IMG/VR virus record: IMGVR_UViG_3300047564_005910
Coordinates: 48,317 to 112,316 of that record
Strand: one strand, 5' to 3'
DNA length: 64,000 nucleotides
Source: a virus
Within the stretch, counting starts at the first letter, position 1; each line of letters starts with the position of its first letter. The position numbers were made by a program, and so were the translations under genes. Shown one piece after another: positions 1-64,000 of the stretch. The notes under the pieces are model-generated. The model was given only the letters and a program-made list of their open reading frames with translations, was not told the origin of the DNA and did not search any database.

Positions 1-2736
1 TGCTCTGTTTCCCTCTAAATATACCACATCGTAACTAGGGTTCATGGCAGTAACTCTTTGTATTGTAGTAGCACTGTTAAGTGGGTTAGTAGTAATTGCT
101 GAAGGTCTATTAACCCGGGTGGTCCCGTAACCTAAAGATTTTGGTAAGTAATTGTAAGCTTTTCTTTGTTGTGGTACTTCAATCATTATTCTAGTACCTG
201 CGGTAATATAATCTGTTTCAGTGTTGTATAGACCGGGCCAATACCTATTAATGTATGAAGGTATTGTCATTATTATGTTAGCAGTAATTGGCGGTATTAT
301 GCTTTGGGTTTCAAGAGAAGTAACTACATTAATACCAGAAACAGGTATATGAGCTACAAAGGTAGACAAGAACGGTGTTGTAATAGATGATAATCTCATT
401 ATTTCAAACCTATAATCTACCCCGCGAGCAGTTATATCAGGCATTATAGAACTGAGAGAGCTAACTGGTGATGTACGAGCTGAATACGATACAGAAAATG
501 TATAATTCGTTTTTAAAGACTCCCCGTTAAACGCTTCTCGGTTCCAAGTTTTTGGATACATACCAGCTGGGTAAATTTCTCTTTCTACTACCCAGTTTGT
601 TAAACCTACAAATCTTGTATCTCTCCATCTTAAGGGGGCATTTTTACTAGGACGTAAATTAAACCAGTCCCAATAATGACCGTAACGATCTTGAGACGGT
701 TTTATTAAGTATGGTGTAACGGCTACTGTTAACCAAACGTTATCTTTTCTATCAATATAGATAGAAGTAGGATTATAAATTGTTGGTAAAATAATAGTTG
801 AAAGTAGACTACCCGTTGAACTGTACTTACGAAGCTCATTATATAGGTATTCTGTATGGGTACTCCAAATATTATTTTGGCTGTCCGTATCAATTAAAGA
901 GTAAACTGATAAGTTTCTTTCTTTAAGTGGTTCGCTAACAGGTGGTGCGTCTTTATTAATAGAGGTATGTGCCGTTCTAAATAAAATGTCTCCATCTCTG
1001 TTAAGTTTTATAAGTCTTAGTTCATCATAAAAACTTACCCAAACATCTCTATTTTTATCAAGTTTTACCTGTAAGGGAGCACTACGATCAAACGGTCGTT
1101 TATTCTTGTTAAGATATCTAGGATCCGTATCAAAGTATGACATTAGGCTTATAGCTGTTAGCACTTGATGATCTTTGTTAAGACGATATATATTATTTGT
1201 GTCTGGATCTGCAACCCAATAAATTCGATCGACGGGGTCATACGCAACACTATGAGGGGTATTTAGGGTAGGGTATGCTGTTGTTTTAGAAGTAAAAGTT
1301 TTTTCTAAGTCGGTAGATTCTAACCATTCAGTTTCTAAAACTTTATCATAAATTAGCTTATTATGTACTATACTTTTATTTGTATGTGGTAAATTAAAGT
1401 TTTTATTTACGAGTTTGACCTCCGGGTTATATACATTTAAATACGTCGTATTAAAAAAGCTTGGTTTGTATGATGTTGCAGGTATCATAAGCGTTGCGCT
1501 TAATGTAACTGCTCGCTTTTCCGGTGAATATATTTTTACAGAATCGAAAGCAAACCCCGCTACAGGTAGCCCCTGTATATTGTGCTTATAAAACCGTACA
1601 GGGATGTTTGGATATTCTTCAAGTATAACTTCTTCTTTAATAAAAAAATCAATTTTAACACTGGTTGGCGTAATAGAAGACAAAGAATAATTACCCCAAA
1701 TACCCGTTAAAAACGCGCTAGATGTTTCTGCGGTTTTAATGGCTGATGATGTGTACGTATTAAACGTGTTTGTAACCTTTCTGTTTAAAGATAAGGATGG
1801 TGTATCAGAGTCTGGGTAAGAAAAATTTATTGTATCATTTTGTCGTTTTAAAATGTTAACGGGGTAATAGTCTACATTTTGTGGTGTATTTTTGTTTATT
1901 TTATAACCTTCTCTATTCCAAGCTAATGTTACTAAATACGGAATTTTTATTCCTGACCACTTTGTTTGGTAGATATTACTAATAACCGTTTCTGAAATTT
2001 TTAAGTGTGTTGGTAGGGGTTTATCCGTGTACCAAAATGTTGCTTTTTGTATGGTGTTTTGAGTGCTGTTTAAACGATCGTTTTCTTGAGTGGTAGTTTT
2101 TAATGTAGCAAAAATTACTGTTGGTTGTTCTAAATACGGATCGTTAATACCTATATCTTCAGTAAAATAAAAGTTAACTGAACCTTTATAACCAATTAAT
2201 ATATTTTCAAAATATACAGGGGTATAATTTGTGGCAGTTAATTCTGTTACAACATTACCACTTAAATCATGAAACATCCATCGAGGAATTAATTGGTTCC
2301 AGGTTGGTTTAATTGGTGCATTATACGGGATTGATCTAGAATTATCAGCATATAGGGATATAACAGGGTCTCTTCCAGTTATAGTGGTTGTAAAGCTTAC
2401 CTTTATAGGAGTATCTGTTTTTTGACCCGAACCAACAAAATAATCCGGTATGTGGTCAAAATATATTGTGTCACTTAAAAATTGACGTACACTAACAGTA
2501 ATAGTGGTGCTTTGTTGTTTATTTTCTTCGTCCCAAATAGTTAACCTAACAGTATAGGTACCACTATTAAAAAATTTATGCGTAATTTTAGGGGTATTAT
2601 GATACGAAGTACCGTCACTTATAACCCAAAGATATTTTTGTATAGAAGTATTTGTTACAGAGCGACTTTCAAATACAAATTCTGTAAAATTTGTATAGCC
2701 TGTTCTAAACTTTGTATATATAAGTGCTTGTAACAT
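1..2736 (-). CDS. Large baseplate/virion protein with N-terminal PKD (Ig-like) domain and beta-propeller-like repeats; 3' end runs off the window (missing from the ORF track)
   Basis: ATG at 2736, 4 nt after the gp6 stop. Manual translation of the start gives MLQALIYTKFRTGYTNFTEFVFESRSVTNTSIQKYLWVISDGTSYHNTPKITHKFFNSGTYTVRLTIWDEE, matching the PKD pattern YxW..DG..H.F...GTYTV.LT. Later IWVADPD / DVWVSFYD / NIWSTH / NVWLTV segments resemble NHL/propeller blades. Not every codon was checked. Confidence 0.7.
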   Translation of the reverse strand, partial: MLQALIYTKFRTGYTNFTEFVFESRSVTNTSIQKYLWVISDGTSYHNTPKITHKFFNSGTYTVRLTIWDEENKQQSTTITVSVRQFLSDTIYFDHIPDYFVGSGQKTDTPIKVSFTTTITGRDPVISLYADNSRSIPYNAPIKPTWNQLIPRWMFHDLSGNVVTELTATNYTPVYFENILIGYKGSVNFYFTEDIGINDPYLEQPTVIFATLKTTTQENDRLNSTQNTIQKATFWYTDKPLPTHLKISETVISNIYQTKWSGIKIPYLVTLAWNREGYKINKNTPQNVDYYPVNILKRQNDTINFSYPDSDTPSLSLNRKVTNTFNTYTSSAIKTAETSSAFLTGIWGNYSLSSITPTSVKIDFFIKEEVILEEYPNIPVRFYKHNIQGLPVAGFAFDSVKIYSPEKRAVTLSATLMIPATSYKPSFFNTTYLNVYNPEVKLVNKNFNLPHTNKSIVHNKLIYDKVLETEWLESTDLEKTFTSKTTAYPTLNTPHSVAYDPVDRIYWVADPDTNNIYRLNKDHQVLTAISLMSYFDTDPRYLNKNKRPFDRSAPLQVKLDKNRDVWVSFYDELRLIKLNRDGDILFRTAHTSINKDAPPVSEPLKERNLSVYSLIDTDSQNNIWSTHTEYLYNELRKYSSTGSLLSTIILPTIYNPTSIYIDRKDNVWLTVAVTPYLIKPSQDRYGHYWDWFNLRPSKNAPLRWRDTRFVGLTNWVVEREIYPAGMYPKTWNREAFNGESLKTNYTFSVSYSARTSPVSSLSSIMPDITARGVDYRFEIMRLSSITTPFLSTFVAHIPVSGINVVTSLETQSIIPPITANIIMTIPSYINRYWPGLYNTETDYITAGTRIMIEVPQQRKAYNYLPKSLGYGTTRVNRPSAITTNPLNSATTIQRVTAMNPSYDVVYLEGNRA

Positions 2737-2740
2737 GATT

Positions 2741-4564
2741 CTAGTATTCTAGAACTTGATACGTTATATTTTTTGTTTCAAGCTCAACTTTATTTACAAT
2801 ATAATCAATGTTGTAAAAGTACACAAACTCAAAATCTTTTACTTTATAGTTAGTACTAACAACTTGTTTATCTCTTTCCGGGTATGTTGGGTTCCAAACA
2901 AAAAACGATAAACCTGATGTAATAATTGTTTGTTCGTCTTCTGTTACTCTTTGTGTGTAAACATCAGACACCCCATCGATAGAAACGATATCACTATATA
3001 GCTGTCTTAAGTCGAGCAATTCCCCGAACATTCTACTGGATGTAAAGAAACTTTTAATAACCTCTATTACCCTATTTTTAATATAACTATCATCTATAGC
3101 TACATTTAGATCTCTTTTTATAACTAATTTACAGCTTTGTTCATTTTCTAAGTCAATATCCCCAAAAGTATTTGTTACGCCAAATGTTATAGCTTTATAA
3201 ACAGGGTCTACAAAAACAATTTCTGAGGTTGAAGTTTTACGTTCTTGTAATGCATCGATTATTAATTGTTTTAAACTAGGTTGTACAAAGTTAACTGTAC
3301 CGTTTTGTAGTCTTGGGGCTAATAAGATATAAATGTTGTTAAAATTACATGAATCTGCAAAATAAATTTGATTAAAAAGCGGTCTATCGGTTTTATCTAA
3401 ATCTTGTAACCCGATATCTTTATAGTACTTCAAATACGTTGTTAGGTAGGTCCAGTTGTTTATAACTTTTACATCCGTTAAGAGGTAAGAGTATCTTTCT
3501 CTTATAAAAGATTCATAATCAGTTAGAGAGACAAGTCTGTTAGCAGACCGAAAACTTTTTGGTGCGTTTGTACGAATTTCTTCAACGTCTTCTGCAGATG
3601 AAAATGGAGTCGATCCTTGCGGGTTTGATAGAATAAAGTTATTTGCTAAATTTGAATTTAAGCTATTAAGTTGTTGTTTTTGGGTGTCATTGTATACCTG
3701 ATTAAACAACGGGGTATTAAAGATGTTTAATGATGTTTGGCGTAATGCGTAAGGACCGACCTCACCTAATTTACCGGTGCTTGCTAAATAATAAACCTGT
3801 ACAATATCTCCTTCGTTTAGTTTATTACCGTATATGCTATTACCAAATTTTAATTCTATTTGTTTATATTCGTTTACTCTTGGTTCGAATACCATAGACG
3901 TATTTGTTTCGTAAAAAATGTTAGCAGTACGTTCATATTTTATATATGAATTTTGAGCTTTAGGTTTTATATAAACGTCTAAATTATTGTAATCAACAAT
4001 ATCTTTAGTATTAATTACAAACGTTTCAAAATTTTCCCCTGTAGCTACAAACGCTGGGTGTTCAATCCAAGTACCTTCAAATAAAAGTTTACGTCGGGAT
4101 AAGTCTTCTAAATAAACAACTCCTTCTTGTGGTTTGTAAAAATTTACATCTTCAACAAACGAATAACGAGTACGGTTTGTAAAAACATAACTATAACGAG
4201 GTATAGTGTAGCTACCTATAGGTAAAAAGCTTTTAGCTGATGCTTCAAAAGAAAGAGTTGCTGTCTGATCCCCTACAGGTTTGTAATTAATAAGTTTTAC
4301 AATACGATTTATATTTTCATATAACTCCGCTTCAGAAAACAATGTTTCGGTGGAAGTTTTATTTAGGTAATATATTAATGTATGATAAGAATACGATATG
4401 ATATCAATAATTGAAGCAAGATTACTACCTATATAGTTTTGATCTGTAAAATTACTGTTTTCACTTAATCTGTCTATGATTAACTGTCTTAATGATAGAG
4501 CGTCAAACGCAGCGTAGCCGTTTTTAGGGATTGTAAAGTCTGATTGTATTTGCTGATCTTTCAT
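2741..4564 (-). CDS. gp6: Baseplate wedge protein (T4 gp6-like)
   Basis: FTDQNYIGSNLASIIDIISY and EDVEEIRTNAPKSFRSANRLVSLTDYE motifs typical of gp6/baseplate J; next to gp25. Confidence 0.9.
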   Translation of the reverse strand: MKDQQIQSDFTIPKNGYAAFDALSLRQLIIDRLSENSNFTDQNYIGSNLASIIDIISYSYHTLIYYLNKTSTETLFSEAELYENINRIVKLINYKPVGDQTATLSFEASAKSFLPIGSYTIPRYSYVFTNRTRYSFVEDVNFYKPQEGVVYLEDLSRRKLLFEGTWIEHPAFVATGENFETFVINTKDIVDYNNLDVYIKPKAQNSYIKYERTANIFYETNTSMVFEPRVNEYKQIELKFGNSIYGNKLNEGDIVQVYYLASTGKLGEVGPYALRQTSLNIFNTPLFNQVYNDTQKQQLNSLNSNLANNFILSNPQGSTPFSSAEDVEEIRTNAPKSFRSANRLVSLTDYESFIRERYSYLLTDVKVINNWTYLTTYLKYYKDIGLQDLDKTDRPLFNQIYFADSCNFNNIYILLAPRLQNGTVNFVQPSLKQLIIDALQERKTSTSEIVFVDPVYKAITFGVTNTFGDIDLENEQSCKLVIKRDLNVAIDDSYIKNRVIEVIKSFFTSSRMFGELLDLRQLYSDIVSIDGVSDVYTQRVTEDEQTIITSGLSFFVWNPTYPERDKQVVSTNYKVKDFEFVYFYNIDYIVNKVELETKNITYQVLEY

Positions 4565-4569
4565 GTTTG

Positions 4570-5067
4570 TTATTTGTTACGAGATGTAGGTATAGAAATT
4601 ATTGATTGACGTTTTAAGTCAAAGTTATAAAGTGTTTCAAAATTGGTTCTAAGTACAGGTATTTCTAAAAATATTGATATTATATAAGCATTTTCATCAG
4701 GCTTACCATCTACTATTATTTTTCTTACAATAACTCTTGGTTCAAATTTTTTAATAGCTGTGTGCATTTTGTTACCTATCATTTGAGCTGTTGTTTCAGT
4801 TATAGGTTCGAACAAAAACTGATATAAATCTAAGCCATATTCCGGAAACAAGAATCTTTGTCCCGGTAGAGTATTGAAAAGATTTGTTAGAGAGTTAATA
4901 ATAGCTTTTGTATCAAAACTAGCTTGAATATCGGAACCAGGAACCGAGTTTTCGAAGCCCGGTTGTATTATTTTTGTTTGAGAAACATCTAAGGTTAAAT
5001 CTTTATAAAAGAAGTCCGTATTGATCTCGGTTGCTATTTTTTCAAGAGTCTGTATTTTGATAGCCAT
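4570..5067 (-). CDS. gp25: Baseplate wedge subunit (gp25-like)
   Basis: AIINSLTNLFNTLPGQRFLFPEYGLDLYQFLFEP...IKKFEPRV, the gp25/GPW signature. Confidence 0.9.
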   Translation of the reverse strand: MAIKIQTLEKIATEINTDFFYKDLTLDVSQTKIIQPGFENSVPGSDIQASFDTKAIINSLTNLFNTLPGQRFLFPEYGLDLYQFLFEPITETTAQMIGNKMHTAIKKFEPRVIVRKIIVDGKPDENAYIISIFLEIPVLRTNFETLYNFDLKRQSIISIPTSRNK

Positions 5068-5077
5068 TTTACACTAT

Positions 5078-5102
5078 TATTTAGGGCTAGAACACATAAA
5101 TA
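5078..5102. promoter_or_regulatory. Divergent late promoters (TAAATA on both strands)
   Basis: TAAATA on the minus strand at 5083-5078 (gp25) and on the plus strand at 5097-5102; resembles the T4 gp55 late promoter TATAAATA. Confidence 0.6.
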
Positions 5103-5105
5103 ATA

Positions 5106-5669
5106 ATGATTCACATGGAAACACAATTTAATCTTTTATACGAGAATTTACTAGAACGTTATCAACAAGGTGGGTATCTAATCGGGGATCGTGTTAGATT
5201 TCGCAAAGATTGTCTTAATCTTGAGTTCTTTAAAGGTAAGGCTAAAGGGTTTATTGATTTAATAAGAAGTTGTATGGATGAAAACTTTGATCTTAATTTA
5301 AGAATTAGTGCTCTAAAAAGTATTTACCCTACAACAACCCAAAACTATCGCGGCGGGACTGAATCTCCAGATTGTGTCTACGCTGATGTAATAATAGAGT
5401 ACGCCCCTGGTTTATATCGCAACCCGATGACAGTACCTATTGAATCGTTTGAATTAATGGAAGATGGCGTTAATACAGGGCCAGTACCTGATAGTATTAA
5501 GCGTAAAGGAGATATCGATATTAAACCAGTACCGGTTAGTACAAAAGGTACAGAAAATTTTGAAGTAAATCTCACTAACAAAAATACACAATTGCCAGGG
5601 GGTAGTAGATACAACGATTCAAAGCCATCGGCTAATTGGAAACCTCTTCCAAAGAATAAAAAGCACTAA
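5106..5669 (+). CDS. Hypothetical late protein, possibly virion-internal
   Basis: 187-aa ORF after TAAATA. The alternative start METQFNLLYENLLE resembles a capsid-targeting N-terminus. Confidence 0.6.
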   Translation: MIHMETQFNLLYENLLERYQQGGYLIGDRVRFRKDCLNLEFFKGKAKGFIDLIRSCMDENFDLNLRISALKSIYPTTTQNYRGGTESPDCVYADVIIEYAPGLYRNPMTVPIESFELMEDGVNTGPVPDSIKRKGDIDIKPVPVSTKGTENFEVNLTNKNTQLPGGSRYNDSKPSANWKPLPKNKKH

Positions 5670-5724
5670 TATTTGTAGCAATTCTAGCTTTTGTGGCTAA
5701 ACTGGCATAAATTAATTTACATTT

Positions 5725-7713
5725 ATGGCTACATACGTTTCTGATCTTTTACCCGAACCATTTTTAAAGCAGTACCAAGATAAAACACCACCATGGGGTT
5801 TTAATGGGTTAGGTTATATAGTGTATAAAAGAACATACGCTCGTAAATTAGAGGGTACAGATCAAACGGAAGAATGGTGGCAGACAGTGGCTCGTTGTAT
5901 TAATGGAGCACAAGAAATTGGAGCTGATTATACTCAGGCTGAAGCACAAAGGTTATACGACCTTATTTTTAATCTTAAATGCAATTTTGCAGGGCGTATG
6001 CTTTGGCAGCTTGGTACAGAGACTGTAAAAAAGTTTGGTGCTAATTCATTACTGAATTGCTGGTATGTATCTATTAATGACCCAAAGACTTTTCTTTTTA
6101 TATTTGAAAACTTAATGCTTGGTGGTGGTGTTGGCTTCTCTATTCGTAGAGAAGATATTCATGAACTACCTAAGATTAAAAAAGGAGTAACTGTAGAACA
6201 TCAATGTACTAAAGACGCAGATTTTATTGTACCTGATTCTCGTTCAGGGTGGGTTGAATTACTTCGTAAGGTGCTAGAGGCATATTATAATACCGGTAAA
6301 TCATTTTCTTATTCCACTATTCTCATAAGAGGGGCCGGTGAAAGAATAACCGGTTTTGGTGGAACAGCATCTGGACCGGGTATTTTAATTGAAGGTATCG
6401 GTAAAATTTCTCAAATACTTCAACAAAGAGAAGGTAAAAAACTTCGCTCTACCGATGTATTAGATATCTGTAATATAATTGGTTCGATTGTAGTTGCTGG
6501 AAACGTAAGACGCTCAGCACAAATAGCTTTAGGTGACCCTGATGATTATCTCTATCTTAGAGCTAAAAACTGGTCATTAGGTAATATTCCAAACTGGAGA
6601 GCTATGTCTAATAACACGATATATGCCGATGACTTTTCCCATATTTCTAGTGAAATATGGTCTAACGGTTACGTAACTGATAAAGAAACAGGGTTTGCAA
6701 AAGGGGAACCGTATGGATTCTTTAATTTGCCTTTATCTCAAAAATATGGCCGCCTTAAAGACGGGCAAATGAAAAAGTCTAAACTTTATCCTACTGATGA
6801 AGATAATGTTTTGGGTACTAATCCTTGTGCAGAAATTTCATTAAATTCCTATGAATGTTGCAACCTTTCAGAACTTTATCTAAACAATATTACTTCTGCA
6901 GAAGAGTTGGTAGAATGCGCAACACTTCTTTATAAAACACAAAAAGCAACTGCGGCAATGCCGTTTATACACGACGAAACAAATAAAATCGTTCATAAAA
7001 ACATGAGATTGGGTCTCGGTGTTACAGGTATTTGTCAGTGTACTGATGAAAAAATAGAGTGGTTAGACAAAGGGTACGAAGCTTTACGTAAGTTTGATAA
7101 AGAATGGTCTAAACACAAGGGATACCCTGAATCTATTAAGTTAACCACTGTTAAACCTTCAGGTACTCTATCCCTTCTTGCAGGGTCAACACCCGGGGTA
7201 CACCCGGCTTATTCGCCATTTTATATTCGCCGAGTAAGAATGGGATCTGGGGATAAACTTGTAAATATCTGTCGAGATCTTGGGTATCATGTTGAATTTG
7301 TTCGTGGCTTTGATGGTAAAGAAGATCATTCGACCATAGTTGTTGAGTTTCCGTGTTATGCGGGCGGTAATTGTGTTGTAGCTAAAAATATGACCGCAGT
7401 ACAGCAGCTTGACCTTGTTAAAAAACTTCAAACTTACTGGTCTGATAATGCCGTATCAGTAACTGTATATTACAGACAGGATGAACTTGAAGAAATTAAA
7501 GCTTGGTTGGAAGTAAATTATGAAACATCAATAAAATCAGTTTCATTTTTACTACACAACGAACACGGGTTTGCTCAAGCCCCGTACGAAGAAATAACTG
7601 AAGAAGAGTATAATAAGTCTGTTGAGAGGGTTAAATCAATAACTACAATCAATATCGGGCAAGGGGAAATTGAAAGTATGGAATGTGTTGGCGGGGTTTG
7701 CCCTATTAAATAG
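5725..7713 (+). CDS. nrdJ: Class II adenosylcobalamin-dependent ribonucleotide reductase (monomeric RTPR type)
   Basis: VVAGNVRRSA, GTNPCAEI, TTVKPSGTLSLL and the C-terminal ECVGGVCPIK redox tail. Confidence 0.95.
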   Translation: MATYVSDLLPEPFLKQYQDKTPPWGFNGLGYIVYKRTYARKLEGTDQTEEWWQTVARCINGAQEIGADYTQAEAQRLYDLIFNLKCNFAGRMLWQLGTETVKKFGANSLLNCWYVSINDPKTFLFIFENLMLGGGVGFSIRREDIHELPKIKKGVTVEHQCTKDADFIVPDSRSGWVELLRKVLEAYYNTGKSFSYSTILIRGAGERITGFGGTASGPGILIEGIGKISQILQQREGKKLRSTDVLDICNIIGSIVVAGNVRRSAQIALGDPDDYLYLRAKNWSLGNIPNWRAMSNNTIYADDFSHISSEIWSNGYVTDKETGFAKGEPYGFFNLPLSQKYGRLKDGQMKKSKLYPTDEDNVLGTNPCAEISLNSYECCNLSELYLNNITSAEELVECATLLYKTQKATAAMPFIHDETNKIVHKNMRLGLGVTGICQCTDEKIEWLDKGYEALRKFDKEWSKHKGYPESIKLTTVKPSGTLSLLAGSTPGVHPAYSPFYIRRVRMGSGDKLVNICRDLGYHVEFVRGFDGKEDHSTIVVEFPCYAGGNCVVAKNMTAVQQLDLVKKLQTYWSDNAVSVTVYYRQDELEEIKAWLEVNYETSIKSVSFLLHNEHGFAQAPYEEITEEEYNKSVERVKSITTINIGQGEIESMECVGGVCPIK

Positions 7714-8209
7714 TTTCTTCGCTAATAACTTCACTATCTAAAATAGTTATAGGCTCAACTTCTTTTTCAGCTTCTAATAACTGTTTAATAATTTCTTCCC
7801 GGGAAGCGATTAAAACATTTGTATTATTAGTAACATTATTATTTGGTAACATACCAGCAACCGCTTTACGGCCTGCTATATCAATTTCTTTTAATTCTCT
7901 ATCGGTTTTTGCTTTCTTGTTTTGTAGATTAATACGATTTAACGCTTCCAATGCTTTAGTTGTCGAAGATATAAGTTCTGATAAGGCTGCTATTTCATCA
8001 GGGTTTTGTCCTTGTACTATAAAATCTTTTAAATCTTCTACCGCCCCTAAGCCTGAGTTAATTAACTTACTGGCTTTTTTAAGTATAAATTCGTTTATAT
8101 TTTCGTCTGTTAAATCGTTATTTTGTTCTGCTCTAACAGGTTTTTGAGTATTTGTCGGTAACTGAAAACTAGACAATTCATCTAGTAATGTGTTTAAATC
8201 ATCTGACAT
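7706..8209 (-). CDS. gp16: Probable terminase small subunit (gp16-like)
   Basis: Helical/coiled protein ending NNVTNNTNVLIASREEIIKQL, like the T4-family gp16 tail motif (TNN..FVGST.EL). Preceded by a TAATTA late-type element. Confidence 0.6.
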   Translation of the reverse strand: MSDDLNTLLDELSSFQLPTNTQKPVRAEQNNDLTDENINEFILKKASKLINSGLGAVEDLKDFIVQGQNPDEIAALSELISSTTKALEALNRINLQNKKAKTDRELKEIDIAGRKAVAGMLPNNNVTNNTNVLIASREEIIKQLLEAEKEVEPITILDSEVISEETI

Positions 8210-8229
8210 AAAATTAATTAAGGTAAAAG

Positions 8230-8257
8230 TTGAATCTTTTATACAAGGTTGTATAAT
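8230..8257 (+). promoter_or_regulatory. Sigma70-like early promoter
   Basis: TTGAAT-N16-TATAAT upstream of the 8267 ORF / dut / clamp loader run. Confidence 0.6.
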
Positions 8258-8266
8258 ATATAAATT

Positions 8267-8434
8267 ATGGAAATTATAGTCAACACCTTATATGGTACTT
8301 ATATTGTACCAGCAAGTAAAGCAGATCAATTAGTAGCGTGGCTGCAACAAAACGCTGTGAAGCAAGGTCAGCAACCTATCGGTGAAATAAAACAAGACGG
8401 AAATTACTTAGGTAAACAGCTTATTAATGAATAA
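8267..8434 (+). CDS. Small hypothetical protein (55 aa, not in the ORF track)
   Basis: MEIIVNTLYGTYIVPASKADQLVAWLQQNAVKQGQQPIGEIKQDGNYLGKQLINE*; fills the gap after a promoter and overlaps the dut start. Confidence 0.65.
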   Translation: MEIIVNTLYGTYIVPASKADQLVAWLQQNAVKQGQQPIGEIKQDGNYLGKQLINE

Positions 8435-8930
8435 TTCATTTACAACATATACATCTCCACAATACGATCCTAAATCGTTAGATCTTAGTAGTTGGAAAAT
8501 AAAGTTTTTAAAAACACATACAGACGCTATTTTACCAGAAAGAAAGCATGACGATACGTTTACCGGGGATAGCGGATACGACGTAACAGCGGTAGAAGAT
8601 AAAATTATTCCTGCAAGAGGAGCAGCTATCGTCGAGGTTGGCCTAAAGTTAGCTTATGTTCCTCCTGGTTTGTGGATACGGGTAGAAAGTAGATCCGGGC
8701 TGCAATTTAAACACGGAATATCTGCTTTTAACGGTATTATTGATAACTCATATCGTGGGGATTGCGGTATTCGTTTAATAAACAATAGCGACAAAGACTA
8801 TGAAGTAAAAAAGGGTGACCGTATAGCTCAATTTGTAGTCTATACTTTAGTAGCTCCGCAAACAGACTGGGCAGAAGAAGTACAAGAAACTGTGCGCGGG
8901 GAAAAAGGTTTTGGAAGTAGCGGTCGTTGA
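8427..8930 (+). CDS. dut: Trimeric dUTPase
   Basis: GDSGYD, SRSGL, GIIDNSYRG, GDRIAQ and RGEKGFGSSG motifs. Confidence 0.95.
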   Translation: MNNSFTTYTSPQYDPKSLDLSSWKIKFLKTHTDAILPERKHDDTFTGDSGYDVTAVEDKIIPARGAAIVEVGLKLAYVPPGLWIRVESRSGLQFKHGISAFNGIIDNSYRGDCGIRLINNSDKDYEVKKGDRIAQFVVYTLVAPQTDWAEEVQETVRGEKGFGSSGR

Positions 8931-8945
8931 TAGTATAATACAACT

Positions 8946-9866
8946 ATGTTTGATAACCTGTATATTGAGAGATATCGCCCTAAAACTTTAGACGATATTA
9001 TTTTAACTAAAGAAGAAAAAAATTACTTTCTCTCTTTAAAAGACAAGAAAGAAATACCTCATCTTCTTTTTACAGGTTCGCCCGGGACAGGTAAAACGTC
9101 TTTAGCAAAAATATTGGTAACGGACGTCTTAAATTGTCAATACCTTTACATTAATGCTTCAGATGAGAATGGTATTGATACTATTAGAAGTAAAGTTATA
9201 GGGTTTTCTCAAACAAAGTCCTTTGATGGGGGCTTGAAGGTTGTCTTGTTTGATGAGTGCGATTCTATAACGTTTGATGCACAAAAAGCCTTAAGAAATG
9301 TTATAGAAGAATATTCGTCTAATACTCGTTTTATTTTTACTTGTAACTATCTTTTTAAGATTATACCGGCTTTAAAATCTAGATGTCAAGTTTTTGAATT
9401 TGCACCACCTATAGATTTGATAGTCGGTCGGGTATCTGAGATTCTCAAGACAGAAAAAATAACAGTGCCGGAGACTGAAAAAGGTAAACTAATTGAATTA
9501 GTAAGAAAAAATTACCCAGATATTAGACGTATAATTAACGACGTACAAAAATATTCGTATTCAGGATCTTTACTGATAAAAGAAAAACAAATAACAACTC
9601 TTACAGATAAAATAGTAACTTCAGTTCTTACTAAACAAAACCTATTTAGTTTACGTAAACAGATTATAGAAAATGAAGTTGAGTTTTCGAGTGACTATCA
9701 TTTTCTATTAAAAGAAATGTTTGAGTGTATTTTTAATAAAGAAATCCCGGAAGATAAAAAAACTAATCTTCTTTTAACTATTTCTGAAGCGATGTATCAA
9801 GACGCTCTTGTTGTTGATAAAGAAATAAACTGGTTTAGTTGTTGTTTAAAACTTTCTTCTTACTAG
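8946..9866 (+). CDS. gp44: Sliding clamp loader large subunit (gp44/RFC-like AAA+)
   Basis: ERYRP, GSPGTGKT, INASDENGID, DECD and SRC motifs. Confidence 0.93.
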   Translation: MFDNLYIERYRPKTLDDIILTKEEKNYFLSLKDKKEIPHLLFTGSPGTGKTSLAKILVTDVLNCQYLYINASDENGIDTIRSKVIGFSQTKSFDGGLKVVLFDECDSITFDAQKALRNVIEEYSSNTRFIFTCNYLFKIIPALKSRCQVFEFAPPIDLIVGRVSEILKTEKITVPETEKGKLIELVRKNYPDIRRIINDVQKYSYSGSLLIKEKQITTLTDKIVTSVLTKQNLFSLRKQIIENEVEFSSDYHFLLKEMFECIFNKEIPEDKKTNLLLTISEAMYQDALVVDKEINWFSCCLKLSSY

Positions 9867-10069
9867 CGGCCACAACATCTACTTGTTGGAGCTGCAGCTT
9901 CTTGAGTAGATGTTTGTGTTTGCTGAGTAATAAACCCTTGTACTGCCGCAGCTGCGGCTTGATGAGAGTCATATAAACCTGTTAAATGTACAGGGGTACC
10001 GGTATTAGAGTCTTTAACAACCCCGCATATTTTATTATTTACAACTTCGTACTCTACAATATATGTCAT
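9863..10069 (-). CDS. Small hypothetical protein
   Basis: 68-aa ORF directly after the 830-aa gene; ends RCCGR. Confidence 0.55.
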   Translation of the reverse strand: MTYIVEYEVVNNKICGVVKDSNTGTPVHLTGLYDSHQAAAAAVQGFITQQTQTSTQEAAAPTSRCCGR

Positions 10070-10072
10070 GTT

Positions 10073-12565
10073 TTAGTAACCTAATACTGTTTTACGACGT
10101 TGAACACTAAATTCGGCACGTACAGGACGTGGACGGCGGCGATATACTGTTGTCGGCCAGTGTAACTTACCAACGTTTGATACCTGAATAACCGGTTCAC
10201 TGTAAATTATTGTTGGCTGGTAGTTATAAGGTGCACGAGCAGTTGAACCTACGTGCATTTGGAATCCAGCAGAATAAGTTTGACCGAAGTGATTGTATTG
10301 GGAAATACCAATACTTTGAGGTGGGTTTATTGTAATAACCTCATATGCACCAATGCCTCTTCTCATATCTAGAACAGGTACTAATTCTTCATTAACTTTA
10401 GTATGTGCTATATGATTTACAACAGGGTATGTTGTTTTATCACCGAGAATTGTACGGATACGGTCGTTGTTTGTCGGGCCGCTAAATACAATTGCTAAGT
10501 TACGGTATATTTGAGATGTTCTAAGAACATTAGCAGGTATTTGACCTGTTGCGTATGTAATATTAGGTGCATTCTGAGAAGTAAGCGGTGCAGTACGTAC
10601 ATACGTACCTGTTGCTGGTAATGTACCAAGTGTGAATACGTTAAATGCTGGCAAGTATCTATTTGTTGTTTGTATTGCACTGCCGCTCATTGCAACTATT
10701 GGAGTTCTTACTGCAAATCTTGTAGGAGGTATAACAACTCTGGCGTTATACTTTGTCTTGTACTGAGATGTAAGACTTGGCATTTGACTTGCTACGAATG
10801 AACCTGAAGCCCATATAAAGATTGTACCTGAAAGAACACGATCACTGTGTATTGTTTGTGCAATATAATCAGTTACAAAGGTAACGTTTTGTATATCAAG
10901 CGCTGTTAACGGTATACGGCCTGTTGCAGTTAGATCTGTAACAGATATGGTTGTTACAGGAGCTTTATCAATATATGTCTCGTATTTACCGAATTTAGTA
11001 CCTGTATTTACTATTTTGTAATTATCAGGTGTATTAATATTAAGACTAATAGCTGATAATATAACATTTTTAAACGACGATGTTGTAACGAAGTTAGTAG
11101 ACGTTAGTCGACCTGTTTTTGTAAAATGCTCTAAACCAGGAGCTGATGTATAGACTACCCAGGTAGATAGTTCTGGGTGATACATAGTCCAAGAACCGAC
11201 CCGTCTAAAATCAACAGCTACAGGCTGTTTTGTAACAACTACTGTATTGACTGAAGGATCAAAGTTAAACATTTGCAGTGCTGAAACCGGTAGAGAAGAT
11301 AATGTTCTCCAATGGGATAGGTACTTGTTAATAACTGTTGTATATGAACGACGGAAGTGCTTACTCTTTGCGTACGCTACATCAACAGCGGACCAAGCAG
11401 AGGTTTTATCAGCAAAAGTGCGTGTTGGTACACCTTGTATTAAGCTCTGTCTTGATGTAGGTACTTTTGTTAAAAATGCACCGTGGTTACCTACAACGAT
11501 ATCAGCTGGGCCTCTATAAACACCAGCGTGACTTATTGGCATATGCCATCTGTATTTTGTACCCGTTAGTAGATCAAACATTGTTCTTATATCAGCGGTC
11601 TTAGGGTATGGCTTATAAGAATAAAATGCTGATAAGAATTGTTGAGCTGTTTCTCCAGTTGGAAGTGTTTTATTGAAAATACCACTGCTTGATAACACTT
11701 TATGCAGCTGTGTTAAGTAACCTTGTTTCGAATAACTTTCTTGATCCGGTTTTGTTTGTAAAAATGCATCAAGTTCATAAACATCACTAGGAACTAATAC
11801 CGTAGTTGGGTTAGCATACCCTACTAAGTTTGAGCTAACTGCGCCTACTGTGTTTGCGTATATATTGAACTTAGGCTTACTACCGTTTATGCGTTGACCG
11901 GATGACATTTGGGTCATACTGACATACGCTAAAAAGCTTTCTATCCATACGAATGATGTGACTAACGGATTAGTTGTATCTTGACGTATAGTTTTATTAC
12001 TGTACGGTGTTTGTAATTCAATAGCAACACCGGTTGTTGTTGTCCAGAATGTTAGTTTTGGTCTACTTAACTCAATGCCAGCAGGAGAAACGTACCATTC
12101 ATTTATTGGTGTTAATTTTTTAGGAGATTCGTTTGAATATTTTGGGTAATGTATTACAACCGGTATTGGGTTACCTGATGGCGGTACAACATAAAACCAA
12201 AATGGTTGGTTGCGTGTGTTATCAATAAATGATTGACTTATGTATTGGGCACTTGCACCTAAAGTTAAGTTCGACCACGGTACACATTTTCCATATGCTT
12301 CCTGAATATTATTAGGCTGTACGGTTTCAGGATACCCTGAAACTTGACGGTTTGCAGACGATAAATAGTAGCTTTTAGCAGTAGTAAAGCCATCATATGT
12401 TGGATCGAGTAAAAACCATGGATAACCGATGCCGGGTACACTAAATAATGCATCTGTGAACGGTCTGGTTGCGGAAAGTTTTGTTAATCTACCTTCTGTA
12501 AATAATGAGTTATACTCTTTAAGAGAATACTTCGAGGAACTTAATGTAGGTGCTGCTATTGCCAT
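10073..12565 (-). CDS. Large Thr/Ser-rich hypothetical late protein, probably virion-associated
   Basis: 830-aa ORF, beta-rich and acid-poor; TAAATA 6 nt upstream (12577-12572); follows the baseplate genes. Confidence 0.65.
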   Translation of the reverse strand: MAIAAPTLSSSKYSLKEYNSLFTEGRLTKLSATRPFTDALFSVPGIGYPWFLLDPTYDGFTTAKSYYLSSANRQVSGYPETVQPNNIQEAYGKCVPWSNLTLGASAQYISQSFIDNTRNQPFWFYVVPPSGNPIPVVIHYPKYSNESPKKLTPINEWYVSPAGIELSRPKLTFWTTTTGVAIELQTPYSNKTIRQDTTNPLVTSFVWIESFLAYVSMTQMSSGQRINGSKPKFNIYANTVGAVSSNLVGYANPTTVLVPSDVYELDAFLQTKPDQESYSKQGYLTQLHKVLSSSGIFNKTLPTGETAQQFLSAFYSYKPYPKTADIRTMFDLLTGTKYRWHMPISHAGVYRGPADIVVGNHGAFLTKVPTSRQSLIQGVPTRTFADKTSAWSAVDVAYAKSKHFRRSYTTVINKYLSHWRTLSSLPVSALQMFNFDPSVNTVVVTKQPVAVDFRRVGSWTMYHPELSTWVVYTSAPGLEHFTKTGRLTSTNFVTTSSFKNVILSAISLNINTPDNYKIVNTGTKFGKYETYIDKAPVTTISVTDLTATGRIPLTALDIQNVTFVTDYIAQTIHSDRVLSGTIFIWASGSFVASQMPSLTSQYKTKYNARVVIPPTRFAVRTPIVAMSGSAIQTTNRYLPAFNVFTLGTLPATGTYVRTAPLTSQNAPNITYATGQIPANVLRTSQIYRNLAIVFSGPTNNDRIRTILGDKTTYPVVNHIAHTKVNEELVPVLDMRRGIGAYEVITINPPQSIGISQYNHFGQTYSAGFQMHVGSTARAPYNYQPTIIYSEPVIQVSNVGKLHWPTTVYRRRPRPVRAEFSVQRRKTVLGY

Positions 12566-12594
12566 ATAATATATTTAATATTTTTTGTATTATT

Positions 12595-14352
12595 TTATAT
12601 TGTATCTTGAAAGGTTTTTTCGGCTTTTTGAAACCTGTGCAGCTTAACTGCAGTTATGTCATTATAGTAAATTTCAGCTTCAAATATATGTTTTACGTTA
12701 ATTACAAACCATTGCCCGTAAAACTTATTTTGAAAATCGCCGTCTTCAACACCCTCTGTTCTATCAATACCTATAAAACGGCCCGGCTCTCTAAATGTTA
12801 AACCTAAGCACCGGAAGTTAATAGCAGCGTTTTGAAAAAGACCGGTGTATAGTAAGTTATGTAAACCAGATGATTGACGTATTAAAGCGCCTCCATCAGC
12901 CACATTGTCACCGTAGTTAGAAAAAATAGGATTCATATTGTTATGTTCTCTATCTTTATCAATAGTTATTAAAAATAAATCTTCCGCTGTACCGTTTTTA
13001 TAAAGTTTATCGATGTATTTTTTTGACATAAAAGTACGAGCAGCTTTTACGCTATTATTTTGAAACTCTACTTTGTACAATCGTTGATTATAATCAAATG
13101 AATAGACTGGTCTATTAGCAAATTCACGTGTATTTGTATGAGCTGCAATATCTACAAAACGATAGTTAGTAATTTGATTATATTTTAAAGATTTAACGTC
13201 AACCTTATCACTTGTTGAGTTTTTAGAAAGAGGTGCTTTATGTAGTTTAGTTGGTGTGTTTTTATCCCCGGTATACCCTTGTAAGAAAAAGTGTTCTATT
13301 TGGTAATCCCCTGGGTCTTCGGCTCCGTTACCAGCCTTTTCAAAGAAATGAGATACCGGTCTTAGTGTTAGATAACCTTGATCTTTTTCGTTAGGGCCTT
13401 TTTCTTTAATTAAAAGACTAAAATCATTACTTGAACCTTCAGCTACTTGACTAATATGGCGCTCAAGAACGTATTGTAAACTTTCATAAGCTGAAACTTC
13501 TGTTGGGGTTGTGTAAAATATTTTAGCAGGTCCCTCCTCCCACTCTTCTCCTATATCTGCCGTAAAAGAATATGGCATATTTAAATTTGCTTCTGGTGTA
13601 ACTGTGCCTGCAACCGGCATAGTTTTAGTTTCGCTTAACGCTACATCGATAATTTCTTTCATTGCTCGACCCGTGTTTATTAAACCTTGTTGTTCGTAGC
13701 CGGTAGATTTGTCACCTTCTATATTAGCTGAAGAAGATAAAGCTGTAGAATATTCTATAACTGTGTTTGAAAGTTTTTGAAAAATATAATCCCAAAAATA
13801 CAGCTTTAAACATTTAATAGTTGCTGATGCGGCATTTTGTGCACCGGGTGGTAGATCAACGTCCTCCATATCATATACCGAAAATACATGGGATATTGTC
13901 CAGAATTTTTTATCTGAAATAACTAAATCAGGAACAGCTATTTGCCCGGTTATTGCGGAGTTTTGTGCTTGGGTATTTGGAACAATTCTAATGCGAAGCC
14001 TGTCGTTTCCGTCATTTCGAAAGCTATAAAATTGACCAGTGCCAGAATTAAGACCCGTAGCAGCCGAACTTGATTGACCAGTATCGCTATTTGTACTACC
14101 AGCCTCACCTTCAGGGTTAAACATAAACGTTAACGTACCACGAGTAACCCAGTCAGATAAAGTATCTTCTATTGTTAAGTTAACAATAGCGTTAGGGTTA
14201 ATAGTGTACCTATCTGTTAAAGAATTACCGTTTGTATTATCTAGGTATATTTCAACAAGGTGTTTAACTTGGTTATACTTTGTTTCGATTTCTTCATTAT
14301 CTAGCAACGAACTAGTAGTAGATGTAGGGTTTAATGAAAGATTACTAGCCAT
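12595..14352 (-). CDS. Probable baseplate hub protein (gp27-like)
   Basis: Position after gp53. N-terminal NLTIEDTL..RGTL and C-terminal G..FREPGRFI...GQWFVINVKHIF pattern typical of hub/late-control-D proteins. Confidence 0.55.
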   Translation of the reverse strand: MASNLSLNPTSTTSSLLDNEEIETKYNQVKHLVEIYLDNTNGNSLTDRYTINPNAIVNLTIEDTLSDWVTRGTLTFMFNPEGEAGSTNSDTGQSSSAATGLNSGTGQFYSFRNDGNDRLRIRIVPNTQAQNSAITGQIAVPDLVISDKKFWTISHVFSVYDMEDVDLPPGAQNAASATIKCLKLYFWDYIFQKLSNTVIEYSTALSSSANIEGDKSTGYEQQGLINTGRAMKEIIDVALSETKTMPVAGTVTPEANLNMPYSFTADIGEEWEEGPAKIFYTTPTEVSAYESLQYVLERHISQVAEGSSNDFSLLIKEKGPNEKDQGYLTLRPVSHFFEKAGNGAEDPGDYQIEHFFLQGYTGDKNTPTKLHKAPLSKNSTSDKVDVKSLKYNQITNYRFVDIAAHTNTREFANRPVYSFDYNQRLYKVEFQNNSVKAARTFMSKKYIDKLYKNGTAEDLFLITIDKDREHNNMNPIFSNYGDNVADGGALIRQSSGLHNLLYTGLFQNAAINFRCLGLTFREPGRFIGIDRTEGVEDGDFQNKFYGQWFVINVKHIFEAEIYYNDITAVKLHRFQKAEKTFQDTI

Positions 14353-14355
14353 GAC

Positions 14356-14709
14356 TTAGTATTTTGATGTTTGAGTTAATATACTTTGAACAACTTCAAA
14401 TATAGGTACGTCTAAATTTGTACCCGGTTCGAGAAGAGGGATGGGGTTATCGATTTTGTTAAATGTAGTTATTACCCACCACAAGTTCGGGGTATTATAT
14501 ACTTTATACGATATAAACGGGTAGGTATCACCTATTTTTGTAGTATAGGTATAGTAAAAATTTTTAGGTAATCTGTCAGGAAACTTTACTGACTGTAATA
14601 TATTGTAGTAGTAACGATTGTTTTCATCTACGTTAACTGAAAAAATATTTTCGTAATTTTCAGTGCGTAGACGAGGTAAATCTTTAATTTGATTTTGTTT
14701 GCTAATCAT
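14356..14709 (-). CDS. gp53: Baseplate wedge protein with LysM-like motif (gp53-like)
   Basis: YTTKIGDTYPFISYKVYNTPNLWWVITTFNKIDNP. Confidence 0.8.
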   Translation of the reverse strand: MISKQNQIKDLPRLRTENYENIFSVNVDENNRYYYNILQSVKFPDRLPKNFYYTYTTKIGDTYPFISYKVYNTPNLWWVITTFNKIDNPIPLLEPGTNLDVPIFEVVQSILTQTSKY

Positions 14710-15740
14710 GAGTTATCTCCGACAATTATATCTATTACATCCCGTGCCCCTTCAGATAAAGAATCTCCGACCGTGTCAGTTGTTTCTGATCGAGTTGATT
14801 GGGATACTTTTCCTACTACGGTTTGTTCATTTATTGTTTGAAAAAGATTTTTACTAGGCATAACCATATCTGTTAAGGTTATATTAACTTCATAGACGTC
14901 AGGAACGTTACATTTATTACCTGCAGAATCAGTTAATAATCTAACATTGCCGCGGTTATTAACCGTTATATTTGTTACGCATGATGCGTAGCTATAGTGT
15001 TGTCCTGGTACAGTAACTTCGTAGTAAACGGGTGGTATACCGGTAATAAAATCTCTCTTATTAAAAAGATTTTGATTAATAAAAAGAAAGCATAGCTCTC
15101 GGTTTACTTCCCAGTCTTCTGTATAATATTTTGTAGTATTTTGTTTTGTATTAAAGAGAGGAAATTTAATTGTGTAAGATCTAAAATCGTGACTCTCCCA
15201 TAATTTAGGTCGATCCATAATACCTACTTTCGGGTAACCTAACGAGAGCCCTGCTAGTATAGCACCACCAGCAAATTCTTTAGCTTTATCAACAAATTTT
15301 GCAGCTCCTTTTCCCATAACTGTACCTGCAAATCCTTCAACAGCGTTACCGGCGGCTTCTAAAGTATCGAGGGACTTCCATTGCGGGGTGTTTAACTCGA
15401 AATTTATGTCAGTAAAAAACGGCATTCTGTAAACAAACCCTGTTTCTTGATCTCTCGGAAAAAGCTCAGCGTAAGGAGCTAATCTATCCCCACCACCAAC
15501 AAAATTAGCAGCTCCTGCAGTATAAAAAAACAACTGCCGCTTTATTGCGCTTTCATTTACAGCATATTCCTTTAAAACAATATACGGTGCACGCTCTCTT
15601 GCTTTATAACTATAAGTCCAAGGAAACTGGCCATGCACATCAATATAAGCAGAACCACCTGCTGGTACAAACTCATTAGCTAACCCAGCGCTGTTAATAA
15701 ATGATTTTGGCTTACCGCCTTGAGAGTATAGTACTGGCAT
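14706..15740 (-). CDS. Baseplate tail-tube cap (gp48-like)
   Basis: FRSYTIKFPL, SCVTNITVN and PDVYEVNITLTD segments; lies between tape measure and gp53. Confidence 0.55.
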   Translation of the reverse strand: MPVLYSQGGKPKSFINSAGLANEFVPAGGSAYIDVHGQFPWTYSYKARERAPYIVLKEYAVNESAIKRQLFFYTAGAANFVGGGDRLAPYAELFPRDQETGFVYRMPFFTDINFELNTPQWKSLDTLEAAGNAVEGFAGTVMGKGAAKFVDKAKEFAGGAILAGLSLGYPKVGIMDRPKLWESHDFRSYTIKFPLFNTKQNTTKYYTEDWEVNRELCFLFINQNLFNKRDFITGIPPVYYEVTVPGQHYSYASCVTNITVNNRGNVRLLTDSAGNKCNVPDVYEVNITLTDMVMPSKNLFQTINEQTVVGKVSQSTRSETTDTVGDSLSEGARDVIDIIVGDNS

Positions 15741-15751
15741 ATAATTACTTA

Positions 15752-18277
15752 TTAAGCGGTATCAAGGGTAAATTGGGACCTCACGTGCCGTATAGGGTCA
15801 AAATTTGTAGCAGCTGCTCTAGATGCTGATTCATATTCTTGCTGCTGTCCTAATAATACTCTTGGTCCTTGCTGACCATCGGGTAGCATTTTTTTGTCAA
15901 GCACTTGTGTAAACTTATACATTAAACGTATTAGGTTTTCTAAAGACATATGTGTTTTTTCAGTATTATCAGAAATGTCCCTTAAGAACCGTTCATCAAT
16001 AACTGGTGTATCTGTTGCATCTATATTAATTGGTCTTTCGTCTGTTTGCTGAATATTTTCAGCAGTTCTAATTTGATTTGTTTCCGGTTGAACGTTTAAG
16101 TTTTGTTTTGCATTTTCATCTCTTTTATCTATTTCATTAACAGATAAATCTTGAGATTGATTTACAGAACTTGTGTTATTTTGTTCGGTGCCTGTCTTTG
16201 TTGTAGGTATATTAGTTTGTTTAAGTTGTTCGCTAATATCCTCGCTGCCTGACATAAATGAAGTTAATTTTGACCATATGCCACCTACAGAGTCTTTGAT
16301 AAATTTAAAAGTGTTTTTTATAGTATCTTTTACAAAGTTGAAAATTCTTTTTGTAATATTTTCGTGCACCCATTTACCAATATCTGTAACTGTTTCAGTT
16401 ACACTTTTATATGCTTCTGCAAACTTACCGGTTTGATCTTTAACCCAATCTTTACTAACCGAAAATGCTGATGTTACCTTTTCTTTAAATTTTTTTGCAC
16501 CATCAATAGCATTTGTAACCGTTGACTTTGTAAAATTAGTAATTTTGTCGGCCATAGCTTTCACATTCGTAGAAGCCCAATCTTTAACTTTGTCTGCTAT
16601 AACACCTCCGACTTTTTTGAGGTTATCTAAAGGGCTGGTTTCGAGCTTGACTTCTCCCACCGGGGTATCAATACCTTCTAATTTTTCGTTTGCATTGTCT
16701 TCTAAAGACTTAATAACGTTTGCAGGTAAAACTTTTCTTGCTAACCACTTTACCCACGTCCATGTATTTTTCCACCAATTACGGGCTTTTTCAAGTATAG
16801 CATCTTTAATTGCTGTAAACGGGCTCTTCTTAGGGGTCTCTTGTTTAATATCTTTCTTTTCGTCAGATGTTTTAACATCTAACCAATCCATAATCATTCC
16901 TACAAATGGAACGGCACGACCGAGCCAAATTAAACTATCTTTCCACTGACCTGCGAATAAAGCTTGAGAGCTTTTAATCAACGGTCCAATTATCGGTAGG
17001 TTAATAACCTTACTAGCTACCCATTTACCGAAACCGGTAACCCAGTTAGTTGCTTTGGAAATACCACCTTTAATCGATTCTTGAGTTTTACCTTCTGTAA
17101 AATAATCTATAATATCTAATACGGTGCCAACACCTGGTATTGAGCGAACTAAGCTATACATTGCGTCAACCCATTTGCCTTTTGATATGTCTTCGGCCAT
17201 CTGTATTAACGGACCAACAACGGGAATATATTTGACCCCTTTGTAAATCATTTTACCAAGACCCTTGGCCCAGTCTAACAACATACTACCTTTTTTAGCA
17301 GATGCTTCTGCAGAAGAACCGCCTGTTTTAGCATCTAAAACAGCCTGCATTATGTCTACACCAAGACTTAACACCGTACCGAGACCTGGGGCTACTAAAT
17401 CTAGTAATTGTACAGTACCAGATACTAAATCAATAATACCACCAATTGTATCTCCTTTCGAAAATCTTTGAAACGCAAAACCGTAACTTATAAGTGTTCC
17501 AATAATTGGTATTCTTTTAAGAGCACTTTTTAACGTCATTCCAAAAACTTTTTTAGCTAATAGGACTAACCCGCCCTTAATACCTGCTTTGCCGATAAGT
17601 TCAAGTGTTCCTTTAGCACCACCGTCAGTTTTAAACGCCATAACTAACGCAGTTATACCACCTAAAATTAATGCTAAACCACCCCCTAGGCCTTTTACCC
17701 ATCCAGGTATACTGCCTAGTAGGCCACCTTCACTATAATCTTCTTCTTTTTCTTTTTCTTCTTCAGTTTTTTCTTTTGGAAAAATGCCTTTTAATATTTC
17801 AGGTAATTTTTTCTCGAACCCCTCTGTTAAACCCCCTATAATAACCGTTTTAGGTTTTTCATTTACTTCATTTATAACATCAGCTTCAGTTGCAGAAATA
17901 CGCTGAGTAAAGCCTTCATTATCTTTAATAGTTGAAGGTAGCTTTTCTTGGGTTTCTTTAACAGATGGCAACTTAAGAGCATCCGTAGCTTGTTTTACCG
18001 GCTCGGCTTTTTCTTCTTTATTTTTACCAAATCTCTTTTTTAAAGCATCATAACCTACCCCGAGCCAACCTTTATCTTCTAAAGCTTTACCGAAGTTTTC
18101 AAATTTTTTAGTATAACTTTCTTTAGTCTGTAAAGCGGCCTTAGACTTTTTCTCTACTTCAGTCAGTATGGCAGGAAACAAACGGCTTTCAAGTATTACA
18201 CCTATCCTTTCAGAGATAGCTTGTGACAATACTTCTATACCATCATTACTATTAGTAGTTGTAGCAAAATCCGCCAT
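15752..18277 (-). CDS. Tape measure protein
   Basis: 841 aa with repeated (I/L/V)P(I/V/G/F)(I/V)G..I units and amphipathic W/F-periodic helices; located in the tail module. Confidence 0.75.
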   Translation of the reverse strand: MADFATTTNSNDGIEVLSQAISERIGVILESRLFPAILTEVEKKSKAALQTKESYTKKFENFGKALEDKGWLGVGYDALKKRFGKNKEEKAEPVKQATDALKLPSVKETQEKLPSTIKDNEGFTQRISATEADVINEVNEKPKTVIIGGLTEGFEKKLPEILKGIFPKEKTEEEKEKEEDYSEGGLLGSIPGWVKGLGGGLALILGGITALVMAFKTDGGAKGTLELIGKAGIKGGLVLLAKKVFGMTLKSALKRIPIIGTLISYGFAFQRFSKGDTIGGIIDLVSGTVQLLDLVAPGLGTVLSLGVDIMQAVLDAKTGGSSAEASAKKGSMLLDWAKGLGKMIYKGVKYIPVVGPLIQMAEDISKGKWVDAMYSLVRSIPGVGTVLDIIDYFTEGKTQESIKGGISKATNWVTGFGKWVASKVINLPIIGPLIKSSQALFAGQWKDSLIWLGRAVPFVGMIMDWLDVKTSDEKKDIKQETPKKSPFTAIKDAILEKARNWWKNTWTWVKWLARKVLPANVIKSLEDNANEKLEGIDTPVGEVKLETSPLDNLKKVGGVIADKVKDWASTNVKAMADKITNFTKSTVTNAIDGAKKFKEKVTSAFSVSKDWVKDQTGKFAEAYKSVTETVTDIGKWVHENITKRIFNFVKDTIKNTFKFIKDSVGGIWSKLTSFMSGSEDISEQLKQTNIPTTKTGTEQNNTSSVNQSQDLSVNEIDKRDENAKQNLNVQPETNQIRTAENIQQTDERPINIDATDTPVIDERFLRDISDNTEKTHMSLENLIRLMYKFTQVLDKKMLPDGQQGPRVLLGQQQEYESASRAAATNFDPIRHVRSQFTLDTA

Positions 18278-18280
18278 TTA

Positions 18281-18304
18281 TCTTTCTTAAATATTTAAGA
18301 AAGA
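18281..18304. repeat. Perfect 24-bp palindrome containing TAAATA late-promoter cores
   Basis: TCTTTCTTAAAT|ATTTAAGAAAGA is its own reverse complement; it ends 3 nt upstream of the tape-measure ATG. Confidence 0.9.
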
Positions 18305-18311
18305 AATCTGT

Positions 18312-19154
18312 TTATGTGTTAAAAAACGATGCGTCGTACGGTAATTCTTTTTCTATTATTACCTCTTTTTGCTCTTTATTTTGAACTCTAACTTTAACTT
18401 TTAAAACATCTGCTATATGTTGTTTATAGGTTTCTATGTACTTTAGAACGTTTTTAATAACGTTAGCAGGTAGTTTTTCAACAATTTTAGTTCTATTTTT
18501 AAACGTAAGACTTGCAAAATCGATCACTTGCTCATTAATTTGTACGGATATTATATATTTTGTTATTTCATTAATAAACGTATTACCGACAATCTCTCTA
18601 AGCTCTTCAGGTGTATCAACATTTAATTTAGTTGTTTTATGAAACTCTTTTTCGAGTTTATTTTCGGTCTCTAACTGAGGTACGTTACAAGTAACTGTAC
18701 ACTGTTCATGAGTAAAGCTTTCTTGAGTAAAAGTCTTTACATTTTCGTTTAAGTGCTTATAAACATCACTAATCAGAATTGTTGTTTTTATGTTTTCTTC
18801 TAGATTATTTTGTCTTTTTTCTTCGTCAGTAAAAGTAATAGTGTACTCATCAGATATATTTTCAATACGTGTTTTTAAAAAGATAAAAAGTTTATCGTAA
18901 GAGTTTAAACCACTATACACGCTACTATCAAAACAATTATCTTTTATAATTTTATTAAATGTTAGAACAAACTGTGTGTTATAAATTGGTGTATCGATAA
19001 CCGTCTTTAAGAGCTCTTTTAATTGCTCTGTTGTTAGAACTTTAAATTGTTGCTCGGTATTTTGTGTAGGTATAAAAACATTATACCCGCTACTTTTTTC
19101 TAGTGCCTCGAGAGAAGATAGTATAGCACTAAAACTAGTATTATTAGATTCCAT
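18312..19154 (-). CDS. Baseplate hub assembly protein (gp26-like)
   Basis: FKVLTTEQLKELL...LNSYDKLFIFLKTR...ELPYDASFF pattern of the T4 gp26 family. Confidence 0.6.
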   Translation of the reverse strand: MESNNTSFSAILSSLEALEKSSGYNVFIPTQNTEQQFKVLTTEQLKELLKTVIDTPIYNTQFVLTFNKIIKDNCFDSSVYSGLNSYDKLFIFLKTRIENISDEYTITFTDEEKRQNNLEENIKTTILISDVYKHLNENVKTFTQESFTHEQCTVTCNVPQLETENKLEKEFHKTTKLNVDTPEELREIVGNTFINEITKYIISVQINEQVIDFASLTFKNRTKIVEKLPANVIKNVLKYIETYKQHIADVLKVKVRVQNKEQKEVIIEKELPYDASFFNT

Positions 19155-19176
19155 ATATTTTTTAAAACAAAAAAAG

Positions 19177-20085
19177 TCAACTTATAAAGCCGTCGCTAAA
19201 GTTTTTATCATACCCGGTACCACTAGGTGCTTGTTGTTCCGCTTCTTGTTTTTTAGCCATGTATGTTTCTAGTTTGCGACAAAAAATGTAGTATTCCCCT
19301 GGGGTACATTCTTCTATATACTCTGGAGTAAAATTACCAAACTTACATAATAAAAATATATTATCGTAAAGAGACAATAACTGGTCTCCGTATAATAATG
19401 TAATTAGACTTATATAGCTTTTAATATTAAAACTAAAGGGTATAAATTCACTTACCCCTTTAATGTGTTCTAGTAAATTTGTTTTTGAATATATTTCTAG
19501 TAAACTGTATATTTTTTTATAGAGGTTAGATATAACTTTTGCTGGTAGCTTTTGTATTGTTTGTATTTTTTCGTCAGTGTTAAACTTATAAATTTTAAAC
19601 TCTGTACCGTTAATTATTATGCTCTCTATGAAAGGTATACAAAATGTTTCGATATCATTCGTCTGTAATTGAGAGAGTTCGTTTGGTGTGGGTAGTTTAT
19701 ATTTTACTGTAATACCATTTTCTAGTGTATCGTCTTTTAATAGGTTTTTATAATCGATGCTTGATAGTTGTTTTATTATTTCTTCAATATTAATGTTAAG
19801 CTTAACATTTTTTTGTTGGGTGAGTTCTGCATAAACAATATTACCAATACTCATTGAGCGGATGTGGCTTAGTAGAATAAAATAATCAATTAAATTGAGC
19901 TCATTAATTTCTTCTTTAGTAAGGTTAGTAATTTCAGAAAAAATGTTATTAATGTTTAATAACACGATATCACTATCAGGTTCCCCTATTAGGCATTTTT
20001 GTATAATTTTAAGGTGTTTAAGTTTTAATTCTGAATAAGTTACATTTTTAGTATGCAGAAATGTTTTATATAAAAAAGATGCCAT
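19177..20085 (-). CDS. Second gp26-like hub assembly protein with gp51-like C-terminus
   Basis: LNLIDYFILLSHIRSMSIG (gp26-like) and NFTPEYIEECTPGEYYIF (gp51-like). Start moved to 20085, 7 nt after TAAATA. Confidence 0.55.
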   Translation of the reverse strand: MASFLYKTFLHTKNVTYSELKLKHLKIIQKCLIGEPDSDIVLLNINNIFSEITNLTKEEINELNLIDYFILLSHIRSMSIGNIVYAELTQQKNVKLNINIEEIIKQLSSIDYKNLLKDDTLENGITVKYKLPTPNELSQLQTNDIETFCIPFIESIIINGTEFKIYKFNTDEKIQTIQKLPAKVISNLYKKIYSLLEIYSKTNLLEHIKGVSEFIPFSFNIKSYISLITLLYGDQLLSLYDNIFLLCKFGNFTPEYIEECTPGEYYIFCRKLETYMAKKQEAEQQAPSGTGYDKNFSDGFIS

Positions 20086-20121
20086 GTTAGTATATTTACG
20101 CAATACAGAGCTAACTAGCCA

Positions 20122-20841
20122 CTATTGTGGCCCGTTAAAGTTTTGTATTGGAAAATCATTTAATACGTCATCTCTGCTTAGAGACTGGTTATCAGTAACT
20201 GAGTCAATAGTGTAGTAATGATATACAAATGTAGTCTCGCGAAGACGAGGGGTTGTTGAAGTAGAATAGTTAAACTCTTCTCCGACAACTGAAACGGGGC
20301 AAGCATCGTAAAAAGTATATTTTTGTGTAACGTGTGGAGGTTCGTCTCTAGAAATAACACCAAGTCTATACAGTGTAAAATTTGTGCGATATTGAGGAAA
20401 TTCTTTTGTGGCGACTAATCCGTAATGAGCAGTTGCAATGACCCAAGGACGAATAACATTGTCTGCAAAACTTACATTGGTATCTAAAAAGACAATCTGT
20501 AAGGGGGTATAAGCATCTCGGCCACCCCCAACTGTCGTACGTAAAAATCCATTGTATTGTAGACCTTCTGGGTTGGCTACCATACTTTCTCCAGGAAGCT
20601 GTATTGCTTGAGCAAAAAGACAGCCTTTTGTATTTTGAAGTCGCTCTTCTGTACATTTTTCAAGAGCTGTTTCAATGTTCCACTGCAATGGTTCAAACTC
20701 TAAAGCCTTTTTAATAGCATTTACAGGGCCAGTGAAATCATCAAACTGTAATACCCATTGAGCACCTTTAGGTATTGCAGTTGCTGGACGAGTTAAAAAC
20801 TCATCTAAAAAGTACGGGATACGGCTTTTAAATTCAGACAT
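20122..20841 (-). CDS. Tail-tube initiator / tube-like protein (gp54-like)
   Basis: LFAQAIQLPG...YTFYDACPVSV...TFVYHYY tube-fold pattern, next to gp19. Confidence 0.65.
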   Translation of the reverse strand: MSEFKSRIPYFLDEFLTRPATAIPKGAQWVLQFDDFTGPVNAIKKALEFEPLQWNIETALEKCTEERLQNTKGCLFAQAIQLPGESMVANPEGLQYNGFLRTTVGGGRDAYTPLQIVFLDTNVSFADNVIRPWVIATAHYGLVATKEFPQYRTNFTLYRLGVISRDEPPHVTQKYTFYDACPVSVVGEEFNYSTSTTPRLRETTFVYHYYTIDSVTDNQSLSRDDVLNDFPIQNFNGPQ

Positions 20842-20883
20842 ATAAACTAATATATATCTTTATTTAAGGGTAAATTTATGTTA

Positions 20884-21438
20884 TTAGTTACCAGAAAATA
20901 CTGTTGGAGAAAGACTTGCTTGGGTTACTCTCCAGTATTGATAAGCGAGAACAGCGGGTACTGTTACAATTTGGCCGTTGTCGCCCATATTATATGTCGA
21001 CTCCCCAACACTTTGTACATATGCACCAACTAATGTATAATTACGAATTGGTTGCATTTGAGAATTTAGTAAAGCCATAATAATTGTTGAAGCAGGACCT
21101 GGTGTTTTGTAAGAACCGGTTGATGTAGAATCGTCAAATGTATTAAATGTAGCGTTTTCTAAAGCTATACGAATTTTATAATCAGAATCGCAACGGAATG
21201 TTACGTTATAGGCATCTGAGCCTGGATATGTAGCTGTACCAGGTACGTTAAACTGAAGCCCCATAAAGGGTACCGGGACGTTTGTTACTGCTCTCCCTGG
21301 TAGGTTTGCTGTTTCAAGGTATACCAACTCGTCATCGGTAAAATTAGTATTTGCTAATCTAATTAGACGAAATTGAAACTGACGTGCGAAGTCTTTGTCG
21401 CGCGCTACTCTATAGAAGTCTGAGATGTTTTGTGCCAT
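20884..21438 (-). CDS. gp19: Tail tube protein
   Basis: ANLPG...VPFMG...PG..TY...VTF...LAYQYW, the gp19 family; follows the sheath gene. Confidence 0.9.
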   Translation of the reverse strand: MAQNISDFYRVARDKDFARQFQFRLIRLANTNFTDDELVYLETANLPGRAVTNVPVPFMGLQFNVPGTATYPGSDAYNVTFRCDSDYKIRIALENATFNTFDDSTSTGSYKTPGPASTIIMALLNSQMQPIRNYTLVGAYVQSVGESTYNMGDNGQIVTVPAVLAYQYWRVTQASLSPTVFSGN

Positions 21439-21458
21439 ATGTTTTAATTATTTATTCT

Positions 21459-23888
21459 TTAAATCAATTCTTGGAAGTTTTGTCCAGTTCTTGTTGCAAT
21501 GAAGTTGACTAATATAAACTCAGCGGCGCGAACCGGCTTAACGTATATATCTACCGCCATTTCATTACGGTCTATTAAATCAGGTGTATTGTTTCTTTCG
21601 TCACAAACAATTAGGTAATCGTATAAACCTTGTGTTGTTTTTGCTAACTCAAACACTGGTATAATGTCGTTTACTAAACGGGTACGTGTAAATGCTGTAT
21701 TTGGTTCAAATACGTAGTATTTAACTACACTCATTACTGCTTTTTCTAAAACCAAGAACAAGCGACGTACATTAATTCTATCAAATGCTGATGGCTTGTC
21801 TTGTAGTGTTTTTTGCCCGAATACAACAAAACCATCTCCAGAGAAGAATACAACAGGGTTAACACCGATATTGTATAAGAAGTCTCTTTGCTTTTGATTT
21901 GGATTAAACGCTAAATCTATTGCATTATTAACAACGCCGCGGTTTAGGCCAGCTGGAGCAATCCATGGTTGAGTTGCAGCATCGGTACGGGCAATGACAG
22001 CAGCAGCATAAGCCGAGAACGGCATCCAGAATTGCTTGTCGGCATACGGATCATATGCTTTTACCCAGTTGCCATAAGCTACAGAATAGTTTGAATTAAT
22101 TCCAGCGTATAGATTCTTAAGAGGCTTAAAGATGTTAATAGAGAACGTGTTACCTCTGAATGCTAATGTCTTGGCATTTTCCCCGTTGACAAATATTTGT
22201 CTTAGCGGATCTGAAAGGAAGATACAATCTCTACGGGTATTTTCAACAAAGTTATTGAATACATTGAACATCGATCTCCATTTACCGATTAGTTGTGAAT
22301 CAGTTACAAAAAGATCTGATAAGTTTGCTGCTTTTTCATCATTATACCCTGTTGATGCAGATGCATTAGAATAAATTGTTGAAAGACCGGCGTCGCAAAC
22401 TACGTCAATAGCTGCGGTTTCTGTTGATTCAACAAGTGATAAAGCACGTTGAACTTTATCTACTACATTACCAATTTCTTTATTTTGAGTTCTATTAAAT
22501 ACAGGGTTATAAACACTACCTGTGAATAGTGCTTTGCCTTCTTGCTTAATACGTACAGCCGAAGCTGGGGTTGTTGAGTTAGGTACTATCCAATTGTCTT
22601 CAGCTACAGAAGGGTTAACGTATAATTTTAAGTTTGCAGAACGATCGTTAATAATATCTTGAATATAAAACGTACGCTCAATGCCACCTAAATCTGCAGC
22701 TGTTTTTCTATTCTTATTAAATGAACCAATCCATGACTCAGCAAGAGAAGCAGCTAATACTTGTGGTTCGTATATTGAGTTACGAACTTTAAATACAGTG
22801 ATTACGACACTATCGTTATAGTACGGGTTACTAAAGTTAAATTGTGGTATACCTTCAATTGTTTCCGAAATACTATTAGATCCTTGCTTTGTAAAGTCAG
22901 CTGATAAAGCGAAACTTAAGCGATCCTGGGTGACCTGTGCAAATTTGTTGGTACCTGTTAAAGCAAATATTTGAGAAGCAGCTGTAAAATTAGAATCAGG
23001 GCCAAACTCTGAGTTATCAGAGATGTTTACATAATATCCTTCAAATGCTTCATTAATGGTTGTTTGTCTTTGGTTAAGAATTATTAACCCAGCATTTACT
23101 TCGTTAAGATTTGGATCATAATTCGGTGTACCAGCTACCGTTGTTTGTACTGATGATGTACCAATAGAGAACGATACTGATGAATTGTCTGCATCTAAGC
23201 TGTTGATCTGATATGTATTTGGTGTTGGGTCAATTGAAAAGGCGGGTGTGCTGCTTGAAAATACAACAATGTTACTAGGTATTACCCCAGTTAATTGATT
23301 AGCAATTGTTTTGTTTTCATCATTAACTGTAGATGTTGCTGATACCGCAAGGTTAGTTAATGTGTTTTTTATGAAATTGACAACTATACTTGTCGAAGAT
23401 GTTGGTACTGTGACAGATACGTTTTGATACGCTGTTACTGTTGTTGTTGAAGTGGTCGTTGAACCAGTACCAATCCATTTAATATTACCTTGTACAAAGT
23501 TATTATACTCAGTACCGTTCAAGTTAATATGCTTGGGGGCACCGATATTGTATGAACTTACTGACTTAGTAACCGGGTATAGTAGGGCGCTATACTCAGA
23601 TGAAAAAACTTCCCCGGAGCCAGAGCCATAAGGTAAACGAGTTGTTAAAAGAGTTGCTGGAGAATTTAATACTTCTTTACATGAATGATAGAAATATCTT
23701 TCAGCTGCGGTTTGGGGCTGACCGTAAATTTGTTCAAACTCAGAAATTGTTGTAACGAGGTTTACTTCGTCAGTAGGCCCTTGAGCAGCGAAACCCGCTA
23801 TATAGACATTAGTTCCACCACCAACCTGTTGGTTAAATGATAAATCTGTCTCTGTGATCTGTACACCTGGTGAATTTATTACTCGCAT
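21459..23888 (-). CDS. gp18: Contractile tail sheath protein
   Basis: SPGVQITETDLS, PWIAPAGLNRG, FGQKTL, FDRINVRRLF, FEPN and KPVRAAEFI. Confidence 0.97.
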   Translation of the reverse strand: MRVINSPGVQITETDLSFNQQVGGGTNVYIAGFAAQGPTDEVNLVTTISEFEQIYGQPQTAAERYFYHSCKEVLNSPATLLTTRLPYGSGSGEVFSSEYSALLYPVTKSVSSYNIGAPKHINLNGTEYNNFVQGNIKWIGTGSTTTSTTTVTAYQNVSVTVPTSSTSIVVNFIKNTLTNLAVSATSTVNDENKTIANQLTGVIPSNIVVFSSSTPAFSIDPTPNTYQINSLDADNSSVSFSIGTSSVQTTVAGTPNYDPNLNEVNAGLIILNQRQTTINEAFEGYYVNISDNSEFGPDSNFTAASQIFALTGTNKFAQVTQDRLSFALSADFTKQGSNSISETIEGIPQFNFSNPYYNDSVVITVFKVRNSIYEPQVLAASLAESWIGSFNKNRKTAADLGGIERTFYIQDIINDRSANLKLYVNPSVAEDNWIVPNSTTPASAVRIKQEGKALFTGSVYNPVFNRTQNKEIGNVVDKVQRALSLVESTETAAIDVVCDAGLSTIYSNASASTGYNDEKAANLSDLFVTDSQLIGKWRSMFNVFNNFVENTRRDCIFLSDPLRQIFVNGENAKTLAFRGNTFSINIFKPLKNLYAGINSNYSVAYGNWVKAYDPYADKQFWMPFSAYAAAVIARTDAATQPWIAPAGLNRGVVNNAIDLAFNPNQKQRDFLYNIGVNPVVFFSGDGFVVFGQKTLQDKPSAFDRINVRRLFLVLEKAVMSVVKYYVFEPNTAFTRTRLVNDIIPVFELAKTTQGLYDYLIVCDERNNTPDLIDRNEMAVDIYVKPVRAAEFILVNFIATRTGQNFQELI

Positions 23889-23926
23889 ATTATTGTAATA
23901 TTATTTATTCTAAATCAGGTACTTTT

Positions 23927-24538
23927 TTAATTCTTTGATAGAAAAACATCTAATTGCCCAAATGTAAACTCAACACTAGACTCTAAAATTTCAGAATCTC
24001 TGTAATTGTAATTAATACCGGCTAAATTAGTTATAAAGGCATTATAATAGCGGAATTCGATTGTTCTTTGATTGTATTCGTTTAAACCTATAACTGAAAG
24101 TATAGTTTGATACTCTGTCAAAAGACCGTTACGGCTCACACTGTCACTATCTAACGGCTTCATTGAAGTTGGTGTTTTAACGTCGTAAATACTTTCTCTA
24201 GGGGTATTCATTAAAGCTAACCATTTCCATAAAACCCAGTAATTTTTAAACTGATTATCAATAATAAAATTAACATTTAGTGGAGGGTACGCCGGACGAG
24301 AATGACTAGATATATTGACACTTTGACCTGCAAAGCGTAGTTCTACAGGGGGCACGCTAATAGGGGGCACGATCCCTCCGTATATACTAAGTTGTACTGA
24401 TTCTAAATCTAAATTTTTATCTGTTATAGCAGCATCTTTAAAAATTTTTGGTAAATTAAAGACTAGTAAAAATTTATCTTTACTCGGGCGGTTAAGATTC
24501 GACTGCAGCGCTGGATTTTCTAAACATTCTTCGGCCAT
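23927..24538 (-). CDS. gp3: Tail tube terminator (gp3-like)
   Basis: PLNVNFIIDNQFKNYWVLWKW and FRYYNAFITNLAGINY; likely start MAEECL at 24538. Confidence 0.7.
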   Translation of the reverse strand: MAEECLENPALQSNLNRPSKDKFLLVFNLPKIFKDAAITDKNLDLESVQLSIYGGIVPPISVPPVELRFAGQSVNISSHSRPAYPPLNVNFIIDNQFKNYWVLWKWLALMNTPRESIYDVKTPTSMKPLDSDSVSRNGLLTEYQTILSVIGLNEYNQRTIEFRYYNAFITNLAGINYNYRDSEILESSVEFTFGQLDVFLSKN

Positions 24539-24539
24539 A

Positions 24540-26306
24540 TTATAAAGGTTTAAACCCAAGAGATAATAAATCATCAAAATCGCTTGTGTTGTACATATTA
24601 TTTAATTCTTCTTCACTTATAAGTGGGGTGTAGCCTGTAGGGTCTGTTTCTTGATTTTTATTTTCTAAAACCTTAAAATTGTTTAAGTCTTTTAAAATAT
24701 ATAAACTTGGATCAGGATCGTAAAAATCACCAGGTAGTATTTTTAACGGTTTACCCTGATCGTCAAATTCCTCAACATTAAAATACTGCTGACATAAATC
24801 AGGTTCTAGTATAAAAAGAGCCCAGTTAAGAGCCATAACTCTATCGTCATAAAAATTATCATTCTTTTTTCTATATGTACCGTTTGGGTACCGAACAAAA
24901 GTTTCTAACTCTTTTATTGTTTCAATGTCATGTACAAAAACAGCTTGAATAAAGTTTAACCAATAGCGCATATTTGCAACGCTTGAAAATCTTAAATTGT
25001 TGTGACTGTAAACTCCTAAATGTCTCGTGTTTGCATATGACCCTGTATTGGCTAACTTAGAATAACAGACAATTTTTTCATATTCATGTTTATGAAACAA
25101 AGCATCAATAACTTGAGCGCCACAGTTATTGCGTTCAATTATGATTGGTGGGCGTCCCCAAGAGTTTAATATAACATTTAGTTGGTTGGCAAAATAGTAC
25201 GGTTCAATAATACTAGTACTATAAACACCAACTTGTTTTATATCTGTTAAATCCGTAATATCTAAAATTTGTACAACAGAAGCGGCGCGACCAATCCCCT
25301 CCCCGACATCAACCCCAAAAATGTAAAGTTTTTTTGGATCCGGCATTTCAAAAACTTTATAACTTTTGTTTTCGTTTTCCCAAATGGGTGGCTTACGCTG
25401 CTCTTTAAATCGTTCAATAACTGCAGCGCCAACCGCTGAGCTACCCTCATCTAAAAACGTGTTACCAAATTCTTGTTGAAAGCCTTCTTCAGAACCTAAA
25501 GCAGCTACCATCTGTTTACGCCACTTTTCTGTACGACCAGGTACGTCCCACCAATCAATTCTTTCAGCATGCCATCCGTTTGTGCCCTTTTCAGCGCCAG
25601 AATAAATTTCATAAAACTTATTACCAACACCGTTTGGCGTACTGACCATAAAAATTTTTGTTTTCTTACCAGATGAAATGATCGGTATAACGGATTTCCA
25701 AAACTCGTCCATAAAGTTAGGCTCAATAAACGCAGCTTCGTCAATGATTAGAATTGAAGCTGTGTCGCCACGAGCAGCAGTTGATGTTGTTGTACTAATA
25801 CCAATACTTGAACCGTTTGCAAACGTTACACCTGTTTTACCATATTCTTTAACACCAGGCTTAAGATAGTTGGGTAACATTTCATATGCTAAACGAACAC
25901 GTTTAAAAATATTAATAGCTGTACTTTCTTTGTTGGCAACAATAATAACTCTTTGATCGTCAAAGAAGCATGTGTTCCAAAGTGCGTAGATAGTACTAAT
26001 TGTTGTCTTACCGCATTGACGTGAGGCTAATACGCAAACAAACCTATTCTCAGATAAGCTCTTTAACGCCTTTTTTTGAGCTTTATAAAGTTCAATTTTT
26101 ATTTTACCAAGATCTAAGTTAACTATATAGAAATGATTTTCCGCAAAGTGTACAATATTTTCTTTACACTTCTTTAACTCTTTGACCATTTTCGGAGTCC
26201 ATTTAAACTCCGCATCTTCATTAGGTAAATTTTTATCTCCCCGATAAAAATGTGAATCACTTACTGGGTCGTTAATTATGTCGATGTCTTCTGTATTATC
26301 AGGCAT
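24540..26306 (-). CDS. gp17: Terminase large subunit
   Basis: ASRQCGKTT Walker A, LIIDEAAF Walker B, STPNG, FQQEF, nuclease GVDVGEG and DDRVMA. Confidence 0.97.
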   Translation of the reverse strand: MPDNTEDIDIINDPVSDSHFYRGDKNLPNEDAEFKWTPKMVKELKKCKENIVHFAENHFYIVNLDLGKIKIELYKAQKKALKSLSENRFVCVLASRQCGKTTISTIYALWNTCFFDDQRVIIVANKESTAINIFKRVRLAYEMLPNYLKPGVKEYGKTGVTFANGSSIGISTTTSTAARGDTASILIIDEAAFIEPNFMDEFWKSVIPIISSGKKTKIFMVSTPNGVGNKFYEIYSGAEKGTNGWHAERIDWWDVPGRTEKWRKQMVAALGSEEGFQQEFGNTFLDEGSSAVGAAVIERFKEQRKPPIWENENKSYKVFEMPDPKKLYIFGVDVGEGIGRAASVVQILDITDLTDIKQVGVYSTSIIEPYYFANQLNVILNSWGRPPIIIERNNCGAQVIDALFHKHEYEKIVCYSKLANTGSYANTRHLGVYSHNNLRFSSVANMRYWLNFIQAVFVHDIETIKELETFVRYPNGTYRKKNDNFYDDRVMALNWALFILEPDLCQQYFNVEEFDDQGKPLKILPGDFYDPDPSLYILKDLNNFKVLENKNQETDPTGYTPLISEEELNNMYNTSDFDDLLSLGFKPL

Positions 26307-26316
26307 GCATAGTTAA

Positions 26317-26715
26317 TTATGAGCCTTGACCACTATTTAACATACCAATAAGTGTAGATCTAATATGCTCTATAAGAGCATCTTTATCGTGATGATTTTT
26401 TGCATGCATAATGTGCACTTTTTCCCCGTTTAAATCGTAACCTAAAATTACATATGCTCTTAAAAACTCTTCGCAAATATTGCTTAAATGTTCAAGATCT
26501 TTTAATTTATTTTGTTTTAAAGTTGTTACGTCGTAAAAACGTAAAAATGCTTGCTTAATAACTTCATCAACGTCCGGGGGTATCGGTATTTGATTTATAT
26601 CTTCAACATTGACAGAACTTAAATTTACACCACTTAATCCAACAGAAATAACTGGCGCCTTTTTTAGGCGAGTTTTTTTCTTTTTTTTCTCGGGTTGTTT
26701 ATCTTGTCGTGGCAT
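26317..26715 (-). CDS. Hypothetical protein with basic N-terminus
   Basis: 132-aa ORF; TAAATA 7 nt upstream; precedes the terminase. Confidence 0.6.
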   Translation of the reverse strand: MPRQDKQPEKKKKKTRLKKAPVISVGLSGVNLSSVNVEDINQIPIPPDVDEVIKQAFLRFYDVTTLKQNKLKDLEHLSNICEEFLRAYVILGYDLNGEKVHIMHAKNHHDKDALIEHIRSTLIGMLNSGQGS

Positions 26716-26725
26716 AAAAAAATAT

Positions 26726-27052
26726 TTATTTTGTTTTATTTGTGTAACTTTCTGCTTTATTGTTTATGCCAAACTTTACAAGATAACTAATAATGACTTC
26801 TGCAGAGTCTGTTTTAACTTTTAACCGTCCTGGTATAAACTGACCTCCATCATACAACTCTATAGACGACTCTCCGACGTAAGGGTCGTTTAAGTAACAC
26901 GTACAAAATATGGAGGCTCCTTTAGGGTCAATTACAATTGTCCAAACTCGTGAGTCTGCATTACTGTATTCTGTAAAAAGTTTATGAGCGTAGTAACCGC
27001 TATCCCGTAAACGTTTTAGAAAATAACCTAGGGTTGTTATCTTATTTGACAT
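26726..27052 (-). CDS. Hypothetical protein
   Basis: 108-aa ORF co-oriented and tightly packed with neighbours. Confidence 0.6.
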   Translation of the reverse strand: MSNKITTLGYFLKRLRDSGYYAHKLFTEYSNADSRVWTIVIDPKGASIFCTCYLNDPYVGESSIELYDGGQFIPGRLKVKTDSAEVIISYLVKFGINNKAESYTNKTK

Positions 27053-27080
27053 ATATACTATTATCTTATACTACAAGAGT

Positions 27081-27818
27081 TTATTTTACAAGGGCTGATA
27101 TAATAAATTTAGTGTTTATTAAGCTTGTATAATTTTCAAATAACAGTATTTTAAGGTTGTTGTTTATTTTTACTAAAAATTGCTGTTGGCCTAACCCGCT
27201 TAGCACCCGGAAGTTTTCTAAATTTAAAGGTATGTTATCTGTTATCTCTTTACCGTTATATTCATTAGTTATGAGGTATGTAATATTGTTAACGTTTTGT
27301 CTTTGATGGTCGTTAAGCTCTGCGTATACTTTCTCCTCCCGGGTAAAGAAATATAATTTGTCTGTATCAGTAGCTATAGAACTACCTTTTAATATTTCGT
27401 TAAATTTTGTATTTGTTAATTCAAACTGACTATCAAACTCTAACTGTTGTATTTTTTGAGGATTAACAGGACTTTTTTGTATATAACTATCATCAATTAA
27501 GAAGTAGTTAAACTTTAACCCCGCTGTATCATATTTTAAAGAGTTGTTTGTAACAGTTAGTGTAATCTCAGGCTGTTCAACACATTCAAGTAAACGAATA
27601 AACTTCTTTATATCAGGTATGTTTAACTTGGGCACGTTTAAGCTACCTGTTTCAACTTTATACTCAGCGTATAAAACTACACTACCGTCGTTTGAATTAC
27701 ACGTAGTATATATTTTGTTTGTATCAATACAAAGAGAGGCATTATCTGTTAATTTACTAACAGGTAACAAAAATTGCCGTAAAAATATATCTTTACTAAA
27801 TGTTATTTTTTTATCCAC
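27081..27818 (-). CDS. gp45: Sliding clamp (gp45/PCNA-like)
   Basis: 245 aa, beta-rich; LNIPDIKKFIRLL, FELT...FNEILK and C-terminal FIISALVK pattern; GTG start; the genome also encodes gp44 and gp55. Confidence 0.7.
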   Translation of the reverse strand: MDKKITFSKDIFLRQFLLPVSKLTDNASLCIDTNKIYTTCNSNDGSVVLYAEYKVETGSLNVPKLNIPDIKKFIRLLECVEQPEITLTVTNNSLKYDTAGLKFNYFLIDDSYIQKSPVNPQKIQQLEFDSQFELTNTKFNEILKGSSIATDTDKLYFFTREEKVYAELNDHQRQNVNNITYLITNEYNGKEITDNIPLNLENFRVLSGLGQQQFLVKINNNLKILLFENYTSLINTKFIISALVK

Positions 27819-28180
27819 TCTAGAACGCTTTCTGCAATAGTTTTAAGACTTTTATCTATAGATAGTATAGCGTTTTTTATGTCAGTATCTACTAAAGTTT
27901 GAGATACTGCGCTAGTTTGTACAGGTTGTACAGGCTGTGGCTGCACAGGGGTAGGTTCTGGTAGCGGGTAGAGTTGCTCAGCAAGACGATTTTGCTCTTC
28001 TATTATTCGAGCTTGTTTTTGTTGTTGAATTTGTTTAACACCAACTAAAAAGTCTTGAGGGTTAATTCTTGTTGCAGGACCGTTACTGGATTGCTGTACA
28101 GTATATTGATCTACTTCTTTTAAAGTACTTCCTGCTAATTTAGCAACCATAGCGGCTGCAAGTTGTTCGTCAAATGTCAT
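27803..28180 (-). CDS. Hypothetical protein (Q/P-rich)
   Basis: 125-aa ORF between folE and the clamp. Confidence 0.6.
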   Translation of the reverse strand: MTFDEQLAAAMVAKLAGSTLKEVDQYTVQQSSNGPATRINPQDFLVGVKQIQQQKQARIIEEQNRLAEQLYPLPEPTPVQPQPVQPVQTSAVSQTLVDTDIKNAILSIDKSLKTIAESVLEWIKK

Positions 28181-28188
28181 AATTTAAT

Positions 28189-28842
28189 TTAGGCTTTTTT
28201 ATCTTGTTGTGCAAATTCTACAAATTTATAAAACTCAGCACGAGATTGATCGCTTTTATCTAAAAACGCCCCTGACATTCTTGCAGTCCTCATAGTACTG
28301 TCATGCTTAATACCGCGATTCGAACAACAGGTATGATTAGCTTCTATTAATACAGCAACTCCTTTATTCTTTTCGCAGACTTGATCAATATACTGATGAA
28401 TCTGCATTGTAAGATTTTCTTGGACTTGAGGTCTACGTGAAAACCAATCAACGATACGGTTTAGTTTAGACAAACCAATAACCTTACCCGTCTTTGAAGG
28501 AATATAAGCAACGTGTGCTACCCCCATAAACGGTGCGTGGTGATGGGAGCACATCGATACTACCTTAATATTATTTTGACAGACCATACCATCATAACCA
28601 TCTACATTAGCAAAAGCTGTTACTTTGGGCGGAGCAGTATAACACCCCATCGCTAAATCTGTAACAAACGCCTTAGCTACACGACGAGGCGTATCGGCAC
28701 TATTCGGGTCATTACGCCAATCGAAGCCGAGAGCGTCTAAATATTGTTCGTATGCCTGAGCTCCCCTTGATATTAATTCTTCTGTTTCTTCTGGTGTATG
28801 AACTATATTATGATTAGCGTATTGTAGTTTTTTTCTAGACAT
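28189..28842 (-). CDS. folE: GTP cyclohydrolase I
   Basis: [32 protein letters not shown] and HTCCSNRG Zn-binding motifs. Confidence 0.96.
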
Positions 28843-28845
28843 ATA

Positions 28846-29763
28846 TTAAAGAGAAGCTAAAAGTTCTTTGAGTTTTGCGTCAGTGTCATCAGTAGCTGGT
28901 TTATCTTCAGCTATTTCAGTTTTCGAAATAGCGGGTTCTGCAGTTGATGAACTCTTAATACCTTCAAATATATTTTGGAGTGCTTCGTCTTTAGTTGGCT
29001 TACTAATAGGGGTAATGAGTTCTTCATCATTATCATCTTCAGTATTAACGTCTTGTACACAGAAGAAGTGCTGTTCAAGCATTCTTTGAAGTTCAGCCTG
29101 AGTCTTTGGCTTAAAAAACTTATCAAGCTGATGTACACTGCTATAAATCGTATCTAATTTTTTAGCATCTAAGCCTTCAATCGTTGAAGGAGAAGTAAAT
29201 TTAGAAGATGTGTATGTTGGCAGCCCACCTTTACCTAGTCCGCTGGCAGCACGGGCTTCGCACTTAATTCTTAAGTTACATCCATTAGCTAGATCAAAGA
29301 TCTTGACACCAAACTCTTCGGCATCATCTCCGTCAATTGCACTATTGATAATTTTAGCTAATTCCCGGCCATAGCGAATAATTTTAACCTTACCTTCATT
29401 TTCAGGATTAGTAGGATCGGAAATAACATAAGCGTTTACTAACCAGCTTTCTTTACGAGCAATAGGCTTTACCTTTTCTTTTTCTTCAGCGCTGCCAGTT
29501 CTAAAGTTTTTAATAACATGAGAGTCAATCGGGCAAGATTCTCCGTAAGTAGTCGGACACAAGCACGTAACAAACTGACCTGTGCAAAAACTGTTCCAAC
29601 TATGGTGATAGTAATGGTACAAGGTACGAGCTGGTGCGTCAACATTAGGTACAAGACGAACAATGTAAGTCTTACCTGTTTCAAATTTCATTACGTCCTT
29701 AAACGGACTTTCTGATTTAGTGGATAGAGATGCTTTAATTTCGTTAAAGATATTTTTATTCAT
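28846..29763 (-). CDS. gp32: Single-stranded DNA-binding protein (gp32-like)
   Basis: IVRLVP, H-C-C Zn ligands (CLCP..CPI), DPTNPENEGKV and an acidic C-terminal tail. Confidence 0.85.
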   Translation of the reverse strand: MNKNIFNEIKASLSTKSESPFKDVMKFETGKTYIVRLVPNVDAPARTLYHYYHHSWNSFCTGQFVTCLCPTTYGESCPIDSHVIKNFRTGSAEEKEKVKPIARKESWLVNAYVISDPTNPENEGKVKIIRYGRELAKIINSAIDGDDAEEFGVKIFDLANGCNLRIKCEARAASGLGKGGLPTYTSSKFTSPSTIEGLDAKKLDTIYSSVHQLDKFFKPKTQAELQRMLEQHFFCVQDVNTEDDNDEELITPISKPTKDEALQNIFEGIKSSSTAEPAISKTEIAEDKPATDDTDAKLKELLASL

Positions 29764-29775
29764 ATTGTTGTTATA

Positions 29776-30441
29776 TTATACTTTGTATTTTTTAGAGTTC
29801 AACTCTCGATCTACAAATAGTTTAACCTTTATAAACGCTTCCTTAAGGAATGGTCTTAGTATTTTGCTACTCATATAACGAGTTCTGTATTCTAAAAAAT
29901 TTGTTCCAAAATTACCTAGTAAGAGTTCTTTTTCTTCGCTCGGTATATCTTGTATTATAGAGTAAATGTTAGGAAACTCCATCATTGTATAAGCATTTAT
30001 TTTTCCGTGTTTAAAATGGTACGTCCATTCCGGTTCTAAATTACTTGCTCTAAAAGTTGAGTAGTCTTCGAAGTTTATTTTATTATCCAAACAAAACTTT
30101 GTAACAACACTTAATGACTCTTTTACGTTATTGAGTTGTGTGTCAGGTTGCGTTTCTATTAACTGTTTTTTATAGATTGTATATGTTTTTACAGCGCGAA
30201 GAGAAGCAAAATACGTTAAATCAAAATATTGAACATCAGTATATAGTTTATAAGGCGCAGAAAAATATATCTGCATATCAACGTCCTTATTACGTGTAAA
30301 AAAATTGTATAGACGTTTTAAAGATAGAGCCTTACTTGGCTCTAGGTTACTAAAATCATTTTTAAGCTTAAAAGGTTTATTGCGGAGGGAACGAGAAACT
30401 GCTAGGTGAGTGTTATATATGCGTTTTTCAAGTTCGGTCAT
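29776..30441 (-). CDS. Hypothetical protein, possibly helicase loader (gp59-like)
   Basis: 221 aa, basic/aromatic, adjacent to gp32 as gp59 is in T4; the functional call rests on synteny only. Confidence 0.4.
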   Translation of the reverse strand: MTELEKRIYNTHLAVSRSLRNKPFKLKNDFSNLEPSKALSLKRLYNFFTRNKDVDMQIYFSAPYKLYTDVQYFDLTYFASLRAVKTYTIYKKQLIETQPDTQLNNVKESLSVVTKFCLDNKINFEDYSTFRASNLEPEWTYHFKHGKINAYTMMEFPNIYSIIQDIPSEEKELLLGNFGTNFLEYRTRYMSSKILRPFLKEAFIKVKLFVDRELNSKKYKV

Positions 30442-30745
30442 TTTTAAGTGATTTCTTAAATAGTCTTTTTGTATTCTTTGATTTTATAAGGGAAGGATAA
30501 AAATGCAATAAATTTAATAAAGATTCTTTTTCACTACTGGTACCTGTTATTTCAACAAACAGCTGTCTTAGAGATAGACTTTCTAAAACTGATGTAAAAA
30601 GAAAAACAGGGTTTATTTTTTTATTATTAATAATACTTAAAAACGAACCAAAGTTTAAAATGTTTAAAGCTACTTCTTTGTTGTAGAGCTGTCTTATAGG
30701 ATCACTTTGCTCTAGAGCATTTAGTACTACTTTATCATTAAGCAT
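30428..30745 (-). CDS. Hypothetical protein
   Basis: 105-aa ORF overlapping the next gene. Confidence 0.55.
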   Translation of the reverse strand: MLNDKVVLNALEQSDPIRQLYNKEVALNILNFGSFLSIINNKKINPVFLFTSVLESLSLRQLFVEITGTSSEKESLLNLLHFYPSLIKSKNTKRLFKKSLKNDRT

Positions 30746-30776
30746 ATAAGTTAATTACTTATATACTGAGCTATAA

Positions 30777-32135
30777 TCAAGTATTATTTTTAGTGCCTAA
30801 TTTTTCTAAAGTTGTTTCAGCCTCGTTAATAGTTTTTTCAGAATTTTCAGACGAAAAGTAATCAGGGTTAGTTTCGGTAAGAGTTAGTGTCTCGTATTTT
30901 ACTTTAAATGCACAACTACCGTAGTTAACACCAAAACGATTTTTCTGCATACCTAAATGTATAATACCTAGTTCTTTATCTTCTTCTTCTTGCCACAACG
31001 AACAAATAACGTCACATGTTGCGGCTAAGCCAATACTTTCAGAAATACTTTCCATACCAGGATTCGCTGAATTGAACGCTGGTCTATTAACCTGACTGGC
31101 TGTGACAAACGGTATATTAAACTTAAATGAAAGTGCTCGTAACTGCTCAGCAACTTCTTTTACTGATTCATACGAGTTTAAATTTTTTGTCGAAGGCTTT
31201 AAAAGATTTATATAGTCAATAACAACAATCTCAGGCTTAAAACCCTTACGGGTTAGCTTGGTTATATAACTATCGATGTTTCTTACTGAAACAGTTTTTG
31301 GTGGGTATTCTTTTATAACTAGCTTACTTTCAATTTGTTTCCTTATATGACCGACCTGCTGTTTGAGCTCTTCTGTATAAAGCTTTAATTGGTTATGAGG
31401 TATTTGTGTAAGTTGGGTACTAATACGCTTAGCGTACATAAACTCTGACATCTCTAAAGAGATTAACAAAGTGTTGCGGTTACCCATTACCATATTTGCA
31501 GCTATATTACCCAATACAATACTTTTACCGATATTAACCTGACCAACAAAGCAGGTTAATGTTTTCGGGTAAAGGCCTCCCTCTAACTTTTCGTCTAAAA
31601 ATTTCCAGTTAGTAGGTATCGGGTTATATACAGTTAGTAACTCTCTAATGTGTTCTTCAACATTATCAAAGTACCAATGACCCATGTCTTCAACTAAGTT
31701 AATGCTATAAGCTTTTTCAAACTTTGTAAGTGTCTCTGCAATATCAGCCTTACCCTGAGAGTATTTTTCAGCTGTATCAACAATAATTTTATATAAACTT
31801 CTTTCTTTTAAGAAGAGCTCTGTGTTAGCTATTAACTCTTCTTTGTTAAAATTAGTATCGAATTGTTTAAATGCATTTGCAACACTGTTAAAAGCGTTTT
31901 TTTCTTCTTCAGTTGTTAACCGTGTCTTAACTTCTGTTAAGGTTGGACAGCTACCTCTCTCATTAAAAAATGAAACAATGGTCCCTAACACCGTTTTAAC
32001 CTCTTTATTAGTAAAGAAATTAATATCTATGTGTTCAATAATTGAGGATAGATACTCCTGGCTTAAGAGTGAATTAAACAAGATTACATACTCGTAGTAA
32101 TCTAAATCCAGCTTAGAGGTGTTTGTAGACATCAA
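30777..32135 (-). CDS. gp41: Replicative DnaB-like helicase
   Basis: GQVNIGKS, SLEMSE, VVIDYINL, TASQVNR, SESIGL and KNRFG. Confidence 0.95.
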   Translation of the reverse strand: MMSTNTSKLDLDYYEYVILFNSLLSQEYLSSIIEHIDINFFTNKEVKTVLGTIVSFFNERGSCPTLTEVKTRLTTEEEKNAFNSVANAFKQFDTNFNKEELIANTELFLKERSLYKIIVDTAEKYSQGKADIAETLTKFEKAYSINLVEDMGHWYFDNVEEHIRELLTVYNPIPTNWKFLDEKLEGGLYPKTLTCFVGQVNIGKSIVLGNIAANMVMGNRNTLLISLEMSEFMYAKRISTQLTQIPHNQLKLYTEELKQQVGHIRKQIESKLVIKEYPPKTVSVRNIDSYITKLTRKGFKPEIVVIDYINLLKPSTKNLNSYESVKEVAEQLRALSFKFNIPFVTASQVNRPAFNSANPGMESISESIGLAATCDVICSLWQEEEDKELGIIHLGMQKNRFGVNYGSCAFKVKYETLTLTETNPDYFSSENSEKTINEAETTLEKLGTKNNT

Positions 32136-33241
32136 TCGTCGATTTTATCGACTTCTTCTTCAAGTTCAACAGTATTGCTACCACCGTAAGAAAGTTTTTC
32201 TTGTAAAACGTTTTCTAGCTCAGGCATAATCTGTTCCCAGAGAGCGGCATCTTTTTCAATATTTTTCCGATACCCAATACTTTTACCTTGGAAGCTATAA
32301 GTTCTACCTTCTTGTTTAATAACGTCAAACGCAAGAGCAATATCAAACAAACCGGTATGTTTGTCTAAGCCTGATTTAAAGTTTAAATAAAGCTCAGTTT
32401 TTAAGAAGCTAGGTATAAAACGATTTTTTACCGTTAGTGCGCCAAGAGTTACCCCTGTAATATTATGCGCAATAGCAATACCTTCTTCTTCAGGATTCTC
32501 AGAAGCTTTTTCGTTCTTGGTACTAAGTTGTACTAAAATCGATGAAAGATAAACAGGTCCTTTACCTCCTGATTGAGTCTTAACAAGAGTAGGAAACATT
32601 TCCATAGAATCATAAACGTGATTACTAAATAGAATAGGTACTCTAGCTTTTGCAGCTTTATACGTAAGTGTACGCATCATAGATTTAATAGCCTTAGCTC
32701 TTTGACCGACGTCAGATGCATCCTTACCTGCAACAGCATCTCTAATCTCTTTGCCTGACGCTAAGTTACCTAGCGAATCGATAGAGATAATAAATTTTAG
32801 TTCAGGGTTGTCAGCTTTAATAACGTTATCTAAAAACGTTACAATTTGATTACGGCAATCCTCGATGGTTTCAACAGGATAGTACTTCGTCTTAGCTGGA
32901 TCCATACCAATGTTTTCAGCTCCTTTTTTATCAACTGCAACCTCTGAATCCCAAATTACAGCTATATACCCTTTCTTTTGAGCATTAGCCATAATTTTGT
33001 TCATTATAAGTGTTTTACCAGCCATTGACGGTCCAGAAAAACCAGTAATACGACCTGACGGTACACCTTTATGTAGGGAACCAGAAAGAATAGCATTTAA
33101 TGCGTAAGAACCTGTATCAATCCAGTCATCAGCAGTAGACAATGTACTGCTTTCTAGTATTGCGGCGTCTGGATTTAAATCGTCTACAGACTTAAAAATA
33201 TCTTTTAGTGAATCAAGTGAATTAGATGCTTTTTTACCCAT
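32132..33241 (-). CDS. uvsX: RecA-like recombinase
   Basis: IDTGSYALNAILSGS, GPSMAGKT, DSE, IDSLGNL and NHVY. Confidence 0.95.
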   Translation of the reverse strand: MGKKASNSLDSLKDIFKSVDDLNPDAAILESSTLSTADDWIDTGSYALNAILSGSLHKGVPSGRITGFSGPSMAGKTLIMNKIMANAQKKGYIAVIWDSEVAVDKKGAENIGMDPAKTKYYPVETIEDCRNQIVTFLDNVIKADNPELKFIISIDSLGNLASGKEIRDAVAGKDASDVGQRAKAIKSMMRTLTYKAAKARVPILFSNHVYDSMEMFPTLVKTQSGGKGPVYLSSILVQLSTKNEKASENPEEEGIAIAHNITGVTLGALTVKNRFIPSFLKTELYLNFKSGLDKHTGLFDIALAFDVIKQEGRTYSFQGKSIGYRKNIEKDAALWEQIMPELENVLQEKLSYGGSNTVELEEEVDKIDD

Positions 33242-33281
33242 ACCAATATGATCGTTTCTTTTTTAAGAAAATCAACTTTTA

Positions 33282-33884
33282 TTAAAAATGAACAATATAA
33301 TCTATAGAATTTTCTCTAATGAAATTTTCAAAATAATTCAAATTCCAAGGATTATTTTTTCTCATATGAAAGTGCCATTCTATCGCTAAATGCTTCATGT
33401 AATTAAACGTATTGTCTAATAGCATTTTATCTAAAACTTCGCACTCTGCTCCTTCAATATCCATCTTTACATGTATATCATCTTCTTGGCTAAAATTGTT
33501 TTTAACAAAAGTAGAAAAATCAATACATTTTGTTTCCATTTCAACTTTTGGTGGCCATTCAGCCATATGATCTTTTTCTATATACGTGGGTATTAAAAAA
33601 TTTTCATGTAAGATGTTACTAGCACCACCTACCCACTTTTTTTCATACTTACAGAATTCAACATTTAATGTTCTTGATTCATTTTTATCCCAAACAGCAA
33701 CGTTATGAATTTTTATATTTGGGTGGGTGTATTTTTCCTTTAAAATATCAAAACTATTTTTATTGGGTTCAAACATGTGGACTTCAGTATCATCCAACTG
33801 AAGCCCCCAATGCTTGAAGTACAGTTCAAATCCTGAACCGATTTGCGATCCGCAATCTAAAAATACTTTTTTATTCTTCGTCAT
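33282..33884 (-). CDS. FkbM-family SAM-dependent methyltransferase
   Basis: VFLDCGSQIG, MFEPN, NVAVW, VKMDIEGAE and IEWH. Confidence 0.85.
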   Translation of the reverse strand: MTKNKKVFLDCGSQIGSGFELYFKHWGLQLDDTEVHMFEPNKNSFDILKEKYTHPNIKIHNVAVWDKNESRTLNVEFCKYEKKWVGGASNILHENFLIPTYIEKDHMAEWPPKVEMETKCIDFSTFVKNNFSQEDDIHVKMDIEGAECEVLDKMLLDNTFNYMKHLAIEWHFHMRKNNPWNLNYFENFIRENSIDYIVHF

Positions 33885-34257
33885 CGAAGAGTTTAACCAC
33901 GTCTTGATCTGCAGGTGCTTGGCCCGGAACAGGTTGTTCAGGCTGAGGCTGGGAAGCTAAACTCATAATTTGCTCATATTGAGCAATAATTTTAAAATCC
34001 AGAACCGGGTCTTTAACAAGAGCGATGCTGTCCTTTGTAAAGGAAACGATTACATCATCTGCTTTATCTGCTAAAAACTCTTTGAAAAAGAGAGGTAGAA
34101 TCTGAAGAGATAACTGACCTGTTTGAGGGTTTGGCTGTAAGTGAAGTACAGCTGGATCTTTTACGGTTAAGGTTTTGTCGTTTGATTCGACTTCTTGACC
34201 GATAATTGTACGGCTAACTGAGTCGAAGAACGCTACGATTTTTTTGTTGTTACTCAT
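33871..34257 (-). CDS. Hypothetical protein (possible Sm/SH3-like beta-barrel)
   Basis: TIIG...LTVKDPAVL beta pattern; sigma70-like TTGCAT/TATAAT upstream. Confidence 0.55.
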   Translation of the reverse strand: MSNNKKIVAFFDSVSRTIIGQEVESNDKTLTVKDPAVLHLQPNPQTGQLSLQILPLFFKEFLADKADDVIVSFTKDSIALVKDPVLDFKIIAQYEQIMSLASQPQPEQPVPGQAPADQDVVKLFDDEE

Positions 34258-34295
34258 ATGTCTTATATATTATAAAGTTTTTTTATAAAATGCAA

Positions 34296-35243
34296 CTACT
34301 GACCCATAGCTTTTTTAGTGTAATATTTCGGGTTTACTAAAACAGGGGGTAGCATGTCAAAAGATGTAGCTCTACACGGATTAATGTCTAATGAACCACG
34401 ACGTGAGTATAGTAGAGTTACAGCACAAGAATCTACTTCAGGACATTTCATAATTTCTGTATAAAGCTTTTCAGCACAAAACTCGTGAAACTCGTTAACC
34501 TCTCTAAGAGAGACTACCTGTTTAAAAAGTGATTCAGGTTTAAGAACACAACCAAGGGTGTTAATTGAGATATAAGCGGCTCCTGTATCTTTTTGCTTTG
34601 TATGGCGGCAACGAGAGCGTAATGCATTAGTAAAGAATTTATTTGCATAAAGGGCTTTGTTTTCTTTTATACTATAACCAAAGCCCGAATAATTAACACT
34701 TTCAAATTCAAGATGATTTTTTTCTGCATTATAATCAGTAATTTCAATACTCTCAAGATCTTTATCTAAGAAAGATTGTAAATCAATATAACCTGTCATA
34801 GGGAAGATTTCATTAATCTCATCTCCTGACCTAAAAAACTTAACATCAACGGAAGTTTCTAAAGCTTTTTCGAGATCTGTCTTAACTTGTAATTCGTAAT
34901 TTTGAATAGCAGAATCAAGCGACTGGCCCATCTTACACATGTCAAAAGTATTAAGGTAAAGTTTAGCAGACTTCGATTCAACCATATACTTAGAATCGGA
35001 TGAATAGGTGTACTTTAAAGTACCAGCTATAGGTACACCGCTATTAAGAAGAAAAGTAGCTTCATGGCAGTGCCAAGTATCATACCCAACAAATTCATCC
35101 CCTTTAATACCCCATCCATCTCGAGCGAGTTTACGGGGCATCGGGTTAAGAAGAGAGGGATCAAAACGGTCAGTGTAAACAGCATAAGAGGCTGAAGACC
35201 CTAACGATTTTGAAGCGATATCGTTTAAGTTTGTTGTACTCAT
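34296..35243 (-). CDS. queF: NADPH-dependent 7-cyano-7-deazaguanine reductase (bimodular QueF)
   Basis: QueF motif VESKSAKLYLNTF, catalytic LRSRCRHTKQKD (cf. LKSNC..T.QPD), EFHEFC and YSRRGSLDINP.R. Confidence 0.9.
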   Translation of the reverse strand: MSTTNLNDIASKSLGSSASYAVYTDRFDPSLLNPMPRKLARDGWGIKGDEFVGYDTWHCHEATFLLNSGVPIAGTLKYTYSSDSKYMVESKSAKLYLNTFDMCKMGQSLDSAIQNYELQVKTDLEKALETSVDVKFFRSGDEINEIFPMTGYIDLQSFLDKDLESIEITDYNAEKNHLEFESVNYSGFGYSIKENKALYANKFFTNALRSRCRHTKQKDTGAAYISINTLGCVLKPESLFKQVVSLREVNEFHEFCAEKLYTEIMKCPEVDSCAVTLLYSRRGSLDINPCRATSFDMLPPVLVNPKYYTKKAMGQ

Positions 35244-35788
35244 TGTTTTAAATATTTTTCTATTGTTTTCATTCTTTGCTCAACAGAACCTTTAAGCCGA
35301 ATGACTTTTTCTTTATTCTTCGGAGAAATTTTATACGTAATTAAATCTTCGAACAGAACAATTATATCATCTCTAAATTTAAAATCCACAGAACGTTCTC
35401 CGTCATCGACTAATTTTACATCAGATGGATCTGTATAAAAAACGTAGTCTAACTTATCAAACAGTAAACTAAATACACTATTAAAAGCATGTAAAACATC
35501 TTCTTTTACCTTGCCTTGATTTACTTGATATTTTGTATAAACATAACCATCTAAAATACAACGATCAAGCATTAAATTTTCTTCCGGTTTAAGATGATTC
35601 TTAATATGTTCAGCTAAAATGTATAGTTGAGTTTCTGTACCGCCAATCTCATTAATCTTTACATCATACGTCCGGCGAACATACCTCGTAACCTCATCAA
35701 CAAACTTATAATCTTTATAAGTCTCTTTGCACTTATTTAGTAAGGTAGTTTTACCTGTACTCTGAGCACCTGTAAATGAAACTCTCAT
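35240..35788 (-). CDS. P-loop nucleotide kinase-like protein (AAA_28/NadR-type)
   Basis: SFTGAQSTGKTT, DEVTR, LDRCILDGYVY and DDGER. Confidence 0.8.
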   Translation of the reverse strand: MRVSFTGAQSTGKTTLLNKCKETYKDYKFVDEVTRYVRRTYDVKINEIGGTETQLYILAEHIKNHLKPEENLMLDRCILDGYVYTKYQVNQGKVKEDVLHAFNSVFSLLFDKLDYVFYTDPSDVKLVDDGERSVDFKFRDDIIVLFEDLITYKISPKNKEKVIRLKGSVEQRMKTIEKYLKQ

Positions 35789-35795
35789 ATCTTTA

Positions 35796-36332
35796 TTATA
35801 GTCTATATCTTAAAAAATCAACCCATAATTCAGAAGCAGCTTTATGAGTTTTAGTAAAAATTTCATCAAGAGTATTGTTTTTTATATCAACAATATTTTG
35901 TGCTAGTATTGGCCCAGCATCTAATTCAGCAATACATTTGTGTATAGTGTTACCTGAGTATTTCAATTTTTCTTCAAAAGTACGAACTTGCGGGTCTTTA
36001 CCCTTTAGGTGAGGGTACGTAACTAAAGGGGCTGGATGCAAATTATATATTTCGTACAAGTCACATATTTCAGGTGGTATGATACGTAACCAACCGTGTA
36101 GTGTTACAAGAGATCTACTAGGTATAACATTTTTATATTCTTCTACTGTTGGTTTTTTTGGTAGCCAAATAAACTTGTCATGAAATTCATCAAATAATTC
36201 GGGTTTAATTTCTAAAAATTTATCTTTAGTTTTATTTGTAATAATAAAATCAGGTACCCGGTTAAGAGTTTTTATTAAATTAAAGATTTCAGAACCTGTT
36301 TGACTAAACAGTGTTACCCAAGGTCTTTTCAT
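35796..36332 (-). CDS. Formyltransferase (PurN-like), candidate preQ1 formyltransferase (DpdN-like)
   Basis: FSQTGS, LHGWLRI, YNLHPA, G.TIH and ELDAGPI formyl-THF motifs; sits between the DpdA-like gene and queF. Confidence 0.85.
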   Translation of the reverse strand: MKRPWVTLFSQTGSEIFNLIKTLNRVPDFIITNKTKDKFLEIKPELFDEFHDKFIWLPKKPTVEEYKNVIPSRSLVTLHGWLRIIPPEICDLYEIYNLHPAPLVTYPHLKGKDPQVRTFEEKLKYSGNTIHKCIAELDAGPILAQNIVDIKNNTLDEIFTKTHKAASELWVDFLRYRL

Positions 36333-37159
36333 TTACAGAGATTTCTAAACTGCGTAATATTCCAAAAAGAGTCGTATACTTGCTGACTTGTTAGATTAGC
36401 ATCAATAAAATCAACAAGTTTTACTGACCATTTTTCTGAAAGACCGGGACCCGGTTCATATCTTTTACCAAGAATGCCCGCAACAATTGGATTTGAAGTA
36501 TCAATAGTTTCAATATACTCACTCAAGTAATTATCAGAATATAGAGAAAATTCCCAAGGCAAAGATGCTCCGAGTAGATGATGTGGTTTGTCAACATCTA
36601 AAACGTCATTATCGTAAAGATCGTCAAGAAGCTTTACCCGGCCAATAGCATATTTAAACCATTTATTATCTTCATGGGACTTGACAAATCCCGGTACATT
36701 AATTTGTGACCAGTCACAGTTATCTAGGTAATAAGAATAATCAAACGAAATAGCAATTTTATCAACCTTTGGTGCTACAAAACGATAACAGTCAACAATA
36801 TCCTGATAGGTCTTACCCTGTACAACACCAATTTTACGTCCAGGTAGATCAGAATACTTTGTTAGGAAGTTATCCATTGACATACAAGTACCGGCTGTAT
36901 CCTCTAAAACATCAGGGATAACATACTCGAAGGGTTTAAGTTCTTTGACCCAATACGCAAACTGATCCGGATCAAAAGAGGTTCCTAGCTCAAAAATAGA
37001 GTTATCTAATAGAACTCTGCGACCGTAATCTACGGATCTGAAATAAAATTCTTTGTACGCCTGATTCTCAGGCAATAAATGCACCAAGCAATAATCATAG
37101 TCATTATAACCCCAAGAGTATGGAAGCAACGATACGGGTGTTTCGTGTGAGATTTTCAT
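36329..37159 (-). CDS. dpdA: TGT-fold guanine transglycosylase (DpdA3-like)
   Basis: LLDNSIFE, IPDVLED, IGVVQG, HHLLG and IDTSNP, the TGT/DpdA barrel motifs; clustered with queF and the polymerase. Confidence 0.75.
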   Translation of the reverse strand: MKISHETPVSLLPYSWGYNDYDYCLVHLLPENQAYKEFYFRSVDYGRRVLLDNSIFELGTSFDPDQFAYWVKELKPFEYVIPDVLEDTAGTCMSMDNFLTKYSDLPGRKIGVVQGKTYQDIVDCYRFVAPKVDKIAISFDYSYYLDNCDWSQINVPGFVKSHEDNKWFKYAIGRVKLLDDLYDNDVLDVDKPHHLLGASLPWEFSLYSDNYLSEYIETIDTSNPIVAGILGKRYEPGPGLSEKWSVKLVDFIDANLTSQQVYDSFWNITQFRNLCK

Positions 37160-37174
37160 AGAAGAAATTATATA

Positions 37175-39724
37175 CTAATTACAAAGTAAATCAAATAAAT
37201 CTGTTTGTACTTCTTTACCAATAATAGGTAATCTCCAGCCAATAGCGTCATAAACTTGTTCAATAGGAGGAGCTACAATTTTATTAAACATTTTATCGTA
37301 ATCAATTTTAACATCTAAACTAAACTCTTTCGGGTATTGATTTACAAAACCAATAGCGTCAAGGCCGTATGGGTTTTTTGCGGCATAAAAGTATTTGATC
37401 TTTTGACCTGAATTGATACGTTCATACTTTGTTTCAAGGTTATATTTTTCTAATAAGAGGTTATATGCAATTGCTGCTTTAACATGGCATGGTGTTGCTA
37501 AATTGAATTTTGCTAAAGAGGCGCCACCAGACCATTTGTCGTATTCTTTAACAGCTTTTCGAAACGCTGCATCTTCTACTTTAAGTGTTTTAAACAGTTC
37601 ATAAGCTTCTCTGTATACCTCGTTTGTCTTCTTTACATCTTTAGTTAAGAACGCTGTATTAATAGTTTTTTTAATTAACTCTTTAACTTGTTTAGGTGTT
37701 GTTGAACGTGCTAACTCAACACCAACATATTTAAATTTACTCGTAGGTACACCTTCTTCGTCTAGAATGTGAAGTATGTATCGTTTCTTCTGTAAAAAAG
37801 AACCGACATCAGCTATGGCTTCTCGCTTAAATTCAAATCGCGGATCAGCAGAGTTTAACTCTTTACGAGCCCAAGAAAGAATTTCTGTATTTAAATGTCT
37901 GCCAAGAGCATCAACTATTTTATGAGACTCGGAAGTAATGGCGTCATCTTTTACAAGCGGTAGTTTAAGTTTATTAAGGATAGGTTGTATAGTTGTGTAT
38001 AGGGAGTCGGTGTCCCCAGATAAAATAAGAGATTCATCGACATTAAATTTTTCTTTAGCCCATGCGTCAATAATAGCCCCTCCTGCTTTAGCAACAGCTT
38101 GACCGGTTAACGTGATTGAAGACGCGTTATCAATATCCATAAACGCCGAATGTTTGTTTGCAAACGTTCCGTAAATAGAGTTAAGGAGAATCTTTAACGT
38201 GTACTGTAGAGTATCAAAGTATTGTATTTGGGAAATTGTTTTTGGATCTTTTTGTTTTGTTTTTTTAAGCTCGATCATTTTTTGACGAGCATAGACTCGC
38301 TCATCATAAATGCTATTAATCAGGTTAGGACAAACACCTTTGTATTTTTGAGAGTATAAAACACCTGCTTTAGACAAAGAGACATTTTCTTCGGTTAGAA
38401 ATTTTTTAAGTTTCTTGGTGTTTATTGTAAAAATATTACCATTAACAAGACGTATATCGAGATCTTCATCTCCGTCAACATTACCTGTAACTATTTTACC
38501 TAGTTTAGTTTCTGGTGAAATATTAAGAGTTATGATTGTGTTAGGGTACAGAGAGTTAACGTCAAAACTTACAATAGCTTCTTTAAGACCTCGTTCAGGC
38601 TCCCTTACATAACCACCTTCAAGAGACTCTCTAATAGTATCGTTTTTAAACGTTGGTATGACGTAGCCTTGTTTGTCAGCCTGTAAAGTCATAGCTCCAG
38701 TAACAATAGATACCTTACCGAGAGCTCTTTCGAAATTTGTACAACCTTTATAAGACAATAGACGAATAATTTTAAGGTAGTTAAGTTTTTCTTCTAATTT
38801 ACGAAGCAGATCAACGTCCTGGATGTTATAGTCAACAAAATTTTCCCAGTCAGTGTCAGCTAAAGAGGATAAGTTTGTAGCATTAATAGCAAGCTTACCT
38901 TCCCCTAATTCGTATTCAGCAATATAATTTAACGAAAATGATTCTCGGTCACCTTTTGAATAGGTTTTGTAAATCTCCATGTAGTCTAAACAACTAACAC
39001 CTGAAATATACCAACGACCTACATCTTTACCAAACTTAGCAAAATTTTCTCTATACTGCATTTCACCGATTGGTGATAATTGTTTTATAAAATCTTCTCC
39101 GAGCAGGTTTCTAGCACGGTTAATAATATAAGGAATATCGAACTGCTCAGTATTCCACCCTGTTAAAATATCTGGAGGATCTTTTTTCCAGAACTTAACA
39201 AAGTTATCAAAAAGTTCTTGTTCTGTTTTACATAATATGTATGTAACATTATCGAGTTTAGGTTTATAGTCGTGCTTTAACCCCCAGGTGGTTATCTGGT
39301 TTGTCAGGGTATCATATACCGTAATAAGTACTACAGGGTCCTTAGCTTTATGAGGTACAGGGAACTCATTAGGAGAGTACGTTTCAATATCGATAAAATA
39401 AACTTTTAGTGGAAACTTACTAAACTCTTCTTTATGAACGTCGTCTTTAAACGTTTCAACCAAGAATTGCTGATCGACAGGCAGATTGCCAAATAACCTT
39501 TTAGTACTTGTTTCGTTTACGTACTTGTTTCGTTCAAAACTATTTTTAAAAAAATGTCTTTTTAGTGGTGTTTTAAAGATCGAGACAGCGTCTTTTGATT
39601 TTTCACTCTCTGTATAAAGAAACGGTGTAAACGGAACCTCAGTATCAATTCTATCGCCGTCAGAAGTCCACGTTCTTAGATATACAGTTCCTTCTCGTGG
39701 CCTATAAGTTGCGTTCCTAAACAC
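37175..39724 (-). CDS. gp43: Family B DNA polymerase
   Basis: Exonuclease motifs DIETY, GWN..FDIPY, YNIQD; polymerase motifs SFDVNSLYP, KILLNSIYG, GDTDS, KKRY; GTG start. Confidence 0.97.
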   Translation of the reverse strand: MFRNATYRPREGTVYLRTWTSDGDRIDTEVPFTPFLYTESEKSKDAVSIFKTPLKRHFFKNSFERNKYVNETSTKRLFGNLPVDQQFLVETFKDDVHKEEFSKFPLKVYFIDIETYSPNEFPVPHKAKDPVVLITVYDTLTNQITTWGLKHDYKPKLDNVTYILCKTEQELFDNFVKFWKKDPPDILTGWNTEQFDIPYIINRARNLLGEDFIKQLSPIGEMQYRENFAKFGKDVGRWYISGVSCLDYMEIYKTYSKGDRESFSLNYIAEYELGEGKLAINATNLSSLADTDWENFVDYNIQDVDLLRKLEEKLNYLKIIRLLSYKGCTNFERALGKVSIVTGAMTLQADKQGYVIPTFKNDTIRESLEGGYVREPERGLKEAIVSFDVNSLYPNTIITLNISPETKLGKIVTGNVDGDEDLDIRLVNGNIFTINTKKLKKFLTEENVSLSKAGVLYSQKYKGVCPNLINSIYDERVYARQKMIELKKTKQKDPKTISQIQYFDTLQYTLKILLNSIYGTFANKHSAFMDIDNASSITLTGQAVAKAGGAIIDAWAKEKFNVDESLILSGDTDSLYTTIQPILNKLKLPLVKDDAITSESHKIVDALGRHLNTEILSWARKELNSADPRFEFKREAIADVGSFLQKKRYILHILDEEGVPTSKFKYVGVELARSTTPKQVKELIKKTINTAFLTKDVKKTNEVYREAYELFKTLKVEDAAFRKAVKEYDKWSGGASLAKFNLATPCHVKAAIAYNLLLEKYNLETKYERINSGQKIKYFYAAKNPYGLDAIGFVNQYPKEFSLDVKIDYDKMFNKIVAPPIEQVYDAIGWRLPIIGKEVQTDLFDLLCN

Positions 39725-39730
39725 AAATTA

Positions 39731-39736
39731 AGTATA
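39731..39736 (-). promoter_or_regulatory. -10 box (TATACT) 6 nt before the polymerase GTG; likely leaderless transcript
   Basis: Minus strand reads TATACT-taattt-GTG; the same geometry recurs at several replication genes. Confidence 0.6.
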
Positions 39737-39754
39737 GCTTAAAACGAAAATATA

Positions 39755-40996
39755 TCAATTAACTTGTTTAATATATTTTCGTTCCGAAGAACCATAAGGC
39801 GTGAAATAAGCTTCATGGTGTTTCATAATGTTTTTTTCATCCTCTAGCCAGAAATCTTCTGCGTATTCTCGGGACCTCTTACAAAGGTCAGCATACGTAT
39901 GTTGATTTTTTGTTGCCGTCTTTATACAGTCAATAAATTCTGAACCGTTAGAGTATTTTAATATAGCGTCTTTATATGTGACCATATCGGGACATACACA
40001 CGGTATACCGAGAGCTGCAGCTTCAAGTAATTTAATATTACTCTTTGCTTTGTTGAAGTTATTATCTTGTAATGCTGCAAACGTCAATTGTGTTCCTGAT
40101 TCAGCCATAGCAAGAGGGTAATCCGGAAGTTCAACCCATGGATGGAATGTTATTTCACCTGAATCAATAAAAGGTTTAAGCGGTAACGGGTAGCAGCCAT
40201 AAAACTGCCACTTAAAATCTTTGCGTGCCTTTATTATGTGCTGTACTACTCCCGCAAAGTCATCGTTTTGATTAACTCTGTTTGTTACATCGACGTGAGT
40301 ACCGGACGCAAAAATTGTTACAACTGGTTTCTTTTTATTCTTTTCAAACTTTTTAACCAAGTCTCCTAGGTTGTAGTATCTGTCAAACCACCATTTTAAT
40401 AGATAGTTAGGTATGGTAGTAATATTTTTGTTACCGGTTTTTTCGATATAATAATCCCGCATGAAATCACAAGTTACTGTCATTTCATCCATCATGCTAA
40501 TAATCTCTAAAATACTATCTCTAATTTCGTTTTGTACGAAAGCATCTTTATTACGATTAAAATCAGGTATGTCTTCTCTAAAGACGATATCATCAACTTC
40601 ATAGATGAGTTTGAATTTCATTTCTTCAGATAATTTTTTAAGTTGCTTAACAAATTCTTTTTGCATCGGGGTAGCCTGACGCTGTATTTTAATAGCTTTT
40701 ACCCCCATATAAAAGCGAGGATCAAGAACCATGGTTGTTAATTCAGTTAAAACAGCCTTTTGGTACAGGTTTAACATTAAATTAGGGGACATACACCTGT
40801 ACCAGCTACAGCCTCCGTAATCAGCTAAATAATTTATAGCTCTAGGTAAATTCGCACCTGGTATCTCAGGTGGTGGCAAAGTAGGCATATTAGGTGGCTG
40901 TATTGCAAAATTCTGCGCCCCGGGTATACCTGGCGGTAAGCCAGCAGGAGCTCCGGGTATATTGTAAATGGCCGAATGGATTGGTGCAAAATTCAT
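39755..40996 (-). CDS. GT-B-like glycosyltransferase with Pro-rich N-terminus
   Basis: GCSWYR..P, YEVDD, VTCDFMRDYY, TIPNY and FNKAKSNIKLLEAAALGIP. Confidence 0.8.
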   Translation of the reverse strand: MNFAPIHSAIYNIPGAPAGLPPGIPGAQNFAIQPPNMPTLPPPEIPGANLPRAINYLADYGGCSWYRCMSPNLMLNLYQKAVLTELTTMVLDPRFYMGVKAIKIQRQATPMQKEFVKQLKKLSEEMKFKLIYEVDDIVFREDIPDFNRNKDAFVQNEIRDSILEIISMMDEMTVTCDFMRDYYIEKTGNKNITTIPNYLLKWWFDRYYNLGDLVKKFEKNKKKPVVTIFASGTHVDVTNRVNQNDDFAGVVQHIIKARKDFKWQFYGCYPLPLKPFIDSGEITFHPWVELPDYPLAMAESGTQLTFAALQDNNFNKAKSNIKLLEAAALGIPCVCPDMVTYKDAILKYSNGSEFIDCIKTATKNQHTYADLCKRSREYAEDFWLEDEKNIMKHHEAYFTPYGSSERKYIKQVN

Positions 40997-41034
40997 ACTT
41001 TTATTTTAATATATAAGTTATTTTTTTGATTATA

Positions 41035-42837
41035 TCAACCGTTGTTTTCTAAGAATGTGAATCCGTTTTTCTTTACAAGGAATAAGAAGTTATTAACTCT
41101 AGTTGTAATAGCAGAACCTCTATGTGTTATTATATAACAGTTTTCGTGATACTTATCAAAACGTTCCTGTAGTATTTCTAAAACTAACTCTACTCCCTTA
41201 TCATCTAAAGATGAATCTAATAGCTCGTCATAAAATACGGTATTAAAATGTATATCGCCTTGCATGCGGCGTATATCCAAAAATGCAAATAAACACGCCA
41301 AATCAATCCGTTTTCTTTCGCCTCCAGAAAAGTTAAAGTATGATTTTTCAGTATTATTTTCGTCAGTTATTTTTTCTTCAAAGTATTCATTAAATTGACA
41401 AATACAGTTTGTATGTAAAGCTTGCAAATAATGTACTAATCTCGCATTAAGAACCTTTAATACTTTTTTAACGATATACGATTTAACACCCTCTTCAGAT
41501 ACAACAAACTTTACACACTCTAAAACAGATATTTCTTTATTAAGACGGTTAACGGTGTCTTGTAAAACAGTTATTTCTTTTTCTTGATCTTGTACAATTT
41601 TTTCTAATGATGTATTCGTTTCTTTTTTAATTTTTTCTTGTTCATTTTTAAAATTAGTTATTTGTTCAGTAATATATTCTATTTTGGACGTGTATAGCTT
41701 ATTGCTATTTTTAATTTCTTGTACTTTTTCTTTTTTGGTTTTTATTTCGTTAAATTCGTCTTTTGTTTTAGTTTGTTGTTCTTTTATATTGTTGATATCG
41801 TTTTGAAGGTTGTTTTCTTTATCTGTTAAATCGGTAAACTTTGCTGTTAGTTCATTCCGTCTATCTTCTTTGTGTTTTTTATGGTCAGTAGTGTACTCTC
41901 TTTGACACGTCGGGCACGCAGAACCTTGCTTTTCAAGTTCTTCAATTTGCTGTAGACAGATTTTTTTCTCGGTACGTATCCCGCTAATTTTTTCTAAGTG
42001 GTTATTATAAATTTCTTGTACATTGTGAATACTATTTTCAATCTTTTTAATTTTTTCTTGTATTAGAGTTTCTAAATCTTGAGGTATAATTTGTATTTGT
42101 TTTTTAAAAGTATCAATGTTGTTTGTATGTTCGACTATTTTATCTTGTATGTCGATAACTCGTTTGTTTTTATTTTCTTCAAAAAGGTCTAACTGCTCTT
42201 TGTTCTGTTTATAACTCTTTTCAACGCTTTCCTTTTTTGTATATGTGACCTCGTAATCTTTTTTAAGATCGTTTAGCTCGTCTCGAGCTCTTAATAACAT
42301 ATCCGAAAAAACCTCTAGATTTAAAACACTTTCAATAAATTTTCTTTTATCAACTTTACTTTGCGCCATGAAGGGCACAGTGTTATTGATTGTCATTACA
42401 ACTGAGTTTTGAAAAACTTTTGGTGTTGATCGAATTATCTTTTGTATAAATTCGTTCGTTTTAGGAAGGGTAGATCTAGTTACATCAATATCGTCCTTAA
42501 AGATAGTGCATTTTGTAGGTTGTAAAGATCTTGTTATATAGTATTTTGTCTTTGTATTACTATTTTGTATAAAAAACTCTAAAGTAACTACACAGTTCTT
42601 TTGATTAACAGAGTTAATAATTTGATCTTTTGTAAGCTCTCTTATTGTAGATCCGAAGAAGGCAAAATGTAATGCGTCGACTACTGTAGATTTACCAACC
42701 CCGTTTTTAGAGTCTTCTTTATCGTAGTTAATGCCTGTAATGCCATTTATACCAGCATTAAAAGTAATGGTTAATGGTGTTTCCCCAACTGATAAAAAGT
42801 TTTGTACAGTAAGTTTGTTTAATACAATTAATTGCAC
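41035..42837 (-). CDS. gp46: Recombination nuclease ATPase subunit (gp46/SbcC/Rad50)
   Basis: NGVGKST, CPTC zinc hook, FSGGE, YDELLD and ITH. Confidence 0.95.
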   Translation of the reverse strand: MQLIVLNKLTVQNFLSVGETPLTITFNAGINGITGINYDKEDSKNGVGKSTVVDALHFAFFGSTIRELTKDQIINSVNQKNCVVTLEFFIQNSNTKTKYYITRSLQPTKCTIFKDDIDVTRSTLPKTNEFIQKIIRSTPKVFQNSVVMTINNTVPFMAQSKVDKRKFIESVLNLEVFSDMLLRARDELNDLKKDYEVTYTKKESVEKSYKQNKEQLDLFEENKNKRVIDIQDKIVEHTNNIDTFKKQIQIIPQDLETLIQEKIKKIENSIHNVQEIYNNHLEKISGIRTEKKICLQQIEELEKQGSACPTCQREYTTDHKKHKEDRRNELTAKFTDLTDKENNLQNDINNIKEQQTKTKDEFNEIKTKKEKVQEIKNSNKLYTSKIEYITEQITNFKNEQEKIKKETNTSLEKIVQDQEKEITVLQDTVNRLNKEISVLECVKFVVSEEGVKSYIVKKVLKVLNARLVHYLQALHTNCICQFNEYFEEKITDENNTEKSYFNFSGGERKRIDLACLFAFLDIRRMQGDIHFNTVFYDELLDSSLDDKGVELVLEILQERFDKYHENCYIITHRGSAITTRVNNFLFLVKKNGFTFLENNG

Positions 42838-42878
42838 AGACTTATTTTAAAATAAAAAACAAAATTATCAAGAAAGTT

Positions 42879-43910
42879 TTAATTAAAGAGCTTTTTTGTC
42901 CAAGTTTTTGGAGTGTTCTCTGTTTGTATTTCTATTGGAAGATGATAGTTAAAGCAACGTACTGGTTGGGTTTTTATCCATTCTACTGTTTCTTTAATAG
43001 TATCATCGCAGCTGTAAAGTGTTTTGTAATTTAGGATCCCGCTCGCTTTCTGAGTGTCAACCCATGCGTATTTTACTTCTCTCGGTCTATCAGGCATGTG
43101 TTGTATTTTTGGCTCCATATTACAAGCAGCACCTACTTTATGAGCGAGGTCTAAAATAGTAATTTCAGTGCCATCGCTAGGGCCGATATTAAAAACTTCT
43201 TTGCTATTAATAGTATCACGTTTTTCGTATAGAGATACGAACGCGTCAATGCAGTCACTTACGTGAGAAAAACTTCTCTTTTGTAAGCCGTCCCCATAAA
43301 CATAAACAGTTTTATTATTTAAAATAAGGTTAGTAAATATGCTCATAACATTTCTAAAAGGATCCGAATAGCATTGATTCGGGCCAGCGACGTTATGAGG
43401 AACCATATGATATACCTTTATTCCATAAATATCGCTCATTAAGTTTAGGTGTTGTTCAGCATGAAGTTTTGCTAGACCGTACGGGTCAATAGGCTGTGGT
43501 GTTGAATCTTCTACGAATGGTGTAGGTAGATTACCGTATCTAGCCATACTGCTTGTATTTATAAACATTGGTGCACCGCTTGCTATAGCAGCACTACATA
43601 TGTTAACTGTGCCTGCGTAAATATTTTCACATATTGTTTTAGGGCTAAAAACACTTAACCCTTCATGAGCAAGTGCAGCACAATGTATAACTAGATCAGC
43701 TTTTATTTCTTTAAAATGTTCAGCTATCGCTTGAGTATTTAAAATATCGGCCTGTATAAAAGTAAAATTAGTTACGTTAGGTAAATTCGAATAATAACCA
43801 CCTATTAAATTGTCAATCCCGTAAACTTTCCAACCTAAAGATAAAAATTTATATGCCAAATGACTACCTATAAGACCGGCTACTCCTGTTATTATTACTT
43901 TCTTTTGCAT
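42879..43910 (-). CDS. NAD-dependent nucleotide-sugar epimerase/dehydratase
   Basis: ITGVAGLIG, HCAA, TSS, YGLAK, YGDGLQKRSF and FNIG. Confidence 0.92.
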   Translation of the reverse strand: MQKKVIITGVAGLIGSHLAYKFLSLGWKVYGIDNLIGGYYSNLPNVTNFTFIQADILNTQAIAEHFKEIKADLVIHCAALAHEGLSVFSPKTICENIYAGTVNICSAAIASGAPMFINTSSMARYGNLPTPFVEDSTPQPIDPYGLAKLHAEQHLNLMSDIYGIKVYHMVPHNVAGPNQCYSDPFRNVMSIFTNLILNNKTVYVYGDGLQKRSFSHVSDCIDAFVSLYEKRDTINSKEVFNIGPSDGTEITILDLAHKVGAACNMEPKIQHMPDRPREVKYAWVDTQKASGILNYKTLYSCDDTIKETVEWIKTQPVRCFNYHLPIEIQTENTPKTWTKKLFN

Positions 43911-43916
43911 TTTTTT

Positions 43917-44651
43917 TTATTTATACCCTTTAATAATAGTTCTACCGTGTAAGAGACTTGAACTTGCTTCCCCGCAATTAGGCTTACCTGCTGCTACATT
44001 TAAAATAGAATTGTCCCACTTTTTCCACGATTCTTTAATCTCGGGCTTATCCCCCCAAATAAAAAGGTCCCAGTGAGGATAACTCTCTTCAGGTATATTG
44101 CGGATTACCCATTTCGGGTGATGTCCGTCCCATTTTTTAAGCCAATGTGGCGTTGAAAGTATAGCACCAGGTTTATTAAGAGGTGATTTCCAGTCTTGAT
44201 CGTAATCTGCTTCGTGACTTTCGTATATAGCCAAGTCAGCCTCTCTTAAGCGCCACACCCACTCTCTATCTTCCCAACCACCATGTACGTATCTTTCATC
44301 CCACCAACCAATATTACGAATTAGTTCTTTAGAAAAAGCAGAAAAACCAATGCCGTACAAACACGTCCAAGCAAAGCCAGACTCTAAATGTTTTATCATT
44401 TTTTTAATCTCATTGGGTTTAGGGTGAGCACGATCATTAATAAAAAAGATCCATTCTGTCGGGGATGTTGCTACAGAGTGATTTAACATTAACGAATATG
44501 ACTCATACATAAACGGATACCGGTCGATACGGTTATTCCAATGTACTTTATATTCTTGTTCTAGTGGTTTAAGCGCTTCAATTTGTTTATTAACAACGTC
44601 CCTGCTACAGCCACAGTGTAGACAAATTGTAAATTCTGTTATTTTAAACAT
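43917..44651 (-). CDS. GT-A (GT2-like) glycosyltransferase
   Basis: WIFFIND and IGWWDERYVHGGWEDRE. Confidence 0.75.
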   Translation of the reverse strand: MFKITEFTICLHCGCSRDVVNKQIEALKPLEQEYKVHWNNRIDRYPFMYESYSLMLNHSVATSPTEWIFFINDRAHPKPNEIKKMIKHLESGFAWTCLYGIGFSAFSKELIRNIGWWDERYVHGGWEDREWVWRLREADLAIYESHEADYDQDWKSPLNKPGAILSTPHWLKKWDGHHPKWVIRNIPEESYPHWDLFIWGDKPEIKESWKKWDNSILNVAAGKPNCGEASSSLLHGRTIIKGYK

Positions 44652-44652
44652 A

Positions 44653-45465
44653 TTAAATCGCTGGGTAACGTTTTGTATATTCGTCGACTAACCACGGCTG
44701 ACCACCAGCGAAGTGTCTATATATTACATTATCAGGATTTGCACGCGAAATGTCGTATAGTGCTGGCTTACCAGTTGTCTTATCCCCGGTTTCTTCGTAA
44801 AGATGTGTAACGTTCCATTCCGTAGGAAGTACCTCAACATGTTCAAGTAGTTCATCTAAAGAAAAGATAGTGTGTTCTGTTACTTGAGAATGTAACCCGT
44901 TGTTTGGCAGTTCATAAAATGATTGCCAACTATGTGGTTTAATACCGGCGTTAATATAATAAGCTTGTTGATCTCCGTGGTAAAATGTACATTCTTGATT
45001 ATAATGTTCGTTCCAGAGTTTAAAATCTTTACATTTGTAAAATCTTTCTTTTGAGATTAAGAGATCAACAAGGTTACGAGACCATTCATCAATTTTAAGA
45101 ATAAAAAAGCCAAAGCAGTGGGTATTACCTGAATCAATTGCGTAAGTAAAGCTTTTTGTCGGTGTGTGAATTTTATCCATTTGACAAATAAACGTGTCAG
45201 CGTCAAACTGATAAACCATATCCCCGTCTTGAAGTTTACCTGATGTAAGTAATTTTTTAAAGATATGCCATCTGTTAAAATGAAAATTGTCACCAGGCCC
45301 TAATTCCGGAAAATAAATTTGAGGAGTAAAATCATTCTTAGTAATTTCGACATATTTTAGCCCGTGAATTTCGCAATATCTCTTATTACGTGGGGAAATA
45401 TATTGTTGGAACAATTTTTCTTTCTCGCCGCTATATATAGCTAATGTAACAAAATACTTTTTCAT
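44653..45465 (-). CDS. GT-A glycosyltransferase (GT34/GT8-like)
   Basis: YCEIHGL.Y, FDAD (DxD), DQQA, LPTEWNVT and HFAG. Confidence 0.7.
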   Translation of the reverse strand: MKKYFVTLAIYSGEKEKLFQQYISPRNKRYCEIHGLKYVEITKNDFTPQIYFPELGPGDNFHFNRWHIFKKLLTSGKLQDGDMVYQFDADTFICQMDKIHTPTKSFTYAIDSGNTHCFGFFILKIDEWSRNLVDLLISKERFYKCKDFKLWNEHYNQECTFYHGDQQAYYINAGIKPHSWQSFYELPNNGLHSQVTEHTIFSLDELLEHVEVLPTEWNVTHLYEETGDKTTGKPALYDISRANPDNVIYRHFAGGQPWLVDEYTKRYPAI

Positions 45466-45483
45466 TAAGATAGTTTATTGTGT

Positions 45484-46275
45484 TTATAGACTTTTTGCAA
45501 GATCTAGTATTGTATCTTTATAGTAATTAAAATCGCATACTGTAGTATCTTTTTGAATTGTTTTTTCGTATTTTGATTCTAATAATTCCTGGGTTATGTC
45601 AGACCATTTATCTATAAACAGTATCGGGCTATTCTTAAACGTATGTAACGGCACACTTTTTAAGCAAATAGGAATTGTACCTACATACATAGACTCCCAT
45701 ATACGGTGACAATCGACGCTATTACCTGGTGGTGAAATTACATATTTGTATGTACTAAGTTTTCTCAAGTAGGTCTCAAAATCTAGTTTCTCTTTTTCAA
45801 AATCAATAAAAGGTATTTCTTTTAATTTTTGTAATGCTAAAAATCTAGCATTATGATTTGTGTTTATATCAAAATTACAGTAACAAAAATTTTTCTTATC
45901 ATTTTTTTCTTTAATAATTTTTATAACAGTGTCTTTATTACCGTGAGGCCAGACTTCATTAGCCATTCCTATTGGTATAGGGAATAATTTTTTATGTATG
46001 GTATGACAGTTCATGCCAAACCACATAACAAGATTTTCGTTATTAAGAATAGAAAGATATTGATTAGTTACAGGGGCGTCGGCATCGTGTGTTATTAGAA
46101 TAAACTTGTAATTAATTTGTGGTAACACCCTCGCCATAAAGACAGGTATGTTATCTGAGTGTAAAAAGAAGATTTTATTTTCTGGTTTTAGTTCGAGTTT
46201 AATCCTGTTTCGTGCAATATAGTTGTTTGCTAAGTCTAAAAAACGGTCAGGGGTTATAATAAAACTGTTTGTCAT
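45484..46275 (-). CDS. Exostosin-like (GT47-type) glycosyltransferase
   Basis: LITHDAD, PIPIG and YKYVISPPGNSVDCHRIWESMYVGTIPI. Confidence 0.75.
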   Translation of the reverse strand: MTNSFIITPDRFLDLANNYIARNRIKLELKPENKIFFLHSDNIPVFMARVLPQINYKFILITHDADAPVTNQYLSILNNENLVMWFGMNCHTIHKKLFPIPIGMANEVWPHGNKDTVIKIIKEKNDKKNFCYCNFDINTNHNARFLALQKLKEIPFIDFEKEKLDFETYLRKLSTYKYVISPPGNSVDCHRIWESMYVGTIPICLKSVPLHTFKNSPILFIDKWSDITQELLESKYEKTIQKDTTVCDFNYYKDTILDLAKSL

Positions 46276-47240
46276 ATATTTAAAAAGTGTTTAATTTTCT
46301 TTTTATTGTGTACATGTAAATTAAAAATGGGTATATTAATACCCTTGTAAACTATAAAGGGTTCTTTATTAAATTTTACTTCAATATTTTTATCTATTAT
46401 TTCTTTACCAACAAAATGTCGATATTCACAATACCCTTCTGGGTGACCGTTATTAGTGCCTCCTAAAAATTGTCCGTAAGAAGTGGGATCAAATACAGCT
46501 TGAACAGTTTCAAAGTTTTTTGAATACTCCCCGAGCGGTACGCACGGTAACATTTTGTATTGTTTTGAGCCTTTACGGATTAAATCTAAAAACGCCATAT
46601 CGGTTATCCAAGGCGCAAAATGACCAACATACGGGCGTATTACTTGCTCTCCTTTATTCAAAAGTTTTATGTGTAGTTTGTACAAAGTATCCCCTGCTGC
46701 AGCATCTTTAATATATATTAAAGAAGGAGCCGATGAGTTTGGGGCTTCGTTGCACCATCCAAAATCTCCTGCAGAAAATAGACTATTTATTTTTGTAAAA
46801 TCATTAGCAAAAATTATATTATCGGCTTCTATATGAATAGTATTTTCGATATTGAACTTTTTCACTGCTATAGTCAAAACTATAACACGAGCAAAGGTAG
46901 TAAACCAAAACGGATCGATGCGATAACGAGACCATTTAGCATTTAAAACTTCAATGTACTGTTTAAATTCATCAGTAGGTACAATCTCTTGGTCGACATC
47001 GATATAGGTTATATTTGTTTCGCCAAGCGTTTTTTTAATAGTTTCGATCTCTTTACTGTGACTTATTAAATAAGTGTTATCAAATTTTTTTCGGTTATAA
47101 TTTAATGTGTCTAGGTAATATTCAGGTACACTCTGATAACTATACGAGCTCGTTTGAGTTTGTGGTAGTGCACAAAACTTATCGTTTAAAAAGACATAAA
47201 CAAGACTGTTTGACATTTTAATCTTTATAGAGTGTTTCAA
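46272..47240 (-). CDS. Putative glycosyltransferase
   Basis: FW..TFAR, HIEADN, TDM, FDP.SYGQFLGG and NLHVH.K; located within the GT cluster. Confidence 0.65.
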   Translation of the reverse strand: MKHSIKIKMSNSLVYVFLNDKFCALPQTQTSSYSYQSVPEYYLDTLNYNRKKFDNTYLISHSKEIETIKKTLGETNITYIDVDQEIVPTDEFKQYIEVLNAKWSRYRIDPFWFTTFARVIVLTIAVKKFNIENTIHIEADNIIFANDFTKINSLFSAGDFGWCNEAPNSSAPSLIYIKDAAAGDTLYKLHIKLLNKGEQVIRPYVGHFAPWITDMAFLDLIRKGSKQYKMLPCVPLGEYSKNFETVQAVFDPTSYGQFLGGTNNGHPEGYCEYRHFVGKEIIDKNIEVKFNKEPFIVYKGINIPIFNLHVHNKKKIKHFLNI

Positions 47241-48006
47241 ACATCTGACTTAGTACCGGTCTTTCATTAAACTGATGAACAATAGGGTAGGGTTCGTCGT
47301 TTGAGGCGTACAGTTTAGCATTTTTAACATTATCATTTGTTAATTCATTATCGCTGACATGTGCTAGATGAACAATATAATCGTTACCGTGTGTTAAAAT
47401 TGTTGGTTTAATACTATTAAAAACGTAATATAAAACATTCAATATTACCTGATCATAAGCAAAATAATACTGTCTAGCTAAAACGTTTTGAAGCTCATAA
47501 GCTACCTGTTTTTGATAATCTTTAATACTTTCTTTTGAACCTATTGTAATACCACAGTTTAATATTTTTTTATCTTTTACTTTATCGTAATCAGGGCTAT
47601 ACCCCATATTAAACCAAGTAGTGTTAGTGTCACACTCTGAATATAATTTTTTTTCTTCGCAAATAATAAAAGTATCAGTTTTAACTTTTTCTAAAATTTT
47701 AAACGGATCTTCTTGAAAAATAACGTCAACATCTGTTAAAAGTACGTTACAGTCTTCTTTAAAGTCTTTAAGGAAAAAGTAATATAAAATAGGTTTTAGG
47801 TTAAATGGTGTAAGATTTAAATTAATCTTATACTTTTTTGCCATATCAAAAATATTAACTGTTTTAACTTTTTCGAAGCCTGTAAATTGATCAGGCCTAT
47901 CTGTAATGAGATATAAATCTCCTGACGCATATTTGTTATAACTTTTTAAAAACGGTAAAACGTTTTTACGTCCGTAGTTTATCGATAGGGCTATGGTAAT
48001 GTTCAT
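47218..48006 (-). CDS. Putative GT-A glycosyltransferase
   Basis: VLLTDVDVIFQEDPF, LNCG..IG, DQVILN and IVHQF. Confidence 0.75.
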   Translation of the reverse strand: MNITIALSINYGRKNVLPFLKSYNKYASGDLYLITDRPDQFTGFEKVKTVNIFDMAKKYKINLNLTPFNLKPILYYFFLKDFKEDCNVLLTDVDVIFQEDPFKILEKVKTDTFIICEEKKLYSECDTNTTWFNMGYSPDYDKVKDKKILNCGITIGSKESIKDYQKQVAYELQNVLARQYYFAYDQVILNVLYYVFNSIKPTILTHGNDYIVHLAHVSDNELTNDNVKNAKLYASNDEPYPIVHQFNERPVLSQMFETLYKD

Positions 48007-48800
48007 GATTTAAAATATTGTTGTTCCAGTTCTTCTTCGTTTTGAAACGGTATATACCATAATATATTATTATGGGTAGGTCTTTTTAGCAAGACGTTTT
48101 GTACATAACCGAACCACTTTAGTCCTAATTGATCTTTATCAGATGCAAACGTGTCTCTGTTATATTCATTCCCGGGGTCGGTTTCCATCGATGAGCTTTT
48201 ATGGTCAAGATGAAATATCGATAGTGGTGGTTTGTTTAAAACTTTACAATCCCCATATATCATACATTTAGCAAAAAAATATGTATCCCAATATGCTCTG
48301 CTTAATAACATTGGTTTAAATTTTTCTTTATTTTGCACCCACCATTCTTTTTTAATACCAAAACCATCAAAACCGTGCACACTAACTGATTGTGGTACAG
48401 AGGTTTTGTCGTGTATAGAATCTAGTTTAGTAAAGTGAAGCTTTGTAGCTGGAAAGCATTCTTTTGTTGGGTTTTGGTTAATTGCTTTTATAAATCTATC
48501 TGAAATTGCAACGTCACTGTTTATAAAAATAAAGTAATCGTAATTTAAATGAGCAAGTATGTCAAAAATATCATTTACAAACGGAAGCTTTTTTTTAGCT
48601 AAATCCACATTTGTTCTTTCTAATGCATGTACATTTAAAAACCCATCTAAAACAAAACTTTCGTCTTTATATGTAACACTTACAGCTTCTACTGTATCGT
48701 ATTTTTTACAAATTTCCCGAATAGAGTCAACACACATTTGCTCTCTGTTGTTAAAGTCTTTTTCGTTTTTATATGTGTTAATGCCAATAGCTATTTTCAT
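48003..48800 (-). CDS. Putative GT-A glycosyltransferase
   Basis: YDYFIFINSDV, GFDGF, YWD and FHLDH. Confidence 0.7.
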   Translation of the reverse strand: MKIAIGINTYKNEKDFNNREQMCVDSIREICKKYDTVEAVSVTYKDESFVLDGFLNVHALERTNVDLAKKKLPFVNDIFDILAHLNYDYFIFINSDVAISDRFIKAINQNPTKECFPATKLHFTKLDSIHDKTSVPQSVSVHGFDGFGIKKEWWVQNKEKFKPMLLSRAYWDTYFFAKCMIYGDCKVLNKPPLSIFHLDHKSSSMETDPGNEYNRDTFASDKDQLGLKWFGYVQNVLLKRPTHNNILWYIPFQNEEELEQQYFKS

Positions 48801-49582
48801 TTTTTTAACATATTAAGAAGTTTAAGCATATCCTCTCGGGACGTATCAGGTATTTGATTAACCATTAACCCGTGCTTTTCTTTAAAGTACGCCCACTCTT
48901 TTTGTATTCTTTGTTCCCGGGAACCGTCGGGTCGATCGGCCTGTAAGCGGCTTTTTGCATCAGGATTGTTCATAATGTATTCATCTGAATTTGTTATGTC
49001 AGCAAACCACCAAAACGGTGAACTATAGACATGGCCTGATTCTCTATAAGCCATGTCTATATCAAACGGATCTCTAAAATTACCGTCATATAAACCGACT
49101 GACTCAAAACAAGATTTATGATGATATGTAAATTCGTTACACATATTTTTATAAAAAGAAACACTCGAACCATTTTTATATTCGACTGTTAAACGAGGTG
49201 TTCTTTTACCTGGTGTTCCAGATTCCCAAGCTGTACTTACGTAAGAAAAATACTTTAAACCAGAAGCATCTGAAGCGTTTATGTATGCTTCAAAAATATT
49301 AGGGTTTTTAATTAACATATCATCTTCAATAATAAAAATATGTTCGCAATCCCTGTTTAATAGAAACGTTAAACAATCATTTCGGCAAACAGATGGGTAA
49401 AAATTTTTAACATGTTGTACCCAATGTGCACGTTTGTATTCTTTTTCTCGTTCATAACGGTCCCCGCCATTGACTACTACTAACTGATCAATCTTATCAT
49501 GAGGTAGAGTATTATACAGTGAGTAAAAATACTCTTCAGAGTTATATGTAACAATACCTACACCTATATTATTTTTGCTCAT
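48797..49582 (-). CDS. GT2-like glycosyltransferase (paralog of 49569-50363)
   Basis: IGVGIVTYN, VVVNGG, HIFIIEDD and VGLYD. Confidence 0.8.
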   Translation of the reverse strand: MSKNNIGVGIVTYNSEEYFYSLYNTLPHDKIDQLVVVNGGDRYEREKEYKRAHWVQHVKNFYPSVCRNDCLTFLLNRDCEHIFIIEDDMLIKNPNIFEAYINASDASGLKYFSYVSTAWESGTPGKRTPRLTVEYKNGSSVSFYKNMCNEFTYHHKSCFESVGLYDGNFRDPFDIDMAYRESGHVYSSPFWWFADITNSDEYIMNNPDAKSRLQADRPDGSREQRIQKEWAYFKEKHGLMVNQIPDTSREDMLKLLNMLKK

Positions 49583-50363
49583 ATTGTTTTTTAATTTGTT
49601 TCATTAATGTTATAGTTTCTTCTTTAGAAGCTGTTTTTTCATAAGGGTTTCTAACATCGAAACCGTGCTTATCTACAAAATAATTACACGCCTTATGAAA
49701 ATTTTCTAGCCATTTTTCATCACGGCGAATTTCTGAACCAGTATGACCTCTGTCTATTTCTTCAATATATGCATTACTATTAGTAATATCGGCAAACCAT
49801 CGAAACGGTGGGTGCATTTTTTTATTAATAATACTTTGAGTGTGATCGACATGCTCCATAGCGTTGTAAAAAAATTCGTCCATATTACCAACGGCTTCTA
49901 AACATTTTTTTGTATACATAGAAAAAGCACCGTATAAATTTGGGTACAAACAAACAGAAACTTCAGGGGAGTAGTCAACTTTTAATCTCACGGCAGGGGA
50001 TCCGTCCGGTTTATAGTTGTCCAGACCATGGAACGCAAAATTAAAATGTTGTATACCAGATTTGTTCGAAGCTTCAATATATTTTTCGAAAACTGTTAAG
50101 TCTTTAATGACTATATCATCTTCTATTAAAAAAATATACTCACACTCTTTAAGTTGATTTAGTGCCCGGTTCTTTGCCTTGCCGACTCCTTGTTTAGGAG
50201 GAACGTTGTTGTAAACTGTTAACTTATTACCACCATCAATTTGTTTTAAGCCGTCATTAATAATAACTAACTTAGCACCTTTTAAATCTTTTAAAGAATT
50301 AATTAATTTCTTTAAGTAGTCCGGTCTGTCGCAAGTTATAATACCTATACCTATTTTATTCAT
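49569..50363 (-). CDS. GT2-like glycosyltransferase
   Basis: IGIITCDRPDYL, IINDG, GVGKAKN, FLIEDD, VGNMDE and EHVD. Confidence 0.85.
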   Translation of the reverse strand: MNKIGIGIITCDRPDYLKKLINSLKDLKGAKLVIINDGLKQIDGGNKLTVYNNVPPKQGVGKAKNRALNQLKECEYIFLIEDDIVIKDLTVFEKYIEASNKSGIQHFNFAFHGLDNYKPDGSPAVRLKVDYSPEVSVCLYPNLYGAFSMYTKKCLEAVGNMDEFFYNAMEHVDHTQSIINKKMHPPFRWFADITNSNAYIEEIDRGHTGSEIRRDEKWLENFHKACNYFVDKHGFDVRNPYEKTASKEETITLMKQIKKQYEQK

Positions 50364-51402
50364 TTGTTGCTAATGATAGTTTATAAATTTCAATGCTCTT
50401 ATCGAGTATCTCTTGCTTGGATATATCAGTATCTAGTAATTCGATAAATTCATGCAATGCAGTATCAATATCTATAGATATACCGTCTACTTCCTCTGTC
50501 AGTTGTATTTCGTCAAAAATATTAAATTCTGTCCTTACGTTACACGGGCTATATTGAGACAAGGAGTTTAATAAAGCGTCTAAACGATAAGGATCTATTT
50601 TTTTATCGACATTTAAGTTAATAAAATTATTTGTAAATATTTCAGCCATATATTCTGGTGAAATATTTTGTATAAGATCGGTTAATTTTATCTTTTTATG
50701 TTTAGGTGTTACGTCATTTTTAATAAATTGCGTCTCTAGTGTATCAATAGAAAGTAGTGTTACACCTTTTTCTTGCTCTCTATCCCCGAAATCTAACTCG
50801 TAGGGTGAACCCAAATACAAAATTGATTTATCGTTGTGATATTTACGATGCTCCCGATAATGAAAATGACCTGAAATTATTATTTGAGCTCTATCGAGTA
50901 AAGACTGAGTATCAACACCATGATCACAAATTTTGTGCTGGTTCATTTTAAAGTTTTGTATTTCAAAATGACCAAAAATTATATCACTATTCGGTACGCT
51001 TTCTACCTGTACACCCCACGGGCAAAACGTAATCTTTCTACCAAAAACTTCTACTGTTTTAAGTTCTTCAAAAACAGTTATATTACTATTTTGTAAAATA
51101 GAAATAGAATTAATATCAGATTTATCTCTCAGGTAACAATCATGGTTACCAGTTATTGCAATAATATTATACTTCTCCAGTATTTTAAAAAAGTCATACG
51201 CTGCATGGAGTGTATTAACGCCTATTTCATGACGATTGTGAAATATATCTCCTGATATTACAAGATCTTGTATGTTATGTTTTGTTAGCTGTTCGTCTAG
51301 CCATCGCGCGAAAGATAGTGCAATATTATGCCATCTCTGCGAGTCTTGGTGAACCCCTAAATGTATATCAGAAATACAAGCTATTTGCTTTTGTTTGAAC
51401 AT
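50356..51402 (-). CDS. gp47: Recombination nuclease subunit (gp47/SbcD/Mre11)
   Basis: SDIHLG, GDIFH, GNHD, GHFE, SGHFH and YLGSP. Confidence 0.95.
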   Translation of the reverse strand: MFKQKQIACISDIHLGVHQDSQRWHNIALSFARWLDEQLTKHNIQDLVISGDIFHNRHEIGVNTLHAAYDFFKILEKYNIIAITGNHDCYLRDKSDINSISILQNSNITVFEELKTVEVFGRKITFCPWGVQVESVPNSDIIFGHFEIQNFKMNQHKICDHGVDTQSLLDRAQIIISGHFHYREHRKYHNDKSILYLGSPYELDFGDREQEKGVTLLSIDTLETQFIKNDVTPKHKKIKLTDLIQNISPEYMAEIFTNNFINLNVDKKIDPYRLDALLNSLSQYSPCNVRTEFNIFDEIQLTEEVDGISIDIDTALHEFIELLDTDISKQEILDKSIEIYKLSLATNE

Positions 51403-51404
51403 TA

Positions 51405-51971
51405 CTAGTCTTCTTGAAAATTACTATACGAAGATTCGTTAGTAAACTCACTGTGAGTATTTTTCTTAGCAGGGAGTTGCCCAGTCTCTGTTAAAAGAGA
51501 GTAAACCTCGTCTTGATATCTATGAATTGTGTCGTGTTCTTTCTTTTCTTTTTTAATGCGATTTTGAAATGCTCTATAAGCAACTTTTGTAAAGTAGGAA
51601 AACGGGTTATAACCTACACTACATTTAAAACGATGACGAGTAAGAGCTGTCATCATTTTTATAATAGCATCTCCGATCATTTCTTCTTTGTATGAGTAGT
51701 TAATAAAGTTTTGTGCAAAACCTAAACGAGTAGCGATTTTTTGTACCATCGATGCTAAATCGTTACTAAGTACACCAGACGCATAATATTCAATAATAAG
51801 CTTTTCCATCTCTAAAGGATCAACATAATTTGGTTTTAATTCCTCTTTGGTGCGGCGGACACGTTTTTTAGGTTTATTGTATTTTATGTTATCTAATACA
51901 AGAGAGTCTAGACCTTCATCTTCTTCGTCTAGAGCTGACTTTGACTTTTTATGTAGCTTTATTTTGGCCAT
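51405..51971 (-). CDS. gp55: Late transcription sigma factor
   Basis: NYVD, NFINYSYKEEMIGDA and NPFSYFTKVAYRAF.RI.KEKK. Confidence 0.92.
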   Translation of the reverse strand: MAKIKLHKKSKSALDEEDEGLDSLVLDNIKYNKPKKRVRRTKEELKPNYVDPLEMEKLIIEYYASGVLSNDLASMVQKIATRLGFAQNFINYSYKEEMIGDAIIKMMTALTRHRFKCSVGYNPFSYFTKVAYRAFQNRIKKEKKEHDTIHRYQDEVYSLLTETGQLPAKKNTHSEFTNESSYSNFQED

Positions 51972-52002
51972 AATAACTATAATATAATAAAATTGTAAAA
52001 AT

Positions 52003-53448
52003 TCAAGGCTCTTGTATCTCTTTTATGGTATAAGGTATTTTTTCGTTCTCGTATAATGCCAAACGCTCCATTAAGTGAGAGTTACCATATCTTAAATTGT
52101 CGCCAATATCTAAAATTGTTGCGGTTTTTTTAGTAGAGTGTAAACGGAGACTTCTACCGATAGATTGTATAATTTTAATTTTGGCTTTACCAATAGCAGC
52201 AAAAATAATGTAATGTAAATTTTTAATATTAATGCCTGTGCTAAATATTTTTGATATAGCAACACAAACAATATCATTTTGAGTCTCCATTAAGTTACGG
52301 ATTTTTTCTCGTTCCTCTATATCGACGGAACCCTGTACAAAATAAATTTGTTTATTAGTTTTTTGTTTTAAAAAATCGTACAGCAGTTCACCGTGGCTAA
52401 TTCTATCTACTAGAACAAGAATATTTTTGTCAGCACTTACAACAATCTTACCGATTGTTTCGTTACGGAAACTATTAGTCTGTAAAAAAAGTATTTCTTC
52501 TTCATAACCAGCTGTAGGGGTCTGCATAGTAGGCCTGGTAAAAATAGGTACATTTTTATAATGTAATTTTATTACCCCGACATTTACATCCGATATAAAC
52601 TTTTTTTCTCTTAACTCTACTGAACGCTTATGGTAAATTACCTTTCCTAGCTTACCGAATATATTCCACTGATCAATTTTATTATCAGGTAACGTACCCG
52701 TTAAACCATAGCGAAATACAGCGGGTATTTGATCTATAATCTTATTAATTTTATTACCGTGTCGTAGTTTATGTACTTCATCAATGATGAGCAATTTAAT
52801 ACTCTTTAATAGCGATAGATCCTGTTTTTCAGAGAGTAAAATTTGAGCATTAGATATTATTATTTTAGCATCTTTATTAGGTGTGGTAGAACCAGTCCAT
52901 TTAGTAATTTCACTTTCTTTTAAACCGTATTCAAGAAAATCAGAGTAGGTTTGAGCCACTAATTGTATGTCTGGTACTAATATTAAAGTCTTTACATTGT
53001 GTTGTTGCTGTATAGACTTTACAAGTAAAGCTATTACTAATGTTTTACCTGCAGAAGTAGGCAAAACAATAATACCTGATTTATTTTTTAGAGCCTCTTT
53101 TACAGATTCTTCCTGGTAGTCTCTTGGAGAAAATTTTAAATTAACAAGCTCTTCTTTTAGTGCAGGTACTGTAATAGCATCTCGAAATGAATCTGTTATC
53201 TCGATGTTTAGTTCTATGTCTTGTCCTTGTAAAAATTCAATAATAGAATGTACAAGTCGAGGTTCAAATCTACCCTGGGGGGTAATACAGTACTGACGAG
53301 TTTGGGGCCTGTAACCTACTGCAAACCGTCTTTTAAAGACTTGGCTGCGGTCTTCTATAGAAAAAAATTCTCGTATGTTAGAAAGATAGTCTGAAACTAT
53401 AATTCCTTTTTTTCGAGATGAATCATAATCAAAAATTACATTTACCAT
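52003..53448 (-). CDS. uvsW: SF2 helicase
   Basis: PRDYQ, PTSAGKT, IIDEVH, GLTGT, FSTGINI and QSIGRSLR. Confidence 0.93.
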   Translation of the reverse strand: MVNVIFDYDSSRKKGIIVSDYLSNIREFFSIEDRSQVFKRRFAVGYRPQTRQYCITPQGRFEPRLVHSIIEFLQGQDIELNIEITDSFRDAITVPALKEELVNLKFSPRDYQEESVKEALKNKSGIIVLPTSAGKTLVIALLVKSIQQQHNVKTLILVPDIQLVAQTYSDFLEYGLKESEITKWTGSTTPNKDAKIIISNAQILLSEKQDLSLLKSIKLLIIDEVHKLRHGNKINKIIDQIPAVFRYGLTGTLPDNKIDQWNIFGKLGKVIYHKRSVELREKKFISDVNVGVIKLHYKNVPIFTRPTMQTPTAGYEEEILFLQTNSFRNETIGKIVVSADKNILVLVDRISHGELLYDFLKQKTNKQIYFVQGSVDIEEREKIRNLMETQNDIVCVAISKIFSTGINIKNLHYIIFAAIGKAKIKIIQSIGRSLRLHSTKKTATILDIGDNLRYGNSHLMERLALYENEKIPYTIKEIQEP

Positions 53449-53867
53449 TACGTTGTTTCGAGCTTTACTATCTCAATTAAATTTTTAATATCATATGATA
53501 AACTTCGAAAATTATTTTCTACTTTAGAAAGATACTCTACTAGTAAATCCTGCTCCGCTATTTGCTCGTCTATCTTATGTATAACAGGGTGCTCACTTAT
53601 TGTTGCTTCTATTGTTTTTGCCGTTAAGGTTACAGGAGATTCAGCCTCTAACTTTTCTGTAATTTTCTTAATAGCGTCTTTACGGATCTTTTTAAGTTTT
53701 AAGATTTCTTGCTTATGATGCATAAGTCTACCGACCCAGTAATGTCTAGTACCCGGTAGAGACATCTGCACGTCTTTCATATTAAATTCATCAATAACAA
53801 CTTTTTCCTTTATTTCATCACTATATTTTAGAAATAATGCTGCTATACCTTGATCGGAATTTTCCAT
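53448..53867 (-). CDS. uvsY: Recombination mediator (UvsY-like)
   Basis: 139-aa helical protein ending RSLSYDIKNLIE; adjacent to uvsW. Confidence 0.75.
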   Translation of the reverse strand: MENSDQGIAALFLKYSDEIKEKVVIDEFNMKDVQMSLPGTRHYWVGRLMHHKQEILKLKKIRKDAIKKITEKLEAESPVTLTAKTIEATISEHPVIHKIDEQIAEQDLLVEYLSKVENNFRSLSYDIKNLIEIVKLETT

Positions 53868-53915
53868 ATTAAAATTCTAGATGCTTTTTTAATAAATACA
53901 ACATAAATATATTAT

Positions 53916-54071
53916 ATGCGTGATTTTAAAGACTATTTTTTAGAAAAACTTGATCCGGTAGGCCGGGAAGATGCTGATGTAAATAACGACAATAAAGAAG
54001 ACGAAACTGACAAATATCTTTTAAAACGTCGGGCGGCAGTTGCAAAAAGTAAGGCAGAAAAAAAAAAGTAG
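53916..54071 (+). CDS. Small late protein, first segment of a frameshifted gene (51 aa)
   Basis: [51 protein letters not shown]; TAAATA 6 nt upstream; EF-hand-like D.D.N.D run; ends in GAA AAA AAA AAG TAG. Confidence 0.75.
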
Positions 54072-54346
54072 CAACTGAAGCTAAGGAAAAACGTCGGCTA
54101 GATCCTAAATGCTGGAAGGGCTATCGCAAATCCGGTACGAAGTTAAAAGATGGTGTAAGAGTCAATAAATGTGTCAAAGTTAATGAAGTGACAAGTGTTG
54201 GTGCTTTAGGGCCTGCCGCAGGTGGTACGACTCAGTTTTCAAGCGATACATATGCCTCTGGGGACGCAAGGACACCTTATGTAATCGGCAAGACAATAAA
54301 AAGAGCCCCTTTTTTAAAGAAAAAGAAAAGAAAGTCTAGTAAATAA
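54068..54346 (+). CDS. -1 frame continuation (CWKGY-motif segment, 92 aa) of the 53916 gene
   Basis: [37 protein letters not shown]...[11 protein letters not shown]...KKKKRKSSK*; no start codon ahead of the motif; the frame is closed upstream by TAA at 54050-54052. Confidence 0.7.
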
Positions 54347-54349
54347 AGT

Positions 54350-54766
54350 ATGCTTGAAACCGGTCATTGGCTTTTAAAAGAGGGGGTCGTCTTGCAACCG
54401 GAAACTTTTGGGTTTATATATCTAATTACAAATCTTGTAAACAACAAAAAATATATTGGAAAAAAGCAGTGTTTTATGAAGATAACGCGAAACCCTTTAA
54501 AGGGGTTTAAGCGTAAACGTATCAGTAGAGCTGAATCGGGCTGGAAAGATTATACTAGTTCATCGAATGAACTGAACGAAGATATTGAAAAGTATGGTAA
54601 AGATAATTTCAAATTTGAAATTTTAAAAACATGCGGCTCAAAATGGGAGCTAGCATATGAAGAAATTAAAGAGCAAATCAAACAAGAGGTACTGCTTCGG
54701 TCTGATTATTATAACGGCATAATCAATGTACGTATTGGCAGACCTCCTAAAAGTTTAAATAAGTAA
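54350..54766 (+). CDS. Short GIY-YIG endonuclease (T4 EndoII/denA-like)
   Basis: FGFIYLITN...KKYIGKK, WKDYTSSS, F.FEIL and YYN; no homing-type DNA-binding extension. Confidence 0.85.
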   Translation: MLETGHWLLKEGVVLQPETFGFIYLITNLVNNKKYIGKKQCFMKITRNPLKGFKRKRISRAESGWKDYTSSSNELNEDIEKYGKDNFKFEILKTCGSKWELAYEEIKEQIKQEVLLRSDYYNGIINVRIGRPPKSLNK

Positions 54767-54771
54767 TTACA

Positions 54772-55401
54772 ATGAGCATGCAATTAATAGATGAAAAAGT
54801 ACCTGTGGGTACGACAAGAGTAAGTAGATGTTTATATTGTAATTCAACATCCTACGGTAAGGGCTGTCGTTACGCCCCAAAGGGTGTACACTTTCATCCA
54901 AGTGACGCTAAAAAGTGCTCGTATTGTGGCTCAACAAATTACGGAAGAGGTTGTAAATTAAATCCTTTTGGAGATATACACCTTCACGGCATAGATTATA
55001 ATATGATGTTTAAAGAAAACGTAGATAAAACCTTAAAAAAACAGTTTCTCTTAAAAGAGCTTACAAAAAAAATATCTGAATTTAATGCTTATAAACTCGG
55101 TATCATAGATATTAATGGCAATAAAATTAAAGAACCGAAAACATTGTTTGAACAGGCGGCGTATTCCCCGGGTGTAAAATTAATCTTAAAAGTAAAAAAG
55201 TTTTTAGGTGCTAAAACCGAGCTTATTAATACAACATCTTTATTGGAAAATAAAAATAAAATTGATTATTCGGCAAATAAATTAAAAACAGTTTTAGAAT
55301 ACGAAGAAAAAATACAGGATATATTTGCACAGTTACATGAAGTAGCTGATAACGCTTTAAGAGATGGCTTGACTATCGAAGAAGTTGAAGCCATGTTATA
55401 G
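54772..55401 (+). CDS. Protein with two Cys/His zinc-binding-like repeats
   Basis: CLYCNSTSYGKGCRYAPKGVHFH and CSYCGSTNYGRGCKLNPFGDIHLH, followed by AYKLGIID.NG. Confidence 0.7.
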   Translation: MSMQLIDEKVPVGTTRVSRCLYCNSTSYGKGCRYAPKGVHFHPSDAKKCSYCGSTNYGRGCKLNPFGDIHLHGIDYNMMFKENVDKTLKKQFLLKELTKKISEFNAYKLGIIDINGNKIKEPKTLFEQAAYSPGVKLILKVKKFLGAKTELINTTSLLENKNKIDYSANKLKTVLEYEEKIQDIFAQLHEVADNALRDGLTIEEVEAML

Positions 55402-55403
55402 GC

Positions 55404-55889
55404 ATGCATTTTAAAGAGTTTCCGGAAAGCCGTATTTGCGTAATAGATTTTAAACCTGTATTATTAAAAGCAATAAAAAACGCTCAAGGTTTTTGTAAAA
55501 AGTCTAATTTAATTTTTGATCTAAAAAATAAAGACATTAAAAAGCTTCTTAGTCATTTTATTATTAATGATTTTTGTAGTGTTTACTCTCGTACTAAGAC
55601 GTCGTATATAAAAATATTTGGAGTATATAAAACTGATATTAACGAAGAATATCAAAAAATATTTGACAAAATATTGTCAGTGTTACCTATACCGTACTGT
55701 GTAATTGAAAACATGGATCACCCAGATACAAAATACGCAGCTATTAACAAAATTAATCAGGATAAAAATAATTACCGGCAGCTTAAGCGTTTTGCAAATA
55801 ATAACGGATTAACTAAACTACAAGAAAATTTAACTAAACAAAATATTTTTTTCGGTGGAACAGTTGATTTTTCACGTTCACTCGAATAA
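55404..55889 (+). CDS. Hypothetical protein
   Basis: 161-aa ORF, tightly packed with neighbours. Confidence 0.6.
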   Translation: MHFKEFPESRICVIDFKPVLLKAIKNAQGFCKKSNLIFDLKNKDIKKLLSHFIINDFCSVYSRTKTSYIKIFGVYKTDINEEYQKIFDKILSVLPIPYCVIENMDHPDTKYAAINKINQDKNNYRQLKRFANNNGLTKLQENLTKQNIFFGGTVDFSRSLE

Positions 55890-55962
55890 AAGTATTAAAG
55901 ACTTTTGAGCCCCCCAATACCATCAGATAACTTTTTACGCTAATAGAGATTAAATACATTAT

Positions 55963-56211
55963 ATGAAATTTGACGAGCTTTATAAATCTTTAACAGAAGC
56001 CTATCCTATGGCTCCTAATCCAAATCTTCCTAAACAACAACAAGGGCAACCTAATCAGCAACAACCTAATCAGCAGCCTAATCAACAACAGACTCAACAG
56101 CCTAATCAACAACAGGGTGGGGTTGATCAGACAGTATTGGATGAGTTAGCTAAAGCCCAGAATCCGCAAGCTGTATTGCAAATTTTACAACAAAAGCTTG
56201 GGGTTAAGTAG
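55963..56211 (+). CDS. Small Gln-rich late protein (QQPN repeats)
   Basis: MKFDELYKSLTE N-terminus; TAAATA at 55951-55956; tandem (Q)QPNQ units. Confidence 0.7.
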   Translation: MKFDELYKSLTEAYPMAPNPNLPKQQQGQPNQQQPNQQPNQQQTQQPNQQQGGVDQTVLDELAKAQNPQAVLQILQQKLGVK

Positions 56212-56237
56212 TTTTTAGTATACATAAATATAAATGT

Positions 56238-57488
56238 ATGCTACTCGAGAAAGCGTTTAATTCTTTCTATAAAGAAAATGTTAACACCTACCTGCTTGAA
56301 AAAGCCGGGATTGTTAAACATTTAACACATCTGGAAGAATTAATACTTACCCAACGAGCAATGGGGGTTGAAGTAGCTGTCAACTTTATAAAGGTTTTAC
56401 TCGATACACTTGAAGGTGGTACTGATCAAAGAGTAATTACCACTATTAAGTACGACGGTGCACCAGCAATAATTGCTGGTATTAATCCAGATAATAATCG
56501 CTTTTTTGTATCTACAAAAAGTATTGCCAATGTAAAGCCAAAAATAAACTATACTGCCCAAGATATTGTTAACAATCACGGAAACGCACCTGGGTTAGCA
56601 GAGAAACTTAAAATGGCCTTACAGTATCTCCCTGAAGTTATAAAACAAGGCATCTACCAATGTGATTTTATGTTTGACCCGGGAACACTTTATACTGTCG
56701 AACATGAAGGTGAGAAACTTTTAGCATTTAAACCGAACACAATTGTTTATACCTTTCCGTATGATAGTGAAGCGGCTCAAGAGATACTCAAAGCAAAAAT
56801 AGGGGTTATTTTTCATACAAAGTATGAAGGTGCACCAAGTCAAGGTCTTACATCAGGTGGTGTTGTTAATGTTAATGAATTTAATAAATCTTCAAACGTT
56901 TGGTTTGACGATGCTCAATTTAAAAACGTCTCCGGTGCTGTTACACTTACAAAAAAAGAAAAGACCGGTATTAATGAAACTCTTAAAAATATAATTTCAA
57001 TTAGCCGCACTGTAAATTGGGATAAGTTACCACCGGATTTTTATAGTAACGCAAATACTTTTATTAATACCCTTATAAGACAAGGTAAGTTTGTTGATGA
57101 CCCGGTGGAAGGGTATGACAGTATTGTTAAATGGATTGGTGAGAGGTATGATAAAGATACGTCAGTACTTAAAACCGACAAGGGCCGGGAACGTAAATTA
57201 CAGCAAAAAGAAGAAGAAATGAAAACCCTTAAGGTACATAAAAAAGATATTTTAAGTATTTTTAGTATAACAAAAAAATTAGCTGAAATAAAAATTCTCT
57301 TTATTCAAAAATATAACGCAGCCATACATACAAGACATTTTATAGCGGAACCTAATGGTGATCTAAAGGTTACCGCTCCGGAGGGCTATGTTGCAATTGA
57401 CCAAGAGGGGAACATGATTAAACTTGTTGACAGGTTAGAATTTTCCCGTGCTAATTTTGCTGTAACAAAAGGAGAAAAGTTTAAGTGA
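56238..57488 (+). CDS. Ligase-like nucleotidyltransferase of unknown function (T4-like phage family, DUF6267-like)
   Basis: HLTHLEE, TIKYDGAPA (KxDG), EGYV and IKLVDRLEFSRANF; TAAATA at 56225-56230. Confidence 0.65.
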   Translation: MLLEKAFNSFYKENVNTYLLEKAGIVKHLTHLEELILTQRAMGVEVAVNFIKVLLDTLEGGTDQRVITTIKYDGAPAIIAGINPDNNRFFVSTKSIANVKPKINYTAQDIVNNHGNAPGLAEKLKMALQYLPEVIKQGIYQCDFMFDPGTLYTVEHEGEKLLAFKPNTIVYTFPYDSEAAQEILKAKIGVIFHTKYEGAPSQGLTSGGVVNVNEFNKSSNVWFDDAQFKNVSGAVTLTKKEKTGINETLKNIISISRTVNWDKLPPDFYSNANTFINTLIRQGKFVDDPVEGYDSIVKWIGERYDKDTSVLKTDKGRERKLQQKEEEMKTLKVHKKDILSIFSITKKLAEIKILFIQKYNAAIHTRHFIAEPNGDLKVTAPEGYVAIDQEGNMIKLVDRLEFSRANFAVTKGEKFK

Positions 57489-58111
57489 AATCCTTTTATT
57501 CTTTCTTTTTTGAAAACGAACAAACTGGTAAAACAATAGTTATTTTTCCAGGCGGTTTTCATCCTTTTCATAAAGGGCATAAGAGTATATACGACAATAT
57601 TGTAAAAACATTTCCAAATGCGGACAAGTATATTGCTATTGCTGATTTTACAAAAGATCGTCCATTTACCGCGGACGAAAAAAAGCTTATAATATCTTCA
57701 ACGGGTATTGATCCTAACGCAGTACGAGTTGTAAAAAGCCCGTTTAAAGCAGAAGAAATTTTATCTCGATATAACCCTGAGAAGGATACAGCAATATTTG
57801 CTATGAGCGAAAAAGAAAAGCAAGACCCTAAAAAAGCTTCTTTCTTTAACCCGTTTAAGAAAGACGGATCACCTGCTTATTTTCAGCAGTATCAAACAAG
57901 TACACCATTACAGCCATTCGGTAAGCATGGTTATATATATGTATTCCCAACAATTGATTTTAAGCTTCTCGGTAAATCGTTTCGTAGTGCTAGTGAATTA
58001 AGGCAGTATTATCAAAGCCTTAATGACGAACAAAAAATGTCTCTACTAAAAGACATGTATATAAGCAATCAAGAACAAATTAAGAAAATATTTGACGAAA
58101 GATTGATATAA
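57485..58111 (+). CDS. HxGH cytidylyltransferase-like nucleotidyltransferase
   Basis: IFPGGFHPFHKGH, PF...EK and SASELR; GTG start overlapping the upstream stop. Confidence 0.8.
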   Translation: MKSFYSFFFENEQTGKTIVIFPGGFHPFHKGHKSIYDNIVKTFPNADKYIAIADFTKDRPFTADEKKLIISSTGIDPNAVRVVKSPFKAEEILSRYNPEKDTAIFAMSEKEKQDPKKASFFNPFKKDGSPAYFQQYQTSTPLQPFGKHGYIYVFPTIDFKLLGKSFRSASELRQYYQSLNDEQKMSLLKDMYISNQEQIKKIFDERLI

Positions 58112-58115
58112 TAGT

Positions 58116-58143
58116 TGAAATTAGGTATTCCGGAATATATCAT
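58116..58143 (+). promoter_or_regulatory. Sigma70-like promoter for the queD/queE operon
   Basis: TTGAAA-N17-TATCAT upstream of the ATG at 58154 (coordinates approximate to 1 nt). Confidence 0.5.
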
Positions 58144-58153
58144 ATTGGTATAT

Positions 58154-58471
58154 ATGAGTACAACCATTTTATATCCGGCTGACGAAAGTAGTACCAGTCA
58201 GCATTCAATCCCGTTTTCAAAAGATGAAATTAACTTAATTATTGAGTGTTTATTATTTTCATCATCAGTAAACATCGGGGCAGATTGGCAAGAAGATGAT
58301 TTTTTAAAAATGTTAACGCTTGCTAAAAAAATTAAAAAGATTATTAGCAAAATTGATCTTAAAAACCTTATGCTCTATAAAGAAGAAAATTACGAAGATA
58401 ATTGGACTGAAGAGCTATGTAAAGAATTTGGTAAAGATATTCAACAGGAAGTAGAGCTAAATAAAGCCTAA
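58154..58471 (+). CDS. Hypothetical protein
   Basis: Likely start MSTTILY at 58154; its stop overlaps the queD start. Confidence 0.6.
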   Translation: MSTTILYPADESSTSQHSIPFSKDEINLIIECLLFSSSVNIGADWQEDDFLKMLTLAKKIKKIISKIDLKNLMLYKEENYEDNWTEELCKEFGKDIQQEVELNKA

Positions 58472-58917
58472 TGATAACATTCGAATCAACAAAAATAATT
58501 GAGCTAGGCTCATGTGCATTTCGTCAATGGCGAGCAGAAGGTACTCACTGCAAGTATGTACATGGTTATCAATTAAAAGCTAAATTCTGGTTCGGGTGCA
58601 CCGGTTTAGATGATAAAAACTGGGTCATTAATTTTGGTGGCTTAAAAGAAGTTAAAAGGTTATTACAAGATCAGTTTGATCATACGCTCTGTATAGCGGC
58701 AGATGACCCTCTACTTAATATCTTTAAAGATCTTTACGAAAGAGGTGGGTGCCAGCTTCGTATCATGGATGGTGTCGGTATTGAGAAAACTGCTGAGTGG
58801 TGCTATAAAAACGTTGACCCCATGATAAGGTCAATGTCAGTAGGACGTTGCTGGGTTAATAAAGTTGAAGTTTGGGAACACGATTTAAATAGTGCAATTT
58901 ATGAAAGATCAGCTTGA
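58471..58917 (+). CDS. queD: 6-carboxytetrahydropterin synthase (QueD/PTPS family)
   Basis: SCAFRQW..HCKYVHGY, WVINFGGLK, FDHT, GIEKTAE and VEVWEH; near queE. Confidence 0.85.
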   Translation: MITFESTKIIELGSCAFRQWRAEGTHCKYVHGYQLKAKFWFGCTGLDDKNWVINFGGLKEVKRLLQDQFDHTLCIAADDPLLNIFKDLYERGGCQLRIMDGVGIEKTAEWCYKNVDPMIRSMSVGRCWVNKVEVWEHDLNSAIYERSA

Positions 58918-59110
58918 AATTATTAATGCCAAATTTGAAAAGGTGATGCCTAAAAATGATAAGGGCGGATTTTGGGGCGGCTTATGGCAGTTTTTATCTC
59001 TTGTATCTATACTTATCTTTTGCGCTTTTTACGTTCTTTTTTTAAACCCACTTGGATGGCTGAGCATTGTAATAATGTCATTAGTCTATAAATTTATTAT
59101 CGGGAGTTAA
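58901..59110 (+). CDS. Small membrane protein (two hydrophobic segments)
   Basis: GLWQFLSLVSILIFCAFYVLFL and LGWLSIVIMSLVYKFII. Confidence 0.6.
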   Translation: MKDQLEIINAKFEKVMPKNDKGGFWGGLWQFLSLVSILIFCAFYVLFLNPLGWLSIVIMSLVYKFIIGS

Positions 59111-59113
59111 TTT

Positions 59114-59872
59114 ATGATAGATAACAATAAAGAAACATTGTTCCTTTCTGACGATTTAGTATTTTATACTATTGAAGGTGAAGGAGAGTTCATTGGGCAG
59201 CCGTCGGTGTTTATGCGATTAGCTATGTGTAATTTGACATGTATTGGTTTTGCGTCGCCTGATTCACCTAACGGTTGTGATTCATTTGTGTCGTGGTCTG
59301 TAAAAAATAAAAAGACATTTACTGAGATCTTTCAAATGATGGAAAATAACAATTACGTAGAACACCTTCGTAATAGAGCAATATTAAAATTAACCGGTGG
59401 GGAGCCCCTTATTCAAGAAAAGCAGCTTCTTAAATTTATTGAAGCCTTTATTGAGAGATATAATTTTACCCCTCGTATTGATTTTGAAACTAACGCAACA
59501 CTGATACCTTCTGAACGGTGGCGCTCAATTTTTAATGCAACGTTTACTACATCCCCTAAGCTGTCCACTAACGGGGACCCAGAAGAGAAGTCTTATAAAC
59601 CGGAAGTACTCCGCTGGCATGTCGAGCATGGTTCGGGGTTTAAGTTTGTTATTACTTCTGATAGAGATATAGAGGAGATTTGGAAAAAGTACGTTGATGA
59701 CGACCAAGGTATAAATGTGCCGTTATTTCGTATATGGTTTATGCCATGTTGCGGCTCACGTAAAGAGCATATTGAAAATGCAGCAGCTGTTGCTGAATAT
59801 GCTAAGTCAATGCACGTGAATTTTTCTCCAAGATTACAGCTAGTAATTTGGGATAAAGCGCTTAAAGTATAA
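59114..59872 (+). CDS. queE: 7-carboxy-7-deazaguanine synthase (radical SAM)
   Basis: FYTIEGEG..G.P.VF.RL, CNLTC-X11-CD, LTGGEP, ETN, SPK and PRLQ. Confidence 0.92.
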   Translation: MIDNNKETLFLSDDLVFYTIEGEGEFIGQPSVFMRLAMCNLTCIGFASPDSPNGCDSFVSWSVKNKKTFTEIFQMMENNNYVEHLRNRAILKLTGGEPLIQEKQLLKFIEAFIERYNFTPRIDFETNATLIPSERWRSIFNATFTTSPKLSTNGDPEEKSYKPEVLRWHVEHGSGFKFVITSDRDIEEIWKKYVDDDQGINVPLFRIWFMPCCGSRKEHIENAAAVAEYAKSMHVNFSPRLQLVIWDKALKV

Positions 59873-59874
59873 TA

Positions 59875-60504
59875 ATGAAAATTGCTTTTATTGGTACACA
59901 TTGTAACGGAAAAACTTCTCTTATAGAAGAATTTTTGCAAAAATGGCCTATGTACAAGCGGCCTGAAAAAACATATAGAGAACTTCTTAAAGAGAAAAAA
60001 GTAACAAATAATAAAGAAGGAACTGAAGAAAGTCAAAAAGCTATTTTAAACGCTCTCATCGATGAAATACAAGAAGCTGTTGCGACCGGGGATAAAGACA
60101 TTGTTTTCGATCGCTGTGTAATCGATAATATCGTTTACTCTCTTTGGTTAAACGAAAATAATAAAGTTAGTGATCAATTTATAATGGATTCAAAATTCTT
60201 AGCATTGCAAAGTTTAAAAATGTTAGATATTATATTTTATTTGCCGTTAAGAGAAGAAATTAAAATTACTGAAAAAGAAACTAGAGAAACTGATCCATCT
60301 TATCGAAAAGAGATTGATAATATTTTTAATGCTTTAGTACAGACATATGAAAAAAATACCGGTGCTTTCTTCCCTCTAGAAGATTGTCCTGCAGTCATAA
60401 GACTTGAAGGTCCTCCTGATTTAAGATGTCAACAAATACAGCTTTATCTAAAAGAAACAGGTCAAGTATATAGCGAAACCGACGGATCCTTACTTTATGT
60501 ATAA
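59875..60504 (+). CDS. Second P-loop nucleotide kinase-like protein (AAA_28-type)
   Basis: IAFIGTHCNGKTS and FDRCVIDNIVY; similar architecture to 35240-35788. Confidence 0.75.
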   Translation: MKIAFIGTHCNGKTSLIEEFLQKWPMYKRPEKTYRELLKEKKVTNNKEGTEESQKAILNALIDEIQEAVATGDKDIVFDRCVIDNIVYSLWLNENNKVSDQFIMDSKFLALQSLKMLDIIFYLPLREEIKITEKETRETDPSYRKEIDNIFNALVQTYEKNTGAFFPLEDCPAVIRLEGPPDLRCQQIQLYLKETGQVYSETDGSLLYV

Positions 60505-60524
60505 AAAGCATTAAATATTATAGA

Positions 60525-61958
60525 ATGTTTAATTTTAATGCCATTGTTGATACAATTATACTTGAAGCGCAAGCAAATACAAAACTCGGACAAGTTATCT
60601 CCAATCCACCTTTTTTAGGGTTATTCGATGTTTATAAAGCTACCTTTGGTATTGATTTGGCAAATGATCCAAATTTAGAAACAGCATTAAACCTTGTTTT
60701 AACTAGTGGTCAGCGTATTGCAAGTAGAGATGTACTTGCACCGGCAATACCTATAATGGATGCTTTTGAAGGAGTACACACGTACCTTGTCGGTCAAAAT
60801 AGTTATAACCTTAAAACAAAAACTGATTTAGATAGTTTTTTAGAAGAAATACAAACTGCTAAAAACAATAGTACAGATTGGTCAAAAATCGAAAGCATTG
60901 TTAATACCGCTATAACAAATATTAAAAACGTACAAACTTCAGACCCGTTAGATTACAGGCCATCGTCCCCGAAAACCGCAGCTGCACATAGAACACTAAC
61001 ATCTGAATTTGACAAACTCTCTCAAACGGCCGTTGAGCAGTTAGGAAGAGACACGATACAAAACGCTATACAAAAAATAATTACAAAACGTGTTTCAGTA
61101 TCGAATAGAATATTAGCTGGTAAAGGTATTCGTAAACCGTTTCAATCAACATTATTAATACCGTTATTTGACTATTATAAAAATTATACAACAGGCGGCG
61201 GTATAATTTATGACAAAATACCGGGAGATTTTAAAGACGCTGTAGATCAATTATCTATAGACAAAATTATAAATGTAGCAATTTTGTCAGGAGAGTATTA
61301 TCTTTCCCTTCTTAGAAAGCAAATGGCTGCAGCTGGTCAACAGCAACAAGTACAGCAAAACAAACAGCAGCAAAATAAAAATATACGTGCAAATGTTGGT
61401 AGAAGTCAGGCAGGTAACCAGTCGAGTGGTTTCAAGGCCTGGGCTCAAAGCCCGCAAGGGCAGGGTCCTACTGTTGCTGCAGCTCCTGCCGGAGCTCCTC
61501 CTTCACCTGTAAATGCTAGCTTATTAACGTTTGATGACTACGCTAGAGAGCTTTTAGGGGAAGCAAACCCACAAAGAGGTCTTACGAAAGATGTTTATGA
61601 CGGTACAGCTCGAGCAATTGGTACCGCCCGCTTATCAGACTTTGTTTTGTTTATTAAAGAAGGTAAATCATTATGGCTACCCGAAACTCAACAACAGCAA
61701 GGTCAACAACAAACTCAACAGCAACAAGGGCAGCAACAAACACAACAACGCCAATCTGGCCCTGTAATTTATAATTTAGAAACTATCAGTAAGGACACAT
61801 CAAAAGAAGCTCAAGCCCTCTATACAGCTCTTAGAAGTATGGCTTATTACACCAGGGAGACATCTGGTTTTGGTTACCGATCTCAACAACTAGGTAAAGC
61901 TATGGGATCATTAGCACAAGTGGGCGGTGCCAAACTTTATGGAGGCCCAGGAACATAA
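60525..61958 (+). CDS. Gln-rich hypothetical late protein, possibly head-internal
   Basis: TAAATA at 60512-60517; N-terminus MFNFNAIVDTIILE; poly-Q tracts. Confidence 0.65.
   Translation: MFNFNAIVDTIILEAQANTKLGQVISNPPFLGLFDVYKATFGIDLANDPNLETALNLVLTSGQRIASRDVLAPAIPIMDAFEGVHTYLVGQNSYNLKTKTDLDSFLEEIQTAKNNSTDWSKIESIVNTAITNIKNVQTSDPLDYRPSSPKTAAAHRTLTSEFDKLSQTAVEQLGRDTIQNAIQKIITKRVSVSNRILAGKGIRKPFQSTLLIPLFDYYKNYTTGGGIIYDKIPGDFKDAVDQLSIDKIINVAILSGEYYLSLLRKQMAAAGQQQQVQQNKQQQNKNIRANVGRSQAGNQSSGFKAWAQSPQGQGPTVAAAPAGAPPSPVNASLLTFDDYARELLGEANPQRGLTKDVYDGTARAIGTARLSDFVLFIKEGKSLWLPETQQQQGQQQTQQQQGQQQTQQRQSGPVIYNLETISKDTSKEAQALYTALRSMAYYTRETSGFGYRSQQLGKAMGSLAQVGGAKLYGGPGT
61684..61750 (+). repeat. Tandem TQQQQGQQQ coding repeat
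   Basis: Two near-identical 27-nt units encoding TQQQQGQQQ. Confidence 0.7.
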
Positions 61959-61973
61959 ATAATAAATAAATAT

Positions 61974-62216
61974 ATGAAATCTCAATTTGATACTCTTATA
62001 GAAGGCTTTCTGCCATCAACCATTCGGGTTGTAACAAGAACTCGTTACCCTAAACAAATTCAGTTTTCTGAAGAGTTTATGACAGCAGTTAAAAAAGAGT
62101 ATGCAAGACTTCAAACTGTTACAGAGAGCGGGGAGGAAGGTCAAGCCCCGGTACCGATTAAAAACTATAAAGAAAAGTTTTTAAAAGCGCTTAACTTCTG
62201 TGTGCACACGTTTTAA
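61974..62216 (+). CDS. Small hypothetical late protein
   Basis: Three TAAATA copies at 61956-61972; N-terminus MKSQFDTLIE. Confidence 0.6.
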   Translation: MKSQFDTLIEGFLPSTIRVVTRTRYPKQIQFSEEFMTAVKKEYARLQTVTESGEEGQAPVPIKNYKEKFLKALNFCVHTF

Positions 62217-62217
62217 T

Positions 62218-63222
62218 TTATTTTAAGGCTTTGCGGGTTATAGCCTCTAGACCCTTGTAGCTATTTTGTACAAATAATCTCCACGGTACTTCGTCTAACT
62301 GCAGTTTTGTACACATTTCGTTAATATCTTTAAATTTACTAAATTCCTTAGGCCAAATAAAGACTCTTTTCTTTTCATTAATTGTTCTTTTAATACGTTT
62401 ATCCATTTGTTTGTTATCTTTATCGTTATCGTAAACGTATATTACTTCTTTATCGAAATGCTTTTTAAGGAATATCTCCTGTCTTTCAGTTAAAGATGTA
62501 CCTGCCATAGCTACACCGTTCTGTACAAACATTGAGTCTATCGGGCCTTCAAATAAAAATATATAGGGTATATCAGCCTTTATATTATTTTCACCGTACA
62601 ATGTCTTTTCCCCAAATTTAGTAAGATATTTTGGCTGTTGATCTTTATAAAGAGACCTACTCTGATAACATTCAATTTTATTGTCAGTGGAATAAAACGG
62701 TATTATTAGACGGTTTTTATGTACCTTATCTTGCAAAGATATATAAAATGTTTTAGGTTTATTAATAGCTGTAAACAAGCGTCTTTCCTTGCACACGTTT
62801 AAAGCATCTTCAATTACATTATATGAACTCGTGTTAGCATAATATTGACATTGTCTACTATCAAGTAAATCAATACTATCTTCAGGTATTGGTGGTATAT
62901 CTTTTTGTAAGAGCTTTTCTGAAGAAACAGTATTTGTAACAACTACTCCTTCGTAATTAGAAGCTTCCTGTAGGATGGCATATATTGTCTTTTTTGTTAC
63001 CTCTTGTAACCAGTTTATTTCTTTCCAAGACTTTGAACAATTAAAGCAGTAAAAATATCTTTCTTGAGGAAAATAAAATAATCTTTTCTTTTTACCTGCA
63101 GAGTCTCCTTCATTACAAATACAGCATTCTGCGTTGTAGTTACCTTGAAACTTTTTATAGGCAGGCCTTTTACAATACGAGTACAATTGCTGTATTACGT
63201 AACTTTGCGGTAAACCTTCCAC
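62218..63222 (-). CDS. gp61: DNA primase
   Basis: CCIC..GDS...CFNC zinc domain, RLIIPF, YQSR, PKY, FEGPIDS, YDND and KDINE (TOPRIM). Confidence 0.93.
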   Translation of the reverse strand: MEGLPQSYVIQQLYSYCKRPAYKKFQGNYNAECCICNEGDSAGKKKRLFYFPQERYFYCFNCSKSWKEINWLQEVTKKTIYAILQEASNYEGVVVTNTVSSEKLLQKDIPPIPEDSIDLLDSRQCQYYANTSSYNVIEDALNVCKERRLFTAINKPKTFYISLQDKVHKNRLIIPFYSTDNKIECYQSRSLYKDQQPKYLTKFGEKTLYGENNIKADIPYIFLFEGPIDSMFVQNGVAMAGTSLTERQEIFLKKHFDKEVIYVYDNDKDNKQMDKRIKRTINEKKRVFIWPKEFSKFKDINEMCTKLQLDEVPWRLFVQNSYKGLEAITRKALK

Positions 63223-63260
63223 AAAGATATTATACCTGAAATATTATTTTTTACAACAGA

Positions 63261-63707
63261 TTACTGTCCGGTAGCCGCTAAATCTCTTTGCTTTTTAGCA
63301 GAAGTAATAATATATCCCTTTAGTATCTCTACTAAACCAGCTGTAATTTCTGCAATACGAGTAATTTCTGCCGCGGTGTCTTGTGCGATACCAGCAAATA
63401 AACTCTCCGGTCTGTCTAAATCATTAACAAGTTTTAATAGAGATTCGGATTCCATACCATTTAAACTATCGCTAAACTCTTCGAGTTTTACAATTTGTGC
63501 CTTTAAAGCTCCTGCATCTCCACCTGCTACAGGAGCTGCTGTAACAGGGGCTGGCTCGACATCATAATTGTCTGGCTCAGGTACTTCGGTAACATCGTTT
63601 GTTACTTCTCCTGTGGCATCAACTGGCTCTTCTGATGGCTCTAAAGGTAGTTCTAGTTCTTCTTTTTCGTTTAAGAAAACAGCTTGATATAGGGAATCAA
63701 ATTTCAT
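63261..63707 (-). CDS. Acidic hypothetical late protein (prohead core/internal-protein-like)
   Basis: MKFDSLYQAVFLNE N-terminus, Glu-rich; TAAATA at 63726-63721. Confidence 0.6.
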   Translation of the reverse strand: MKFDSLYQAVFLNEKEELELPLEPSEEPVDATGEVTNDVTEVPEPDNYDVEPAPVTAAPVAGGDAGALKAQIVKLEEFSDSLNGMESESLLKLVNDLDRPESLFAGIAQDTAAEITRIAEITAGLVEILKGYIITSAKKQRDLAATGQ

Positions 63708-63734
63708 AATTAGTATTAATTATTTATTGTACTT

Positions 63735-64000
63735 ATGCTAGAATTTCTATTAATATCGAGTTTTATTATAACAATTCTCATTGTTTGGTTTCAAACAAAC
63801 GCGGTTGCAGAGTATTTAAATGTTTTAGGCTTTAGTTCCCTAATTGAGGGATTCAATAAAGATGAAGAAGCTTCAACTTTAACCGATTACATCATAAAAA
63901 ATAAAGAAAATATTGCTAATAAAAATAAGGTTATTTTATTTTTGTTAAAATTAACAACGTGTGCGTTTTGTTTTAATTTTTGGCTATGTATTTTTGGTGC
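63735..64000 (+). CDS. Membrane protein with CxxC..FW motif, truncated by the window end
   Basis: MLEFLLISSFIITILIVWFQTN...LLKLTTCAFCFNFWLCIFG; frame open to the window edge. Confidence 0.55.
   Translation, partial: MLEFLLISSFIITILIVWFQTNAVAEYLNVLGFSSLIEGFNKDEEASTLTDYIIKNKENIANKNKVILFLLKLTTCAFCFNFWLCIFG

Follow-up and report, generated by a model that had tools for sequence, protein, structure and literature searches.

The cassette lies in an uncultured T4-like phage whose IMG/VR record comprises 112,316 bp and is approximately 53% complete; positions below refer to the window, the 64,000-nucleotide stretch of that record that was analysed. According to the ORF calls, five genes are contiguous on the minus strand. 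The upstream boundary is a gp43-type family B DNA polymerase (PolB; 849 aa, 37175–39724; PF00136 (DNA_pol_B) plus exonuclease domain PF03104; phrog_262, E 6e-199), followed after a 15-nt gap by a DpdA3-type TGT-fold 7-deazaguanine transglycosylase (276 aa, 36329–37159; phrog_19058, E 1e-48), assigned by homology and AF2 fold. Next come a DpdN-type formyltransferase of the PurN superfamily (178 aa, 35796–36332; PF00551, E 4e-13), which overlaps the preceding gene by 4 nt, and, across a 7-nt gap, Kin1, a P-loop nucleoside/nucleotide kinase (182 aa, 35240–35788; AAA_28, E 8e-15, and AF2 fold). The second of the two 4-nt overlaps in the cassette joins Kin1 to a two-domain QueF, the nitrile reductase converting preQ0 to preQ1 (315 aa, 34296–35243; PF14819 (QueF_N) and PF14489 (QueF); TIGR03138, E 9e-48). 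These coordinates and family matches bear out the original prediction of five adjoining, co-oriented genes with some stop/start overlaps.

Further downstream on the same strand are a conserved acidic protein of 128 aa with no assigned function (33871–34257), an FkbM-family methyltransferase between the cassette and uvsX (33282–33884; PF05050, E 2e-10; TIGR01444, E 1.5e-14), and the UvsX recombinase (32132–33241; RecA PF00154, E 5e-20), which closes the T4-type uvsX-43 slot at its downstream end. The acidic protein was found in 21 related loci, and in T4-like relatives its gene comes after the cassette even where QueF and DpdN are lacking; it had no Pfam or PHROG match, and the sole outcome of a protein-atlas search was a weak Sm-like lead. 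The FkbM gene, on the other hand, was absent from all 80 related loci and is specific to this phage among them. The cassette gene order recurs in more than 100 independent viral contigs, so the arrangement is not due to chance. PADLOC models gave no match.

The 276-aa protein had no Pfam match, TGT included, and no NCBIfam match. It nevertheless shares 45% identity with the annotated DpdA of phage immuto_2-6A, 41% with CP220 gp056 and 23% with phiST CGPG_00065. Its AF2 model (pLDDT 94) adopts a TGT fold: the top Foldseek match was TGT (E 1e-8), and VIA aligned the model with ArcTGT (Z 17.7) and with the bacterial DpdA 7ui4 (Z 17.0, 227 residues aligned). The protein is acidic (pI 4.7) and lacks a conserved Cys cluster, as is the case for all 76 DpdA3 homologues (pI 4.5–6.2). 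The identity to the immuto protein, the phrog_19058 match and the modelled fold together agree with the earlier reading of this gene as DpdA3-like.

The formyltransferase aligned over its full length with immuto DpdN (YP_010114479) at 46% identity, and its catalytic triad N97/H99/D138 is intact in the alignment to PurN structures. QueF carries ESKSAKLY (aa 89–96), Cys212 within CRHTKQKD, and FHE, including the ESKS.KLY motif and catalytic Cys noted originally. One might argue that these genes belong to tRNA queuosine/preQ1 metabolism or to purine synthesis rather than to DNA modification, with the formyltransferase being PurN and the TGT-fold protein acting on tRNA. The best curated matches of the formyltransferase are indeed PurN models, and the TGT fold is common to tRNA enzymes. 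However, the PurN match (TIGR00639, E 2.5e-12) scored 46.7 bits, below the cut-off of 150.1, and the TGT-fold protein has neither a Pfam TGT match nor the Zn-binding-type conserved Cys cluster of TGT. Moreover, its named relatives all occur in phages with fully modified DNA, and the genes are embedded in a replication module. A role outside DNA modification is therefore very improbable.

Genes for the supply of preQ0 lie elsewhere in the window, where the original prediction had placed them. FolE, GTP cyclohydrolase I, the first step to preQ0, is encoded on the minus strand (28189–28842; PF01227, E 2e-49; 55% identity to immuto FolE). On the plus strand are QueD, 6-carboxytetrahydropterin synthase (58471–58917; PF01242 (PTPS), E 2e-15; TIGR03367, E 3e-8; 41% identity to immuto QueD), and QueE, a radical-SAM 7-carboxy-7-deazaguanine synthase (59114–59872; phrog_2076, E 1e-39), whose TIGRFAMs matches (E 2e-12 to 3e-7) all fell under their cut-offs. 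QueC (PF06508) was not found in the whole 112,316-bp record, nor in five partial records of relatives; the original prediction did not raise this point.

The locus is very probably a DpdA3-type 7-deazaguanine DNA-hypermodification cassette, with fdPreQ1 replacing G as the predicted virion base. Its gene content and synteny are observed directly, and the final base is predicted from them. DNA of immuto_2-6A contains 345,000 fdPreQ1 per 10^6 nt and no dG (PMC10516641; NAR 2023). Since the gene order is shared with that phage, the present phage is a new T4-like member of an already known fdPreQ1 system, and homology and synteny with immuto_2-6A uphold, as a prediction, the earlier claim that fdPreQ1 replaces G. 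FolE, QueD and QueE, with a QueC supplied by the host or encoded in the half of the genome not covered by the record, would make preQ0; QueF would reduce it to preQ1, DpdN would formylate the aminomethyl group, and DpdA3 would exchange guanine for the deazaguanine.

A different end product is unlikely, although several observations point that way. Plain dPreQ1, a formyl-plus-methyl derivative made by the adjacent FkbM enzyme, or a base preceding preQ0 such as dCDG if QueC is lacking are all candidates. In addition to the missing QueC and the phage-specific methyltransferase abutting the cassette, DpdN activity has never been demonstrated biochemically in the literature (PMC10516641), and the immuto identities are only 32–46% across the cassette (DpdA3 45%, DpdN 46%, kinase 32%, QueF 36%). 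On the other side, the order DpdA3-DpdN-Kin1-QueF is that of the sole phage with measured fdPreQ1, and both DpdN and QueF retain their catalytic residues. In immuto and CP220, DpdA3 and QueC are 15–46 kb apart, a distance to be set against a record only about half complete, and close relatives keep the rest of the cassette without the FkbM gene.

The stage at which the base is exchanged is a separate question, on which the kinase bears. The AF2 model of Kin1 (pLDDT 91.5) aligned by VIA with the NadR RNK (Z 18.5), human dGK (Z 17.1) and Dm-dNK (Z 16.1), and by Foldseek with dCK and dNK (E 1e-8); TMPK was also among the resembling folds. As modelled, Kin1 resembles small-molecule kinases and is unlike the ParB-like ATPase DpdB, which helps bacterial DpdA. 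In 64 of 67 related IMG/VR loci, Kin1 is located downstream of DpdA3 at a distance of up to 2.5 kb, and in loci without DpdN it abuts or overlaps DpdA3 (−16 to +3 nt). Among genes up to 5 kb from DpdA3, Kin1 is the commonest neighbour (69 loci), ahead of QueF (56), DpdN (45) and PolB (27), and its linkage to DpdA3 is tighter than to FolE, QueD or QueE. The order DpdA3-DpdN-Kin1-QueF-QueC is kept in 30 further loci. Cultured phages from different lineages (CP220, CC_R7 and phiST) likewise pair DpdA3 with a P-loop kinase. Predicted fusions comprise DpdN~Kin1 (P0199), Kin1~QueF (P0236) and DpdA3~QueF (P0121 and P0122), and Kin1 is also predicted in fusions with dUTPase or GNAT domains. Among the DpdA1/DpdA2 phages in the phage collection, none had a recognised Kin1-type kinase.

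This constancy beside DpdA3 suggests, without proving, that the new base is built on free nucleosides or nucleotides and not, as in the published model, after replication; the substrates of DpdA3, DpdN and Kin1 are inferred from gene content, folds, synteny, co-occurrence and fusions. DpdA3 would act on free (deoxy)guanosine nucleoside or nucleotide instead of finished DNA, Kin1 would phosphorylate the exchanged product, possibly followed by Kin2 and host NDP kinase, DpdN would act at the nucleoside or nucleotide stage, and gp43 would then polymerise fdPreQ1-TP. Judged from comparative evidence, exchange followed by Kin1 and polymerisation has about an even chance of being correct. The original prediction had drawn a pre-replicative route from both the kinase and the polymerase adjacency. 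The former argument gains from the constant partnership, the dNK/NadR-RNK fold and the fusions with DpdN and QueF, although it is unproven. The latter is weak: in this lineage PolB adjacency reflects T4 core synteny, because the uvsX-43 slot filled by the cassette holds in T4 (gene order checked) both the pre-replicative gene 42 and the post-replicative beta-gt. A polymerase is, however, also near DpdA3 in other lineages (CC_R7, phiST and immuto).

Several points count against the free-nucleotide route. To our knowledge, characterised TGT-superfamily enzymes all act on a polymer (tRNA, DNA or, for Cap10, protein), and none is known to us to use a free nucleoside or nucleotide as its substrate; the folds nearest to DpdA3, namely ArcTGT, bacterial DpdA and TGT, are likewise polymer-acting. 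The 112-kb record yielded no enzyme that would clear dGTP, a point that the original prediction did not raise: MazG, PRA-PH, HD and dUTPase_2 were all absent, and a trimeric dUTPase-family gene at 8427–8930 has no assigned specificity. Kin-type kinases are not confined to the vicinity of DpdA3: one adjoins the CP220 dUTPase, and weak homologues exist in E. coli T4-like phages. For this reason, the predicted Kin~dUTPase fusions may be part of thymidylate metabolism. The missing QueC counts on the same side, as does the shared ancestry of the related loci, which cannot be treated as phylogenetically independent.

The authors who defined DpdA3 (Hutinet/Cui et al. 2023) propose post-replicative insertion (PMC10516641). 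Accordingly, the same fdPreQ1 cassette would employ DpdA3 as a DNA transglycosylase placing preQ1 or fpreQ1 for G in replicated DNA, DpdN would act on the free base or DNA, and Kin1 would be an accessory providing guanine nucleotides for FolE, supplying dNTPs or serving as a DpdB-style ATP-using helper; bacterial DpdA does require a separate ATPase (PMC10164549). The DpdA3~QueF fusions show only free-base uptake by DpdA3, which both models require. Nevertheless, G replacement is complete in all three DpdA3 phages tested and at most 30% in other DpdA classes (PMC10516641), such that a post-replicative swap of every G has no precedent among the latter. Neither the modelled dNK/RNK/TMPK fold of Kin1, which is not ParB-like or that of a DNA-dependent ATPase, nor its tighter tie to DpdA3 than to the preQ0 genes sits easily with an accessory role. 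If DpdN acted on DNA, the predicted DpdN~Kin1 fusion would be difficult to account for, and DpdA3 proteins are uniformly acidic. We consider post-replicative insertion possible, at clearly less than even chances.

Kin2 may provide the second phosphorylation in the free-nucleotide route, or it may serve NAD salvage. This second AAA_28 kinase (59875–60504, plus strand; AAA_28, E 1e-13; phrog_2107, E 4e-21) starts 2 nt after QueE, and the order NTase-u118-QueD-QueE-Kin2 is retained in the relative G001. Together with a nearby NMNAT-like gene, it could form an NAD-salvage pair, which counts against a part in the free-nucleotide route.

Among known systems, the Flavobacterium phage immuto_2-6A is closest, with the same order DpdA3-DpdN-AAA_28 kinase-QueF, FolE, QueD and QueE in both, and all proteins homologous over their full length (32–55% identity). 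It has PolA, whereas the T4-like phage here has PolB, with the cassette abutting gp43 in the uvsX-43 slot. The present phage has no small ORF between DpdA3 and DpdN and no PRA-PH NTP pyrophosphatase or phosphoribosyltransferase nearby, and QueC was not found; it has instead a second kinase coupled to QueE and an added FkbM methyltransferase. Campylobacter phage CP220 (Firehammervirus) and phage CC_R7 are T4-like myoviruses in which a Kin1-type kinase (34% identity) directly follows DpdA3, in the orders HD~kinase (AAA_33) fusion, DpdA3, kinase (CP220) and QueC, DpdA3-like gene, kinase, DNA polymerase (CC_R7); they have no QueF or DpdN, and the final base is dADG. In Cellulophaga phage phiST (dDG; DpdA3, DpdL), DpdA3 adjoins a P-loop kinase near polymerase genes (PMC10516641). 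The phiST kinase is of a different family (AAA_18). A MazG lies near DpdA3, and QueC, QueF and DpdN are lacking; its DpdA3 is the 23% identical protein mentioned above. The bacterial preQ0-DNA insertase DpdA/DpdB (Salmonella Montevideo, PDB 7ui4) shares the TGT-type TIM barrel and the exchange of guanine for a 7-deazaguanine. Bacterial DpdA has 413 aa and, together with the ParB-like ATPase DpdB, modifies dsDNA at low density (PMC10164549). By comparison, DpdA3 here has 276 aa, is acidic and, without DpdB, is paired with a dNK-like kinase. The T4 hmC pathway employs gp56 dCTPase, gp42 dCMP hydroxymethylase, gp1 dNMP kinase and alpha/beta-glucosyltransferases. Its enzymes are unrelated, its chemistry is C5 hydroxymethylation of dCMP rather than purine base exchange, and no dGTPase counterpart of gp56 was found here; by analogy, however, its base change at the monophosphate level, followed by a phage kinase and incorporation by the polymerase, would be the logic proposed for this cassette.

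The cassette comprises five contiguous ORFs on the minus strand, encoding a gp43-type family-B DNA polymerase (37175-39724; Pfam, NCBIfam and PHROGs), a 276-aa DpdA3-type TGT-fold protein (36329-37159; homology and AF2 fold), a 178-aa DpdN-type formyltransferase (35796-36332; PF00551), the AAA_28 P-loop kinase here called Kin1 (35240-35788; Pfam, NCBIfam and PHROGs) and a two-domain QueF (34296-35243; PF14819 and PF14489). The DpdA3 gene overlaps the DpdN gene and Kin1 overlaps QueF, by 4 nt each, so the co-oriented arrangement with overlapping stop and start codons described in the original prediction was borne out. QueF is of the bimodular type (PF14819, E 1.5e-21; PF14489, E 3.4e-9), and its anticipated ESKS.KLY motif and catalytic Cys were located as ESKSAKLY (residues 89-96) and Cys212, together with an FHE motif. 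It is a divergent member, because its TIGR03138 score of 163 bits falls under the cut-off of 293. FolE (28189-28842), QueD (58471-58917) and QueE (59114-59872) were also confirmed where they had been placed elsewhere in the window; DpdA3 is thus co-encoded with FolE, QueD, QueE and QueF in the same record. Although these four were present, QueC (PF06508) was not found in the whole 112,316-bp record, whose completeness was estimated by CheckV at approximately 53% and of which the window forms the final 64 kb; five partial records from T4-like relatives likewise yielded no QueC. QueC lies directly 3' of QueF in non-T4 relatives. A 477-aa protein considered as a QueC substitute was rejected, as nothing supported it. 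Protein-atlas searches with this protein and with the 128-aa protein neighbouring the cassette were uninformative. The cassette had no megablast match among 50,697 phage records, and promoter-like sites did not exceed their frequency in shuffled sequence.

The assignment of the 276-aa protein as DpdA3-like held against all three founding members of the family (PMC10516641), namely YP_010114477 of Flavobacterium phage immuto_2-6A (45% identity, E 4e-54), gp056 of Campylobacter phage CP220 (41%, E 6e-44) and CGPG_00065 of Cellulophaga phage phiST (23%, E 7e-4), and the protein also matched phrog_19058 (E 1e-48). It had no Pfam or NCBIfam match at E ≤0.01, Pfam TGT included, and PADLOC, Dpd models included, returned no match for any cassette protein. 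Its AF2 model (pLDDT 94.4) retrieved Zymomonas mobilis TGT in Foldseek (E 1.5e-8, probability 1.0), and in VIA-align the best match was ArcTGT (Z 17.7, rmsd 2.9, 230 aligned), followed by the DNA insertase DpdA 7ui4 (Z 17.0), TGT (Z 15.6) and QTRT2 (Z 14.9); these four are only modestly above generic TIM barrels, which reach Z ≤14.7. The modelled fold is therefore of the TGT/DpdA TIM-barrel type. A profile of DpdA3 homologues gave only chance matches to PDB sequences, and in hhalign it reached a non-significant probability of 1.9 against Escherichia coli TGT; since sequence-profile searches gave nothing significant, the kinship with TGT rests on the fold and on published HHpred work. Two Asp residues, D52 (LLDNSIFE) and D220 (IDTSNP), are invariant in 39 homologues; in view of that hhalign result, they are candidate equivalents of the TGT nucleophile and general acid by motif resemblance. 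The same alignment contains no invariant Cys, its four Cys-rich columns reaching 59-82%, and the protein has neither the Pfam TGT match nor the conserved Zn-binding Cys/His cluster expected of a tRNA-guanine transglycosylase. Each of the 76 homologues examined has an acidic pI, between 4.5 and 6.2. The family is a large one: 4,372 metagenomic proteins match at E ≤1e-3, none of the 120 best matches listed carries a Pfam domain, and more than 566 viral contig stretches encode a member. No DpdA3~kinase fusion, for which a length of about 460 aa would be expected, was seen among the 120 best matches listed in the corresponding 'near' length band, an absence that carries no weight either way.

The formyltransferase (PF00551, E 4e-13) is homologous to DpdN of immuto_2-6A (YP_010114479) over 175 of its 178 residues (46% identity, E 1e-46) and, as in that phage, sits between DpdA3 and the kinase. 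Its predicted formyl-transfer residues, NLHP (N97, H99) and D138, align with the catalytic motifs of solved PurN chains, to which it can be aligned over its C-terminal half only. PurN (GAR transformylase) itself was rejected, as the TIGR00639 equivalog, whose cut-off is 150.1, gave 46.7 bits and matched residues 74-171 alone; the comparison of DpdN with PurN that the original prediction called for thereby came out in favour of DpdN. The protein belongs with DpdN group 1, being a short PurN-superfamily formyltransferase co-encoded with DpdA and deazaguanine genes, QueC not having been found. In immuto_2-6A the order is DpdA3, a small ORF, DpdN, a 'thymidylate kinase' and QueF, the same as in the cassette apart from the small ORF, and the window's proteins share 46% (DpdN), 32% (kinase) and 36% (QueF) identity with their counterparts. 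The DNA of that phage contains no dG and 345,000 fdPreQ1 per 10^6 nt (PMC10516641). Because of this homology and gene order, and because the formyltransferase is of DpdN rather than PurN type, we consider the locus a putative T4-like member of the known DpdA3/DpdN fdPreQ1 system, with fdPreQ1 as the base predicted from sequence.

The polymerase adjacency can be compared with the gene order of T4. The T4 order is 41-40-uvsX-segA-beta-gt-42-imm-43-regA-62-44-45-46-47-alpha-gt-55, and that of the window is gp41, UvsX, FkbM methyltransferase, 128-aa protein, QueF, Kin1, DpdN, DpdA3, gp43, glycosyltransferase and gp46; the cassette therefore fills the slot that holds T4's own DNA-modification genes. 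Of the genes in that slot, 42 acts before replication and beta-gt after it, so the adjacency of gp43 in this lineage is a matter of synteny and not mechanistic evidence, and the part of the original prediction that drew a pre-replicative route from polymerase adjacency is weak. Polymerases near DpdA3 recur in unrelated lineages (Campylobacter phage CC_R7, phiST and immuto_2-6A), which fits co-expression with replication genes but favours neither model over the other. The gene separating gp43 from gp46 encodes a GT-B-like glycosyltransferase (phrog_7162; 39755-40996, minus strand) and is kept in at least 18 related loci. The FkbM-family SAM methyltransferase (33282-33884, minus strand), between the cassette and uvsX, was present in none of 80 related loci; it may have been inserted in this lineage alone, or may carry out an additional modification step. 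The clamp-loader gene gp44 (8946-9866) is away from gp43-gp46, where T4 has regA-62-44-45, and a protein of 245 aa encoded close to FolE and gp32 (27081-27818, minus strand) weakly matches a gp45-like sliding clamp (NF002222, E 7e-7).

The most constant partner of DpdA3 is the kinase. We collected 80 viral contigs with DpdA3 homologues at 46-92% identity, 67 of which have at least 1.5 kb downstream, and the Kin1 family was encoded within 2.5 kb downstream in 64 of these 67. ORF clusters within 5 kb of DpdA3 comprised Kin1 in 69 loci, QueF in 56, DpdN in 45 and PolB in 27; the loci are mutually related, and such counts are not independent events. Where DpdN is absent, DpdA3 and Kin1 are immediately adjacent or overlapping (-16 to +3 nt); where present, DpdN is inserted between them. 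The order QueE-FolE-DpdA3-DpdN-Kin1-QueF-QueC was kept in thirty further loci. Some T4-like relatives (L023, L025, L028 and L029) have PolB, DpdA3, Kin1, a 128-aa protein and UvsX in a row, without QueF or DpdN; DpdA3-Kin1 therefore appears to be the core, with QueF and DpdN as optional add-ons, and another deazaguanine is to be expected in these phages. Kinases also accompany DpdA3 in cultured phages: in CP220, DpdA3 is preceded by an HD~AAA_33 kinase fusion and followed by Kin1; in CC_R7 (L121, 3360-8462), QueC, a DpdA3-like gene that is divergent (25% identity), a 'thymidylate kinase' and a DNA polymerase lie in a row; and phiST has MazG, DpdL, an AAA_18 P-loop kinase and then DpdA3.

The AF2 model of Kin1 (pLDDT 91.5) was closest by VIA to the ribosylnicotinamide kinase domain of NadR (Z 18.5 and 18.2), followed by human deoxyguanosine kinase (17.1), Drosophila dNK (16.1), dAK (15.8) and TMPK (15.4), and Foldseek retrieved dCK and dNK (E 1e-8); phmmer against PDB sequences found no match. 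Its invariant residues are G12-K13-T15 (P-loop), D75-R76 (DR motif) and R132 (lid arginine). The model places Kin1 in the deoxynucleoside kinase/TMPK/NadR-RNK clade of P-loop kinases, a small-molecule kinase fold from which the substrate cannot be read. A Kin1 profile search recovered 5,638 relatives, with predicted DpdN~Kin1, Kin1~QueF, Kin1~dUTPase and Kin1~GNAT acetyltransferase fusions, and DpdA3~QueF fusions also occur; the fusion proteins P0121, P0123, P0199, P0236 and P0179 are predictions, covered here as protein sequences, and no relatives of P0123 and P0179 were found in viral contigs. GNAT domains are joined to Kin1-type kinases in metagenomic P0147, P0175 and P0179, which may point to an undescribed N-acetyl-preQ1 variant. 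Complex prediction for DpdA3 with Kin1 (score 0.11, mark 0.32) gave no verdict for or against binding.

A free base is not a kinase substrate. Given that a dNK-like kinase is tied to DpdA3, and sometimes to DpdN, the product of DpdA3 is most simply a nucleoside or nucleotide. In a pre-replicative route, DpdA3 would swap the base on a free (deoxy)guanosine nucleoside or nucleotide, not on polymer; Kin1 would be its obligate partner on the phosphorylating side; acyltransferases, DpdN here and GNAT domains in other phages, would act at the nucleotide stage; and the replicase would be supplied with a fully non-canonical purine dNTP. That DpdA3 is the first TGT-fold enzyme to take a free (deoxy)guanosine nucleoside or nucleotide as substrate, feeding such a dNTP, and that the T4-like uvsX-43 slot here reprograms G and not C, we regard as having an even chance of being right. 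Complete G replacement is known only with DpdA3 (PMC10516641), and NTP- or dNMP-hydrolase genes adjoin DpdA3 in phiST, immuto_2-6A and CP220. Together with the kinase linkage these favour the pre-replicative route, though with confidence that is evenly balanced, and to that same degree the kinase part of the original prediction survives. The published alternative, in which G is exchanged in DNA after replication, remains a serious rival, though to us the less likely of the two. Several points weigh against the pre-replicative route: to our knowledge no TGT-superfamily enzyme uses free nucleotides; the record yielded no dGTPase; a Kin-type kinase also lies beside dUTPase in CP220; and the related loci are not independent witnesses. 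MazG, PRA-PH, HD and dUTPase_2 were likewise not found in the whole 112,316-bp record, where the only candidate dNTP pyrophosphatase found was a trimeric dUTPase-family gene (8427-8930, plus strand). This gene and a class II (B12-type) ribonucleotide reductase (5725-7713, plus strand) adjoin gp44.

A second module (57485-60504, plus strand) encodes an NMNAT-like nucleotidyltransferase, a 118-aa protein, QueD, QueE and, 2 nt after QueE, a second AAA_28 kinase, Kin2 (59875-60504), and is kept from nucleotidyltransferase to Kin2 in a relative (L119, 3672-6611) that shares 56% identity in DpdA3. The nucleotidyltransferase and the RNK-like Kin2 together resemble a split NadR. Kin2 could provide a second phosphorylation step in the pre-replicative route, or could equally serve NAD salvage with the nearby NMNAT-like gene.

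With these results the fdPreQ1/DpdA3/DpdN system, published in 2023 for a single cultured Flavobacterium phage, is extended to uncultured T4-like phages, which form an abundant group. The more important point concerns mechanism, as the nucleoside-kinase-like partner of DpdA3 goes unmentioned in the paper defining the family, in which the word 'kinase' is nowhere used (PMC10516641); the argument from DpdA3-kinase pairing is accordingly absent there, and a full-text literature search did not find it addressed elsewhere. Should DpdA3 act on free nucleotides, this would account for 100% replacement being reached in DpdA3 phages alone, the TGT superfamily would gain a new type of reaction, and enzymes for making 7-substituted 7-deaza-dGTPs would become available. 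The arrangement differs from the bacterial Dpd module, in which DpdA requires the ParB-like ATPase DpdB (PMC10164549): the window's DpdA3 is instead accompanied by the dNK-like Kin1 and does not belong to that module. The fdPreQ1 system itself is already known, and the locus is a new member of it.

Follow-up and report, generated by a model that had tools for sequence, protein, structure and literature searches.

TGT-family enzymes are known to act on polynucleotides and not on free nucleotides. DpdA3 is the transglycosylase subfamily of phages with complete G replacement, including the Flavobacterium phage immuto_2-6A, in which dG is fully replaced by formyl-preQ1 (fdPreQ1) (PMC10516641). In the published view, DNA modification is post-replicative in all DpdA-encoding viruses; attempts at validating DpdA3 in E. 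coli did not succeed, whereas cells infected with CP220 contained the ADG nucleoside (PMC10516641). An earlier proposal for Campylobacter phages involved a modified dGTP (PMC6884629). The bacterial DpdA requires the ATPase DpdB, a ParB-like protein, for the insertion of preQ0 into DNA (PMC10164549). Three phage groups, the CP220-, phiST- and immuto-type, are reported to have every G replaced, and DpdA3 is found in all three. To our knowledge, no test system has so far yielded an active DpdA3. The main paper on DpdA3 systems mentions no kinase (PMC10516641), and a link between DpdA3 and a kinase is not mentioned in the literature that we searched.

The locus described here belongs to an uncultured T4-like phage, represented by an IMG/VR record of 112 kb (53% complete), from which a window of 64,000 nucleotides was analysed. 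The gene order DpdA3-formyltransferase-AAA_28 kinase-QueF is identical to that of immuto_2-6A, which likewise has a polymerase gene close by, and the two phages share 45% identity in DpdA3, 46% in the formyltransferase DpdN, 37% in QueF and 32% in the kinase. They differ in the polymerase, which is of family B in the T4-like phage and PolA in immuto_2-6A, and in the location of QueD and QueE, which lie 22 kb away in the T4-like phage, beside a second kinase. The kinase of immuto_2-6A is annotated as 'thymidylate kinase' in its record and goes without mention as a part of the system (PMC10516641). Near-identity DNA searches with both kinase loci gave no match among cultured phages.

Two AAA_28 paralogs among deazaguanine genes

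The genes for PolB, DpdA3, DpdN, the first kinase (K1) and QueF form, in this order, a tight operon on the minus strand. The family B DNA polymerase (gp43-like; 37175..39724; Pfam DNA_pol_B and an exonuclease domain) lies 15 nt upstream of the DpdA3-type TGT-like transglycosylase (36329..37159; 276 aa; phrog_19058, E 1e-48), and PolB precedes DpdA3 in 34 related loci. The transglycosylase matches the DpdA of immuto_2-6A at E 2e-71 and gp056 of CP220 at 41% identity (E 2e-56), and by its sequence it is the DpdA3-subfamily enzyme that characterizes a DpdA3-type system (PMC10516641). It is followed by the DpdN-like formyltransferase (35796..36332; 178 aa; Formyl_trans_N E 4e-13; NCBIfam PurN-like), by K1 (35240..35788; 182 aa; motifs GAQSTGKTT and DRCILD) and by a bimodular QueF, a preQ0 reductase (34296..35243; 315 aa; Pfam QueF_N and QueF; TIGR03138 E 9e-48), whose start shares 4 nt with the stop of K1. 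A small gene of no assigned function, u128 (33871..34257, minus strand), is retained in the interval that separates the K1/QueF genes from UvsX; it has no match among Pfam, PHROG and NCBIfam families and is present in 23 DpdA3 loci, also in those without DpdN and QueF.

The first pathway step is represented by FolE, a GTP cyclohydrolase I (28189..28842, minus strand; tblastn 55% identity to the immuto FolE; NCBIfam FolE E 1e-47). On the plus strand follow QueD (58471..58917; Pfam PTPS E 2e-15; NCBIfam QueD), the radical SAM protein QueE (59114..59872; Pfam Fer4_12; NCBIfam QueE models at E 2e-12 to 3e-7, all below their curated cut-offs) and, 2 nt after QueE, the second kinase, K2 (59875..60504; 209 aa; motifs GTHCNGKTS and DRCVID). 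The preQ0/preQ1 synthesis genes seen are thereby FolE, QueD, QueE and QueF, and the 112-kb record, which is 53% complete, yielded no match to QueC, to a MazG-like gene or to a phosphoribosyltransferase.

The original prediction held that both kinases belong to one enzyme family, that each is attached to one half of the deazaguanine pathway, and that both are dedicated to modified nucleotides. Both reading frames were confirmed with exactly these coordinates and motifs, as were the position of K1 between the formyltransferase and queF and that of K2 directly past queE. Their common family was also borne out: K1 and K2 score 55.9 bits (E 8e-15) and 52.2 bits (E 1e-13) against PF13521 (AAA_28), for which the cut-off is 27 bits, both match PHROG 2107, and they are directly recognizable as paralogs, with 27% identity across their full length (E 5e-16). 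The label 'thymidylate kinase', which is attached to them through PHROG 2107 and GenBank records, is unsupported as a family membership: K1 reaches 14.7 bits against PF02223 (cut-off 27) and K2 20.4 bits against TIGR00041 (cut-off 83). The deoxynucleoside kinase family PF01712 is matched by neither, and some of their relatives match it below threshold.

The AF2 model of K1 (pLDDT 90.9) has as its top structural match the ribosylnicotinamide kinase (RNK) domain of NadR (Z 18.3, rmsd 2.4, 167 residues aligned; a second NadR match at Z 17.9), followed by human dGK (Z 17.1), Drosophila dNK (Z 16.1) and thymidylate kinases (TMPKs; Z 15.2), and Foldseek likewise returned NadR RNK, dGK, dNK and TMPK as best matches. 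The NadR domain (8X7F, 6GYE, 1LW7) is a characterised AAA_28 member and thus shares its Pfam family with K1 and K2; its lid motif VDDGxRS is common to K1, whose lid aligns to the NadR sequence VDDGLRS. Unlike NadR, both phage proteins stand alone and carry neither an NMNAT nor an HTH domain; they are about 15% identical to NadR, and the genes that accompany them encode DpdA3 and Que enzymes instead of proteins of NAD metabolism. The deoxynucleoside kinases (human dGK 2OCP, Drosophila dNK 1OT3, Mycoplasma dAK/dGK 2JAQ/2JAS, Giardia dAK 8PUU) share the fold with K1 and K2 at Z 15-17 but only 14-19% identity; in profile searches against the PDB, K1 matches deoxynucleoside kinase (4e-6), NadR (2e-5) and TMPK (1.6e-4), and the deoxynucleoside kinase matches of K1 and K2 (2e-4 for the latter) span the P-loop, a conserved Gln and the DR motif. 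Within the K1 family, G7, G12, K13, T15, D129 and R132 are invariant and G130 and S133 nearly so; with regard to the hallmarks of deoxynucleoside kinases (a catalytic Glu after strand 2, a base-binding Gln and the Arg of ERS/DRS), Gln54 and the DR motif are also invariant and Glu31 is only the majority residue, and both a Walker A motif of the form GxxxxGK[TS] and a lid with a conserved Arg are present.

Every one of the close relatives of K1 is a small-molecule kinase, and its model predicts K1 to be one as well, with the fold of deoxynucleoside kinases, NadR RNK and thymidylate kinases. Since nucleoside kinases outrank thymidylate kinases among its structural matches, the acceptor of K1 may be a nucleoside instead of a dNMP, a choice between which homology alone does not discriminate. 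In T4, the pre-replicative route to hmC employs the dNMP kinase gp1 and the dCMP hydroxymethylase gp42, and gp1 may serve as a working analogy, being a phage kinase that takes a modified nucleotide toward the dNTP and is encoded near polymerase and uvsX genes. T4 gp1 is absent from the top 50 structural matches of K1 and K2, however, K1 is nearer to nucleoside than to NMP kinases, and the gp1-like step from dNMP to dNDP that had been proposed for both proteins is not established.

Genomic linkage of K1 and K2

The linkage between K1 and DpdA3 was counted in both directions in IMG/VR, in loci selected by DpdA3 (n=80) and in loci selected by K1 (n=76). A K1-type kinase is present in 73/80 of the former, and the remaining seven contigs end within about 650 bp after DpdA3; conversely, DpdA3 is present in 69/76 of the latter, and the other seven have less than 1.3 kb upstream before the contig ends. 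Because the pair is kept in these proportions and all exceptions are truncated contigs, the placement of K1 beside DpdA3 is far beyond chance, as had been predicted for both kinases. The pair survives the loss of DpdN, QueF or both (DpdA3-K1-QueF and DpdA3-K1 architectures) and is found across PolB-, PolA- and Campylobacter-type phages; in Campylobacter CP220, the DpdA3 gene gp056 is directly followed by the K1-like gp057. In a sub-lineage (G002, G007, G028 and G031), K1-like and DpdA3 genes are 40-72 kb apart, yet co-occur, and the K1-like gene of G031 and its relatives adjoins dUTPase and clamp-loader genes. The complete 203-kb phage G021 has neither. In short, we read K1 as the constant functional partner of DpdA3. 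In Cellulophaga phiST, the P-loop kinase that abuts DpdA3 belongs to AAA_18 and is not an ortholog of K1. In phage 9g, where replacement is partial, no P-loop kinase gene flanks the DpdA of the DpdA1 cluster; its gp10, annotated as 'similar to ATPases', is located about 5 kb from DpdA.

K1-type kinases (K) also occur as natural fusions, comprising DpdN-K (P0231, P0263), K-QueF (P0224), K-FolE2 (P0275), K-dUTPase (P0146, P0274) and K-GNAT (three proteins). A fusion of DpdA3 with a kinase was not found in these searches, which are weak for long proteins. Part of the apparent fusions could be artefacts of assembly or frameshifts, since at related loci the reading frames of K and QueF overlap.

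The linkage of K2 is of a different kind. A scan of IMG/VR with the single K2 protein gave no match and an alignment-based query was required; among the 80 K2 loci, K2 adjoins QueE in 49/49 at no less than 55% identity and in 0/31 at 42-52%, so that the predicted non-random placement holds for K1 and, in K2, only for close relatives. The small protein u118 (58115..58471, plus strand), of no assigned function and no match in Pfam, PHROG or NCBIfam, precedes K2 in relatives; it is found in 59/80 K2 loci and in G021 and G031, and distant relatives without queD and queE keep the u118-K2 pair, with u118 there directly before K2. The K2 clade is monophyletic (SH-aLRT 97) and is the only clade that we trust in the kinase tree, a quick LG+G4 reconstruction rooted with a very distant outgroup; its sister is the kinase of a Streptomyces phage whose genome is without QueD. 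The second kinase of CP220, gp006, forms a long branch outside this clade and is not a K2 ortholog.

G021 carries K2 but lacks DpdA3, QueD and FolE, and, with the QueD-less genome of the sister kinase, this means that the assignment of K2 to half of the pathway takes more from the gene order than a feature specific to one lineage can bear. The paralog K2 occurs throughout the phage lineage, whether or not deazaguanine genes are present. The AF2 model of K2 (pLDDT 88.9) matches NadR (Z 15.7), dGK, dAK and TMPK, which tie at Z about 15, its profile matches deoxyguanosine kinase but not NadR in the PDB, and K2 retains the P-loop, the DR motif, R137 and R144, while the DDG motif is absent. Judged by sequence, the role of K2 is most likely a housekeeping one, the general phosphorylation of (deoxy)nucleosides or nucleotides, although in this phage it may carry a modified nucleotide one further step. 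Of the idea of two dedicated kinases that track the pathway across phages, the half concerning K1 is upheld by its kinase fold, its two-way linkage to DpdA3 and its fusions to pathway enzymes, and the half concerning K2 finds no support.

A proposed pre-replicative route and its alternatives

On balance, we favor a reading in which K1, as the partner of DpdA3, acts before replication to phosphorylate a (deoxy)nucleoside or nucleotide of deazaguanine, and K2 is a general kinase of the lineage. The deazaguanine base would be synthesized by FolE, QueD, QueE, possibly QueC, and QueF; DpdA3 would attach it to deoxyribose by base exchange on a free nucleoside or nucleotide; DpdN may tailor the attached deazaguanine; K1 would then phosphorylate the product toward the dNTP, which the phage polymerase would use, such that G is replaced before replication. 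Here we infer the substrates, the order of the steps and that the target of DpdA3 is the nucleotide pool and not DNA. This reading runs against the published post-replicative model (PMC10516641) and against the known preference of TGT-family enzymes for polynucleotides. Its stronger form, to which we give somewhat less than an even chance, holds that DpdA3 is not a DNA transglycosylase but a base-exchange enzyme on free deoxyguanosine or dGMP/dGTP, that K1 is the dedicated kinase returning its product to the dNTP pool, and that CP220-, phiST- and immuto-type phages exchange all their G before replication.

Several additional features were considered and set aside. A dGTP-removing enzyme common to DpdA3 phages was not found, which speaks against the favored reading: neither the 112-kb record nor G031, which is 99% complete, contains MazG (PF03819) or HD (PF01966), and across the reference phages a MazG-like protein occurs only in immuto and phiST and an HD domain, fused to an AAA_33 kinase, only in CP220. 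A phosphoribosyltransferase is present in several DpdA3 genomes and absent from CP220, and does not qualify as a universal entry step. DpdA3 is without the CxCxxC zinc motif, and its homologs have acidic isoelectric points (median pI 5.1, n=78), but these features do not indicate an enzyme that does not bind DNA, because the DpdA1 of phage 9g, a validated DNA enzyme, shares both (pI 5.6, zinc motif also missing).

Among the alternatives, it is conceivable but unlikely that K1 assists DpdA3 on DNA as an ATPase, in functional analogy to the bacterial DpdB, and that its ATP hydrolysis opens every G to access and exchange by DpdA3 after replication. Such a two-component enzyme fits the tight adjacency of K1 and DpdA3 and the published post-replicative model, it resembles the need of the bacterial DpdA for an NTP-using protein when preQ0 is put into DNA (PMC10164549), and a missing partner such as K1 would explain the failure of DpdA3 alone in E. 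coli (PMC10516641). DpdB, however, is ParB-like and acts with DNA (PMC10164549), whereas K1 and K2 have P-loop small-molecule-kinase folds and the nearest relatives of K1 all phosphorylate small molecules. Furthermore, the fusion partners of K1-type kinases found in our searches are pathway and other enzymes and not DpdA3, K1-like genes can be encoded tens of kilobases from DpdA3, and the validated phage DpdA1 does without an adjacent partner of this type.

It is quite improbable that both proteins are general salvage kinases for the canonical (deoxy)nucleosides or dNMPs that the breakdown of host DNA releases, their proximity to que and dpd genes reflecting the clustering of nucleotide metabolism in T4-like genomes. 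Some phages that lack deazaguanine genes do have AAA_28 relatives (Streptomyces Samisti12, E. coli JS09/RB69ORF045c and G021), the copy of JS09 sits just upstream of uvsX, and the adjacency of K2 to QueE is gone in more distant relatives. This explanation suits K2 but not K1, which tracks DpdA3 both ways across phage types, is absent from the DpdA3-less G021 and is fused to pathway-specific enzymes. We regard it as very unlikely that K2 is a ribosylnicotinamide kinase in a split NadR-like pair for NAD+ salvage, unrelated to DNA modification, with the HxGH nucleotidyltransferase-like protein encoded three genes upstream (57485-58111; GGFHPFHKGH): the family and the structural match to NadR would agree with it, but the NMN-adenylyltransferase matches of the HxGH protein are weak and far below curated cut-offs, other kinases tie with NadR, and co-occurrence gives no support, the HxGH protein being present in only 20/80 K2 loci and, in a search without a positive control, unmatched in the K2-bearing G021 and G031.

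Implications for deazaguanine phages

Hundreds of viral contigs pair DpdA3 with a gene of the nucleoside/nucleotide-kinase fold; the order of the two varies, and the kinase is in some cases fused to pathway enzymes. The database labels of K1 and K2 are also corrected, as neither reaches the thymidylate kinase models, and K2-type genes are unsuited as markers of deazaguanine DNA. K1 is a concrete candidate for the missing component in a reconstitution of DpdA3, and it offers a direct route to deciding between pre- and post-replicative modification. If the modification is pre-replicative, these phages would be a source of enzymes for the preparation of 7-deazaguanine dNTPs, and the sequence-based prediction of such phages would change. 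If DpdA3 acts on free nucleosides or nucleotides, nucleotide biosynthesis would gain a novel type that relies on a TGT-fold enzyme, and the post-replicative model would be overturned for this subfamily.

Two related kinase genes and their surroundings

The window, with a G+C content of about 33%, covers the 64 kb at the end of an IMG/VR record of 112,316 bp, whose completeness is estimated at 53%. Its T4-like replication set comprises gp32, a gp41-like helicase, UvsX, a family B polymerase, gp46/47-like genes, a UvsW-like helicase, UvsY and a primase. As originally predicted, it encodes two related P-loop kinases, K1 (35240-35788, minus strand, 182 aa, motifs GAQSTGKTT and DRCILD) and K2 (59875-60504, plus strand, 209 aa, motifs GTHCNGKTS and DRCVID). 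Both belong to Pfam AAA_28 (PF13521; 55.9 bits for K1 and 52.2 for K2, cut-off 27), match PHROG 2107 alike and are 27% identical in an end-to-end alignment (E 5e-16).

K1 is located in a minus-strand run in which the family B polymerase PolB (37175-39724) is followed by the transglycosylase DpdA3 (36329-37159, 276 aa), the formyltransferase DpdN (35796-36332), K1 and a bimodular QueF (34296-35243). Gaps of 15 nt and 7 nt separate PolB from DpdA3 and DpdN from K1, and the pairs DpdA3-DpdN and K1-QueF each overlap by 4 nt. The 276-aa protein is a DpdA3, and the module in its entirety represents a new member of the known DpdA3/formyl-preQ1 type. FolE is encoded at 28189-28842. On the plus strand, K2 is preceded, in this order, by a DUF6267 protein, an HxGH protein, the small protein u118, QueD, a 72-aa ORF and QueE. 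Neither QueC nor MazG nor a phosphoribosyltransferase was found in the 112 kb of the record, which is an estimated 53% complete.

Several neighboring genes are of separate interest. Right after the deazaguanine module, between u128 and UvsX, lies an FkbM-family methyltransferase gene (33282-33884, minus strand), which could add a further modification; none of 80 related DpdA3 loci holds a homolog, which suggests an insertion specific to this phage. A glycosyltransferase-like island with an NAD-dependent sugar epimerase/dehydratase (39755-50363, minus strand), placed between the gp46-like and gp47-like genes, may supply a second modification layer, in which DNA or surface structures are glycosylated. 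At 54350-54766 (plus strand), a gene for a SegE-like GIY-YIG homing endonuclease marks the switch from the minus- to the plus-strand gene block. At 56238-58111 (plus strand), the DUF6267 protein (416 aa) overlaps by 4 nt with the 208-aa HxGH protein, in which GGFHPFHKGH represents the HxGH nucleotidyltransferase motif and matches to NMN adenylyltransferases are weak only; in some relatives the corresponding region sits in an ORF of over twice that length (~515 aa). Directly after K2, a 477-aa protein (60525-61958, plus strand), kept there in at least 10 related loci, has no match in Pfam, PHROGs or NCBIfam.

Genomic association of K1 and K2

In cultured phages, DpdA3 is confined to the immuto phages, to Firehammervirus and to the phiST group, the first two of which also harbor K1 homologs. 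Flavobacterium phage immuto_2-6A, whose dG is entirely substituted by formyl-preQ1 (PMC10516641), carries the same gene run DpdA3-formyltransferase-kinase-QueF, and in Campylobacter phage CP220 DpdA3 (gp056) is directly followed by the K1-like gp057. Immediately upstream of this pair, gp055 (L002:6050-7081) fuses an HD phosphohydrolase domain to an AAA_33 kinase domain; its substrates may be nucleotides, or it may take part in RNA repair. In Cellulophaga phage phiST, gp041, a different P-loop kinase-like gene (AAA_18), ends one base before the DpdA3 start and looks like a non-orthologous replacement in the same role.

A search of IMG/VR with a DpdA3 alignment yielded at least 572 loci. In the best 80 of these the kinase is present 73 times, mostly on the same strand at a distance of 0-1.5 kb downstream (70 cases), otherwise about 7 kb downstream (two cases) or upstream (one case); in the seven others the contig stops about 650 bp or less from DpdA3. 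Selection by K1 instead gave 561 relatives, and DpdA3 lies at most 2.3 kb upstream in 69 of 76 new loci, the remaining seven having less than 1.3 kb of upstream DNA. The pair is kept in three architectures (DpdA3-DpdN-K-QueF, DpdA3-K-QueF and DpdA3-K), beside PolB, PolA or neither. Even in one sub-lineage with the K1-type gene and DpdA3 40-72 kb apart (G002, G007, G028 and G031), the two co-occur, and the complete, terminally repeated genome G021 (202,880 bp) has no DpdA3, QueD, FolE or any K1-type gene.

In G031 (99% complete), the gene directly after DpdA3 encodes the thymidylate synthase ThyX rather than a kinase (L172:8217-9709), and the K1-like gene is located at a distance of 72 kb, close to a dUTPase and a clamp-loader gene. 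Furthermore, several DpdA3 phages encode a phosphoribosyltransferase (PF00156; G031:C1:132831-133803, where it adjoins a QueD copy, G028, G002 and L001:5357-5752), which is absent from the DpdA3-less G021 and from CP220 and might serve salvage of released guanine or deazaguanine ribonucleotide synthesis.

Close homologs of K2 number in the hundreds. Where K2 is at least 55% identical (49 IMG/VR loci), the gene order is u118-QueD-QueE-K2; in 31 loci at 42-52% identity, neither queD nor queE was found within 10 kb of K2, u118 directly precedes K2 in 17, and only five of the records contain DpdA3. The complete G021 keeps u118-K2 and lacks deazaguanine genes, and in G031 the que genes lie beside PolB-DpdA3 and K2 elsewhere with u118. 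Because the pair also exists in phages devoid of deazaguanine genes, u118-K2 looks like an ancestral pair, with queD-queE inserted between its members here. The u118 gene itself (58115-58471, plus strand), without a family match, is located ahead of K2 in 59 of the 80 related loci, including those of phages without deazaguanine genes. A tree built by a quick method recovers K2 as a monophyletic clade (SH-aLRT 97), whose sister is a 'thymidylate kinase' of Streptomyces phage Samisti12, located in a replication module in a genome without QueD; likewise, E. coli phage JS09 has a distant AAA_28 gene (RB69ORF045c) just upstream of uvsX and no QueD. The original prediction of kinases dedicated to deazaguanine is thus supported for K1, through its reciprocal linkage to DpdA3, but not for K2 and the wider family, which occur in phages without que/dpd genes.

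Predicted enzyme class and fusion partners

The K1 structure model, built from 31 sequences, has a pLDDT of 90.9, and deoxycytidine/deoxynucleoside kinases, a thymidylate kinase and NadR rank at the top in Foldseek. In an exhaustive structural search, the ribosylnicotinamide-kinase domain of NadR scored highest (Z 18.3, rmsd 2.4, 167 aligned; second entry Z 17.9), followed by human deoxyguanosine kinase (Z 17.1), Drosophila dNK (Z 16.1), Mycoplasma dAK (Z 15.8) and thymidylate kinases (Z 15.2), nucleoside kinases lying 2-3 Z units above NMP kinases. Against PDB sequences, the K1 profile matched a deoxynucleoside kinase (4e-6), NadR (2e-5), which shares a VDDGxRS lid in the matched region, and thymidylate kinases (1.6e-4). 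The K2 model (pLDDT 88.9) has the same fold, with NadR, dGK, dAK and TMPK level at Z ~15, and its profile matched Mycoplasma deoxyguanosine kinase at 2e-4. Neither protein reached the cut-offs of curated thymidylate-kinase models. From these folds and matches, K1 and K2 are therefore predicted to be small-molecule kinases whose acceptor may be either a nucleoside or a nucleotide.

Searching 1.84 billion representatives by profile retrieved 559 clusters with E values of 1e-30 or lower, among them fusions of K1-type kinases to DpdN-type formyltransferases (P0231, 44% identical to the DpdN of the window, and P0263), QueF (P0224), FolE2 (P0275, 17 member sequences), dUTPase (P0146; P0274, six members) and GNAT acetyltransferases (P0142, P0169, P0177). 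The substrates of all partners whose chemistry is known are small molecules or nucleotides, and no fusion to DpdA3 was seen in this search. The single candidate fusion to QueF could be an assembly error, because the two genes overlap in related loci. The GNAT domains occupy the position that the DpdN formyltransferase has in other fusions, which hints at an undescribed acetyl-preQ1 modification type.

The word 'kinase' occurs zero times in the description of these systems (PMC10516641), and in the literature that we searched no paper connects a kinase with DpdA3/deazaguanine systems. The kinase is the part of the module not in the searched literature; the distinction between K1 and K2, the reciprocal K1/DpdA3 scan and the catalog of fused domains are contributions of this analysis.

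A possible role of K1 in the nucleotide pool

Where phages replace a base of their DNA completely, as with hmC, hmU and 2-aminoadenine, the change is known to be made at the nucleotide level. For DpdA3, a post-replicative route was inferred solely because a DpdA homolog is encoded, and validation in E. coli was unsuccessful (PMC10516641). A modified dGTP had been proposed earlier for Campylobacter phages (PMC6884629), and the ADG nucleoside in CP220-infected cells has been reported (as cited in PMC10516641). The acidity and missing zinc motif of DpdA3 were discarded as a pool-level argument, as the DNA-acting DpdA1 of phage 9g has both. A dGTP-clearing enzyme common to DpdA3 phages was not found.

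The main competing explanation, that K1 is an ATPase helper resembling DpdB, has a bacterial precedent in that protein (PMC10164549), but matches neither the K1 fold nor the K1-type fusions, and we consider it improbable. In favor of a pool-level role of K1 are its kinase fold, its linkage to DpdA3 in both directions, the fusions of K1-type kinases to enzymes acting on small molecules and the recurring association of K1-type or related kinases with dUTPase, which is seen in CP220 (gp006-gp007), near the K1-like gene of G031 and in fusion proteins. In this model, which we consider somewhat more probable than not, DpdA3 would exchange the base on a free deoxynucleoside or nucleotide, and K1 would phosphorylate the product of this exchange.
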